64,000 nucleotides of DNA from Cyanophora paradoxa CCMP329. Lineage: Eukaryota > Plantae > Glaucophyta. Below the pieces are notes generated by a model. The model searched no databases. It was given only the letters and a program-made list of their open reading frames with translations, and was not told where the DNA came from. Position numbers and translations under genes: made by a program. Within the stretch, counting starts at the first letter, position 1, and every line of letters starts with the position of its first letter. This document shows positions 1 through 64,000 of this stretch, in pieces. Where the stretch lies: positions 480,321 to 544,320 of the forward strand of contig QPMI01000044.1 in NCBI GenBank assembly GCA_004431415.1, written 5' to 3'.

Positions 1-1284
1 AAGGACCCCATGGTTCGCCGTGGCGTCGTACCCCGCTAGCCTAGCCCGCCCTCCGCGCCCGCTGACGGGCGGCTGCGCTCGCCCGGATCCCACCTAGCTC
101 TCCGCCGAGCTCCAGGGGAAGGGCGTCGACCTGGACGAGGACGGGGACGGAGTGCGGGTGGGCTGCTGCGGGCGCAGGCACAGTAAGCCCCGCGCCACCG
201 CGCCGCCCGTCGGGGCCGAGGCCGCGGCCGGCGCGGACGCCGAGCCCTCCATCGACACCGTCGTGGTCGCCCAGGTACACATACCCCTCCCAGTCTGCAA
301 TGCTTTGTACAGGATTCGAACCCGGGCCGCGCGCGGCGCAGGTGGCGAACATGCAGGCGAAGGCGGTCGGCTCGAAGCCGTTCGCCCCGGCGGCCAAGCC
401 GGGGGCCCCCGCCGCCTCCCCCGCCGTCGCTGCAGGCGCGCTCCTCCTCGTACCCCCCTCCGCCCCGCGCTCCTCATCGTACCCCCCCGCAGCGATGGCG
501 AAGGTGGCGAAGAAGCCCGGGAAGGCAAGCGCCTTCCAAGGCCTGGTGGGCAAGGTCGCCGCCGCCAAGCCGCCGGCCCCGGCCCCGGCCCCGGCGGCGC
601 CCGCCGCGCCGGCCGCGGCGGCCCCCGCCCGGCTCCGGCGAAGCCGGCGCCGGGCGCCCTCGCCGTCGCCACCATCAACAAGCAGGCGCGGCCGCCCGTC
701 GCGCAGCCGACCCCCGGTGCGGCCGCCCGAATCATTTCTGATCTGACCTGATGTAATCTGATCTGACCTGATCTGATTTGATCCCTTCGCGCAGCCGACC
801 AGAAGCCGCGCATCGTCCTCTACTCGGCGTGCCTGGACGAGCAGACGAGCCAGGACGGGCTCTTCGGCCGTGCGCGCGCCCCCGACCCAAATTTAAACCC
901 CGTCGGCTCAGGCTCAGGTGAGTCTGACAACTCAAACAGTGAAGAACAACGACTACCGCTACGCTGGGGCGCTCACGTACGCGTTCAAGCTCGCCCTCGA
1001 CTGCGCCAAGCAGGTGCGCCGGCTCAGCCTGGCAACCTCAGGCTCAGGCTCAGGTGAACCTGAGCCCCGGCCCCCCTCGGCCTCGCAGGCGGGCACGCAG
1101 CAGTCGCACGCGGTGATCTTCCAGGCCCTAAGCGACTTCATGCGCCAGCGGGCGCGCCCCGCCCCGCCCCGCCCTCGATCGAGCCGCCCCGGCCCTAATC
1201 GCCGCGCCGCAGAAACTGGCGCAGCGGCCCATTCTGAGCGCGTCTTACGACATGGAGGAGGAGAAGGAGGTCTTCGAGATCTAG
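1..1284 (+). CDS. Metacaspase (peptidase C14), 3' part of an intron-containing gene; 5' end is outside the window
   Basis: Spliced by eye: a Pro/Ala-rich linker, then the exon at 795 DQKPRIVLYSACLDEQTSQD (matches the metacaspase p10 motif SGCxDxQTSAD), LKNNDYRYAGALTYAFKLAL (GAxTxAF motif) and a last exon at 1213, KLAQRPILSASYDMEEEKEVFEI*, with TAG at 1282-1284. The catalytic His/Cys dyad is not in the window. Confidence 0.8.
737..782 (+). repeat. Intronic pentamer microsatellite (TCTGA/CCTGA)n
   Basis: tctgatctgacctgatgtaatctgatctgacctgatctgatttgat inside the intron that ends at AG 793-794. Confidence 0.85.
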
Positions 1285-1945
1285 GCGCCCCCGGCCCGCC
1301 AGCTGCTTCGGTCGAGCTCCGAGGGCCTGGCTCGGCCCGGCCCGGCCCGGCCCGGCGGCGGCCTACCTAGGGCTCGGCGGCCCGCCGGCCTTGCCATCGC
1401 GGGCCGAGCTCGCTCCGCCAGCCACCGGGATCAGGCCCAGGCCAGCCGGCCGCGGCCCAGCGACGGGCCTACTAGGCTACGTACACCAGGCCCTACCTAG
1501 CGTTTACTTACACGGGCCTACCTTCAAATTCGTCGACGTCTTTTGGAATTCGCAGTTTGTTCTTCAAGGCTTTAATTTGCGCGTTAATTTATAATTAGTA
1601 ATTGATTATAAAATTAGTCTTCGTCACGGCGTCTTTATCCAGTCTAGCTAGTCTATCCGCAGTGCAGTGCAGTGTTCTTGTTGCCGCAGTGCATAGGTAC
1701 TACCGGTATGTAAGGGCTTGAGTTCGTGTAAATATGCGCATCAATTGCAAACTCGTGAAGACCACTGGGTGCCCCAGCTCAGCGCGCGTGCCCTCGAGCC
1801 TCAGCCAACGAGAGTCATTGGCATTCTGGGGCCGGGCTGGCTGGACTAGCTGTATACAAAGCGGGGGGAGGGCGCGGCGACAGGAAAAGCAAGCTCAAGA
1901 TCTAGAGAGGAGGAAGGAGGAGGGGGCCGGGGCTGGGGCGGGGGC

Positions 1946-4900
1946 CTACGCCATGGCGTCGCCGATGCCAGCCTCGTTGAAGGCTTCCTGGAGGCGCCGC
2001 AGGGAGGAGGAGATGAAGCCGGGGGGCAGGATGGGCCGCGAGAAGAGGCCCAGGGGGGTACCCTCCGAGAAGGACTCCTCCAGGGCCGAGAGGAGGCCCC
2101 GGGAGGCCGCGGGGGTAGAGGGCGTCGGGGGCGCCCCCGCCGCCCCGCGCGGCCCGCGCGGCTCGCCCTCCTCCTCGTCGTCCGACCCGCCCCGGCCCCG
2201 CGCGCCCCGCACGGAGAAATCGACGTACTCCACCTTGGCGGAAGGTTAGGGGGTAGAGGGGAAGAGCGGAACGGGAGGGGGGTACCAGGTTGTCTACGAT
2301 GAGGCGCAGCTGGCGCTCGAGCTTCAGGACGATGGCGGCCTCGACCTCGGAATCGGCGTACCCCGCCGGGCGGGGCCGGACGAGGAGGGGGGAGCTCGGG
2401 GCGGCGACTGCCGAGGGGCCGGCGGTCGGGGGCGAGGGGGCGGCGGCGGAGCGGGCCTTGCCGCTGCCCGTGAGGGACGTGGGCAGGCAGGAGGAGGAGG
2501 GGGAGGGCGGGGCCGCGGAGGAGAGGGGCAGGGGACCCGGTCCCTCCCCCGTGGGGGGGTACGTGGGCGCGGCGGCGCCGCCCCGGAGCGCGGCCTCGAG
2601 CTGGGCGCTCTTGACGCGGAGCTGCTCCTCGAGGCTGGCGGCGCGCCGGGCCGCCTCGGATCGCTCCGCCTGCGCCCGCTCGACCGCCTCCTGCGCCGCG
2701 CGCAGCTGCGCGGCGGCCGAGTCCGCTCGCTCCGCCCCCGCCGCCATCTGACGGGCGGGCGGGCGCCGCCTCAGCCAAAGCGGACGGCGCGAACCGCGCA
2801 CATAAGCACACGGACCTCCGCGGCCCTCTCAGCGAGGGCGGCGTCGGCGCGCTGGAGCTTGGCCTGAAGGTCCGCCACGGCCGCGTGCCTCCGCCGCGCC
2901 TGCTCCTCGGCCGCCTTCACCTCGAAGCGCAGCCTGTCTATGTGGTCCTCCACGTTGCCCGTGAGGAGCGCGAGCGCCTTGGCGCCGTCCCGCTGGGCCT
3001 TGGCCATCGTCCGGCGCCAGACCTCGGCGGCGATGAAGTTGGAGCCCTCGGCGGGGAGCCGGAGCGACTGCGGCGCGGCCTTGGCCAGGTCCTGGCTCAC
3101 GAAGGCCGAGAGCGCGCGCATCCCGCCCGCGTCGCACACGCGCGCCCTGTTCCGCGCTGCGGGCGAAAAAGTAGCAGTCAAGAGGAGCGTTCGCCTCTCC
3201 GAAATTCCTAAGAGGGAGGGAAAGGTGTGCGCACGGAGCTGGGCGACGCGGTGGAGGACGCGGGCGGCGCCGCGGCGGCACTCCGCGCTCTCGTCGCCGA
3301 GCATGGCTAAGAGGGCGGGCACGGCGCCCCGCTCGCCCAGCTGCTGCTGCACGTCCTCTGCGAGCGGTGCGAACGAACGAAGGGAGGGAGGGAGGAGCCT
3401 CAGCCGGCCGCCGCCTCGAACGCGAACGAAGGAGCGGTGCGTACCCAGGACGGCGAGGTGCGAGAGGCACTTGCCAGCGAAGACGCGGACCGCCTCTTCC
3501 GGGGAACGAAGGAGGGCCAGAAGCGGATCCAGTACCCCCTCGTCCACCAGGCGGCCCCGCAGCTCGGCTGCGGCTCGGGGCTCAGGGGGGGTACATGAGG
3601 CTCGCAGGGGGTACAGGAGGCTCACGGTTCTGGGAGAGAACGCGGAAGACCTTGCAGCTCGCCAGCTGCAGGGGGGAAGAAGTCAGGGAAGGGGGGGCGG
3701 GGGCGGGAGGGGGTACGGGTGCCTGGAGCTGGGGTTCCCCCTGCGCCTTGAGGAACGCGACGAGCTTCGGGAGAACGTTCTCCTTCGCGATCCACTGCTG
3801 GCGCTCCTCTGCGAACGAAGCGATGAGCAAAGGAAAGGAAAGAAAGAGAAAGGAAAAGGCTTTAAAAGGGGGGGAGGGGGGGGGGGGGGAGAAGCGCACT
3901 GTCCAGGGCCAAGTTCGCGAGCGCCTCGCAGGTGCTCCGCTGCTCAGGTGAGTCAGGGGCGAATCGAGCGTCGGCGACGGCGCCGGCGCCGGCCCCGCCC
4001 CACCTGCAGCGAGACGCTGCTGCTCTTGAGGCACTTAAGGAGGGCCTCAAGCCCCTGGGCCTTCCGAAGGCTCCTGGCCTCGGCTTCCTTCGACGCTTCC
4101 GCCTCCTTCCCGTCGCCGGCGGACGCAGCGGACGCCATCGGCAGCGGCGGCCGGCTCGGGGCGTCCTCGTCACTGGAGAGGACCCCCCCGGCGAGCTCTG
4201 CGGGGGCGAGGGGGGATGCGCGGGTCAGAGGCGCGGGGAGGGGTACCGAAAAGCAGCGGCGCGTACCCTCCTCGGCGAGCCGCGAGATGGTTTGCACGGC
4301 GCGCACCTGCACCTCTTCCGCGCCGTCCGAGAGGGATTTGATCACCGCTGGCAGGTCGACGCTCACTGCGGGGGCGCGCGGCGCTCGGTTCCACAGCGGC
4401 GGAGCGAGCGCGACGGACCGCACCTTTGGGCTCGGGCGCGGCGGCCGCGGATGCGCCGGCGCCGGCGGCGTCAGGCTGGGCCGTCCCCGCGGTGGAGGAG
4501 CGGCTCCGCGTGAAGAACTGGGAGAAGGAGATGTCGGCGGCCGCGTTCTGCAGCTGCGGCAGGTTCGTGTCTGCGCCCAGCCAGCCGGTGAGAACGGGAG
4601 AAAGAAGAAGCAAGAGGAAGAGGAGGGAGAAGCCGCGCACCGACGACGTTGTCGATGAATTGGCTGACTTTCTTGCGCATCTCCGCCTCGCGCATCTTGT
4701 CTGTGAGAAGCAAGGAGATCAGGAGGCATTTCTAGTGCGAAAGGCGGAGATCGCACCTATGAACGCGGAGATCTTCCCTGGGGCGGCTGGCCCCGCCGGC
4801 CCCGCCGGCCCCGCAGGCGCGGCCGGGGCAGTTGCGTCGGCGGGGGCGACTGCATCGGCGGGCGCCTCCGCCTTTGCGGTTTCGACAGCATCGTTGGGCT

Positions 4901-5600
4901 GGTCCGAGGTGCCTTCGTCAGCCCGCGGCGTAGGGCTCGGGGACAGCGGCGGCGACTTGAATCGATCTGGCCTGTTTCGAAAAGCGAGGACACGGTCAGC
5001 GATAAAAGAAAGCTTGTGTCACTCAGCGCATCAGCGCAGCGCACAGGGACTCCTTGATGCGCTCGGGCAGCTTGCTCTCCTTCAACTTCTCGTGCACCTG
5101 GTCCACCTTGTCTGCGAGAGCGCGCGCTCCTTCAGATGTGTGTTCCTTGAGCTTGCTAAGCTGTTGGCCGCCGGATCGGTCAGATTGGCGCGCAAGCTGG
5201 AGCGTACGTTAACCATGCTCGCACCTTGTCGAAGATGGAGACGCGGAGGGATGAAGTCGTCTCTAGCTTCCCTTCGACGGGCTTTCCTTCGTCCACCGAT
5301 CCAGTCAACGGCGTGGCTGCCGGCGACGCGCTAGACGGTGATGCAGCGCCCGGAAGCTCGGCATCGGCCTCGGACGAGACGGTCGCTGCGACTGCCGGCA
5401 CAGCGGCGCTTTCTGCTGCAGCAGCATCGCCTTCGGGCGGCTGCTTTGTCGGCGTGGTGGGCTCGTCCTTGGTGCCATCTTTTGACACCGATAAGCGGGC
5501 CCGGAAGGCCGCGAAGTTCTCCCTGCGGCGAGAGAAGCGCGTTAGCGGCGGTCGCACGCGCGGCAGCTCGCCGGGGGCGCGCGGACCGCAAGCTCGCCAT
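1946..5600 (-). CDS. Armadillo (ARM) repeat protein with N-terminal low-complexity region and C-terminal coiled coil; multi-exon
   Basis: ATG at 5600 (MASLR|ENFAAFRARL). Successive exons give ARM-like repeats: LPAVIKSLSDGAEEVQVRAVQTISRLA, GLEALLKCLKSSSVSLQ..CEALANLA, VLPKLVAFLK..QLASCKVFRVLS, GVLDPLLALLRSPEEAVRVFAGKCLSHLA, GAVPALLAMLGDESAECRRGAARVLHRVA. Heptad-rich AAQLRAAQEAVERAQAER follows; stop at 1946. Confidence 0.82.
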
Positions 5601-5665
5601 TGTGTGTACCCGTCACGGGCGATACGAGCGCGGGATCCCGGCAACGCGAACACAGCAGCGGCAGC
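5601..5665. promoter_or_regulatory. Putative very short bidirectional promoter / overlapping 5' UTR region
   Basis: Only 65 bp separate the divergent ATGs at 5600 (-) and 5666 (+). Confidence 0.5.
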
Positions 5666-7477
5666 ATGAGCTTCGTATCAGCGGCACCGCTAGCGCAGCG
5701 CAGGCCAGAGGCGACCCTGCGGCCCGGGGCGCACCCGATCTCGCCTCAATTCTTGGCCACACGCGCGTGCGGGCATGCTGCGGTGACTGGGGTGGTAAGG
5801 AGCAAGTGCGTTTCATGCTTTGGAACGTTGCAGCTACAGCGCTGCTCACGTTCAGGGCGCCAGGTCGATCTTTCTGGCCGGCAGCCTTCCCGTATCAGCG
5901 AGCTTCCGGGGGCGCGCTCCGCAGCCTCCTCGCCTCTGTATTGAGGCCAAGAAGGGCGGTATGTCGGCCGATTTCGACGATAGCGAGTGGGACAGCGAGA
6001 AGGGCCTCGGGACCGAGCTCACCACAGGCGTACGTCGCACGCTCGCGCCTGCGGGGCTCGGGGACGCTCACGACACATGCGCAGACGTGGGCGGATGGCA
6101 TCGAAGCTCTGGAGCGGCAGATGCGCATCGACGCTGAGAGCAAGGGCGCAGGAAGGGCGCGCGAGAGCGCCCGTCCCTCCCGACTCGGCCGCGGGCTTAC
6201 CGCCCGCTCCGCTGCTCTGCAGGTCGTGAGCAGCATGAAGCTCACGCGGCAAGACCTCTTGCAGCCCGGCGCCGTCCTCACTTTCCACAAAGTCACCACG
6301 CAGGTGCGGCCGCTCCCGTTCCCGCGCGCCAAGCCTGCCTTCGCCCTTCGCCGGCGCCCACGAACGCGCGGCCGCACAGGTGGACGTCGGTGTCGAAGAT
6401 CTGGGGCCCCCGACCACCCCCGTGCGCGTACCCCGCCCCTCTCCCCCATCCCCCTCCCGCGCCCGAGCTCGGCGGGGGTACAGGTGGTCGTGGATCTCGA
6501 GGTGCAGAAGGTGCGGGCGGACTGGTTCGCCCGCGGCGAGGTTCGAACCCTCGTCAACCTCGTCTGCGGTCCGCCCCGTACCCCAATCCCCCCCCCCCCT
6601 CCCGCCTCCCCTTACCGTGTACCCTCCTCCCCAAGACCGCTGCGCGTGCGACTACAAGGAGAGCATCGAAGCGCCTTGGACCATGTGGATCACAACCAAG
6701 GCCGGTGCGGGCGGTACCCCTCCCCGCCCCGCCCCGATCGTACCCCCGACCGGGACCCTGCTCCCCCCCCCCCCCCTTCTCTCTCGGGCCCCTCTTTCCG
6801 TAGATCTCGAAGAGCTCCCCGATGACGAGGTATCCCCCTCAACCCCCACTGCCTCTTCGCGTACCCCTTTGTCCTGCTTAGCCCATCTTCCCAGGATGCG
6901 GTGATGGTGATGGGGCCGAACGTCGACGCCATCGACATCAGGTGCCTTCCCCCCCCCCTCCCCCCCCCCCCCCGCTCCGGCGGAAGCCGATCCCATCCGT
7001 TCCCCCCATCCGTCTTCGAATCCCGTACCCCCGCAGCGGAGTGGTGCGGGATACGGTCTACTCGTCGGTCCCCTCGCGCTGCCTCTGCAAACAGGACTGC
7101 AAGGCGCGTCCCCCCCCCCCCCCCCGCCCGGCGTTCGCCTTACCGCCCCCCCCCCCCAGGGCCTTTGTCAGCGGTGCGGGGCGGACCTGAACGCGGGAGA
7201 GTGCGGCTGCGGGGGGGACGAGCCCGGCCCGGAGGACGTACCCCTCCAGTGGGCGGGCCTGGCCGAGCTGGTCAAGTCGGGGGCACTGGACGCTGCTTTC
7301 AAGGACAAGGGAGGCAAGGGGAGGGGGCAGGGCCTCTCGAAGGGCCTGGCCAAGGGGGGGCCCAAGGCCGGCGCCCCTCCATCTACCCCCGAGCCCTCGG
7401 CCTCCTCCGAGGCGCCCAAGCGGCGCGGGCGGCCCCGCAAGCGGCCGCTGACCCCCGGTAATCCCGACCTGAACTAG
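5666..7477 (+). CDS. yceD: DUF177/YceD-family protein (large-subunit rRNA accumulation factor), probably plastid-targeted, with C-terminal AT-hook; multi-exon
   Basis: Spliced exons give GEVRTLVNLVC-DRCACDYKESIEAP..DLEELPDDE..DAIDI-SGVVRDTVYSSVPSRCLCKQDCK-GLCQRCGADLNAGECGC..PLQWAGL, the DUF177 CxxC / LCxxxCKGLCxxCGxxLN signature. The N-terminus MSFVSAAPLAQRR..ARSIFLAGSLPVSASFRGR resembles a transit peptide. TAG at 7475-7477. Confidence 0.88.
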
Positions 7478-7996
7478 AGCCCGAGTTCGAGTCCGCACCG
7501 TTCCATACGCTTCGCTGTGATCCAGCCTGCAGCTGGCAGTGATCATGAATGCGAGTGGCCATATGCATAAGCATATGCATGGGAAGCGCCCTTGTAGCTC
7601 GCGATCGGTCGCTGCCGGGGTCAAGGGGCGTCGGCACAGATTAGGGCGAATTTAGGAAGCGACTAGACTAGTAGTACTGCCAGGCTGTATCATGTACTAA
7701 GTTCGACCGTTACACAGCTGCGATCACAGTATACGCACCTACGACAGTGCGGTCGCTATGATAGCTATATAGTATGGCACACATAAATCATATGGTGGCC
7801 TTTCGAATTCAAACTTTCAGGTCTTGAAGTAACCAGCAGTAGCAACGACAAGATCCTAGCTCTGCTCGTACGCTGCATACTAAACTGACAATTACACAAG
7901 CTTCGAAAATTCATATGTACGTACACTAACAGGCCTAGCTAATAGGTAAAGCTAGAAGATGTAGAACACGCCATATATATCGAAAGTTGCGCTTCG

Positions 7997-10900
7997 TCAC
8001 AGGCGGATGGCGACCGCGGCGGCTCTGCCATCGTCGCCCTTGGGGGGTGCCCTGCCTGCCCCTGCATTCGCCTGCTGCGGAGCGCCCGCACCGGCGATAG
8101 CGCTCGAGCTGGAGTTGCCGGCCCCGCTCGAGGTCGAGCCCGAGAGATCGATGGGCCGCACGGGGAGGTTGGGGATGGGGAGCGCGGCCCCCGCGAAGCT
8201 GTAGGCGTAGCGGCTGCTGGGGCCGGCGCCGCCGACGGCGGGGAGCGCCGACATTGACGCTGCCGCGGACAGTGGGAATCCGAAGGGCGGGAGGGCATGG
8301 GGCCGGGAGGGGCGGCCGCTGGCGCCAGCGCTCCGGCCCGTTGCCAAAGTTGCATCCGGCACGAAAGATGACGGAGGGAAAGGTCGCTGGGCCGACTTGG
8401 ATCTGGAGGCCTCTCCAGCGCCGTCTTCATCATATATGTCGATCAGGCCCTCAATTTGTCCGAAGCTGTTGCTTCGCCTTCGGTTCATTCGGGCCTCTTC
8501 ACGCGCGGATTTCGTGGGCCTAGGCCTCGTGGGTGTGCCCGAACTCGAACTCAGCGAGACGACATGTACAGTGGCTGCGTGTGGTCTGCAGCTGTCCGCG
8601 ACATCTCGAGCTCCGTGGGAGCGAGGCTGCATCTCTATTTTTGGATGCACTGTCAACGGCTCGCTTGCGACCGATCCGTCGACGACGGAGTCTTCTCCTG
8701 TATCGGCGTCGCGGCGCGGCTTCTGCGTTTCGCATTAGATTGGAGCTTTGAAGTGCGCCGTTTTAGTTTAAATTTCATGCGATTAAAGGGAGCGGTCGCT
8801 CATCACCTTGACGAAGTATCGCGCGGTGAGGAATGCGACTGCAATCTGGCCTCCGACCTGCCGCGAGCCGCTTCGTCAGCAGCGGACGAGTCGCGATCGC
8901 GAGATGGACAGCGTCGCAGTTGTAACGTGCGCACGGCGATGGCGGTCTGCGTGAGGGACGACAGGTCCGCCAGCATGTCGGCCACCGTGGCCTTCACCTT
9001 GCGGTACACCTGCGGCAGGGCGCGTCAACACGAATGACGCGCTGTCGACTCGCGAGCGGCTGGAGGCGAGCGCACCATGACGTAAATGTTGTCGATGTTG
9101 AAGAGGACGCGGAAGGCGACCGACTCTCCAGCACACTCCGGGTCGGAGAGCGGTTTCGTGAACGAGCAGAGGGCCTGGCAGCAGCGGGCCGGAGCGAAAT
9201 GAGATAAATACTGATGAGATTGAAAGGGGTGGAAATCAGGAGATACGCACGAAGGATCCCTCGCCCTTCTCGGCCGCGCGGTTGTCAGCTGGACGCAGGG
9301 CCGCGTCGTACCGCGGCGTCCCGTCGCGCTCGTCCTGTAAACGCGCGCGCCTCATCGTCAGATGCATGCGCGCAAACCGCGGCGCGGGTACAAGCAACCG
9401 TGACGTTCAGACCTCGAAGTGCAGCGGGAATAGAGACACGGGGATGGTGACCGGGAGCGTGCCGCGGAAGACGGAGAACTCGGCTTGCGAGGTGGGCACG
9501 ATCACGCCCTCGATGGAGAGGTTAGACGGAACCTGCTTCGCGCATCAGTGAACGCAATTACAACAACCCAGCTTCATGCAAAGACGAACGTGGATGGCGT
9601 AGTTGATGGCGACCGCAAACGCGAGGCGCGATACGAGGCGGAAGTCGACTGTCACGTTGCTGGCCGCCAAGAGACGGCATTGTTTGCACCGCCAGGTCAC
9701 TCTGCGCGCACGCATGAGGAATCACAGTAGTGTAGCTGTTGCATGCACGTCGAAGCATGAACGGACAAGCAACTACGGCGTGCAGCGATGAAGCTCGTTT
9801 CAGCAACTGGCTCGGGCGAACCATCGACGGGCCCGATGCCCGAAACGAACACGTCGACACCAGCGCGCCCGTCTAAGCGGGATAGCGATGCGTTGCCGGA
9901 GCTCTCTCCTACTCGTCTCACGATCTGACAGGGACCTGCACGAGTGCCCATGATCAGAAGCTCTGCGAATCAACAAAAACAAAGCAGAAAACAATTCAAA
10001 GTTCACCGGCGAATCCAGCGAAGGAGGCCGTGACGTTCAGAGGGCCGGCGATGCTGGCAGCCGACGGCGAGGCCCCCGGCTGGAGCGTCTGGATGATACT
10101 GAAGTTTGCGATGGACTGGGCATGCGCACGAATGCCGAGCGGTCAGAGCCCACGCATTGCAGCATGGCACATCTCGGAATTGAAGCGCACAAATTGCAGG
10201 AGAACGTAGCCGGCTGCGATGGCGGCGAGACCGATGCCGATCATCGTGAAGACAACGCCGAAGCGAGTCTTTTCGTTCTCCTCTTCGTCCTCCGCCGCTT
10301 CCTTTTCTTCCGTTTTTGCGGACGCGCTTTTCGCTCCACCTTTTACTTCCTCGCGCTTGGTCGCGATGAGATCTGTATACAGCCGGTCGAGCTTGAGGAT
10401 CTGTCGACCGAGATGTTGGTGGCGGATATGAGCTTGAGAGAAGGCACAAGTGCCAGCGTACACGCTCAAATCGACGTTTTTTGCGCTCTTTGCGCTCGAG
10501 CTTCCGCTCCGAAGGAGCAGCCAACGGAATCTATGCGGGGGTTGATTCTACAATGCGAGATTCTTACGAACGAACGCATCGAGCGCACCTTCAAATACGA
10601 GTAGAGGCAGACGCCGGCAAGGATGAGCAGGACTCCAGTGCACGCCACCAGCACCGCGAAAATCTGTGCACGGTACGAATTTATTTTCCAGGCCTAGGAG
10701 GCGTTCTGCTCTCTGGACAACTCCGCACCAGGTAAAGGCGCTGATTCGCGACCTCCTCCGTGCGTATTTCCTGCCGAGTCATTCAATTCATGGCATTCGA
10801 CCGATGCAACTCCAGACCACGCATGCGCACGGGCCGGAGGATGGTGGCCGAATTTGTGTCGTATCTGCGCGTGCGAATCGCATCGTTTCGAAGAACATGT

Positions 10901-13900
10901 CATGCATTTTAAATCACAAAATGTCCAGATTATAAATAAGAGAATTCCGCACGTCACGCTCTCGCTTATGAATGTCATTTCGCTGTCCTCGCTTGTAATG
11001 CGCTTGAAGAAGTCTCCAGCAGCCAACAGCCTTCGCGTGCCCATCAGGCCCCGCCTCTGGGTCCCTCCTGGCTGCGCAGGCTCCGCTCCTGCTGCCTCGC
11101 GGCCGGCGGCGAGGGCTTCAGTGATGGTCTGCGATATGAGCTTCTTGAAATCCGATATGTCGATTGGCTCCGATGTCGCGATCGGGCACAGCTGCGTCGA
11201 CGAGCACGGCGTGCAGGCCGTGGACCCCGCGGCAGCCGCAAACGTGCCGGACGGGCTGCACAATCCCGAGTTCGAATTCGCGCAGTAATATCCATGAGCT
11301 GGAAAGCAAAGCGCTGCACGGACCAGGGCTCGCAGTAGGCCAGCGTCGCGTTTCGGAAGGTGCCTTTCGCACAGACCTGCCGTTGCTATGTTGGCAGCGG
11401 AGAGACGGAAACGAGTCGAGCACCAGCGCACCTCGCAGAACGTCTGAGACTCGTCCGACTGAGTGAAAAAATAATGACGCTCGTCAGCGAAACGAATGGA
11501 CAGACAGACACTGAGAGGCAATGCGACCCACCACAGTGCCCTCCAAACTGCGCAAAGCATCAGCTTGTGAACGAAACGCGGTCGAAAGCAAAGCAGGCTC
11601 GAAGCCCACCAGGACATACATCCCGTGGAGCCCGCTTGCGAGATCGTGTTCACGGGGCACGGCAGGCAGACGTCGCTGTTCGCAGGCAGGTACGTGGAAG
11701 AGGGGCACGGGATACAGCGCGTGCGGCTGTCGTCCGAGATCGATCCGGCAGCACAGCGGGTGCAAGTGGCATCTGCGGCGCAGATTCAGGATTGCGTCCA
11801 AGCAGCTTAATGGCGGTCTGGAAGAGCGGACCGCCAGCGCGTGAGGTAGTCAGAGGCGGGCACGGCTCACAAACGCCCTTGCTGGGGTACGTTCCAGCCT
11901 CGCAATCTGCAACAGAAAGTTCGGGTGTCGAGATGATTGCCGAATATTAATTCGAAGAATTGTAAGCAACAGCTTCTCACCCCTGCAGTCCGCGCGGTCT
12001 TCGCGTGGCACCTTTCCCGACGGGCTGCTCTCAATGTGATCAGAATGGAGGCGATATCATTGAAAGAATTCATGCATGAAGTTCGTAGAGACTTTCATGA
12101 GACGCACCACTGCTCGCACTCGCCGTTGCCTGGGGCCCGCGAGACGGTTCCAGGGCCACAGGGAATGCACCCAGTGCTGTTGCTGTCTATCGGCCTGTAG
12201 AAACCCTGCGGAACAAAGTACGATGTTACTTTAGCAGCCCTGCGCGCTGGATAATTTTGGGGCCGAACCAGCGCGCAGGGCTCGCAGACGCGGCGGTTCG
12301 CCGACGAAGTGTACCCCGCTCCGCACGGGCTACACTCGAATGCCGTTCCTGGATCGGGTGCAATAAAGGTCTCGGGACACTTGAGCACGCCAAGTCAGTT
12401 TATGTCACTGGAAAATTAGAACGAGAGCAATGCACACCCGTAAGCAGGTCTGCGTGCCCTCTGGCATGAATGTGCCTGGCGTGCACGGTATGCACTCGCT
12501 GGAATCTTCGGAGGCGTACGAGCCGGGCTGGCATGGCCGACACGCCTGCGAGCCCACTGGCGCCCAGGTCCCGATCCGGCACGGCAGGCAGATGTTCATG
12601 TTCCGAGGCTTGAACGTGCCCGCTTGGCATGGATTGCAGCGCGTGCTGTAGCCGGGCGCGTTGGTTGCAAACAATTGGGAGGCGGTTGATCGCAAACGAG
12701 ATTAGAAAGCGAGCAATCTCCGCTTACCGGTCGGCGTTGGAGATCTCGCCAGGAGCACACGCTGTGCACGCGACAAGGCCTCGCTCCTCTGCGATTGTTC
12801 CCTCCTCGCAGAGCCGGCAGGTCCGCGTGCCGTTGGCCTCCATATATCCAGCGGGGCACGGAACGCAGGTCACGCGATCGTCGGAGGACTGTGTCCCCGG
12901 AGGGCTGCAAGACAAGTTCGAGATATTGCTGCACGCAAAGGCATGGCAGGAAGAGAGGGTGCATGCAAACCACAGATCGCATTCGGCACGGCCAGGCGCG
13001 TTGGAGTAATAACCATTCGAACAAGAGAGGCAGGAACTGCTGTTTGCAGGCCTCGCTGTACCGCTCGGGCACGGCGTGCACTCCTGGTGTGTCTCGTCCG
13101 CAACGGACCCGGGCTCGCTGTGCAAATGCGTAAGTGATATAGCAATAAACAGTGCAAAGAAGACAAACAGTTTCATGGCTCACCATTCCTGGCAGGAGAC
13201 CATTCCCAGAAGAGGGGCGTACATATTTCCGATGCAATCGCGGCAGCGCCACTCCTTCTCATACGTGCCCCGAGGGCACGAGAGGCACGTTGCGAGGTCG
13301 TCGCTCGGGACCGCGCCCCTCGCGCAGACTGTGTAGTTCCTCGAAGCGACCGGGGCCACTGACCCCACCGGCACTCGCTGGCATGACACCATCGGCGCGT
13401 GCCTGTAGTAGCCCACCATGCACGCTGCTCACGCTCGCCGTCAGCGTGCACTCATATGCATTCTCCGTACAGAATGCAACGCACGCGTGCAGCTCTGTTT
13501 GTCCGCCGCGGCCTCGTAGCCCTCCGGGCACGTCTCGCACTGGTCCTTCCCGGGGTCGGACGTGATCGTGTTCGGCGGGCACGGCAGGCACTGGTCATCC
13601 AGCTGGTAGCTCCCTGCGAATTCGAAAGCAGCCCATGGCGTTAACGAAAATGCATGCAAGAGCAGTTGCTCGCTCACCGCCTCGGCATGGCGTGCACGTG
13701 GCTTTCGTGCCATCAGGGACAAAGCCAGGTAGACAGACCGTGTAGTTGGAAGAGCCGATGCGGGCAACAGCCCGGACAGACACGGCTTCGCAATAAGCCA
13801 TCGCTCCATGTCGGTAGGTGCCTGTCGGAATCACGAAGGATGTCAATAATTCATAACATACACAGAAACCCAGATGAAAAAGACTGCATGACCAGCTGGG

Positions 13901-16900
13901 CAGTCGAAGCACAGGCGCAGGTCCGCTGAAGCGTACTTGCCGTCCGGGCACGCCGTGCAGTTTGAAGACGCCTCGAAAGGGGCGACCTCGTTCTGCACGC
14001 ACGGAAGGCACTCCCCAGCGCGCCCGTATTCCGCGGTTCCGCCACGGCATGGAAGGCAGGCCTGCAGAAATACCCGCGGTGGGCGATAAGTTAGATTATG
14101 GCAACACTAATTCTGAAAATGGGGGAAGAACCTTTCTATCAGGCGGTGAGACGTAGCCAGGACCGCACTTTTCGCAGCCCTTCCCATCCGGGGATGCGTA
14201 ATCTATTAGGAAACCGTTATTCAAGAGAATATGACTTCCGTGCGCATATAAGTCGCTGACCTTCATCGCACGGCAAACAGACGGCCTCGTTCGGCGGAGC
14301 GCCGAAACCCGGGCGGCACCACGTGCATCCGTCCTGCTTGTCCGTCGTGACTTGTCCCTGCCCACGGGTGAGCGTTTTGATTTCTATGCAAGCAAAGAAA
14401 TATGCGACTACCGGTGGGCACGTATTGCAGGGACCAAATCGCCCCTCCTCGGCCCAAGTGCCGGGGGGGCACGCCTCGCACGGCCAGAGCTCCGAGGGCT
14501 GATGCGTCCCCGCCGCGCTGCGGGTGTGCAGTCGACGTCGTGAGTACATTTGAAGACCGAAAACCTATATATGAATTCGCGGGACGACTCACCATGGCGC
14601 GCAGTTTGACAAGTCTGGCGTGGGGTACGACCCCTTCGAGCCTGGGATGCACTAAGCCGCCGATAGCAATCAAATGCGCACATTAGAGAGAAGACGCACA
14701 GCTCGAGCACGAATCAAGCGCGCCGTAACCGCTGTACTTGTTCGAAGGACATGAAACGCATGCGAGAGGCGCTCTCTGAAGATATGTGCCGGGGAAGCTG
14801 AAGGGGGAATGTCAACCGCACTTGCAGAAGCGCCGAAATACGGAATGTAAATAATCACAAACCACGGCACACACTGGAACGTCCATTTAGCCTAATAAAG
14901 GATAGCGGATCAGTACGACAAAGCCATTGTCGGATTTCATTCTGTAATCTAGCGTTATTCTCAACGCACAGAGGGGGTAAAAAGATTCTCAGCGCAAGGT
15001 GTGCACGGGTCGCCCGCCTTCATGGCAAAAGTGTGCTGTGGGCAGTCTGCCGAGAGCGATTGAGCGTGACAATCAGGACGCAAGCTCAGTGCACAGCTGG
15101 GCACTGCGCACCGTAACAAGCCGAAGCACCGAGGTCCGAAGACGTTCCAGCGCTGCACTTGGTGCATTCCGTGGCCCCCGCCCCGCTGAATGTCCCATTC
15201 GGGCAGCTGCCGCGGAAATCAAAGCGGAGTCAGAGCGCGGCCGACGAGCCAGTCACAGTCAGGGTGCAGGGGCCCGGCGGCCGGCGCACAGTTCGGCGTC
15301 TTCATCAAGTAGGAGGCCTTCGCGCGGCGAGTAGCGGCCTGGAGCGAACGCAACCTGAGTCAGCCAGCACGCAAGGCAACGCAAGGGCCATTTTAGTCAA
15401 ACTAAAGCACCGGCCGACACGTCGATGCAAAGATCTGCAATGGCAACGGAACGGTTGAAGAGGGCAGCCTGGAGAGGATTAGGCGAGCTGAGCCAGCCCT
15501 TCGCCGCGGCAAATCCCTCACCTCCCAGTTCCACCTGGTTCCTGGTTTGCATCGCGAGTGCAGTTTGACCACGTATGCCGGCTCGGAAACGACGAAAACC
15601 ACCTGACCACCGACTCAGTCTTTAATAATTTGCGAAAATGTTGTATGAACACTGATCATAGGCCGAACCCAAGGGAGTTCGGAAAAAGGGACGCTTGGGT
15701 CGTTCTCAAACATCCGGCCGCTGGAGTAGTCGTCGACGACTGTTGCGTACAATACGTTTGCCTGAATGACACGTCAGTCGCAATCGATTGGGGCGGGCCA
15801 TGGAGAAGCCGCAAACCGGGAAGTTTGACACGATCGTGGTCACTTTCACGGTCGCATTGCTGAACGGCCCACTAGCATCGATATCTACGTTCTCAAGGCG
15901 GATGAGCCGCGAGCCCGGGGCTCTCTCAGCAGCCCTCTTCATTCGGCGGCTGTGCACGTATTGCGGCCGCGTCTCTCGGTCCGACGCGAACGTAAAGACA
16001 CGCGTGTTTGCCTGCGTGTGAACCTCCTGCACGACGCTGCAGCGAGAAGTTCCTTGAATCGTACGAATCACGAAACAGGCTGCGGGCGGAACGCGCACTA
16101 CAAATTTCCGTCCTTGTATACAGCGGCCGCCACCTGAGACGTTGCGTGTTTCAGCTTGCGGCATGCGAAGCTCAACGATCGGGTGACAAGCATACCGAGG
16201 TCCACTCCTGCCTCGTGCCGCGCCAGTCCACGGTCTTGTAAATCTGAATGCTGCCGTCGATGTTTGCTGCCGGGGCGGCCATCCCGCTCTGGAAGGCGTT
16301 TGCCTTGCGGACGCGAGTGACGCGATCGCCGGTGACCCAGAAGCTGTACTTCGAGTTGGGCGGGTCGACCCAGCGGCCCTCGAGATACCCGTGGCCGTAT
16401 CCAGCGTGGAGCGGGCGCTCGTTTTGAACCTGCTCGCCCGGTCAAAGCATGATCCTCCCCTCGCAAATTCTTAAGCAAATGAGCACAATCCAGTGGTCTG
16501 CGAGCGCAAGCTGCTCGGAGCGGAGGACCCGCGGTGCCGTGTGCGTGAAGGCGGCGGTGCGGTACGTGGGAGGTGCAGGGAAGGAGGGGTTGAAGCTCCG
16601 CACGCCGACGGGCGCATCGGAAAAGCGCGACGGGTCGACTTCCCACGTGAACATGGCAATCACGTGTGCGACAGTGCGCGCTCTGCAGATGCCCGAGACA
16701 AGCAAAACGGGGCATGCCCCAGCGACCGATGCGGTGGGGAAGAACGGAATCCTGAGGCGAGTTGAATACCGAAAGAGGGCAAGGTGGACGCGCATATCGT
16801 CGAGGCTCACCGAACGATGGCGTGGTACAGGATCGGTCCTCCGTCAGCAATGCGTCCGTCGGTGTGCATAGTCTGCACCGAAGCCCCCACAGGGAACGAG

Positions 16901-19900
16901 TCGGCAAAGAAGGCGCCGTTCTCTTGCGGCCATCTGAGGCAGGCGGTCAATCGGATGGCGACTTATCATGAGTGAGAGCGAGCGGCTACTAAAGACGCAC
17001 GGGACGCTCTTGTAGACCGACTCGGCGGAGGTGGTGAAGCCGGCGGGCGCGAGCGACGCCAGGTCGAACTTGAGCAGAGCAATGCCCAGCGGCAGAGAGC
17101 AGACTTTGAGGAGCGGCATGACGGAGGGCCCGCCGCTGTTCCGGAGCGCGGCAAAGGAAGAGAAGAAAGCAACCCCGCGCTGCCAGAACTGGAAGAACTG
17201 GAGAAAATGTCAGCATGCGCACAGAACAAGAAGGTTAATTATGAAACATCAAAACAATCAGGCCCACCCGCAACTCCTGCAAGAGGAGCGCGTTGAACGA
17301 CGTCATGTCGGGATACGCCCGCCTGACGTCGCTTGCAGTCTCGTTGCCCTCGAACGTACGGTCGGACGGTTCGGCATCGTAGAAGTCCAGGCAGTTCGTG
17401 GCGCCTGCTCTCAGTCATTATTAGTGTTCAAATGCACAGGAAATGTAAAACCCGGATTCGAAGGGAGCGCACCGTAGAAGAAGTGGCTTCCGAAGGCCAC
17501 TGAAGACGACGTCTCGGCGCCTGGAGTGGCCCACGCGAAGCCAAAGAGCTCTGGCTGGAGGCGGAAGTGGCGAGAGCGGTGCTCGGTGATATTCGCATTG
17601 CTTCCCGTCGGCTGAGAATTAAACAAATGAGATTTCTCCGAACATGAACGCTTCGAAATCCATTACGCCTTACCGAAATGGAGAATAGGTTCATATTCCC
17701 AAGCATTCCAGCCCAGTTGTACCTGCATCGAATTAAGATGCACCACTTGAGCAGCGATTGAAAAACGCTGAGCACTCTTCCGTGGGGCTCGCGGAAGCAA
17801 GGCCCGAAACCTTCAGAGGGGCTCAGCGAATGTACGGACAGGCTCGATCGACGCGATCAGCCGTATGAAATGCACGCACCGCTTCGTAGAAAGTTCGCTC
17901 GTAGGCGGCGTAGAAATGGCGGAAGTCGTGAGTCCACGCGGCGGCCGCGCTCATGAAGTCGTAGGGTCTGGCGCCCGAGCACAGGCCCGCCGGCCAGCTC
18001 CGAATGGGCCCGTAGGGGGCCGTCGCGCAGCCGCCGAACGCGTAGGTCGCCCACCGTTGCGCGGCGTACGAGTAGCAGCCGAACCCAGCGCAGTCGGAGG
18101 GAGGGCGCAAGACGGCCGCGACGGTCGAGCCGACGAGATCGCTTGCGTTTGCGTACGCTTGGGATGTCCAAGGCCAGTTGCTCTGGTACCGGATAATTAT
18201 AAGCAATAGCAAATCTGGTATAATTCATGGGAAAATAATTTCGAGCCTGGAATGCCATGAGGTTAGCAGGGGCGAAGCGGGCATCGCAGTCCTTGGCCGG
18301 CCACTGAGATACAAGATCACGCGAAATTCAAAATTCCTATCGAAGCCATGTCGTTACCGGAGTCATGGCTGAATACGCGAAATCGGTGGGCTTGGCATCC
18401 CCCAGCAGCTAATTATAAAGCAAAAGAGATTAGAGCCACGAAAGCACAAAACCTCAGCGACACTTAGAAGTTCGAGGGCGCACATTGGCGAGCCGTTGAA
18501 CGAAGGAGCAGCGGTTGCTGTCGAGATCGAAGTCGCAGTACGAGTATTCCGACGTGGTGCGCGTGATAAATCCGAGGCGATGAGACGCGGGCCTCTGGCC
18601 CACGAGATAGTTCGCGAGCGGAACTGCGAACACGATTCGAACGCTCTCCTGCGGATCGACCACGTTCCCTGCAAAAGATCTCACAAATTGCACTCCGGCA
18701 GAGGCACTACATCGCACTCTAGATCTGGCGGCACTGCGCACCAACGCGAGAAAAGGCGTTGCTCGCGCCCGTCTTCCCCGAAGGAAGAAGCGCATTCTGT
18801 GCTGCGATGGAGTTGCCCTGAATGTAAATACAGTCAGATCGTTTTGGAGCGTGCACGACTTGAAGAACTGTTGAGCACCGGGGGGACTGTGGCGTTGAAG
18901 GCGGCGGACGGGGGGGACACCTCGCCACTGCGGCCTCGCGCTTTCACTGAGCAGGAAACGACGTACGATCCGCCATAGGAGAGCTCCACCGAGACAGACA
19001 CAGCGGCACCAGCCGCGTCCGCGTCGGTCACAGAAGCTGACCCCGCATAGCCTCCCGTCGGGGCGCCTGGCGCGTCGCAAGCCGCGTCGAGAGTCGCGAT
19101 CCCGACGCCAGCAGTGAAGTTAGCTGTCAGAAGAACCGTCATCGGGCCCGTGGAAATCGCCGACAAGACAAGTGGTGCAGGAAGAACGCTGAGACACGAG
19201 ATAAGATTTGCGTCTCCAACGAGTTTCGACGCAGGAAGCTCGCTGGTCGTGCTGAGCACTGTTCGATTTATCTGAGGTCATGTGGCTGTGAGACTTTGCA
19301 GAGCGATCACACGGCCTGAAGTTTTTCGTATTCGAATTCGCTTTCGAACCGGACAGTCGGAGAACATGTACTCGACGATGATGGGCGCCGGCCCGGCCAG
19401 CGGGGCGCTCGCGCTAGCGTACGCGAGACGGACTTGGCTCGCGGAGAGCTCCGAGCTGTAGACGCGGAAGGCTGCGCAAATGAACGCGTCAGGGCGCGAC
19501 CTGGAATTGTTCTCTACTGGAGTATTCACCACCGATGGTAGCGTCCTGGATGTAGGGATCTATATATTGCTGCGTAAAGACGGAGACTGTTCGCCGCAGC
19601 AGCGATCGATGCCAACGGCCGCGGATTGTGAAAAACGACCTCACCGGGTAGCTATAGAATGACTTCCCAACAAACGCCATGGATCTCCGAATAGACGCAA
19701 GAGCCGGTACTGACTGTGTAGCGACGAGCAAGCCGTTCTTGTACGCCTGTGCAGTGCACTGTCCGCCGCTGGGGGCGCTGTACGTGACGACGAGGTGCGT
19801 CCAACGCTCGAGCTGTCAGAGAAACTTCGTCAAAATTGCTTATCATTGACGTTTCACTCATATATCGGAGGCAAAGCGGCCGGACCGGAATGTATGACGT

Positions 19901-22900
19901 CCCATAAGCAGCGCGGAGGGCTTGCCCGCCTTCAGTAGATGTGACAATGTTTTGTATCACCGAGTATCCATCGGGGCCTTGGCACGAGCAGCTCGCGTGA
20001 TTGCACGGACACATGTACCAGTACTGTGTGAGATGTCAATTCAATATAACGGGGGGCCGGAAAGCCTGCGCGGACCGTTGAGTCGTGTGGGTTCACACCC
20101 GACATGGGAGTGGGCTGCGTGAAATCGACCCATCGGGTTGAACCCGCCGGCATTGAGTTCGGATATATCCAAGACTATAAAGCGTCAAAAGATGCAAGTA
20201 CGATTTTTCGACACCGGAACAGAATGGCTCACTTCAATAGAGAAAGGACAAACCAGAGTTCGGCTCGCGAAGAAGTCGCTCATATCCAGATACCTCTGGG
20301 CAAAGGCCCCTCCCGCTGTGCCGAAACGAAGTCCTGGAGGCCGCGTGAATGCAAAGCGAATCGCGTTCGACATCCGGGCTGAATAGACCTAGATCAGCGG
20401 CCGGAGGGGGGCAGGCCATGGCAATGTCGCCGACAAACTTGCCGGAGCGCCCCCGCCCGCTCGAGTCGGGCACGTCCATGCCGGACAGGGTGCCTTCGAG
20501 CTGTGCGCGTGCGTACGGAAGCAGAAATCAGCCGAAATTGCCCGCACCTCGTGGAGCTCACCCAAACCAAGCTCACCGTGCTCCCACAGCTGTCCAGCTT
20601 GTAGTGCAGCTCGACGGGCGCGGCCGGCTGCCTGCCCATGAAGGCCTCCATGACTTGGTCGGCCGTCAGCGCCGCCGAGTGGATTCGGAACCCTTCCAGC
20701 GATAAAATTTAAAGATTGGAATGCGAGGAAAGTGCACCAGTAGAAAGCGCACCAGAGTAGTACACGTCAGATGGCGACTCCGGTCCCCAATGGCTACGCC
20801 CGATGTACTGGAGGGGCCTGAAAGCGTTTGGTAAGAGGAAAACGAGGAAATTGGAATTGAAGGAAAGAAAAGCGCGCGGATGGGAGGAAACGAATCTGAG
20901 AAGAACGGATATGAAAGCGCACCTTTCAATATTCGCAATCGAGGCTCCAGCAGCCCCAGCCTGTCCCGTTTTCAAATGTGGCACAAGGCTGCCGTTGTGG
21001 TACATGCGGAATTCATCTTTCGTGAAGACAAAAGTCACGTGGTGCCACTGATTGTCTTTGGGGATGCTGTAGTCGTCTCGAAAAGCCACAGTTTCGTAGT
21101 ACAACGATGATGGTGTGTAAAGAAGGATCACTGTGGCCAAGCCTGTTGCGCCTTGCTTGCTCTGCGATCCGCAACCCTTAGCGATGCATATGGATCCAGC
21201 CACACACTATACAGGCACTAAGCACATGGCATGTGTCGTAGGCTGTAACTCCTCCAGGCGGACACCAGGCAATCACCTGCAACCGCGTCCGGTTTCGACG
21301 ACACAGCTACAAGATACAGATTGAACTCTGGCGTACAATGTTACTGCAATTGGCGCCGCAGGCAAAATCTGATTGCAATTGTTGAGGTTAGAGTACGAAG
21401 CTAGCGTAATATAATCGATTGCAACGTGAAGCTTAAGATAGCTAGACAAACGGCAGTACCGATGATACGGTCCCAACTGATAATTGGTGCCTGCCTTGGA
21501 ATTCGGACCCTGCGCAATCGTCTCGGCGATGTGTGCCAGAGAACAACTCGCGATCGGAATCGCACCATAGGTCGAGCGAAAATGGAGTACCCAGCGCGAA
21601 TTTGGGAGCCTCAATGTATCTGTGCTTCGAAGAGGGGATGCCACCAATTTCGCTCGTCCCGAAGTATGCACCTTTGCGCAAAATTCAAGGGGCTCAAAAG
21701 CCGATAGCCGATATATATAGGCGGATGAGGGGGCACCAGCGGCGGGCACGGAGCACTGCACAGACGGGCCGAGGTCCCCGTACATCGTTCCCGGCCGTCC
21801 TTTGCCCGAGTAGTCCACCGCCTGGAGCGATCTCGTGAGTGCTGCCTCGGCGCTTTTCAGGGACGACGCCAGTGGCGCCCGCACGCACCGTGCCGCCGCA
21901 CGTGTCGAACTTGTAGTGCAGCTCGAGAGGGGGCCGGTCTCGGGGCACGGTGCCTTGCGCCACGTTGGCGACCTGGGCAGCCGAGAGCGCCGCAGAGTAC
22001 ACCCGGAAGTCCGCGAGCTCGACACCATATGCGTACGGCCCCGAGCCGGCCGGCCAGCCGGCGCCGACGTAGTGCGTGATCCGGGTCCGCTTGGGAACTG
22101 TGCCCGTCCCGGGTGTGAAGCTCGAAGCCCGTGCGTTGGGACGGGTGACGCCGTCGAGGTACGCGTAGTAAGAGTCTGAGGTCAGCACCAGCGTGACGTG
22201 GTGCCAGGAACTGTCCGCTGGGATGCTGTCGTTTGCAAGGAAGAGGGGCAGTCGCTGCTTCAGCTGCGTCCCGTCGTACACCGTCAGCAAAAGCGTCTCG
22301 TAGCCTGATGTCCTGTGTGGCTGCGCAAGATGTTCATGAGCAAGTTGAGAGAAGAATGTTAATGCTAATGTTAATGTGATGCGAGCGTGCGCTCGTACCT
22401 CGCAGTCCACATCGGAAGGGACTGCACCCGGGGGACCGCAGAAGCTCAGAATCTTCCGCCGCGCACAGTGTCAGACAGCCATCGCAGCGAGCGCGATGGG
22501 GCATGCACGATGTTGTCCGACCCAACTCCGCTGCCGAAATCAAATAGGCGCGAGAGAGTATTTGGGTTTGCCTGGCTCATGTTGATGCGAAGCCTGTGTG
22601 CACGCGAAGCCAGTTAATTGGTGTCATTGCTAAGACGTCCACAAAAAATATTAAAACGCGTTAACCAGAACGCAATCGTCAACGGCGCTCCCAGCTCAAT
22701 CGAAGGCGTTATCAGGAAGCGCTCGGTTTGTTCGATCGAGCTGCTTGGCAAGACCTTGGTTCCAAAGACCAACGCTGAGGCACATGTTAGAAGCGCTGAC
22801 TTTAAAACTTTGAGCAAGCGTGGATAGCAAATGCTCAAGAGCGCACATGTGGAAGGAAGCTCAGGTTTGAACTGACCAGTCCGCCGAAGCAAGTCAATTC

Positions 22901-25900
22901 AGAAACCGAAGAAAAGGTACGTTATTGAACATTTAAGCACCGGAAGAACCGTGGCATTGATGGCGGCAGACGGCGGGGATACCCCTGTGCGGCCCCGTGC
23001 TTTCACGTAGCAGGAGACGACGTACGATTCGCCGCGCGAGAGCTCCACTGAGACAGACACAGCGGCACCAGCCGCGTCCGCGTCGGTCACAGAAGCTGAC
23101 CCCGCATAGCCTCCCGTCGGGGCGCCTGGCGCGTCGCAAGCCGCGTCGAGAGTCGCGATCCCGACGCCAGCAGTGAAGTTAGCTGTCAGAAGAACCGTCA
23201 TCGGGCCCGTGGAAATCGCCGACAAGACAAGTGGTGCAGGAAGAACGCTGAGACACGAGATAAGATTTGCGTCTCCAACGAGTTTCGACGCAGGAAGCTC
23301 GCCGGTCGTGCTAAGCACTGTTCGATTCATCTGAGATCACGTGGCTGTGAGACTTTGCAGAGCGATTCCACGGCCTGAAGTTTTTCGTATTCGAATTCGC
23401 TTTCGAACCGGACAGTCGGAGAACATGTACTCGACGATGATGGGCGCCGGCCCGGCCAGCGGGGCGCTCGCGCTAGCGTACGCGAGACGGACTTGGCTCT
23501 CGGAGAGCTCCGAGCTGTAGACGCGGAAGGCTGCGCAAATGCATGCATCATGGACACGAGCTGAAATTGTGGTTTACTGGCATATTCACCGCCGATGGTT
23601 GCGTCCAGAATGTAGTAGGGATCCCACTGCGCAGAGACGGAGATTGTTCGTCACAGCAATCGTTTCCAACCGATTATGAAGAACAGCCTCACCGGGTAGA
23701 ATGACTTCCCAACAAACGCCTCGGATCTCCGAATAGATGCCAGAGCCGGTACTGACTGTGTAGCGACGAGCAAGCCGTTCTTGTACGCCTGTGCAGTGCA
23801 CTGTCCGCCGCTGGGGGCGCTGTACGTGACGACGAGGTGCGTCCAACGCTCGAGCTGTCAGAGAAACTTCGTCAAAATTGCTTATCATTGACGTTTCACT
23901 CATATATCGGAGGCAAAGCGGTCGGACCGGAATGTATGACGTCCCATAAGCAGCGCGGAGGCCTTGCACGAATTCAGTAGATGTGTGGATGTTCTGTATC
24001 ACCAAGTATCCATCGCGGCCTTGGCACGAGCAGCTCGCGTGATTGCACGGACACATGTACCAGTACTGCGTGAGATGTCAATTCAACATAACGGGGGGCC
24101 GGAAAGCCTACGCGGACCGCAGAGTCGTGTGGTTGCACGCCCGACATGGGAGTGGGCTGCGTGAAATCGACCCATCGGGTTGCATAACCCGGCATAGAGT
24201 TTGGATGGATCCAAGACTATAAAGCGTCAAAAGATGCAAGTACAATTTTTCGACACCGGAACAGAATGGCTCACTTCAATAGAGAAAGGACAAACCAGAG
24301 TTCGGCTCGCGAAGAAGTCGCTCATATCCAGATACCTCTGGGCAAAGGCCCCTCCCGCTGTGCCGAAACGAAGTCCTGGAGGCCGCGTGAATGCAAAGCG
24401 AATCGCGTTCGACATCCGGGCTGAATAGACCTAGATCAGCGGCCGGAGGGGGGCAGGCCATGGCAATGTCGCCGACAAACTTGCCGGAGCGCCCCCGCCC
24501 GCTCGAGTCGGGCACGTCCATGCCGGACAGGGTGCCTTCGAGCTGTGCGCGTGCGTACGGAAGCAGAAATCAGCCGAAATTGCCCGCACCTCGTGGAGCT
24601 CACCCAAACCAAGCTCACCGTGCTCCCACAGCTGTCCAGCTTGTAGTGCAGCTCGACGGGCGCGGCCGGCTGCCTGCCCATGAAGGCCTCCATGACTTGG
24701 TCGGCCGTCAGCGCCGCCGAGTGGATTCGGAACCCTTCCAGCGATATAGATTGGAATGCGAGGAAAGTGCACCAGTAGAAACGTAAAGCGCACCAGAGTA
24801 GTACACGTCAGATGGCGACTCCGGTCCCCAATGGCTACGCCCGATGTACTGGAGGGGCCTGAAATCGTTTGGTAAGAGGAAACCGAGGAAGTCGAAATTG
24901 TAGGAAAGAAAAGCGCGCGGATGGGAGGAAACGAATCTGAGAAGAACGGATGTGAAAGCGCACCTTTCAATATTCGCAATCGAGGCTCCAGCAGCCCCAG
25001 CCTGTCCCGTCTTTAAATGTGGCACAAGGCTGCCATTGTGGTACATGCGGAATTCATCTTTCGTGAAGACAAAAGTCACGTGGTGCCACTGATTGTCTTT
25101 GGGGATGCTGTAGTCGTCTCGAAAAGCCACAGTTTCGTAGTACAACGATGATGGTGTGTAAAGAAGGATCACTGTGGCCAAGCCTGTTGCGCCTTGCTTG
25201 CTCTGCGATCCGCAACCCTTAGCGATGCATATGGATCCAGCCACACACTATACAGGCACTAAGCACATGGCACGTGTCGTAGGCTGTAACTCCTCCAGGC
25301 GGACACCAGGCAATCACCTGCAACCGGGTCCGGTTTCGACGACACAGCTACAAGATACAGATTGAACTCTGGCGTACAATGTTATTGCAATTGGCGCCGC
25401 AGGCAAAATCTGATTGTTGAGGTTAGAGTACGAAGCTAGCGTAATATAATCGATTGCAACGTGAAGCTTAAGATAGCTAGACAAACGGCAGTACCGATGA
25501 TACGGCCCCAACTGGTAATTGGTGCCTGCCTTGGAATTCGGACCCTGCGCAATCGTCTCGGCGATGTGTGCCAGAGAACAACGCGCGATCGGAATCGCAC
25601 CATAGGTCGAGCGAAAATGGAGTACCCAGCGCGAATTTGGGAGCCTCAATGTGTCTGTGCTTCGAAGAGGGGATGCCACCAATTTCGCTCGTCCCGAAGT
25701 ATGCACCTTTGCGCAAAATTCAAGGGGCTCAAAAGCCGATAGCCGATAGGCGGATGAGGGGGCACCAGCGGCGGGCACAGGGCACCGCACAGACGGGCCG
25801 AGGTCCCCGTACATCGTTCCCGGCCGTCCTTTGCCCGAGTAGTCCACCGCCTGGAGCGATCTCGTGAGTGCTGCCTCGGCGCTTTTCAGGGACGACGCCA

Positions 25901-27491
25901 GTGGCGCCCGCACGCACCGTGCCGCCGCACGTGTCGAACTTGTAGTGCAGCTCGAGAGGGGGCCGGTCTCGGGGCACGGTGCCTTGCGCCACGTCGGCGA
26001 CCTGGGCAGCCGAGAGCGCCGCGGAGTACACCCGGAAGTCCGCGAGCTCGACACCATACGCGTACGGCCCCGAGCCGGCCGGCCAGCCGGCGCCGACGTA
26101 GTGCGTGATCCGGGTCCGCTTGGGAACTGTGCCCGTCCCGGGTGTGAAGCTCGAAGCCCGTGCGTTGGGACGGGTGACGCCGTCGAGGTACGCGTAGTAA
26201 GAGTCTGAGGTCAGCACCAGCGTGACGTGGTGCCAGGAACTGTCCGCTGGGATGCTGTCGTTTGCAAGGAAGAGGGGCAGTCGCTGCTTCAGCTGCGTCC
26301 CGTCGTACACCGTCAGCAAAAGCGTCTCGTAGCCTGATGTCCTGTGTGGCTGCGCAAGATGTTCATGAGCAAGTTGAGAGAAGAATGTTAATGCTAATGT
26401 TAATGTGATGCGAGCGTGCGCTCGTACCTCGCAGTCCACATCGGAAGGGACTGCACCCGGGGGACCGCAGAAGCTCAGAATCTTCCGCCGCGCACAGTGT
26501 CAGACAGCCATCGCAGCGAGCGCGATGGGGCATGCACGATGTTGTCCGACCCAACTCCGCTGCCGAAATCAAATAGGCGCGAGAGAGTATTTGGGTTTGC
26601 CTGGCTCATGTTGATGCGAAGCCTGTGTGCACACGAAGCCAGTTAATTGGTGTCATTGCTAAGACGTCCACAAAAAATATTAAAACGCGTTAACCAGAAC
26701 GCAATCGTCAATGGCCCGCCCAGCTCAATCGAAGGCGTTATCAGGAAGCGCTCGGTTTGTTCGATCGAGCTGCTTGGCAAGACCTTGGTTCCAAAGACCA
26801 GGGCTGCCGCTCACGTCGGCAGAATGAAATTTGCGAAGCGTCCAGAAGGAGGAGGAGGAGGGGGCGCGGGGGGCAGGGGGGGGGGAAGGGGGGATCGGAA
26901 GGGCGCTAGGTTGGCAGAGAAGGACTCCGGAACAGCCCCTTTGTGCCGATGGACGGCCTAGGCGTAGCTAGAGCGAGGAAGAAGGGGGAAGGAAGAGGGG
27001 AAGAAGAGCGAGGGGGGGCAAGAAGGGGGGGGGGGCAGGGTGTGGAGGAGAGATGGGAATGGGGTACGGGGGAATAGGGGGTTGGGAAGGGAAGGGTAGC
27101 GGGCGGTACGGGAAGTGAGGATGGCTGGGGTTGCAGGGGCGGGGAGGGGGGAGGGGGGAGGAAGAGGTAGGGGGAAAGAACTTTGGAAGGCAGGAGGCAC
27201 ACGTCTTTTGTGTGCGTGTGGATGGACCTCAGTGGGGGACGGGGGGACGGGGGGGGGGGGGGGGGATGGGGGGCGGGGGGGAGTCGCTAGGTCGGCAGCG
27301 ACGCGTACTGGCGGCGCTTGGTCCGATGGTCGACAGCCAAGGACAGCTGCAGCCTCTATGTGCCGATGGACGGCCTAGGCGTAGCTATGGCTGGGTTGAG
27401 CCGCACCTTGCGAGCGGGGGCCCGCGCCGGAAGTGGCGAGGGGGCGCAGGGGGAGGAGGACGAGGAAGAGCGCGATCGCGACGGGCCGCAT
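7997..27491 (-). CDS. Giant cell-surface receptor-like protein, copy A: signal peptide, 6 LamG/ConA-like modules plus 2 FN3-like domains, uncharacterised central domain, Cys-rich (GCC2/GCC3, ephrin-receptor-like) stalk, 3 TM segments, disordered tail; many exons
   Basis: First exon 27491-27407 is MRPVAIALFLVLLPLRPLATSGAGPRSQ (signal peptide). LamG motifs WHHVTLV..YAYLDG, YIGRSHW..YYSG..FRIHSAALTA.QV and LELHYKFD.CG..DYSG.GR.G. FN3-like LSYGGSYVVSCSVKARGRSGEVSPPS. Repeated CxxCxxGxY/F units at ~11170-15350. Hydrophobic segments IFAVLVACTGVLLILAGVCLYSYL, FGVVFTMIGIGLAAIAAGYVLLQF and AIAVVGGQIAVAFLTARYF. Last exon ends ..AAAVAIRL* at 7997. Individual exon boundaries are approximate. Confidence 0.78.
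18880..22880 (-). repeat. ~4 kb intragenic repeat unit A1 (three LamG-like modules plus FN3-like domain)
   Basis: Nearly identical, introns included, to 22940-26803; the ORF track returns identical peptides (e.g. 20394..20651 and 24436..24693). Confidence 0.93.
22940..26803 (-). repeat. ~4 kb intragenic repeat unit A2 (three LamG-like modules plus FN3-like domain)
   Basis: Tandem near-identical copy of unit A1, with differences clustered in short patches. Confidence 0.93.
26845..27285. repeat. G/A-rich low-complexity tract (poly-pyrimidine on the coding strand) within the first intron of copy A
   Basis: Runs such as ggaggaggaggag and gggggggggggg lie between the signal-peptide exon and the first lectin exon. 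Confidence 0.8.
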
Positions 27492-28679
27492 CGACCGGAA
27501 GGCGCTGGAGGCGCGCGCGTGAATGAAGTGGAGAGATCTCGAAACAAGCCGAAGTGGCGAACCTCCCGCATGCAGGCGTGCGATCGCGAGGAGATGGCAT
27601 AAGATTACATGCGTTGAATTGCGGCGGGGATGAGGCCGGGCTTCGTTCCTGCCTCGCCGGGACGGCCGCAGTTAGACAGTTAGAGTCGACAGGGCGGGAC
27701 AGCCTTCAGCTAACGCGAGCGCACGCGCGCGTGCACCTGCGCATATGCATGCGCGTGCGGGCGCCGCGCCCGCGCGGCGAGCTCGCCCGGGCCCGCGTCC
27801 GTTGCCGTGCCAGATCTAGACGGCGCGCCTTCCTGCCTTGTGCAGCCGCGGCCCGGAGGGTCTGCAGGCCTAGGCCGCGGGCGTTGCACTCCCCTGCCGA
27901 CGTCGCCTGCGGCTGCGGCGCTGGCCGAGAAGGCCGGTATCCGGAGTGGAGCTCGAGCCCCGAGCTGGAACATCGGATCGCGAGTGAGGATCACCGGATG
28001 ATGATCGGTACCGGTGCGGTCCGACGGTCGGTGATTCGAACAGATTCGCTTCTGTCCTCAGCCTTAAGCTTGCCAGTCTGAGGCGGCTCGAGCTCGGCGT
28101 CCGGTCCGACGGTCTGAGGCGGCTCGGCGGCCTTGCAGCCGCTGATCTAGATCTGCGGCGCGCTATAGGCTAGTTATAGCTGTGTGGCTTTCGCCCGGGC
28201 CCCCATGGCCACCGCCTGCAGCTGCCTAGGCGAGCGAGCCCTCGGAGCTGCAAGTGGCCCGCAACGTCGACCGTACCGTAGTACGCGTCGGACCTTTCAG
28301 TCACTCGCACCGCGCATCATATGCATGGCATGCATGCGGCGCTTAGGCTGGCTTAGCTATAGCTGCAGAGTCAGTCACTGAGTGGCAGACTGGCAGTGAC
28401 TCAGTGAGAGCACGTGCAGACGCATTTCAACTTTGAGTCACTGAGTGAAGCTGCTTCCGAAGTTCACCCGGTGACCGTGGTCCGTGGCTCTGCGATCTTC
28501 GAATTCGAGACTTCCGAAGCTGGCCACTGTGGCCAGTGCCCTAATTAATATTAATCTAGAGGCCGCCGGCGCCGCCGGCCGGGCCCGGCCCCTGCAGCTG
28601 CCGGCGCCGCCGGCCCCGGCCGACCGTGACCGCCGATCGCGAATGGATTCGCGATTCGCGAGGCGTACTTTCAAGTTCA

Positions 28680-28912
28680 CCGTCTTTACGACGGCTTTTT
28701 TTAGCCGTAGTTTGTTTTTGCCGTATAAATTGCATGCATGCCGAGAGGCCGAATTCGGCAATTTAGCTTCACGGCAATTGCTTTGGGGGGGTAGGTATTT
28801 TCCTACTAGGCTAGCGCGCCATAGAGCAGAATCTGGATTCGGCAATTAATATTTATTGCGACTCGCGATCGGCGACGGCAATTCGGGTTTCGGGCGAATT
28901 CGGCAATTTTAC
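28680..28912. mobile_element. Probable DNA-transposon/MITE end with subterminal repeats
   Basis: Five copies of cggcaatt between 28751 and 28910. The last 18 bp (28895-28912) are the exact reverse complement of 32038-32055. No transposase seen. Confidence 0.4.
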
Positions 28913-29911
28913 GTATACAGTACTTTCAAAAGTTTAGCGAAAGAGCGCTAGCCTGTTTCCGAAGTTCAGTCTGTTAAGCAATCAGGCTGGAGTCAGGCTG
29001 AAGGTTCAGCCTGCGTCCAGAGTCCAGACTGATTTCTAATCCGACCAGCCTGATCCGGCTAGCAGTACTACGGTACTAGTGGCGTGGCGCGGCAATTGGA
29101 AGCTCACTTCGAATTCAAGTTCCTTGCTCTCATAGAAGAAACTTCAAATTGGACGCGACGTTTTGCAGCGTAGCACGTATCGGGGCTTCCCGTTATACGT
29201 TCACACGTTTCCCGTTATATCTTTAGACCATTTCCTCAATTTTGAAAAAGCCTTGAAGAGGCATCGAAGGGGGCCAAAGCTCGCGATCGCAGAAACCTGC
29301 CTTCTGCGCATATGCATGCCATAGAAAATTTCGATCGCGAGGTGTGGGCATGCACATGCGGGGGTCTTCCAAACGAGTACAGACGAGCCTGAAAATGATC
29401 GACGCGCATCGTCGCTCTAGATCTCCCCGCGCAATATTTTGATGCAGGCGACGATATCGATCGCGAGCCGCGTAGCACTGACCCCGAGGCAATACTCGAC
29501 CGCACACGCGCTCGCCTCGGACGCGCGCTGCGCCCGGCAGCCGCTCGGTTAAGCCGCGGACTTTCAAGTTTGGCCGGGCTGCATGCTGGGCTCCCCCGAG
29601 GCTCTCGCCGCGAAGGCCAAGAAGCCGCGTGCGCATGCGAGCTAGGAAGCTTAGCTTGCGTGGCACCTACCGCGCCTTTGCGCACATGTACTTTTCGGTT
29701 TCACGCCCGGCCTTAAAGAAAAGCTTGGCGCACATGTACTTAAGAACCTTTCGTTTCAAACGGATGTATAGCGCTGCAGTCCGCAGCTGTTTCAACTTCC
29801 AATTGCGATGTTCAGATGTTTCAAGCTTTAAGTGCAAACTAGCTAGCTATAGCTAGCTAGCTAGCTATATATAGATGTATAACATTGTATATATATAATG
29901 CGAGTGATCTG

Positions 29912-29980
29912 ATACAGCAGTACGCGGGCGCGGGGGGGCCTATCAGTACTGCTGTATTGGTTCGGACCCCTTTTTACTAG
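29912..29980 (+). other. 12-bp perfect inverted repeat followed by CTAG-T (possible Helitron-like 3' end)
   Basis: atacagcagtac (29912-29923) pairs with gtactgctgtat (29946-29957); CTAG at 29977-29980 followed by T. Spacing is longer than the usual Helitron end. Confidence 0.3.
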
Positions 29981-30374
29981 TGTATACGTAGGTTTTAGCT
30001 CTGCGCGGTGCTAGGGGCTCGCAGCTTCAGCTTATGTACGTCCAGTATGTGCTCACAAATGCGAGTACAATGAGTGGTTCCGGAACGTTGGGCGTCGCGG
30101 GCCGCGCGCAGATCGCTCAGCTATGGCCCTGCAGCGCAGCATCTCTCATCTGGCCGAACTCCCAGCTTTCTAGCGCGCAGTTCTAGCGGTGCGGACCGTA
30201 CACTTCTCGGACACGTCCCCCGCTCGTCCGCTCGGACACGTCCCCCGCCCCTTCCCCGTCTTTCATGATCTCATGATCAGTGAGTCAGAACAATGCTTAA
30301 GCTTAGAATTTTGTTCGAGTTCATATCAGCGGACAGCTTCGAAAATATTCTGACGTGGAGCCATCTGACTGCAA

Positions 30375-31341
30375 TTAAGCGTCACAGTCGGCCAGCGCGT
30401 CGATCTCGTCAATGGTGGTCACGTCCTGAGGAAGCGCATCAAAAACGAATTCACATAGCAATCGCAGGAGCAATATGAAAGAGGGAGCAATCACATACCG
30501 CCAGGTCGTCTTCAATCCAATCGAATTCCGCAGCCTGATAATCCTCTAGATCCTCCGGGGTCGCCGGAAAGAGAGGCTCGGCGGGCAAGAATTCCTGAAG
30601 GCAGGATCGACATCAGCGAAATTAAAGGTAATATCGATCCCCGTCCGCAAAGTGGCGACAATATAAATCACGAGCACAGACCCCGGTGGCCTCATAGTGG
30701 TCAATCGCAGCGTCGATTGCGTTGAACATGTTGCGGACGTCCTGAAGGTCGAGGTGCATCTTCAAATTGTTGCCGCTCTGGTCGTAGTCCCAACCCCTGG
30801 GGCACTGCTGCGAGAGGAGCTGCATGTAGCCCTGCAAACGGCGAAATAAGCGAGATCTATAATTAGAGCGATCTGAGCCGTCAAAGTTGTTTACATTTGC
30901 GGCATCCTGGACGTCATTGACGGCTTGATGGAAGAACTTGACCACGTCGGCGAGTTTGGCCTTATCCATGACCACCTCGCGGTTCTTGAAGCTGTAGGCG
31001 GTTGTCGCGACCGCTTCGTCGAAATAGAATAGCTTCTCCTGCTCGCATGCGCAGGAGAATGGTCATGATTTGGATGCATATATATGCGCACACACTGTGA
31101 CAGAGTCTCGAGCGGGGCGCACCGAGAATTCCCTCCACGCGTGCCCGTCGACGCCCTCGGAGATGGGACAAGCCAGGCTGTTCCGCGCCTGCTCCAGCAC
31201 TTCTGGGATGTACGTGTATTCTTTGAACAGGTCTCGGAAGACCCGAACTTCCTCCTCTGTCACATCGTCGCCTATCTGGCACAAGATCGGGACGAACGTT
31301 GGATCGGCGAACGCCAGATCTTGGATCGACATCCGCGACAT
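30375..31341 (-). CDS. Acidic hypothetical (orphan) protein, 5 exons, roughly 230 aa
   Basis: ATG 31341: MSRMSIQDLAFADPTFVPILCQ..AWREFS | EKLFYFDEAVATT..DVQDAAN | GYMQLLSQQCPRGWDY..DHYEATG | EFLPAEPLFPATPEDLEDYQAAEFDWIEDDLA | DVTTIDEIDALADCDA*, TAA ending 30375. Four GT-AG introns, all joining in frame. No family recognised. Confidence 0.72.
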
Positions 31342-32823
31342 GGCTTGCCAAGCTGTAGGCTGCCGGGAGAGCTGGATTACTCAGCGAGCGATCGCGAACT
31401 TCGGAAAGCGCTAGCTGGCCCGCGGATCGGATGCAAGCGATACTATAATAAACTTATGCCACACTGTCACGGTGTCTGTCCGCTGCAGGTTGTCACAGTG
31501 TAGGCTACGTTAGCCTAGCTATACTTGTAGCTCAGGCTGCCAGAGTCAGGCTGCAACTTGGCAACTGGCAAAACTCGCGGCACTGCCGCAGGCCCGGCCG
31601 CAGAGTCGGCGCAGACTCAGAGGCCGCAGTGCGGCAGTTGCAAATTGCAATCGCTCCGATCCGACTCGGCGAGGCTCGCCGTCGTGCAGCATGCGCAGCC
31701 TGGCAGGCCGGCCCGGCGGCCGGCGGCGACCGGCCCGGCCCGCCGCGGCCCGCCGGCCGCCGGCCGGCGCCGGGCCGTCCGACGGTCCGACGGTCGCGAC
31801 GGTCGCGGCGCCGCCGCGCCGGCCGTCCGGCGGCGGAAGGCCCGGAAGTTCCCGGGGCCGGAACGCCGTGACGCGCGCTTCGAAAATTCCGAAGTTCAGG
31901 GCAACTTTAGGCCGGGCTTCCGAGTTAACGTTCAGCCATCGAATCGTCCTACGGTCGGAACTTGGGTCTGCGGCGCTATATATATACTACGGTAGTATCA
32001 TAGTATAGTACTGTAGGACGGCTTAAATTCCCGTGGTGTAAAATTGCCGAATTCGACCCTCGCGATCGAGCTCCAAGTGTTCTGCTGTGCATGCCTCCGT
32101 CTCCTGCGGCTACGTCTTCTAGTTCTGCTGTTAGCTCCATCTCGTCGTCTTCGTCTAGATCTGTTAGTACTATTCCCTCGTCTTTTGTTCCTGTATCTGC
32201 TAGTTTTAGTCCGACTTATTCTGTTGTGTCCTTGAACTCTAGATCGGATCTGGATCATCGGATCTTCGACTGTCACAGTGTAGTTTCTCGTGCTCGTTCT
32301 CCTTATTTGCTGCGTCCCCGGCCCGTACTCCTCGTCGTTCTAGTGTGACTAGTACTGCAGCTGCTGTGTCGATGCCCTTGAGCTCTTCTTCTACTTCTCC
32401 TCGTGCTCGTTCTCCTTATCTTTTGCGTTCTTCTGCTCGTGTCCCTTCTCATCATCCTTCTTAAAGCTTCAAGGCTTGATTATGCCATGATGTGCTTTGT
32501 GATAGTTCACTGTATCTTTGATTTGTGACCTACGGGGGGTTTGCACGAATTCCTTTCACCAGTGTTCTTAAGCTTTGCTCGCCTAATCACTCCCTACGTA
32601 GTACGTATACAGTACTAGTACTGCCGCGGTGCCCGCGCACTGTGCTTGCAATTGGCAACTTAGATGGATCGCATCTGCAGCTGGGTCATTTCCGGGTCAT
32701 TTTTCTCAGTTTTTGCACGGTAGCCTGACTGAACCTCGGGTTGACTGATTCAGTCACAGTCAGGGGGGCTGAGCGACTGGGTCAGGGGTGGAGCCTGACT
32801 GAATTGAACATGAACCCAGCACT

Positions 32824-32893
32824 ACTCGTGAGTCGTGAGAGTGACTCGTGACTCGTGACTCGTGAGTCGTGACTCGTGAGTCGTGAATCGTGA
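32824..32893 (+). repeat. Heptamer tandem repeat (A[C/G]TCGTG)n, about 10 units
   Basis: actcgtg agtcgtg agagtg actcgtg actcgtg actcgtg agtcgtg actcgtg agtcgtg aatcgtg. Confidence 0.9.
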
Positions 32894-32924
32894 TCCCCAT
32901 GATGGCCGGGGCCCATCATCATGG

Positions 32925-33375
32925 CATGGGCCGGGCCGCCGGCGGCCCGCCGCCCGGCGGCCGCCGGCCCGCCGGCGCCGGCCCGCGCGCCGGCCGGGCG
33001 CCGCCGGCCCGGCCCGCCGGCGCCGCCGCGGCGCCGCCCCGGGCCCCGGCCCCCGGCCCCCCATGGCCATTAATAGTTTCAACAAAACCGTTGAACCGTT
33101 GAACGTTCAAACGGTTTGGGTCCTCGCGATCGCGGCCCGGCGCCGGCCGGCGGGGCCGGCCGCCGGGCGGGCCGGGGCGGCCCGGCGCATCTACAATTAA
33201 TTGCCAAAACTTGAAATTAAAATTGCACAAAAGCACGCGCCGTCGCCGGCCCTTCGGGGCCGGCCCCGGGCCTGCCGGCGGCGCCGGCCGCCGGGCGCCG
33301 GGCCGCCGGCCCGCCGGCCCGGCGCCGGGCCGCCGGCGCCGGCCGGCGGGCCGGCGCCGCCGCGCCGGCGGGCAG
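32925..33375. repeat. Almost pure G/C low-complexity tracts built from short palindromes (GCCGGC, GGCC, GGCGCC), separated by AT-rich spacers
   Basis: Seen directly at 32925-33062, 33131-33187 and 33238-33373; similar tracts at 28560-28625 and 31705-31835. Confidence 0.8.
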
Positions 33376-35087
33376 TGCCGGCCCACTGCCGGGCAGTGAG
33401 TCCAGTGACATCGCGCGCGCCGAGTCGAGGGCCCGAGGGCCGAGGCACCAATTTCTACGCTAATTATAACCTTTCGAAAAACCCCCCCGGGAGCGCGACG
33501 GGAGCGCAAAGTACGACGTGCCGGGATAGCGGCGACCACTGGGCCCCCGCCGAGACCCTGGAGCGCGTCAGAAGACCTCCCCGGGCCCGCAGCCGCCCGC
33601 GCACCGAGAGGGCACCCGGGCAGATCCCGTCGATCGGCACTTCGAAATTCCCCCTCGCGATCTGGCCAGCCCCGGACCTTCTCGATAGCTTTCTTACACA
33701 GCCAGCGCAGCCGGCAACCCGACCCCCAGCCCGCGTATCTCCGCCCGCGCACTCAGAGCTAGATCGTCGACGTCGCGCGCGCGCACGCGGATCATCGGGC
33801 GGTTCGCTTATCGGGCGGATCATCGCGGTCATGATCAGCGCGGGCAAACGCGGGGTTCATGGCCGCTCGCGCTGCGGGAGCCCGCGGCCGACGCCTCCGG
33901 TCGACCTGCAGCTGCAGCTGCTCACGCGCGCGCGCGTACGATCCTGATCGACCGCCGGCGCCTCCTTCCGGTGGCAAACACTGGGGCTCTAGCCAGGACC
34001 TGCCGCGCAAACCCCTCGAGCTCCCCTGCAGCTGCTGCGCCCTCGCCGACACATCCCGCGTGCGCAGGCCACCGGCCGCGGCAACGATTGCAGCACGGGC
34101 GCGGGCGCACTGCGCGCGGCCTAGGCCTCTTCCGGTGCCGGCCTCGGCGCCGCTGTAACCGCCCTCGAGCTCGAGGCCGCGGTCCCTCGAGCGACGCGCC
34201 GCCGTCCTCGCAAACATCTCAGAGTCAAGAACAGGGAGCGATCCTTGCCCTGCTGCGCAAATTATTTGCCGAGTTCTAGGCCCTTGCCGACACGTCGCGC
34301 GCAGGCCACTGATCCGGGGCACGGGCGCGGGCGCTCGACGAGTCATCTGCATCGACCCCGTCATCGCGGCGCTCCACCCCCCCCGAGCTCGCCCCTATAT
34401 ATATCCCCCTGGCAAGCCCCTAGGCCCCTCCTCCGACCACGACCTAATAGCTGCGCGCGCCTCTCGCCGTTTCGTCACTATGAGCGCCGCATGCATGCCG
34501 CCCGCTGTCTGAGCATGTGGAACCGTGGCGGGGACGCTCGGAACCCTCGCACAAAGTAGTGCGGGGGGAGATTCCGACGGATCGGCCCGGCCCGCAGTCA
34601 GACATGGCAGCCTCCTCCATTCATGATCACTTGCTTGCACTTGAGCTGTACCTTCGCTGCCTGGGCCTTTCCCTCTCCCTATTGCGGGTCGACGTCTGGG
34701 ATCCGTTGCCGCGCATGCACCCCGCGGTATCCATATATAGGGGCTCCATCGATGCATCCCACTTCGCGGCCCTCTACACTCCCAAGCTCTATAGCTACCC
34801 CTCCACTCTTGAGCTAGCCTCGTAGCCTCCTCCGTACACTGCAGCTATCTCTACCTGTAGGGCGGCGCCCCGCCGACCGCCCATGTCTGTCGGCCTCCCC
34901 GGTCGCTTAGATAGGGGAGCGCCTTGAAAATACACTCGACCCCCGATGGGGGTCCCCTCCGTGAACCTTTCGAAAATTCGAACTCAGCAGCTTCGACCTG
35001 CAAAAGAAAGACCGGAATCTCTTAAGATTTAATAATCCTGTTTCATAAAATCATATCTGATCCTGTCCAACGGTCTTAAATTGTCTG

Positions 35088-35860
35088 CTGTATCTTTGAT
35101 TTGTGATTTGTTATCCTTAATATCACTACCTACGGGGGGTTCGCCCCACCGCGGGCCACCGGTACCGTAGTCTCTCAAAAAAACTTAAAATTGAATTAAA
35201 AACATGAGAATTCTCAAGCGGCAAGCGATAACTGTATAACTAGTTTATAATACTACCTGTTCACTTCACTACCGGCCCAGGCTGGGAATTTGAAACTCGG
35301 TCACCGGAGGCTGCCACTGGTAAGTTTTGAACACATTAGGACCAGTCCGAAGTACGGCTGGTGCGAGCCTAAAGGGAAAGAAAAAAGCAAAATCCTGCCA
35401 GCAATTTGGCTGACCAGTGCTGTAATTGCCTCTCTGATATATTCAGTCATAAAAAAATGCAGTCTTCCAGCCTGCATAGTACTGGGCTTCCACGTACCCG
35501 TGCATGGCTATGTATATATGTCCGAACACAGCTCAAAACATCGGTGGGGTACCTCAAAAACATTCGAGTTGAAATCGCTTACTACGGCGAATCGAGTCCA
35601 AAAGCCCCAGTCTGAAACTCAGGCGATTTTCTGATTGGTCAATTTACTACCTGTACCTGTACCCAGCTAGCAAACGGGGGGGGTGCGGGGGGGGCGGAGC
35701 CCCCCCTGCTTGTGAACAGGGTGCGCCAAAAAAAGCGCCGAAACCTGCCGATTTTGGCCAAATTCCAAGTCGGAGATCCGGCGTTTGTTAGCACACTCAA
35801 GTTCGTAAGTACTACCCCCCCCCCAGCGCTGTGGAATACGCGTACGCCCTCTAGTACTAC
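35088..35860. mobile_element. Probable non-autonomous repeat/transposon remnants
   Basis: ctgtatctttgatttgtga..acctacggggggtt at 35088-35141 recurs at 32510-32541. A G/C self-complementary motif ggggggcggagccccccc lies at ~35689-35706. No coding signature. Confidence 0.35.
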
Positions 35861-36175
35861 CGCAGTGCGTGACCCGGGGTGACTGACCCCCGCTTGCATT
35901 TCCCGCGGCGCATATGAAGCGCCGCGGACTTCTCGTAGTGTGGTGGCTTTTCGAATGTTTCAGGCCGTAAAGTAAGCCGGCACAGCTATCTATACTACAG
36001 CTAACGTAGTACGACAAGATCCTATAGCTAGCTCTGCTCGTCCTACGGTACGCTGCATGCCGCAGTGCTAAACCGACCATTATATGTACACAAGTTCCAT
36101 ATATACGTATACTTGCGCATTCGCTTACAGGTAAAGCTAGAAGATCTAGAAGACGCTATCGAAAGTTGCGCTACG

Positions 36176-39100
36176 TCACAGGTGGATGGCGACCGCAGCG
36201 GCTCTGCCATCGTCGCCCTTGGGGGGTGCCCTGCCTGCTCCTGCATTCGCCTGCTGCGGAGCGCCCAAGCCGGCAATAGCGCTCGAGCTGGAGCTGCCGG
36301 CCCCGCTCGAGGTCGAGCCCGAGAGATCGATGAGCCGGACGGGGAGGTTGGGGATGGGGAGCGCGGCGCCCGCGAGGTTGTAGGCGTAGCGGCTGCTGGG
36401 GCCGGCGCTGCCGACGGCGGGGCGTGCCGACGTTGACGCCGCCGCGGACAGTGGGAATGCAAAAGGCGGGAGGGTATGGGGCCGGGAGGGGCGGCCGCTG
36501 GGCCGGCCCGATGCATCCAACACGAAAGACGCCGGGGGCGACGGTCGCTGGGCCGACTTAGATCTGGAGGCCTCTCCAGTGCCGTCATCATCATAAATGT
36601 CGATCAGGCCCTCAATTTGTCCGAAGCTATTGCTTCGCCTTCGGTTCATTCGGGCCTCTGCACGCGCGGATTTTGCGGGCCTCGTGGGTGTGCCCGAATT
36701 CGAGCTCAGCGAGACGACATGTACAGTGGCTGGGTGTGGTCTGTCCGCGACATCTCCGTGGGAGCGAGGCTGCATCTCTACTTTTGGATGCGCTGTCAAC
36801 GGCTCGCTTGCGACCGATCCGTCGACGACGGAGTCTTCTCCTGCATCGGCGTCGCGGCGCGGCTTCTGCGTTTCGCATTAGATTGGAGCTTTGAAGTGCA
36901 TCATTTCATTTTCATGCGATAAGAGGGAGCGGTCGCTCATCACCTTGACGAAGTATCGCGCGGTGAGGAATGCGACTGCAATCTGGCCTCCGACCTGCCG
37001 CGAGCCGCTTTGTCAGCCGTGGACGAGCCGCAATCGCGAGATGGTTGCCATCGCAGTTGAGACGCGCGCACGGCGATGGCGGTCTGCGTGAGGGACGACA
37101 GGTCTGCCAGCATATCGGCCACCGTGGCCTTCACCTTACGGTACACCTGCGGCAGGGCGCGTCAACACGAGTGACGCGCCGTCGACCCGCGAGCGGCTGG
37201 AGGCGAGCGCGCCATGACGTAAATGTTGTCGATGTTGAAGAGGACGCGGAAGGCGACCGACTCTCCAGCACACTCCGGGTCGGAGAGCGGTTTCGTGAAC
37301 GAGCAGAGGGCCTGTTATTATTGCAGTTAACGTTGGGCCGGAACGACGTGAGAAGAATATAAATATTAATGTGGTGAAAGTCAAAGGAGATCCACACGCA
37401 CGAAGGATCCCTCGCCCTTCTCGGCCGCGCGGTTGTCAGCTGGACGCAGGGCCGCGTCGTACCGTGGCGTCCCGTCGCGCTCGTCCTGTAACGCGCGCGC
37501 CTCATCGTCAGATGCATGCGCGCAAAACTGCAGCACGGGCACAAGCAACCGTGACGTTCAGACCTCAAAGTGCAGCGGAAATAGGGACACGGGGACGGTG
37601 ACCGGGAGCGTGCCGCGGAAGACGGAGAACTCGGCTTGCGAGGAGGGCACGATCACGCCCTCGATGGAGAGGTTCGACGGGACCTGCTTCGCGCATCAGG
37701 GAACGCAACAACCTAGCTTCATGCAAAGACGAACGTGGATGGCATAATTGATGGCGACCGCAAACGCGAGGCGCGATACTAGGCGGAAGTCGACTGTCAC
37801 GTTGCTGGCCGCCAAGAGACGGCATTGTTTGCACCGCCAGGTCACTCTGCGCGCACGCATGAGGAATCACATTAGTACAGCTGTTGCGTGCACGTCGAGG
37901 CATGAACGGACAAGCAAGTACGGCGTGCAGCGATGAAGCTCGTTTCAGCAACTGGCTCGGGCGAGCCATCGACGGGCCCGATGCCAGAAACGAACACGTC
38001 GACACCGGCGCGCCCGTCAAAGCGGGAAAGCGATGCGTTGCCGGAGCTCTCTGCGGCTCGTTTCACAATCTGGCAGGGACCTGCGCAACCGGTCATGATT
38101 AGACGCTCTTCGAATCCAACAAAAACAAAGCAGAAAAAACTCCAAGTTCACCGGCAAATCCAGCAAAGGAGGCCGTGACGTTCAGAGGGCCGGCGATGCT
38201 GGCGGCCGACGGCGAGGCCCCCGGCTGGAGCGTCTGGATGATACTGAAGTTCGCGATGGACTGGGCATGCGCACGAATGCCGGGCGGTCAGAGCCCACGC
38301 ATTGCAGCATGGCCCATCTCGAATTCGAAGCGCACAAATTGCAGGAGAACGTAGCCGGCTGCGATGGCGGCGAGACCGATGCCGATCATCGTGAAGACGA
38401 CGCCGTAGCGAGTCTTCTGGTTTTCCTCTTCGTCCTCCGCCGCTTCCTCTTCTTCCGTTTTTGCGGACACGCTCTTCGCTCCACCTTTTACTTCCTCGCG
38501 CTTAGCCGCGATGAGATCGGTGTACAGCCGGTCGAGCTTGAGGATCTGTCGACCGAGACGTTGGCGGCGGAATTGAGCTTGAAAGAAGGCAAAGCGCCCG
38601 CGTACGTGCTCAAATCGACGATTCTTGCGCTCTTTGCGCTCGAGCTTCCGCTCCGAAGGAGCAGCCAGCGGAATCTATGCGGGGGCAGGTTAGCGTAGAG
38701 CTTCGTACAACCAAATGCATCGAGTGCACCTTTAAATACGAGTAGAGGCAGACGCCGGCAAGGATGAGCAGGACTCCAGTGCACGCCACCAGCACCGCGA
38801 AAATCTGTGCACGGTACGAATTTATTTTCCAGGCCTAGGAGGCGTTCTGCTCTCTGGACAACTCCGCACCAGGTAAAGGCGCTGATTCGCGACCTCCTCG
38901 GTGCGGATTTCCTGCCGAGTCATTCGATTCATGGCGTTTGACGATGTAACTCTAGATCTGGGCCACGCACGGGTCGGAGGATGGTGGCCGAATTCGTGTC
39001 GTATCTGCGCATGCGAATCGTATTGTTAAGAAGCACATGTCATGCATTTGAATCACAGAATTTCCAGAATATTAAGAGGTGAATTTCGCACGTCACGTTC

Positions 39101-42100
39101 TCGCTTATGAATGACATCACGCTGTCCTCGCTTGTGATCCGCCTGAAAAAGTCCCCAGCAGCCATCAGCCTTCGCGTGCCCAGCAGGCCCCGCCGCTGGG
39201 TCCCTCCTGGCTGCGCAGGCTCCGCTCCCGCTGTCTCGCGGCCGGCGGCGAGGGCTTCGGAGATGGTCTGCGAAATGAACTTCTTGAAATCGGATATGTC
39301 GATTGGCTCCGACGTCGCGATTGGGCACAGCTGCGTCGACGAGCACGGCGTGCAGGTCGTGGACCCCGCGGCAGCCGCAAACGTGCCGGACGGGCTGCAG
39401 ATCCCGGGTTCAAATCCGCTCATTAGCATCCAGGTGCTGGAAAGTAAAGCCGCACGTACCAGGGCTCGCAGTAGGCCAGCGTCGCGTTTCGGAAGGTGCC
39501 TTTCGCGCAGACCTGCCGTCGCTATGTTGGCGCCGGAGAAACGGAAACGAGTCAAGCACCACAGCGCACCTCGCAGAACGTCTGAGACTCGTCCGACTGA
39601 GTGAAAAAATAATGACGCTCGTTAGTGAAACGAACAAAGACGCTGCGAGGAAATGTAACCCACCACAGTGCCCTCCAAACTGCGCAAAGTATCAGCTTGT
39701 GGGCGAAACCAGGTCGAATGCAGAGCGGGCTCAAAGCTCACCACGACATACATCCCGTGGAGCCCGCTTGCGAGATCGTGTTCACGGGGCACGGAAGGCA
39801 GACGTCGCTGTTCGCAGGCAGGTACATGGACGACGGGCACGGGATACACCGCGTGCGGCTCTCGTCCGAGATTGATCCAGCAGCGCAGCGGGTGCAAGTG
39901 GCATCTGCGGCGCAGATTCAGGATTGCGTCCAAGCAGCTTAACGGCGGATCGGAAGAGCGAACCACTAGCGCGTGAGGTAGTCAGAGGCGGGCACGAAAC
40001 GCAAACGCCCTTGCTGGGGTACGTTCCAGCCTCGCAATCTGCAATGAAAGGTTCGGGATTGCCAAGTTCGAAGAATTCTAAGCAGCAGCTTCTCACCCCT
40101 GCAGTCCGCGCGGTCTTCGCGTGGCACCTTTCCCGACGGACTGCTCCCAATGTGAGCAGAATGGAGGTGGTTTGATAGAGAGCTCTTATGAAGTTCGTAG
40201 AAACTTCGGATCGAGACGCACCACTGCTCGCACTCGCCGTTGCCTGGGGCCCGCGAGACGGTTCCAGGGCCACAGGGAATGCACCCCGTACTGTTGCTGT
40301 CCAGCGGCCTGTAGAAACCCTGCGAACGAAGTACAATGTTACTTTAGCAGCCCCGCACACTGTACACTTTTGAGGTCGCACCAGTGCGCAGGGCTCGCAG
40401 ACGCGGCGGTTCGCCGACGAAGTGTACCCCGCTCCGCACGGGCTACACTCGAATGCCGTTCCTGGATCGGGTGCAATAAAGGTCTCGGGACACTTGAGCA
40501 CGCCAAGTCAGTTTATGTCACTGGGAAATTAGAGGGAGAGCGATGCACACTCGTAAGCAGGTCTGCGTGCCCTCCGGCATGAATGTGCCTGGCGTGCACG
40601 GAATGCACTCGGTAGAATCTTCGGAAGCGTACGAGCCGGGCTCGCAGAGCTGACACGCCTGCGAGCCTGCTGGCGCCCAGGTCCCGATCCGGCATGGCAG
40701 GCAGATGTTCATGTTCCGCGGCTTGAACGTGCCCGCTTGGCATGGATTGCAGCGCGTGCTACGAAAGAGAGTGTCGGTCACAAACAGCCGATCGTAAACG
40801 AGATAAGAGCGCAAGCAATCTTCGCTTACCGGTCGGCGTTGGAGATCTCGCCAGGACCACATGCTGTGCACGCGACAAGTCCTCGCTCCTCTGCGATGGT
40901 TCCCTCCTCGCAGAGCCGGCAGGTCCGCGTGCCGTTGGCCTCCATATATCCAGCGGGGCACGGCACGCAGGTCACGCGATCGTCGGAGGACTGCGTCCCC
41001 GGAGGGCTGCGAGACGGATTCAAAATATCGATACACGTGAAGGCATGGCAGGAAGAGAGGGCGTATGCAAACCACAGATCGCATTCGGCACGGCCAGGCG
41101 CGTTGGAGTAATAACCATTCGAACAAGAGAGGCACGTGCTGCTGTTTGCAGGCCTCGCTGTACCGCTCGGGCACGGTGTGCACTCCTGGTGCGTCTCGTC
41201 CGCAACGGACCCGGGCTCGCTGTGCAAATGCGTTAGTGATAGAGCAATAGACAGTGCAAAGAAGATAAACAGTCTCATGGCTCACCATTCCTGGCAGGAG
41301 AACATTCCCAGAAGGGGAGCGTACATGTTTCCAATGCAGTCACGGCACCGCCACTCCTTCTCGTATGTGCCCCGAGGGCACGAGAGGCAAGTCGCGAGAT
41401 CGTCGCTCGGGACCGTGCCCCTCGCGCAGATGGTGTAGTTGCTCGACGCGGCCGGGGCCACTGACCCCACCGGCACTCGCTGGCACGACACCATCGGAGC
41501 GTGCCTGTAGTATCCCACCATGCACGCTGCTCGTGCTCGCCGTCAGCGTGCACTTATTCTTCCGGCAGAGCGCAACGCACGCATGCAGCTCTGCCTGTCC
41601 GCCGCGGCCTCGTAGCCCTCCGGGCACGTCTCGCACTGGTCCTTCCCAGGGTCTGACGTGATGGTGTTCGGCGGGCAAGGCAGGCACTGGTCCTCCAGCT
41701 GGTAGCTCCCCGCGCGGCATTCGACACAGTCCGACCGGATCGTTGATGGCACTTGCCCGTTGCCGCATATTTCGTAGACCGCAGAGCCCTGCATGGCGGC
41801 GGCGCGGGCTGGAACAGGGGTGCACTGGGACATGTCCGCGGCGCGGTAGGTGCCAAATGGGCACGGCTCGCAGGACTGCTGGTCGGCCGAAGCAGCGTAG
41901 CCCGGTGCACAGGGTGAGCACCAAGCTGCTCCGACAGTGCTCACGATGGAGTTCAGCGGGCACTGCAGGCAGCTGTCCTCGAGCTGGTACTGGCCTGCAG
42001 CACGCATTAATGCAGGTTTGCGAAAGACTTCCAAGGGAACAGTTGTTTGCTCGCCTGCAGGGCACGGGACGCAGGTCGCCTTGATCCCATCCGGGACGTG

Positions 42101-45100
42101 CCCGCTTGCGCACACGGTGTATGCCGACGACCCCTGCATGGCGGCGGCGCGCTTCGGGACGGGGGAGCAGACGGTCATGCGTGCGTTCCGCCATGTTCCC
42201 GTTGGGCACGGCTCGCAGTTCTGTGCATCTGCCGAAGCGATCGTGCCTGTGCTACAAAGGCTGCAGACAAACGATCCAGGTGCCGATGCGATGTGGTTGA
42301 TCGCGCAGGGCAGACAGCTGTCCCCAACCTGCCGCAATCCTGCGCAAGGCAATTTTAATGGGACGTCTATGTCAGCAGCAGTTTCCTCGAGAGATTCGAA
42401 AAGTGCACCGGCGGGGCAGGCGATGCAGGAAGCTTTGGTGCCATCTGGAATAAATCCGGGATTGCAGAGCGTGTAGTTGGCAGAGCCCTCGAGGGCCACC
42501 GCTCGCGAAGGTGCACGGTTGCAGACGGGCATTACACCATGCCGATACGAGCCTGATCGCACCGCAGCTGCAGCGTTAGAAAACAACGAAAGAAAGTGTA
42601 CATGCCCCCCATAAACAATCCAAATGTACTACAAGCATGCTCACCGACAGGACATTTGAAGCACAGGCGCCGATCCGCCGATGCGTACTCGCCATCCGGA
42701 CACGCCGTGCAATTGGTTGAGCCTTCGAACGCTGCGACCTCGTTCTGTCCGCACGGGATGCACTCCCCTGCCCCCTGAGACTCCGCGGTCCCGCCGCGGC
42801 AAGGCACGCACGACTGCTCCGATGTCATTCTAGTGAAGCGGGCCTCTGGGAGGGGCATTGTACCAGGCGGTCCGGCGGCGACACGAAGCCGGGCTCGCAT
42901 TTCTTGCAGCCAGTGCCGTCAGGCGATGCGTGGTCTGGGGCGAGCACCGTGTATAAGAGGGCGCATCGGCCAAATGATAAGGGGTCCGAGATGGAATCTA
43001 GAAAAGCTGAATGGGATTTTGAATACCATTCTCGCAAACGAGACAGATGCTTGCATTTGAAGGCTTTCCGTATCCAGGCCTGAGGAAAAATGCTACTCTG
43101 TATACGAGCAGACAGCTCTGCCAAAGGCCTCATACCTGCACCACATGCACCCGTCTTGCTTCTCATTCGGGATTTGGCCCTGGAACAGAAGCCAAAGTCA
43201 TAATTTGAAAGCAAGAGTAGAAGTTCGATCAAGATCTGCATTGGTTAGGAAGCACTTGCGCGTTTGCGTACCGCTGGGCACTCTTCGCATTCTCCGAACT
43301 GCTTTCGTTCGGAGAAGAGCGCAGCGGGGCAGCGTTCGCAGCCGCTACTCCGGTCGGGCTGGTAGTATCCTGGCTCGCTGTGGAAACTTGATGCGTAAAT
43401 GCACATGCACAGCCGTGACAATTGCGTGCAATGAGTTCGAACCATGCTGTACACTGCTGGCGCGTCGCATCCGCAACTGTTCCAGGCTCACTGTGCACGT
43501 GAGACACGTAAGAAACAGCCTCGAATCTTCATGAAGCGCATCATGCATGTCAGAATAAATTTAATGTGGGCAAACCAGTCGATGCAACTTGTCATCGTCA
43601 AGTTGGGCGCGATGGAGTTGCCTGCATACATCGAGCAAGTGTCACAAAACATGACGCGCAAAAGACATCGAACAAGCCCGCACCAATGCAGTCGCGGCAC
43701 CGCCACTCCTTCTCGTATGTGCCCCGAGGACACGAGAGGCACGTTGCGAGGTCGTCGCTCGGGACCGTGCCCCTCGCGCAGACAGTGTAATTCCTGGACG
43801 CGGCTGGGGCCACTGACCCCACCGGCACTCGCTGGCACGACACCATCGGGGCGTGCCTGTAGTACCCCGCCAAGCACGCTGCATGCGATTCCCGTCAGCG
43901 TGCGTTCATCCTCCGTACAGAATGCAAGCAGCGCACGTGTGCAGCTCTGCCTGTCCGCCGCGGCATCGTAGCCCTCCGGGCACGTCTCGCACTGGTCCTT
44001 CCCGGGGTCTGACGTGATCGTGTTTGGCGGGCACGGCAGGCACTGGTCCTCCAGCTGGTAGCTCCCCGCGCGGCATTCAACACAGTCTGATCGGATCGCT
44101 GACGGCACTTTTCCGCTGCCGCACACTTCGTAGACCGCGGAGCCCTGCTTGGCAGCGGCGCGAGCCGGGACGGGGGTGCATTGGGACATGTCCGCGGCGC
44201 GGTAGGTGCCGAATGGGCACGGCTCGCAGGACTGTTGATCAGAAGAGGCCACGTTGCCTGCTGCGCATGGGGTGCACTGCGCTGCTCCGATGGTGCTCAC
44301 GATGGAGTTCAGCGGGCACTGCAGGCAGCTGTCCTCGAGTTGAAATAGGCCTGCAGCACGCGTAAACGCAGGTTTGCAAAAGATATCCAAAGTAACAGCT
44401 GTCTAGATCTGCTCGCCTGCAGGGCACGGGACGCAGGTGGCCTTGGTCCCATCCGGGACGTGCCCGCTTGTGCAAACAGTGTACGCCGACGAGCCCTGCA
44501 TGGCGGCGGAGCGCTTTGGGACGGGGGTGCAGACGGTCATGTTTGCGTCCCGCCACGTCCCCACGGGGCACGGCTCGCAGGACTGCGCGTCTGCCGAGGC
44601 GACGTAGCCTGCTGCGCACGGCGCGCATTCGACCGTCCCAGCCGATGGAGCTATCGTATTCAACGGGCATGGGTAGCAGTCATCGCCGCTCTGGTAGGAG
44701 CCTGTGTGCAGCCGAGCAACGCGAATGAGAATGCGAGAATGCACGCGAGCAACATTTGCTCGCTCACCGCCTCGGCATGGCGTGCATGTGGCTTTCGTGC
44801 CATCAGGGACAAAGCCAGGTAGGCAAGCCGTGTAGTTGGAAGAACCGATGCGCGCAACAGCTCGAACAGACACGGCTTCGCAATTAGCCATCGCCCCATG
44901 CCGGTACGTGCCTACCGAAATCAAGCAGGATGTCAATAACATACAAGGAAGCCCAGAACTAGATAAGAAAGATATGCTGACCAGCTGGGCAGTCGAAGCA
45001 CAGTCGCTGGTCCGCTGATGCGTACTTGCCATCCGGGCACGCGGTGCAGTTTGAAGACGCCTCGAAAGGGGCGACCTCGTTCTGCGCGCACGGAAGGCAC

Positions 45101-48100
45101 TCCCCAGGGCGCCCGTATTCCGCGGTGCCGCCACGGCATGGCAGGCAGGCCTGCAGAAATACCCGCGGTGAGCGAGAAGTTTGATTAGGGCAACACTGAT
45201 CCTGAAGATTGGGAAGCACCGGGTACCTTTCTATCAGGCTGTGAGACATAGCCGGGACCACACTTTTCGCAGCCCTTGCCATCCGGGGATGCGTAATCTA
45301 TCAGAAACCCGATACGTTAGAAGACATAACTTCCATCATGCGCGTATTATATGCTGACCTTCATCGCACGACAAACAGACGGCCTCGTTCGGTGGAGCGC
45401 CGAAACCCGGGCGGCACCACGTGCATCCGTCCTGCTTGTCCGTCGTGACTTGCCCCTGCTCGTGCATGAGCCAGTTGATCATGATTTCTTCGAACATCAC
45501 GTAAAGAAAAGTGCGATTACCGGCGGGCAAGTGTTGCAGGGGCCGAAGTGCTCCGCCTCAGCCCACGTGCCGGGGAGACACGCCTCGCACGGCCGGAGCT
45601 CCGCAGGCTGATGCGTCCCCGGCGCGCTGCACGTGCACGTGCCCAGTCACAAGTAATTTGGAGACTGAAACGTTCGAAGCCACATGAGTGCTCACCAAGG
45701 TGCGCAGTTGGTCAAGTCTGGCGTGGGGTACGACCCGTTCGAGCCTGTGATGCACTAAGCCGCCGAGCGCAATTGAGAAGTACATGCAGTACAGAGGAGA
45801 CGCACAGCTTGAGCACGAATCGAGCGCGCCGCCCATGCTGTACTTGTTCGACGGACATGAAACACACGCGAGAGGCACTCGCTGGAGATATGTCCCGGGG
45901 AAGCTGAATTCAGAAATGGCAGTCAGAATTGCAGACAAGACCAGCAGTACATAGAACACGAACCAGGGTACACACTGGAACGTCCATTTGGCCTATAGAG
46001 GATAAAAGATCAGTACGGAAAAGCCATTCGGATGTCATTCTGTCATCTAACGTACCGAGGGTGTGAAAAGATTCTCAGCGCAAGGCGTGCACGGGTCGCC
46101 CGCTTTCATGGCAAAAGTGTGCTGTGGGCAGTCTGCCGAGAGCGGTTGAGCATGACAATCGGGATGCAAGTTTGATGCACAGCTGGAGGCTGAGCACCGT
46201 AGCAAGCCGAAGCGCCGAGGTCCGAAGACGTTCCAGCGCTGCACGTGGTGCATTCCGTGGCCCCCGCACCGCTGAATGTGCCGCTCGGGCAGCTGTCGCG
46301 GAAAGCTGAATCAGAGCGCGGCCGACGAGCCAGTCACAGTCGAAGGGCAGGAGTTGGCGCGCACAGTTCGGCATCTTCGTCGAGTAAAAGGCCTTCTCGC
46401 GGCGAGTAGCGCCCTGGCGAACAAAACCTGAGTCAGCCAGCACGCAAGGCAACGCAAGGGCCATTTTCGTCTAACTAGAGCACCGGCAGGCAAGTCGACG
46501 CAGAGATCGGCGATAGCGACAGAGCGGTTGAAGAGTGCAGCCTGGGGAAAAATTAGGCGATCTGAGCCAGCCCTATGCCGCGGCCAATCCCTCACCTCCC
46601 AGTTCCACCTGGTTCCTGGTTTGCATCGCGAGTGCAGCTTAATAACGTACGCCGGCTCGGAAACGACGAAAACCACCTGACCACCGAATCAGTCTTTGAT
46701 AATTTGCGAAAATGTTGTGTGAACACTGATCATAGGCCGCACCCAAGGGAGTTCGGAGAAAGGGATGCTTGGGTCGTTCTCGAACATCCGACCGCTGGAG
46801 TAGTCGTCGACAACTGTTGCGTACAATACGTTCGCCTGAATGACACGTCAGTCGCAATCGATCGAGGCAGGGAGATGCCGCGAACCGGGAAGTTTGATAC
46901 GATCGTGTTCACTTTCACAGTCGCATTGCTGAATGGTCCACTGGCGTCCACGTTCTCAAGGCGGATGAGCCGCGAGCCCGGGGCTCGCTCAGTAGCCCTC
47001 TTCATTCGGCGGCTGTGCACGTATTGCGGGCGCGTCTCGCGGTCCGACGCGAACGTAAAGACACGCGTATTCGCCTGCGTGTGAACCTCCTGCACAACGC
47101 TGCAGCGAAAAGATTCTTAGATGTGACGAGTCGCGAAGCAAGCAACCGGCGAAACACGCACTACAGGTTGCCGTCCTTGTATACAGCAGTAGCCACCTGC
47201 AAGGTTGTGTATTTCAGCTCATCTGCTGACAGCATGCAAAGCTCAGCGACCGGGCGGCACGCATACCGAAGTCCACTCCTGCCTCGTGCCGCGCCAGTCC
47301 GCGGTCTTATAAATTCGAATGCTGCCGTCGATGTTGGCTGCCGGGCCGGCCATCCCGCTCTGGAAGGCGTTCGCCTTGCGGACGCGAGTGACGCGGTCGC
47401 CGGTGACCAGAAGCTGTACTTCGAATTGGGCGGGTCGACCCAGCGGCCCTCGAGATACCCGTGGCCGTATCCAGCGTGGAGCGGGCGCTCGTTTTGAACC
47501 TGCTCGCAAGGTCAAAGCATGATTCTCCCCTCGCAAATTCTTAAGCAAATGAGCACAATCCAGTGGTCTGCGAGCGCGAGCTGCTCGGAGCGGAGGACCC
47601 GCGGCGCCGTGTGCGTGAAGACGGCCGTGCGGTACGTGGACGGAGCAGGGAAAGAGGGGTTGAAGCTCCGCACGCCGACGGGTGCATTCACAAAGCGTGA
47701 CGGGTCGACTTCCCACGTGAACATGGCAATCACGTGTGCGACAGCGCGCGCTCTGCAGATGCCCGACACAAGCAAAACGGGGCATGCCCCAGCGACCGAT
47801 GCGTTGGGGAAGAACGGAATCCTGAGGCGAGTTGAATACCGAAGGCGGGCAAGGTGGTTGCGCATATCGTCGAGGCGCACCGAACGATGGCGTGGTACAG
47901 AATCGGTCCTCCGTCGGCAATGCGCCCGTCGGCGTGCACAGCCTGCACAGAGGCCCCCACAGGGAACGAGTCGGCAAAGAAGGCGCTGTTCTCTTCCGGC
48001 CACCTGACGCAGGCGATCAATCGGATGGCGACTGAGTGAGAGCGAGCGGATACAAAAGACGCACGGGACGCTCTTATAGACCGACTCGGCGGAGGTGGTG

Positions 48101-51100
48101 AAGCCGGCGGGCGCGATTGCCGCCAGGTCGAACTTGAGCAGAGCGACGCCCAGCGGCAGCGAGCAGACTTTGAGGAGCGGCACGACAGAGGGTCCGCCGC
48201 TGTTCCGGAGCGCGGCAAAGGAAGAGAAGAAAGCAACCCCGCGCTGCCAGAATTGGAATAACTGAAGCAAAAGTCAGCGCAGAACGACACTGAGCATCGT
48301 GCAACAAAGCCTCACCCGCAACTCCTGCAAGAGGAGCGCGTCGAACGGTGTCAAGTCGGGATACGCCCGCCTGATGTCGCTCGCCGTCTCATTGCCCTCG
48401 AACGTTCGGCCGGACGGTTCGGCATCGTAGAAGTCCAGGCAGTTTGTGGCGCCTGCTCTCAGTCATAAGTAGTGTTCAAATGAACAGGAAATGTAAAACC
48501 CGGATTCAAAGGGAGCGCACCGTAGAAGAAGTGGCTTCCGAAGGCCACTGAAGACGAAGTCTCTGCGCCTGGAGTGGCCCACGCGAAGCCAAAGAGCTCG
48601 GGCTGGAGGCGGAAGTGGCGAGAGCGGTGCTCAGTGATGTTCGCATTGCTTCCCGTCGGCTGAGAATTAAACAAATGAGATTTCTCCGAACATGAACGCT
48701 TCGAAATCCATTACGCCTTACCGAAATGGAGAATAGGTTCATATTCCCAAGCATTCCAGCCCAGTTGTACCTGCATCGAATTAAGATGCAACACTTGAGC
48801 AGTGATTGAAAAACGCTGAGCACTCTTCCGTGGGGCTCGCGGAAGCAAGGCCCGAAACCTTCAGAGGGGCTCAGCGAATGTACGGACAGGCTCGATCGAC
48901 GCGATCAGCCGTATGAAATGCACGCACCGCTTCGTAGAAAGTTCGCTCGTAGGCGGCGTAGAAATGGCGGAAGTCGTGAGTCCACGCGGCGGCCGCGCTC
49001 ATGAAGTCGTAGGGTCTGGCGCCCGAGCACAGGCCCGCCGGCCAGCTCCGAATGGGCCCGTAGGGGGCCGGCGCGCAGCCGCCGAACGCGTAGGCCGCCC
49101 ACCGTTGTGCAGCATGCGAATAGCAGCCGAAGCCAGCGCAGTCGGAGGGAGGGCGCAAGACGGCCGCGACGGTCGAGCCGACGAGATCGCTTGCGTTCTT
49201 GTAGGCTTGAGACGTCCAGGGCCAGTTACTCTGCTAGCGGATAAGCGACTTGACAACCGGTTATAGCTCCTCTGATGAAATTTATGTCGTGCCTGGAATG
49301 CCGTGAGGTTTGCAGGGGCGAAGCGGGCATCGCAGTCCTTGGCCGGCCACTGAGATGCAAGATTACGCGAAATTCGAAATTCCTACCAAAGCGATGTCGT
49401 TACCGGAGTCATGGACGAATATGCGAAATCGGTGGGCTCGGCATCGCCCAGCATCTAATTATAAATCAAGGGAAAGGGATTAGAGCTACGACAGCACACA
49501 GCCTTAGAGACACTTCAAAGTTCGAGGGCACACATCGGCAAGCCGTTGAACGAAAGAGCAGCGGTTGCTGTCGAGATCGAAGTCGCAGTACGAGAATTCC
49601 GACGTGGTGCGCGTGATAAATCCGAGGCGGTGAGATGCGGGCCTCTGGCCAACGAGGTAGTTCGCAAGCGGAGCAGCGAACACGATTCGAACGCTCTCCT
49701 GCGGATCGACGGCGTTCCCTGCAAAAGATCTCACAAATTGTACTACTGCAGAGGCACTACGTCACACTCTGGCAGCACTGCGTACCAACGCGAGAAAAGG
49801 CGTTGCTCGCGCCCGTATTCCCCGAGGGAAGAAGCGCATTCTGTGCTGCGATGGAGTTGCCCTGAATGTAAATGCAGTCAGGACTTGTTGGAACTTGCAC
49901 GACTTGAAGAACTGTTGAGCACCGGGGGAACCGTGGCGTTGACGGCGGCTGACGGGGGGGACACCCCGCCACTGTGGCCTCGCGCTTTCACGGAGCAGGA
50001 AACGACGTACGATCCGCCGTACGAGAGCTCCACCGAGACGGACACAGCGGCGCCAGCCGCGTCCGCGTCGGTCACAGAAGCTGACCCCGCGTAGCCTCCC
50101 GTCGGGGCGCCCGGCGCGTCGCACGCCGCGTCGAGAGTGGCGATCCCACGCCAGCCGTGAAGTTTGCCGTTAGAAGAACCGTCATCGGGCCCGTGGAAAT
50201 CGCCGACAGGACGAGCGGTGCTGGGAGGACGCTGAGACACGAGATAAGATTTGCATCTCCAACGATTGTGGCCGCAGGAAGCTCGCCGGACGTCGTGAGC
50301 ACTGTTCGATTAATCTGAGTGGCTGTGAGACTTTGGGCAACGATCACACGGCCTGAAGTTTTGCGTATTCGCTTTCGAACCGGACAGTCAGAGAAAATGT
50401 ACTCGGCGATGAGGGGCGCTGGCCCGGCCAGCGGTGTGCTCGCGCTAGCGTACGCAAGACGGACTTGGCTCGCGGAGAGCTCCGAGCTGTAGACGCGGAA
50501 GGCTGCGCAAATGCACGCGTCACGGACACGAGCTGGAGCTTTCCCTGGTTGGCAAACGCACCGCCAATGGTTGCGTCCACAACATAAGGATCACCCTGCA
50601 TAATACTAAACACCACAATCGTTGAATTCGCTGAAGTCGCCTCACCTGGTTTAAAGAACGCCCAATGTACACCATTGGTCGCGGAATCGACTGCAGCTCT
50701 CGGACGGATCGCGTCGAAACCAGCAAACCGTTCTTGTACGCCTTCGCAGTGGACTGCCCGCCACTGGGGGCGCTGTACGTGACGACGAGGTGCGTCCAGC
50801 GCTGGAGCTTTACGGCGGATCGGATGCAAAGACGTCAGAAACACATTCGAAAGCTCTGAAGTAACGAATCAATCGGACCGGGACAAACGACGTCCCCATA
50901 GCGGCACGAAGTCCCTCTTCGTAGACCGAGCTCTGCTGGCTATTTTGAAGTAGCAAGTATCCGTCTTTGCCTTGGCACCCGCAGCCCGCGTTGGAGCACG
51001 GGCAGTTGAAAAACCACTGCAACATTGCAAGAATGTTAGCTGAGCGAATAAAGACGCAAAGCGAATTTGAAAGGCTAGAACTTAGGCGGACCACGGTATT

Positions 51101-54100
51101 GCTCAAGCCGGTCCCGTACTCCACCCAGCGGCTTGCGAAAGCCGGCATATCGTTTGGATAGATCCAAGACTGGAAGATAATGAGAGGAGGAATACAAAAC
51201 ACAGGAAACGAATGTAAATCACTTCGATGGAGAGAGGGTACACGAGAGTTCGGCTCGCGAAGAAGTCGCTCATGTCGAGATACCTCTGGGCCGCGGCCCT
51301 CCCGCTGTGCCGAAGCGCAGCCCTGGAGGCCGCGTGAATGGAAAGCGAACCGCGTTTGACATCGCGGCTGAAGGAACCTAGGCCGGCGGCCGGAGGGGGG
51401 CAGGCCATAGCGATATCGCCGACGAACTTGCCGGAAAGGCCCCGCCCGCTCGAGTCGGGCACGTCCTTGCCGGGCAGGGTGCCTTCGAGCTGTGCGCGTG
51501 CGTACGGAAGCAGAAATAAGCCGACATTGCCCGCACCCCGTGGAGCTCACCCAAAACCAAGCTCACCGTGCTCCCGCAGCTGTCCAGCTTGTAGTGCAGC
51601 ACGACGGGAGCAGCCGGCTGCCTGCCCATGAAGGCCTCCATGACTTGCTCGGCCGTCAGCGCCGCCGAGTGGATTCGGAATCCTGCCAGAGATCTAAGAT
51701 TTGAATGCGTCGAAAGAACACGAGTAGAAAAGCGCACCAGAGTAGTAAACGTCAGATGGCGACTGCGCTCCCCAATGGCTACGCCCGATGTACTGAAGGG
51801 CCCTGAAAGCTTATGGTGAGGGGCGAACGAGGATATCGAAAGGGTAGGAAAGAAAAGCGCGCGGATGAAAGTATACAAATTCGAGGAGAACAAAAGTTAA
51901 AGCGCACCTTTCCATGTTTGCAATCGAGGCTCCAGCGGCCCAGCCTGTCCCGTTTTCATATGCGGCAGAAGGCTGCCGTTGCGGTACGTGCGGAATTCCG
52001 CGTTCGTGAATACGAAAGTCAGGTGGTGCCACTGATTGTCTTTGGGGATGCTGTAGTCGTCTCGGAAAAACACAGTTTCGTAGTACGGGGGATTGGTTGG
52101 TTCTGGGTAAAGGTGGATCACTATGGCCAAGCCTGTTGCGCCTGCTTTGCTCTGCGAGCAGCGATCGCGACCTTTAGCTATAGAATGAGCGACAGATAGC
52201 AACGAGAAACACACATGGCACTGGGATATGCCTGTAAATCCTCCAGGCACACACCAGCCAATCGCCTGCAACCGCGTCAGGTTTCGACGACACAACTAAA
52301 AGTTACAGATTGAAATCTGGCGTACAATGTTATGGCAACCCGCGCCGCAGCCAAAATCTGATCATGATGGTTGAAATTAGACTACAGCTAGCGTAATATA
52401 GGCAATCGCGACGTGAAGCTTAAGATAGCTAGACAGAAGACAGCACCGATTATACTTTGCCAGTTGCTTATTGGGGCCTGCCTTGGAATTCGGACCCTGC
52501 GCAATCGTCTCGGCGATGTGCCAGAGAACAACTCGCGATCGGAATCGCACCATAGGTCGAGAGAAAATGGAGTACCCAGCGCGAATTTGGGAGCCTCAAT
52601 GTATCTGTGCTTCGAAGAGGGGCTGCCTCCAATTTCGCTCGTCCCGAAGTATGCACCTTCGCGGGATTCAGGGTCCTCCAAGCCATCATCCGCAGCGGTT
52701 AAGGGGGCACCGGCGGCGGGCACGGGGCACGGCACAGACGGGCCGAGGTCCCCGTACATCGTTCCCGGCCGTCCTTTGCCCGAGTAGTCCACCGCCTGAA
52801 ACAATCACGTGAGTGACGGCTCGACGATTGTCAGGGATGTCGCCAGTGGCGCCCGAGCGCACCGTGCCACCGCACGTGTCGAATTTATAGTGCAGCTCGA
52901 GAGGGGGCCGGTCCCAGGGCACGTTGCCTTGCGCCACGTCGGCGACCTGGGCCGCCGAGAGCGCCGCGGAGTACACCCGGAAGTCGGCGAGCTCGACGCC
53001 GTACGCGTACGGCCCCGAGCCGGCCGGCCAGCCGGCGCCGACGTAGTGAGTGGTCCGAGTCCGCTTGGGAACCGTGCCCGTCCCGGGCGTGAAGCTCGAA
53101 GCCCGTGCGCTAGGGCGGGGGACGCCGTCGAGGAACGCGTAGTACGCGTCGACAACCAGAACCAGCGCGACGTGGTGCCAGGAGCCGTCCGCTGGGATGC
53201 TGTGCTCCGCGAGGAACAGAGGCACGCGCTGCTTCAGCTGGGTCCCGTCGTACACCGTGAGCAGAAGGGTCTCGTAGCCCGCCCTCCTGTGAGGCTGCGC
53301 ACGATATCAGTCTACTTGCATGTGCACATGCAAGTTTGACCATGGATCGCTTTCAATATTAATATGCAGGCAGGCTAGAGGACTAATAGAACAATCATTA
53401 AATGGCGTGTTCGGTGGGTAGAAAACAATGCGCATGCGAGTTCGCACCTCGCAGTCCACATCGGAAGGGACTGCACCCGGGGGACCGCAGAAGCTCAGAA
53501 TCTTCCGCCGCGCACAGTGTCAGACAACAATCCCAGCAAATTTAAAGCGCGATCGGGCACATACGATGTTGTCCGATCCAACTCCGCTGCCGAAATCAAA
53601 GAGGCGCGAGAGAGTATTTGGGTTTGCCTGGCTCATGTTGATGCGAAGCCTGTGTGCACGCGAAGCCAGTTAATTGGTGTCATTGCTAAGACGTCCATAA
53701 AAACAAAACTTAAACGCGTTAACCAGAACGCAATCGTCAACGGCGCGCCCAGCTCAATCGAAGGTGTTATCAGGAAGCGCTCGGTTTGTTCGATCGAGCT
53801 GCTTGGCAAGACCTTGGTTCCAAAGACCAACGCTGAGGCACATGTTAGAAGCGCTGACTTTAAAATTTTGAGCAAGCGCGGATAGCAAATGCTCAAGAGC
53901 CCACATGTGGAAGGAAGCTCAGGTTTGAACTGACCAGTCCGCCAAAGCAAGTCAATTCAGAAACCGAAGAAAACGTACGGTATGAACATTTAAGCACCGG
54001 AAGAACCGTGGCGTTGATGGCAGTGGACGGCAGGGATACCCCTGTGCGGCCCCGTGCTTTCACGGAGCAGGAGACGACGTACGATTCGCCGCGGAGCTCC

Positions 54101-57100
54101 AGTGAGACAGACACATCGGCACCAGCCGCGTCCGCGTCAGTCACGGAAGCTGACCCCACGTAGCCTCCCGTCGGGGCGCCCGGCGCGCCGCAAGCCGCGT
54201 TGAGTGTATCGATCCCCACGCCAGCCGTGAAGTTTGCCGTCAGAAGTACCATCATTGGGCCCGTGGAAATCGCCGACAGGACGAGCGGTGCTGGGAAGCT
54301 GATGGGCCCAGGTTTGGGTTTAGCATCCGAACACGGCGCGGTTACGTCTGCATCTCCGACGAGCTTGGCTGCAGGGAGCTCGCCGGTCGTGGTGAGCACA
54401 TTTCGATTTATCTGAGCGGTGGTGAGACTTAGCGCATTGTTCATATAGCCTCATTCTTTGCAAATTTGGGATCGAACCGGACAGTCGGAGAACATGTACT
54501 CGACGATGAGGGCGCCGGTCCAGCCAGCGGGGCGCTCGCGCTAGCGTACGCGAGACGGACTTGGCTTGCGGAGAGCTCCGAGCTGTACACGCGGAAAGCT
54601 GCGCAAATGTACTTGTCATGGGTGAAAGGGAAGTCTGCATATTAAAGTTTTGATTGCAGTAATCACCACCGATCGTAGAGTCTACAACAAATGGATCATT
54701 CTGTGTAAAAACGGATTTTGTCAGTTCATTCAAAATGAAACACGCTGCAAACGGGGTTACGGATGGCCTTTGAGGGCCTACCGGAAATACAGAGCGCCCG
54801 ATGTAGGCTATTGATCCCTGCATCGAATTCAAAGCCACTGCGGAGCCCGTAGCGACGAGTAAGCCGTTCTTGTACGCTCGTGCAGTGGAACGCCCGCCGC
54901 TCGGTGCGCTGTACGTGACAACGAGGTGTGTCCAGCGTCGGAGCTGCCCGACCACACATCGTCAAAGGAGCACATTGTAGGTGTATGAGAATCCAGTGGA
55001 AGAGGAAATTTTCTCACCGGGATGTATGAAGTTCCAGTAGCGGCGGAAAAACTCTGTTCGAAGGCAGAATTCTGCATGGTATTGTGTTTCAGGGCATATC
55101 CGTCTCGGCCTGGACATCCGCAGTCGTAGTAGCACGGGCAATGGTAGTAGTACTGCAGCAGTTCAAGAATTCAGCGTTTATGTGTATATATGCGCTGCGA
55201 AGGGGGGAAAGGCCAGCGGACCACGGAGTTGCTTGTGCTGGTTCCTATGTCCCACCAGCGGGTCGCCCAATCCGGCATAGCGTTCGGATAGATCCAAGAC
55301 TACAGAAGGGTTAAAACTAAAGAAACAATTCAACACAAAATGAGTGCGGCTCACTTCAAAGGAGAGAGGGTACACGAGAGTTCGGCTCGCGAAGAAGTCG
55401 CTCATGTCTAAATACCTCTGGGCAGCGGCCCCTCCAGCCGTGCCGAAACGAAGCCCTGGAGGCCGCGTGAATGGAAAGCGAATCGCGTTTGGTCGACATC
55501 GGGGCTGAAGGAACCTAGGCCGGCGGCCGGAGGGGGGCAGGCCATAACGATGTCGCCCACAAGCTTGCCAGAGCGGCCCCGCCCGCTCGAGTCGGGCACG
55601 TCCTTGCCGGACAGGGCGCCTTCGAGCTGCGCCGGGAAGCAAAAATCAGCCGAGCACCCCAGCAAGCTCGCCCAAGCTACGCTCACCGTGCTGCCGCAGC
55701 TGTCCAACTTGTAGTGCAGCTCGACGGGCACAGCTGGCTGCCTGCCCATGAAGGATTCCATGACTTGGGCGGCCGTCAGCGCCGCGGAGTGGATTCGGAA
55801 CCCTGCCAGCGTTCGGTTTTCACGTGGCGTCAAGGACGCGACGAAAGTTTGCGAATGCACCAGAGTAAAAAATGTCGACGGGCTACCCGGAGCCATCCAC
55901 ACACTGCGTCCTATGCGCAGGATGGACCTGCCAACATTCGAAATCGAGGCACCAGCTCCGGCCTGTCCGGTCTTCAAGTGCGGAACCTGGCTCCCGTTTC
56001 GATAGGTGCGGATCTCGGATGCGGTGAAAACAAGAGCCAGGTGATGCCAGCAGTTGTCTTTAGGGATGCTGTAGTCGTCTCTAAACGCAATTGTCTCGTA
56101 GTAGATCGAAGAAGTATAGAGATTTATCATCAATGCCATTCCTGTAACGCCGGATTTACTCTGCAAAATTCGGCGGACTCATGATCAGAGCCAGACAGCT
56201 TGTGGAAGGCAATTACGCCTGCGCATGCGCACGTGGCAATTGTCGTAGTACCCCGCCCCTCCAGGCGGACAAAAGGTCACTATCTACATCAGCATAAGAT
56301 TCCTTGACGAGCGTGCGCATTATATATATTGACGAACAATGTTATGGCCAGTGCCCGACGGGTTTCCAATGTCTGACGGGTAAAGCCCGAAGTGTAATTA
56401 ACTAGACAATTGACTGCAATGCATTGAAAAAGCACCTATGATTTGGTCCCAGCTTCCAAAAGGGGCTTGCCGTGGAATTTTGACCCTGCGTGATCATTGT
56501 GATGATGAGCTAGTGAGCATATGCACGAGCACACCACAAAATCGCACCACAGGTCCAGACTAAAAGGAGTGCCCATCGGAAGCCTGGAGCCTCGATGTAT
56601 CTTCCGTTACCCATATCGCTTGTCCCAAAGTAAACCCTTGCCAGAGTTCAGGACTATAGAAGCCCGAGAGCAAGGCGAGTGAGGTGTATAGTACCTGCAG
56701 CTGGCACGGGGCACTGCACAGACGGTCCGAGGTCCCCGTACATCGTTCCCGGCGTCCTTTGCCCGAGTAGTCCACCGCCTGAAACAATCACGTGAGTGAC
56801 GGCTCGACGATTGTCAGGGATGTCGCCAGTGGCGCCCGAGCGCACCGTGCCTCCGCACGTGTCGAACTTGTAGTGCAACTCGAGAGGGGGCCGGTCCGGG
56901 GCACGTTGCCTTGCGCCACGTCGGCAACCTGGGCCGCCGAGAGCGCAACGGAATACACCCGGAAGTCGGCGAGCTCGACGCCGTACGCGTACGGCCCGAG
57001 CCGGCGGCCAGCCGGCGCCGACGTAGTGCACGGTCCGAGTCCGCTTGGGAACGTGCCCGTCCCGGGCGTGAAGCTCGAAGCCCGTGCGCTGGGGCGGGGA

Positions 57101-60100
57101 CGCCGTCGAGGAACGTGTAGTACGCGTCCGGGGTCAGAACCAGCGCGACGTGGTGCCAGGAGCCGTCCGCGGGATGCTGTGCTCCGCGAGGAAGAGAGGC
57201 ACGCGCTGCTTCAGCTGGGTCCCGTCGTACATCGAGAGCAGAAGGGTCTCGTAGCCTGCGTTCCTGTGCGGCTGCGCACGATATCAGTCCACATGCAAGT
57301 TTGACCATGGATCGCTTTCAATATTAATATGCAGGCAGGCTAGAGGACTAATAGTACAATCATTACATGGCGTCTCCGGTCGGTAGAAAACAATGCAAGT
57401 TCGCACCTCGCAGTCCGCATCGGAAGGGACTGCACCCGGAGGACCGCAGAAGCTCAGAATCTGCCGCCGCAGCCATCGTCAGACAGCCATTGCAGCTAGC
57501 GCAATAGGGGACGTACGATGTTGTCCAATCCAACTCCGCTGCCAAAATCAACGAGACGCAAGAGCGCGTTCGGATTCGCTTGACTTCTGCTGATGCGTAG
57601 CCTGCGCGCACAAGAATCCATTGATGATTTTATTGCAAAATTGCCAGTAAATAGTGAAACGCTTGAACCAGAACGCAATCGTCAACGGCGCGCCAAGCTC
57701 AAACGACGGCGACACAAGGAACCGCTCAGTCTGGTCTACTGTGCTGCTTGGCAGAACCTTGGTTCCAAAGACCAGGGCTGCCGCTCACGTCGGCGGACTG
57801 AAGGTGCCGCGCAAAAGCGGACGGGAAATTGCAAAGCGCCCAGAAGCGCACATGTCGAAGGAGGCGCGAGATTTAACTGGCACTGCCCGCCGACTTGAGT
57901 TGCATCTCCGACAATCGATCCGAACTCCATTCGCTGACAGGTCTTCGGCCTGTCCAGAACTCAGATGCGCAGGGATAGAAACCTGCACACCGGCCGCGTA
58001 CCGTCTGGTTGCAGCCGTCGAACGCGTAGCGGAGTTGGAGCGTCGCGTCGTCGGCTAGCCGCCATGGAACACGTCGACTGCCTGCGATGCGGACAGAGCG
58101 CTACTGTACACCCGGAAGTCTGCGAGGAGCCCGTGACGCGGGGCGGGGCGACAGCAACGAAGGATGACGAACCGGAGAGGTATCCGTCGGCGAGGCCCGA
58201 TTCGCCCTGCTGGCCTCTGGAAATGTAGTGCTTCTCGCGCGCAACTTGCGGGATGGACCCAGCGCCGCCCGCGAGCCCATTGCCAGTCTTGGAGTGAGGC
58301 CGAACGGAACCATTTCTACAAAGCGCAGATAACTATCAGCGCACAGCAGCATACAAACAGTGGGAATTGATTACAGGTAGGTGAGCGTTTCAGAAGCAGT
58401 GAAGACCAGAGTGACGTGAGAGTATTCTCCAATCTACAGGGTGCGAAAGCTCAGCGTGGAGCTCTGGCCGGAGAAACACCATGAAGGCTCTCTACCGGAA
58501 TGGCGTTGTCGCCTCCGAACGCCTCGAGATGGACGACGGCGGTGCTGCCGCTGTGAGCGAGCACAATTAGGCTCAATGCACCGTCCTTGCCTGCCCGCAC
58601 GATCTCATTAGCAGGATATTCTCCAATCGGCTGCAAGGACACGAAGCCATCGCACCGAGCCTGTGATCTGCGCGTTGGAGATGGTCCGATCGGACACGAC
58701 GGCGCCTTGGGCAGGAACCCGACGACAATGCTGTCCAGGCCAGACCCGCCGGCGCTTTCGAAATCCAAGATACGCCTGCGGAAATGCATTCGAATTCAGA
58801 TTCAGGTAGTCGGTAATCTTTGCATAATCGCTATTCGATGTTGATGGAAGCACGCACGCCCATGCGGTCTGAGACTTGCGGGGATTGATCCAGAAGAGAC
58901 GCTGAAGGGAGAGCCAAGCGTGAACGTCGGGACGGCAACGTAGCCTTTCCACCCGCTTCCCCAGAAGAAGACCGAAGAAGCTGTCCGGAAATCTGAGCTT
59001 TTAACACAAGCGTCACGGGCGGGCACAAGATTGCGAACCAGGCGCTTGACAGCTGCGCGGTAAAGAGACGTCGCCGTAGAGCTGTGCATGTCGCTTCCAG
59101 CCGCTTGAATCCAGCGCCTGTATATAACGAGCGATTAACAACAACACATGATTAGTATCAATTTGCTTAAATCGTGCACCACAGTGCCGCAGCCGTCAAA
59201 CGCCAGCCGCTGCTCGAGTGGCGCGGCGGTCGCACTTCCCGCGAGGACGTCCGCAACTTGGGCTTGCGCCAGGGCCGCGGAATAGATCCTGAAATCTGCA
59301 GCGGCGCTGAGTAACAAGATGTGTCGCATTGATTAGATAATTCGCAGCAAACCAGAGAGGCAGATGCTACGGCGCCCGTCTCGCCCCAGAGTCGCGAGCG
59401 ATCCAGTGCTTCGAACGCTGCAATTTCGGCCACAAAGCGGCTGCACCTGCGACGCTCGTTCCTGTTTTCGAGTGGGGACGCAGCGTTCCGTTCAGGTACG
59501 TCGTAATCGCATCATCCGCGATCGTAATAGTGACGTGATGCCACGCCCATCGACGGGGACTCCGTTGTCGCCTTCAGATAAAAGAACGGAACACATGCAC
59601 ATGAGCAACGGGAATTGAATTTAAGATGGCTGCGGCGCATGAGCGTACCCTGAAACAAAACATAGAAACTGTTACGATTTCCCCTGTGTAAAGGTTCATA
59701 AAAGGCTAGTCTTTCCTGCGGACGCCTGGCAGGCAAGCAAAGGTTACGAAAGCAGCAAGACTTTAATTTCGAGAAGCAAATATTAAGAAACGCCGGACCG
59801 AGCAAATTTGAGTGGTTCCTGTAGTTCCGTCTGTGAAAGAGCCGCCATCGGGACAATACGTCACAACGAATTGTCTGCCCGTTAACGTAAACAGCATGCA
59901 TCGATAACATTCAATTGGCACATAAAATAGACAATTAACCGTTTACCTTGCGGAGCTCCGGAGCCAAAGTCTACGATGCGTGTCCACATGACTGGCGGCC
60001 GCTGCAGCATAATCTGCACCGAGAACAGCTTCAGCGCCGCTCCCACCTAGGACTCGCGCGCGAGGCGCAATCACCAGAAGCTGAGGGTGAGTGGCGTGCC

Positions 60101-63100
60101 GAGCGTGAACGTTGCAGAGTCGATGTAGTCGTTCGTGGTCAACGTTCCACTCTGGCCAAAGTACACGCCTGTGTCAGAACTCGCGGCGGTCGTGACTGCC
60201 GTTCGACCTGGAAGACGATCGAAACGCGGATCTGATGTGAACACAGACCGACAAAGTACGCACTCGCGTTGTCAGCGGGCGGGACGCAGTCCGACAGAAT
60301 GGCGACGTCTCCCACAAGGCTCGCATGCCTCTCCCGGCCGCTAGTGTCCTCTGCCTGTTGAAGTGCAAGTTTCGCGCGGGCAGAAATGGATGCAAAGTCA
60401 AATTTAATTTGGTATCCAAGTACGTCGTTCCGCAGCCTGAGAAAGGCAGAAACAGCTGGACAGATGGGATGGACCTGGGTTGAGGGTCGTCTTGGTAGAG
60501 CAGCTGCACTTGCGTCGCAGTCAGAGCCTCGCTCCAAACACCGAAATCTGTCCACGTTTCAGCAGAGCGCGCGCACGTGCAAACCTCGAGATTAGAAAGC
60601 AGGATGTGTTACAGACCAGACATGTACATGTCTCGAGTGTCGAGCACCTTCACTTCCCAGCCGACGTCGACCCGAGCCAGTGGAGCGGCCGCGTAATGGT
60701 CGGAATGGACGCGGCGCGGCGGGGAGGGTCGTTCCCGTCTTTGTGTGCGGCGTCGCCTGCCCGTCGAAGTAGACGGTGATGAGGGAGTCGGTCACAACGA
60801 GGGCGACGTGGCACGACCGTCGACGGGATCGCGTTCGCCCCCGTGAACATCCGCAGCCGCACGACCAAGTGGAGTCCACCGCAGCGCCAGGCCCATGGCG
60901 TCGTTCCAGCGGGGCCTGCGGCGGCGCCGGCTTGATAAGTGGACGATGCCGCCGCGCATATGCCGCAAGCAGGACGGACATCGCAAGGAATATTGACAAA
61001 TTCTGCGTTTCATCGTAGTCCAAGCCGCCGGAGTGCAGAAATACCTAATGAAGAACTCAGCTAGACGACTAAACTTATTTAGTTTGCCTATTCAAGCACG
61101 GCGGATGACCAGTTAAGATTGTTGAAGACGATCTCATTCGCTGGAGGTGCGCCGTAGAATCAAAGAGGCGTTCATATGTCCTCGGAGTTTGCACCAACCG
61201 AATCCTGCGGTGCGCCGGTGCGCGTTAGCAAAGCGGCGCGTCCCGCGCAGCTCTGCAAAGACGCGCCAGGCGGCGACGGTGAAGGGGTGCCGAGCGCGAA
61301 GGGCGGGACCTCACGCGGCGCCGGAGGTCGAGGGAGGAGCCGAAGTAACCCTGAGGGATCCACTATCAGCCTTCAAAACAAGGCGATAATGCAGTCACGG
61401 CGCACCGGTGCGAGGGCTGCCGCACGCCTCGGAGTAACGACGTCGCCGACGGCGGTGCCGTGGCGGCCACGCCCGGACTCGTCGACCACCTGCCACCGTG
61501 CTCTCAAGACGCCTCGCGGCGGAGCAAACGGGCGCGGCTCGGATGCCCGACGCGAGCCACAGCACCTTGCGCGGCATCGCTGAAGGTGTAGACAGCTCGA
61601 GCGCCGCCGAAGGCGCGCTGCCCACATAGCGGTAGTCGGCGAGCACCTCCGAAGCGGTCAACGCTTGGAGAAGACGCGGAAATCTGCGGCGGCGAGAGTG
61701 CAGAATCAGAGCAGCGTGGGTTTGAATAAATTTCAGAGAAGAGTGCAGACCGGCCAAGTAAGTGTTGACCGGTACAACGCAGTGTTCACGTTGTCTTCCC
61801 GATTGAGAAGGTGCCCGCCAGACTCGCAATCGCACTCCGGGGAAAACCGTCGTCGTCGAGACCAATGTGCCATTGAAGTAGAAGGATGTAATCGATGCCG
61901 TGACGACAACCTGGACTCTTGCATCAGCTCATTGCATTCGGGCCGGCGCCAGCGATCTTCTAACGACATCGATCAGCGCTTACCGCGCAGTGATGATAGT
62001 TTTCGTCCACCTGCGAGCAGCCCACTCAGATTAAAAGATTTTCTGAAGTGCATATTCAAGCTTTTAGGATTCATGTCTGTGGTGTACGAACCGGAATGCC
62101 GCCGACTCCCCGAAAACGTCGAATTGGTGGTTGGATGGGGTAGGGGTGTACACGTGCAGTCGAACGCCGACTCTGCCGAGGCGGCCTGCATCGGAGTCTA
62201 TCAAACCCAGCACCCACCGCACGCCGCTTTCTTTAAAACGCTACGGAGCACGAGCCATCGACGTCGCATAGGTTTATGGCGAATCCATTTGTAGAGGGCG
62301 ACCCAAAGTCGATCAAGCTGTTGGACGCGGTCAAAGCCATTCTATTGGCGCTCTCAGAGATATCGATGTTATATTTTACCGAGTCCTTGTTGATTCGTTC
62401 GCTGCCGAGTCGATATCCAGAACGGAAGTCTACGTGAAGTTCATGATCAGACTCTACACGGCCACGCGAGAGGGGCGGACCTGGGGCGCCCAGCGCGAAG
62501 GTAGGAGCGAGACGTATCGCGAGGTTGCCGTGATGCTGCCGCCTGTGTGCTGTTCCGAAGTACACTCTGCGCAAAGCGAGCTCGCCAGGACACCAAGCGC
62601 CGCAAGCTATAGAACCGGCAGCCGTGGCGCCCTGCTTTGAGCCGGGCAGTCTCGAAAGGGTGCAAGTCTCCATACACCGTCGCGTGCCGCTTGTACGGCG
62701 ATTCGTCGAGTATCTGCCGCGGTCTCGCTCCTTAAGGGAGGGGCGCTGGAGAGAAGCATATGTACGCCGGCGGCATCATGTCTGCACCTGGCCGCGGCAG
62801 CCCTTCATCGAGTAGGAGAGCCTCGATCGGGGCGGCGGGACGATCCGTTGTAGCGGCGGCCGCCTCTGCGCAGACAGCGCACGGAGTTAGATTGCGAAGT
62901 CTGCGGGGCCGCGGGCGTCAGGCGCGCACGGCACCGGTGCGCCGGATGAGCGCACCGCGAGCCGCAAGAAACAAGGTACGGGTCGGAACCGATGGCTCTC
63001 CCGATATACATAAAAGCGCGGGTCCTGCTTGGGATTTGGCCGCACATGTATCCGGCACTATACACCCGTGAGAGCGGTCCCGTTCACTGCGAACCCGGGC

Positions 63101-64000
63101 AGTCAGAAACGCTGCTCCGCACAAGTGGCTCAAGCGGCACGCACGTACGCGACGACACTCGAAGAAGAGCAGGATGACCACGACGTGATGGAAATAGTGT
63201 CGATCTGCGCGAGATCCGGTATATCAATGATTGTTCAACATGTTCCAGCGCGGCATTTAGTTCGCCGCTGGCTGCTGATCGGAAAGCCTACTGCACCGCG
63301 CCTGGGTTCAACGAACCGGGACGCCACCCTGTCCGAACACGTTCCTGTTGACCACGATCGTGGGCCCATCTGTCATGTAGAGATGCAGGTTCACTTTCCC
63401 AGTGGCGGCCTGCGCCGTCGATGTCGGGCAACACGCGATCAGATGCAGATCTACAACATGGACAGGAGCCGCAGCAGGTGGCGCGTCCGCGGGATTGCAC
63501 GTTACAGTTCGTCCCGCCGACGGTGCAGGAGTGGATGGTAAGCTGGTCGTCGGTGGGCGAATCCCCGAATTCGAATATTCTGGAGGAAAATTTATCGCGG
63601 ATGGACGTCAGCAACACGGAGAAAAAGCATGCGGTACCGCGAGTACAACGCTTGGTTCTCCGGGATTCGGATCCAGAACTCGAAGGTCTGCAAGACAGAC
63701 AGCGCGATCGGCACAGGTGTAGGCGAGGGACGGCGAGACTGTCTCCCAACCAGCTGGGGGAGACGCACCATGGGGGTACCGAGGGGAAAAGGGCGGATAT
63801 CGGCGTAGCGCTGGGTGGAGGAGGGTGTGGACCCCGCGTTCCCGAAAAACGCCCCTGCAGGAGCTCATCAACATGAGCGAAAACATTGTAGAGAGGGGGC
63901 GCAGAGGGGGCGCAGAGGGCGCAGGGGGGCGGAGAGGGCAGAGGGGAGGAAAGGAAGGGGAGGGGCGGCAGAGGGAAAGCAGGACGGGGAAGGAAAGCAG
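36176..64000 (-). CDS. Giant cell-surface receptor-like protein, copy B (5' end outside window): at least 11 LamG-like modules, 2 FN3-like domains, central domain, longer Cys-rich stalk, 3 TM, tail; contains apparent frameshifts (assembly errors or pseudogenisation)
   Basis: Colinear paralog of copy A; ends ..AAAVAIHL* at 36176. Five further diverged LamG modules lie at ~57850-63810 (e.g. GAFFGNAGSTPSSTQRYADIRPFPLGTPM; SVFFWGSGWKGYVAVPTFTLGSPFS). A G/A-rich tract from ~63890 resembles the first intron of copy A. Confidence 0.72.
41280..45310 (-). repeat. Internally duplicated Cys-rich stalk block (~41280-43000 and ~43680-45310) in copy B
   Basis: QLEDSCLQCPLNSIVST..CEPCPFGTYRAADMSQCTPVPARAAA..SYQLEDQCLPCPPNTITSDPGKDQCETCPEGY occurs in both ORF 41543..42586 and ORF 43488..44390. 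Confidence 0.9.
49920..57783 (-). repeat. Two ~4 kb intragenic repeat units of copy B (B1 ~49920-53950; B2 ~53995-57783)
   Basis: Same order of three LamG modules plus FN3 as A1/A2, but B1 and B2 are clearly more diverged from each other than A1 and A2 are. Confidence 0.9.

Follow-up and report, generated by a model that had tools for sequence, protein, structure and literature searches.

To our knowledge, almost nothing is known about the cell-surface receptors and adhesion molecules of glaucophytes, and a 64,000-nucleotide stretch of DNA from Cyanophora paradoxa (the window) raises the question of what two giant modular genes may do at the surface of such a cell. A preliminary description had read them as two same-strand paralogs in a unicellular alga, built from lectin-like modules, and had proposed a recognition or immune-like system. 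The DNA does come from a unicellular alga, the glaucophyte C. paradoxa, and both paralogs, here copies A and B, indeed lie in tandem on the minus strand, positions 7845-19814 pairing with 36011-50809 at 86-89% DNA identity, introns included. A plus-strand reading was ruled out, every domain match and motif being located on the minus strand. The copies are separated by 8.3 kb on the same contig, and open reading frames in this spacer and in positions 1-7900 gave no family match; an ARM/HEAT-repeat gene, at 2774-4756, was the only one recognised there.

The public gene models of the locus are Augustus predictions without names, broken into fragments and in places out of frame. Two of them, tig00000178_g12823 and g12818, align exactly to the window, and such exact matches to C. 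paradoxa models ruled out a green alga as the source. The public model P0012 (3,298 aa) corresponds exactly to 51148-36179 in copy A and contains two out-of-frame patches, and the public fragment model P0020 corresponds exactly to 10782-8786 in copy B. The paralog P0019 is full-length (5,129 aa), and its alignment to copy A spans 63687 to 36206. The features of the two genes are as follows.

7997-27490, minus strand: copy B, the whole gene, about 100 exons and about 3,700 aa, ATG at 27490 and stop at 7999-7997 (our own gene model)
27407-27490, minus strand: copy B signal-peptide exon, MRPVAIALFLVLLPLRPLATSGAG..., with a hydrophobic segment, followed by the donor GTGCGG
22941-26803, minus strand: copy B distal module, LamG-a, LamG-b, LamG-c and Ig-like unit, motifs at 26037, 24732 and 23528, Laminin_G_3 match in Pfam
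18879-22871, minus strand: copy B proximal module, LamG-a, LamG-b, LamG-c and Ig-like unit, motifs at 22008, 20690 and 19469, Pfam match
15290-18817, minus strand: copy B central domain, about 780 aa, family-specific, without Pfam or PDB match
17550-18000, minus strand: gene-conversion-like tract of copy B, in the central domain, pairing with 48600-49050 of copy A
11180-15206, minus strand: copy B cysteine-rich stalk, 835 aa with 100 Cys, Ephrin_rec_like/TNFR-like repeats
8807-11179, minus strand: copy B membrane region, with juxtamembrane part, TM1 at 10663-10589, K/E-rich loop, TM2 within 10400-10191, second ectodomain of about 250 aa at 10115-8935 and weak TM3 at 8857-8807
7997-8722, minus strand: copy B cytoplasmic tail, rich in Ser, Pro and Ala, with RRRSNSF but without recognised domain, dN/dS 0.46
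27700-36010, no strand: spacer between the copies, not duplicated, its open reading frames without family match
36176-64000, minus strand: copy A, 5' end outside the window, about 5,000 aa encoded within it
57853-63864, minus strand: copy A N-terminal extension, five LamG units without Ig-like spacer, 23 frame changes relative to P0019
49923-57777, minus strand: copy A, two modules of three LamG units and an Ig-like unit (57777-53998 and 53929-49923)
46365-49861, minus strand: copy A central domain, single-base frame differences at 47956 and 47407
39320-46292, minus strand: copy A cysteine-rich stalk, 1,528 aa with 176 Cys, Ephrin_rec_like/TNFR-like repeats
36176-39319, minus strand: copy A membrane region and tail, TM1 at 38804-38730, TM2 within 38545-38336, TM3 at 36994-36944, tail at 36865-36179

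The length of more than 4,000 aa anticipated for copy A agrees with our model and with the size of P0019. The signal peptide thought to be common to both genes was found in copy B; the 5' end of copy A falls past base 64000, and a 30-nt probe taken from the copy B exon detected no second signal-peptide exon in the window.

The identity of the distal array rests on sequence profiles and on predicted structure. The Laminin_G_3 model (PF13385) scores 31.9-36.9 bits against single exons, compared with a cut-off of 27.6, and reaches 165 bits over four stretches in P0013 and 322 bits over eight stretches in P0019:1-2700. The C-terminal motif of the LamG unit occurs six times in copy B, eight times in its strict form in copy A and never on the plus strand; together with three diverged 5' units, the strict motifs give 11 LamG units in copy A, in line with the 6 versus at least 11 lectin modules initially counted. 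An AlphaFold model (pLDDT 81.5) shows the LamG unit as a two-sheet beta jelly-roll, the ConA-like sandwich expected for these modules, and its best Foldseek matches are the LamG domain of PAPP-A, the pentraxins PTX3, SAP and CRP, and carbohydrate-binding jelly rolls of the CBM40 type, with E values of 1e-7 to 1e-5 for the PAPP-A domain and the pentraxins. By sequence, the N-terminal LamG array has no match in the PDB. The repeating unit had been described as three LamG domains plus one fibronectin type III domain; the LamG domains are confirmed by Pfam matches above threshold, but the fourth element is at most a predicted Ig-like sandwich, since P0013:176-310 and P0013:925-1060 match neither fibronectin type III (PF00041) nor any other Pfam family at E<=0.1. 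Seven to nine strands are predicted for this unit at residues 240-354 in the AlphaFold model; the Foldseek ranking is dominated by the LamG part and does not match the unit alone. No EGF domain was matched by Pfam between the LamG units.

Below the array, the central domain of about 780 aa is conserved in all paralogs, as had been supposed for the two copies, and has no match in Pfam, either for single exons or for 11 paralogs, nor in a PDB profile search. Its AlphaFold model, built from 11 sequences, is poor (pLDDT 41.8), and a Foldseek search with this model returned nothing below E 0.02. Beta-propellers prevail in that list, which can be taken only as a hint, given the quality of the model. 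The stalk is better defined: Ephrin_rec_like (PF07699) matches P0012 above the gathering score (197 bits, six stretches) and also at the exon level, TNFR_ELAPOR1_6th reaches 95 bits in P0012, PF23091 is above threshold, and the sole cEGF match, below cut-off, lies inside the stalk, as do overlapping NCD3G matches that are explained by the cysteine-rich repeats. The difference in stalk length noted previously amounts to 835 aa in copy B against 1,528 aa in copy A, where a block at 41714-44734, absent from B, is itself an internal duplication. Of the three transmembrane segments postulated for the membrane region, two are strongly hydrophobic and the third only weakly so; if the latter does not span the membrane, the tail would be extracellular. 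The second ectodomain bears N-glycosylation sequons and the tail motif RRRSNSF is a basophilic kinase site motif, while Pfam identified no signalling or catalytic domain in the cytoplasmic parts, and the C-terminal 739 aa (P0012:2560-3298) match neither Pfam nor PDB. Within the protein, conservation is highest in the membrane module, with 95% aa identity between the copies and 38-40% to distant paralogs.

About 18 related models were counted on 14 contigs, all in C. paradoxa, with three tandem clusters on tig00000178, tig00020892 and tig00000246. A length-limited search with P0013:305-925 for relatives of the LamG array outside Cyanophora returned paralogs only, and neither the central domain nor the three-TM anchor was detected outside this genus among about 1.8 billion representative proteins. 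Judged by these searches, the family to which both genes belong is found only in Cyanophora. Literature searches retrieved no published description of it, in agreement with the initial impression that it was not a described family, and its models are public but unnamed.

The divergence of the two copies is distributed unevenly. The copies share 93-96% amino acid identity across the central, stalk and TM parts and 78-89% across the LamG domains, which is the contrast between variable lectin parts and conserved membrane-proximal parts seen in the preliminary description. In the former parts dN/dS is 0.11-0.15 (0.13 in the central domain, at 94% aa identity, and 0.15 in the membrane region), with a dS of 0.20 that is near the intron divergence of 0.18. 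In the LamG domains dN is about threefold higher (0.06-0.13 versus 0.02-0.035), and dN/dS, as a domain-level measure within one strain, is 0.12-0.44 for LamG-a, LamG-b and LamG-c, with no domain above 1; these domains thus evolve faster, yet still under purifying selection, and the diversifying selection implied by a variable receptor left no signature at this level. When 60 exons of copy A were lifted over to copy B, every one kept its AG/GT sites, length and frame, a result that together with the dN/dS of 0.11-0.15 indicates purifying selection on both genes. Within copy B, the distal and proximal modules share 95.4% DNA identity and a dS of 0.02-0.04, so that this internal duplication is recent. 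The conversion-like tract of the central domain contains 2-5 mismatches per 400 aligned columns, and its introns two mismatches in 184 columns, against an intron mean of 14.5%. Unequal crossing-over and gene conversion are suggested by the differing module number and stalk length and by the near-identical tract. These comparisons point to a family that would change by tandem duplication, unequal crossing-over in repeat arrays and gene conversion, under purifying selection.

The reading that we favour, to which we give about an even chance, is that these are putative non-enzymatic giant surface glycoproteins, specific to Cyanophora, that serve in adhesion, ligand capture or as a surface coat. 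In the gene models, a signal peptide (seen in copy B) is followed distally by 6 to 11 ConA-like/LamG_3 sandwiches, arranged in triplets each capped by an Ig-like domain, then by the orphan globular domain of about 780 aa, the cysteine-rich rod and the membrane anchor, the latter probably consisting of two strong and one weak TM segments around a charged cytosolic loop and the second ectodomain, with a disordered, non-catalytic tail. The disulfide-rich Ephrin-receptor-like/TNFR-like repeats of the rod may act as a rigid spacer that lifts the lectin array clear of the membrane by tens of nanometres, where the LamG units may bind glycans or proteins, and the differing array and stalk lengths among paralogs may confer different reach or specificity. 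Two modules are orphans, however, namely the central domain and the membrane module, and an enzymatic, channel-like or sensory function residing there could be the main one.

That the locus is an artefact or dead, the copies being mis-assembled haplotypes or copy A a pseudogene, is very improbable, although copy A shows 27 frame changes relative to its paralogs, the P0012 patches are out of frame and a near-identical sequence exists on another contig, tig00020892. Mis-assembly of haplotypes was ruled out: the copies diverge at 9.5% of aligned bases, they carry different numbers of modules, only A has the 3-kb stalk block, they lie apart on one contig, their dN/dS indicates long-term constraint on both, and the C. 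paradoxa genome is reported to be probably haploid. Copy B is wholly intact, with no frame change relative to P0019 and P0001. In copy A, 23 of the 27 changes fall in LamG units 1-5, among them those at 63175 and 60899-60865, others being at 54510, 51939, 51297 and 50147 in the two modules; 22 of the 27 are net deletions, and the sampled sites lie at short G/C runs, a pattern of unpolished long-read errors where reads multi-map. These disruptions may be either indels of an unpolished assembly or decay. A purely structural role, in which the LamG arrays pack laterally in a knobbly plasma-membrane coat or in flagellar hairs instead of binding foreign ligands, would suit the rod-like architecture with its 100-176 cysteines, and deep-etch electron microscopy of C. 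paradoxa has revealed both flagellar hairs and a knobbly plasma-membrane surface (PMC6704402). The ciliary coat formed by the tandem pair FMG1A/FMG1B of Chlamydomonas offers an analogy; however, the Cyanophora proteins are unrelated in sequence both to FMG1 and to known mastigoneme proteins, and a multi-pass anchor with a long cytosolic tail exceeds the needs of a coat protein, which makes this role unlikely.

The conservation of the membrane module and the kinase site motif of the tail would also fit a sensory or mechanosensory receptor resembling polycystin-1, in which force or ligand acting on the ectodomain is relayed through the three-TM module, the second ectodomain and a phosphorylatable tail. 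We consider this improbable, as Pfam found no GPS, REJ, PLAT, ion-channel or GPCR domain, the NCD3G matches are accounted for by cysteine-rich repeats and the TM segments number two to three only. The immune-like or self/non-self family of the preliminary description, which would use variable LamG arrays to detect viruses, bacteria or mating partners and would generate its variants by module shuffling and gene conversion, is likewise doubtful. The modular multigene family in tandem stands, its neighbours differ in module number and stalk length, LamG dN is raised and a conversion tract is present; but LamG dN/dS stays below 1, the tract falls within the central domain and not among the lectin units, Pfam detected no TIR, kinase, death or other signalling domain, and nothing favours an immune role over plain adhesion or a surface coat. 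In its strongest form, a glaucophyte-specific recognition system of independent origin, with a repertoire reshaped by unequal crossing-over and gene conversion and discriminating microbes, viruses or mating partners, appears distinctly unlikely; if true, it would be a third independent invention of modular variable receptors in Archaeplastida.

The favoured reading, as surface glycoproteins of adhesion, capture or coat, can be set against known systems. The domains resemble other Laminin_G_3/ConA-like domains in matching the Pfam model above threshold many times and in the predicted jelly roll of PAPP-A LamG, PTX3, SAP and CRP, but differ in number and setting, since 6 to 11 of them are arrayed on a membrane protein of a glaucophyte, as triplets that are each closed by an Ig-like unit. 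ELAPOR1/2, SVEP1, protist high-cysteine membrane proteins and Giardia VSP share the long run of CxxC-type repeats but have no LamG array, central domain or three-TM anchor, and the Giardia VSP model scored 15.4, below its cut-off of 31.4. Neurexin/CASPR proteins are similar in outline, with an extracellular LamG array on an anchor, a short non-catalytic tail and binding modulated by array composition; the Cyanophora proteins, in contrast, belong to the LamG_3 subfamily, are multi-pass and far larger, and show no orthology, and the neurexin-type combination of LamG-EGF-LamG cassettes with a single TM is not present, given the lack of EGF matches between LamG units and the two strong plus one weak hydrophobic segments. 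As for the polycystin-1/REJ type, Pfam found none of the REJ, GPS/GAIN and PLAT domains that surround the first TM there, whether in the central domain or in P0012:2560-3298. Polymorphic allorecognition receptors such as Dictyostelium TgrB1/TgrC1 are likewise surface proteins encoded by lineage-specific protist genes in tandem, but their defining traits are extreme polymorphism and positive selection, whereas the Cyanophora copies, measured in one strain, are under purifying selection. Chlamydomonas FMG1A/FMG1B are tandem giant N-glycosylated surface proteins with conserved C-termini, more divergent ectodomains and a cysteine-rich segment, and FMG1 consists of 34 Ig-like beta-chunk repeats of about 110 aa with a conserved Cys pair (bioRxiv 10.1101/2024.09.28.615573). 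The tandem arrangement, giant size, conserved C-termini and cysteine-rich segment are shared with the Cyanophora pair, but FMG1 has no LamG and no sequence relation to it; identity with FMG1 was ruled out, as its Ig-like repeat chain is absent and the ectodomain consists of LamG_3 and Ephrin_rec_like units.

For practical use, the public models of both loci should be read as fragmentary and in places out of frame, and copy A should be re-polished in the assembly. Glaucophytes are one of the three primary-plastid lineages, and this family, which joins a known binding fold (LamG/ConA-like) and a known spacer (TNFR/ephrin-receptor-like) to two orphan modules, may offer an entry point to how a flagellate alga without a wall makes contact with its environment, and would provide a clear example of repeat-array evolution through unequal crossing-over under purifying selection.

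Self-comparison of the window revealed two blocks of duplication in the same orientation, introns included (7845-13618 vs 36011-41714, 89.3% identity; 13645-19814 vs 44734-50809, 86.6%), together with internal tandem units of about 4 kb in copy B (18865-22777 vs 22927-26806, 95.4%) and in copy A (49909-53984 vs 53984-58000, 74-82%). The coding signal of these lectin-array genes lies on the minus strand throughout: the Laminin_G_3 and Ephrin_rec_like matches fall in minus-strand open frames, and all 14 occurrences of FRVYSxALSxxQ, the C-terminal motif of LamG, are on that strand of the window, with none on the plus strand, so that the tandem, same-strand paralogs of the preliminary description are borne out. 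G+C content is 56-60% across the genes, far lower than the 67.6% reported as the genome mean, and 65-73% in the window's first 8 kb, where an unrelated neighbour with Armadillo/HEAT repeats occupies the minus strand at 2774-4756 (within a region of 67-73% G+C). The spacer between the copies (27700-36010) is not duplicated; its minus-strand open frames at 31380-30400 look protein-like and gave no Pfam match, and at 32800-33750 both strands are open through a low-complexity Arg/Gly/Pro stretch of extremely high G+C content.

One central-domain exon (17880-18182, minus), searched against 1.84 billion representative proteins, returned 11 matches, and all eight with E<1e-10 were Cyanophora paradoxa models from EukProt. 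The public protein model P0012 (tig00000178_g12823.t1, 3,298 aa) matches 51148-36179 of copy A at every residue, and P0020 (tig00000178_g12818.t1, 393 aa) maps exactly to 10782-8786 in copy B; the window therefore comes from C. paradoxa contig tig00000178 and is not human. In the public annotation copy A is cut short at an internal Met and copy B is broken up into fragment models. The C. paradoxa genome is reported as probably haploid, with very short introns, and its gene models were produced with BRAKER1/Augustus trained with RNA-seq (PMC6704402). P0012 comprises 76 exons, with donors mostly of the GTGCG type. Across 36179-51148 the copy A introns (median 65 nt, range 50-149) follow the donor consensus G|GTGCG(C/T), not GTAAGT or GTGAGT, with (G/T)CAG acceptors, and real micro-exons of 16-35 nt complete cysteine repeats. 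Our own splice-aware dynamic-programming predictor, trained on the codon periodicity of paralog differences and later on the P0012 exons, matched the annotation exactly for 61 of the 76 exons; joined spliced models served to count domains, cysteines and hydrophobic segments, and search queries were single exons or database proteins (P0012, P0013, P0019 and others). The features of the two copies are as follows.

Features of copies A and B (minus strand)
Copy B, 27490-7997, minus: whole gene, about 3,700 aa
Copy B, 27490-27407, minus: signal-peptide exon, followed by a pyrimidine-rich first intron
Copy B: two modules, each LamG-a, LamG-b, LamG-c and a beta-sandwich of ~130 aa
Copy B: central domain, ~780 aa
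Copy B: stalk, 835 aa with 100 cysteines
Copy B: juxtamembrane segment, then TM1 (hydropathy 2.84)
Copy B: K/E-rich loop after TM1, ~85 aa
Copy B: TM2 (hydropathy 2.23)
Copy B: segment after TM2, ~250 aa with five N-glycosylation sequons
Copy B: third hydrophobic segment, weaker than TM1 and TM2
Copy B: Ser/Pro/Ala-rich tail, ~230 aa, containing RRRSNSF
Copy A, 64000-36176, minus: same layout as copy B with three differences, the 5' end lying beyond the window
Copy A: N-terminal extension of five extra LamG units, without Ig-like spacers
Copy A: stalk, 1,528 aa with 176 cysteines
Copy A, 41714-44734: stalk block without counterpart in B, itself an internal duplication

A signal peptide and three transmembrane segments had been ascribed to both paralogs. 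The signal peptide is present in copy B; the corresponding exon of copy A is not in the window, where a 30-nt probe from the exon of B matches B only, the last 130 nt resemble the first intron of copy B, and LamG unit 1 has its first strand near 63855. In both copies the first intron (26810-27400; 63870-64000) is pyrimidine-rich and of low complexity on the coding strand, with a proline-rich pseudo-ORF in all frames. Of the three membrane segments, TM1 and TM2 are strongly hydrophobic, the third being weaker in copy B.

Laminin_G_3 and Ephrin_rec_like/TNFR_ELAPOR1 scored far above the Pfam cut-offs, and an AlphaFold model of LamG-c with the next unit, built from 13 paralogous sequences (pLDDT 81.5), gave as best PDB matches the PAPP-A LamG domain, pentraxins (PTX3, SAP, CRP) and lectin-type jelly rolls; the predicted structure thus confirms the ConA-like beta-sandwich proposed for the LamG units. 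The accompanying FN3 label was not confirmed: that unit has no Pfam fn3 match and is modelled as a sandwich of 7-9 strands, most safely described as Ig-like. For the central domain, Pfam returned nothing across 11 paralogs and a profile search of the PDB likewise gave no match; the domain folded poorly (pLDDT 41.8), and Foldseek with this model returned nothing significant, the predominance of beta-propellers in the non-significant list being only a hint. The C-terminal 739 aa had neither a Pfam nor a PDB match.

Of the 76 annotated copy A exons lifted onto copy B, 60 lay inside aligned blocks, and every one of these had a counterpart, with identical length in 53, all acceptors kept, donors kept save in two places where predicted exon ends are approximate, and stops in one only, where the copy A annotation is itself out of frame. 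The dN/dS ratios between the copies (0.13 in the central domain, 0.11-0.12 in the stalk, 0.15 in the membrane region, 0.25 in the last LamG, 0.46 in the tail), with an overall dS of 0.20 vs an intron divergence of 0.18, indicate that both copies have been maintained by selection since their split. Lectin domains evolve faster, with dN across modules of 0.06-0.13 in LamG vs 0.02-0.035 elsewhere, and no diversifying selection is visible at the domain level (LamG dN/dS 0.12-0.44).

Against paralog reading frames, all 85 exon-like blocks compared in copy B stay in frame, whereas copy A has 27 frame changes, including sites at 63175 and 60899-60865: 18 in LamG units 1-3, five in units 4-5 and four further down (51938, 51297, 50147, 47407), with none in the stalk and membrane parts. 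P0012 bridges two of these sites with patches that are out of frame (about 50231-50144 and 47384-47321), and P0013, a near-identical model on tig00020892, departs from copy A by frame shifts of one base at these downstream sites, and at 54510 and 47956 as well. The changes are net deletions in 22 of 27 cases, mostly of a single base, and those examined lie at short G/C runs. Possibly the 5' lectin units are truly decaying; uncorrected long-read indels are the most economical explanation, given that a near-identical second copy would block short-read polishing. The 11 modules counted in copy A are thus homologous units, which need not all be intact domains.

The copy B modules differ by a dS of 0.02-0.04 in the LamG parts vs 0.24 in the Ig-like part, which indicates that internal duplication or homogenisation took place recently and left a mosaic history. 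Inside the central domain, mismatches fall to 2-5 per 400 columns over a ~450-bp tract (A 49050-48600, B 18000-17550), against an average divergence of 9.5%, and to 2 in 184 intron columns, against a norm of 14.5%; this near-identity, introns included, is best explained by a likely recent gene conversion. Neighbouring genes carry different numbers of modules and stalks of different length, as is typical of repeat arrays undergoing unequal crossing-over. The central domain and the membrane region, used as queries, retrieved about 18 models from 14 contigs of C. paradoxa, with 40% to about 90% identity to copy A and three tandem clusters (tig00000178, tig00020892, tig00000246), and no relative outside Cyanophora. 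P0015 (3,076 aa) shows the whole plan, N-terminal hydrophobic signal included. On tig00020892, P0013 and the full-length paralog P0019 (tig00020892_g14913.t1, 5,129 aa; ~89% identical to P0012 over the shared part) represent, relative to 36206-63687, either a second tandem pair or a partly redundant assembly of this region.

The LamG array, Ig-like cap, disulfide-rich rod, N-glycosylation sequons, multi-pass anchor and disordered tail, the parts that are understood, all indicate extracellular binding or spacing without enzymatic output, and for this reason a role for these giant proteins in adhesion, ligand capture or the glycocalyx is favoured, at what we regard as an even chance. With TNFR-type repeats of about 40-45 aa, each spanning about 2.5-3 nm, the stalks would measure roughly 50 nm (835 aa) and 90 nm (1,528 aa). 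Sensory and structural-coat roles are competing readings, as is the immune-like role proposed earlier, whose sole basis is the family dynamics; such dynamics typify adhesins and coat proteins just as much. No paper describing the family was found in the literature; these genes constitute a genuine family of giant lectin-array membrane proteins, lineage-specific and maintained by selection, already present, unnamed, in a public proteome.
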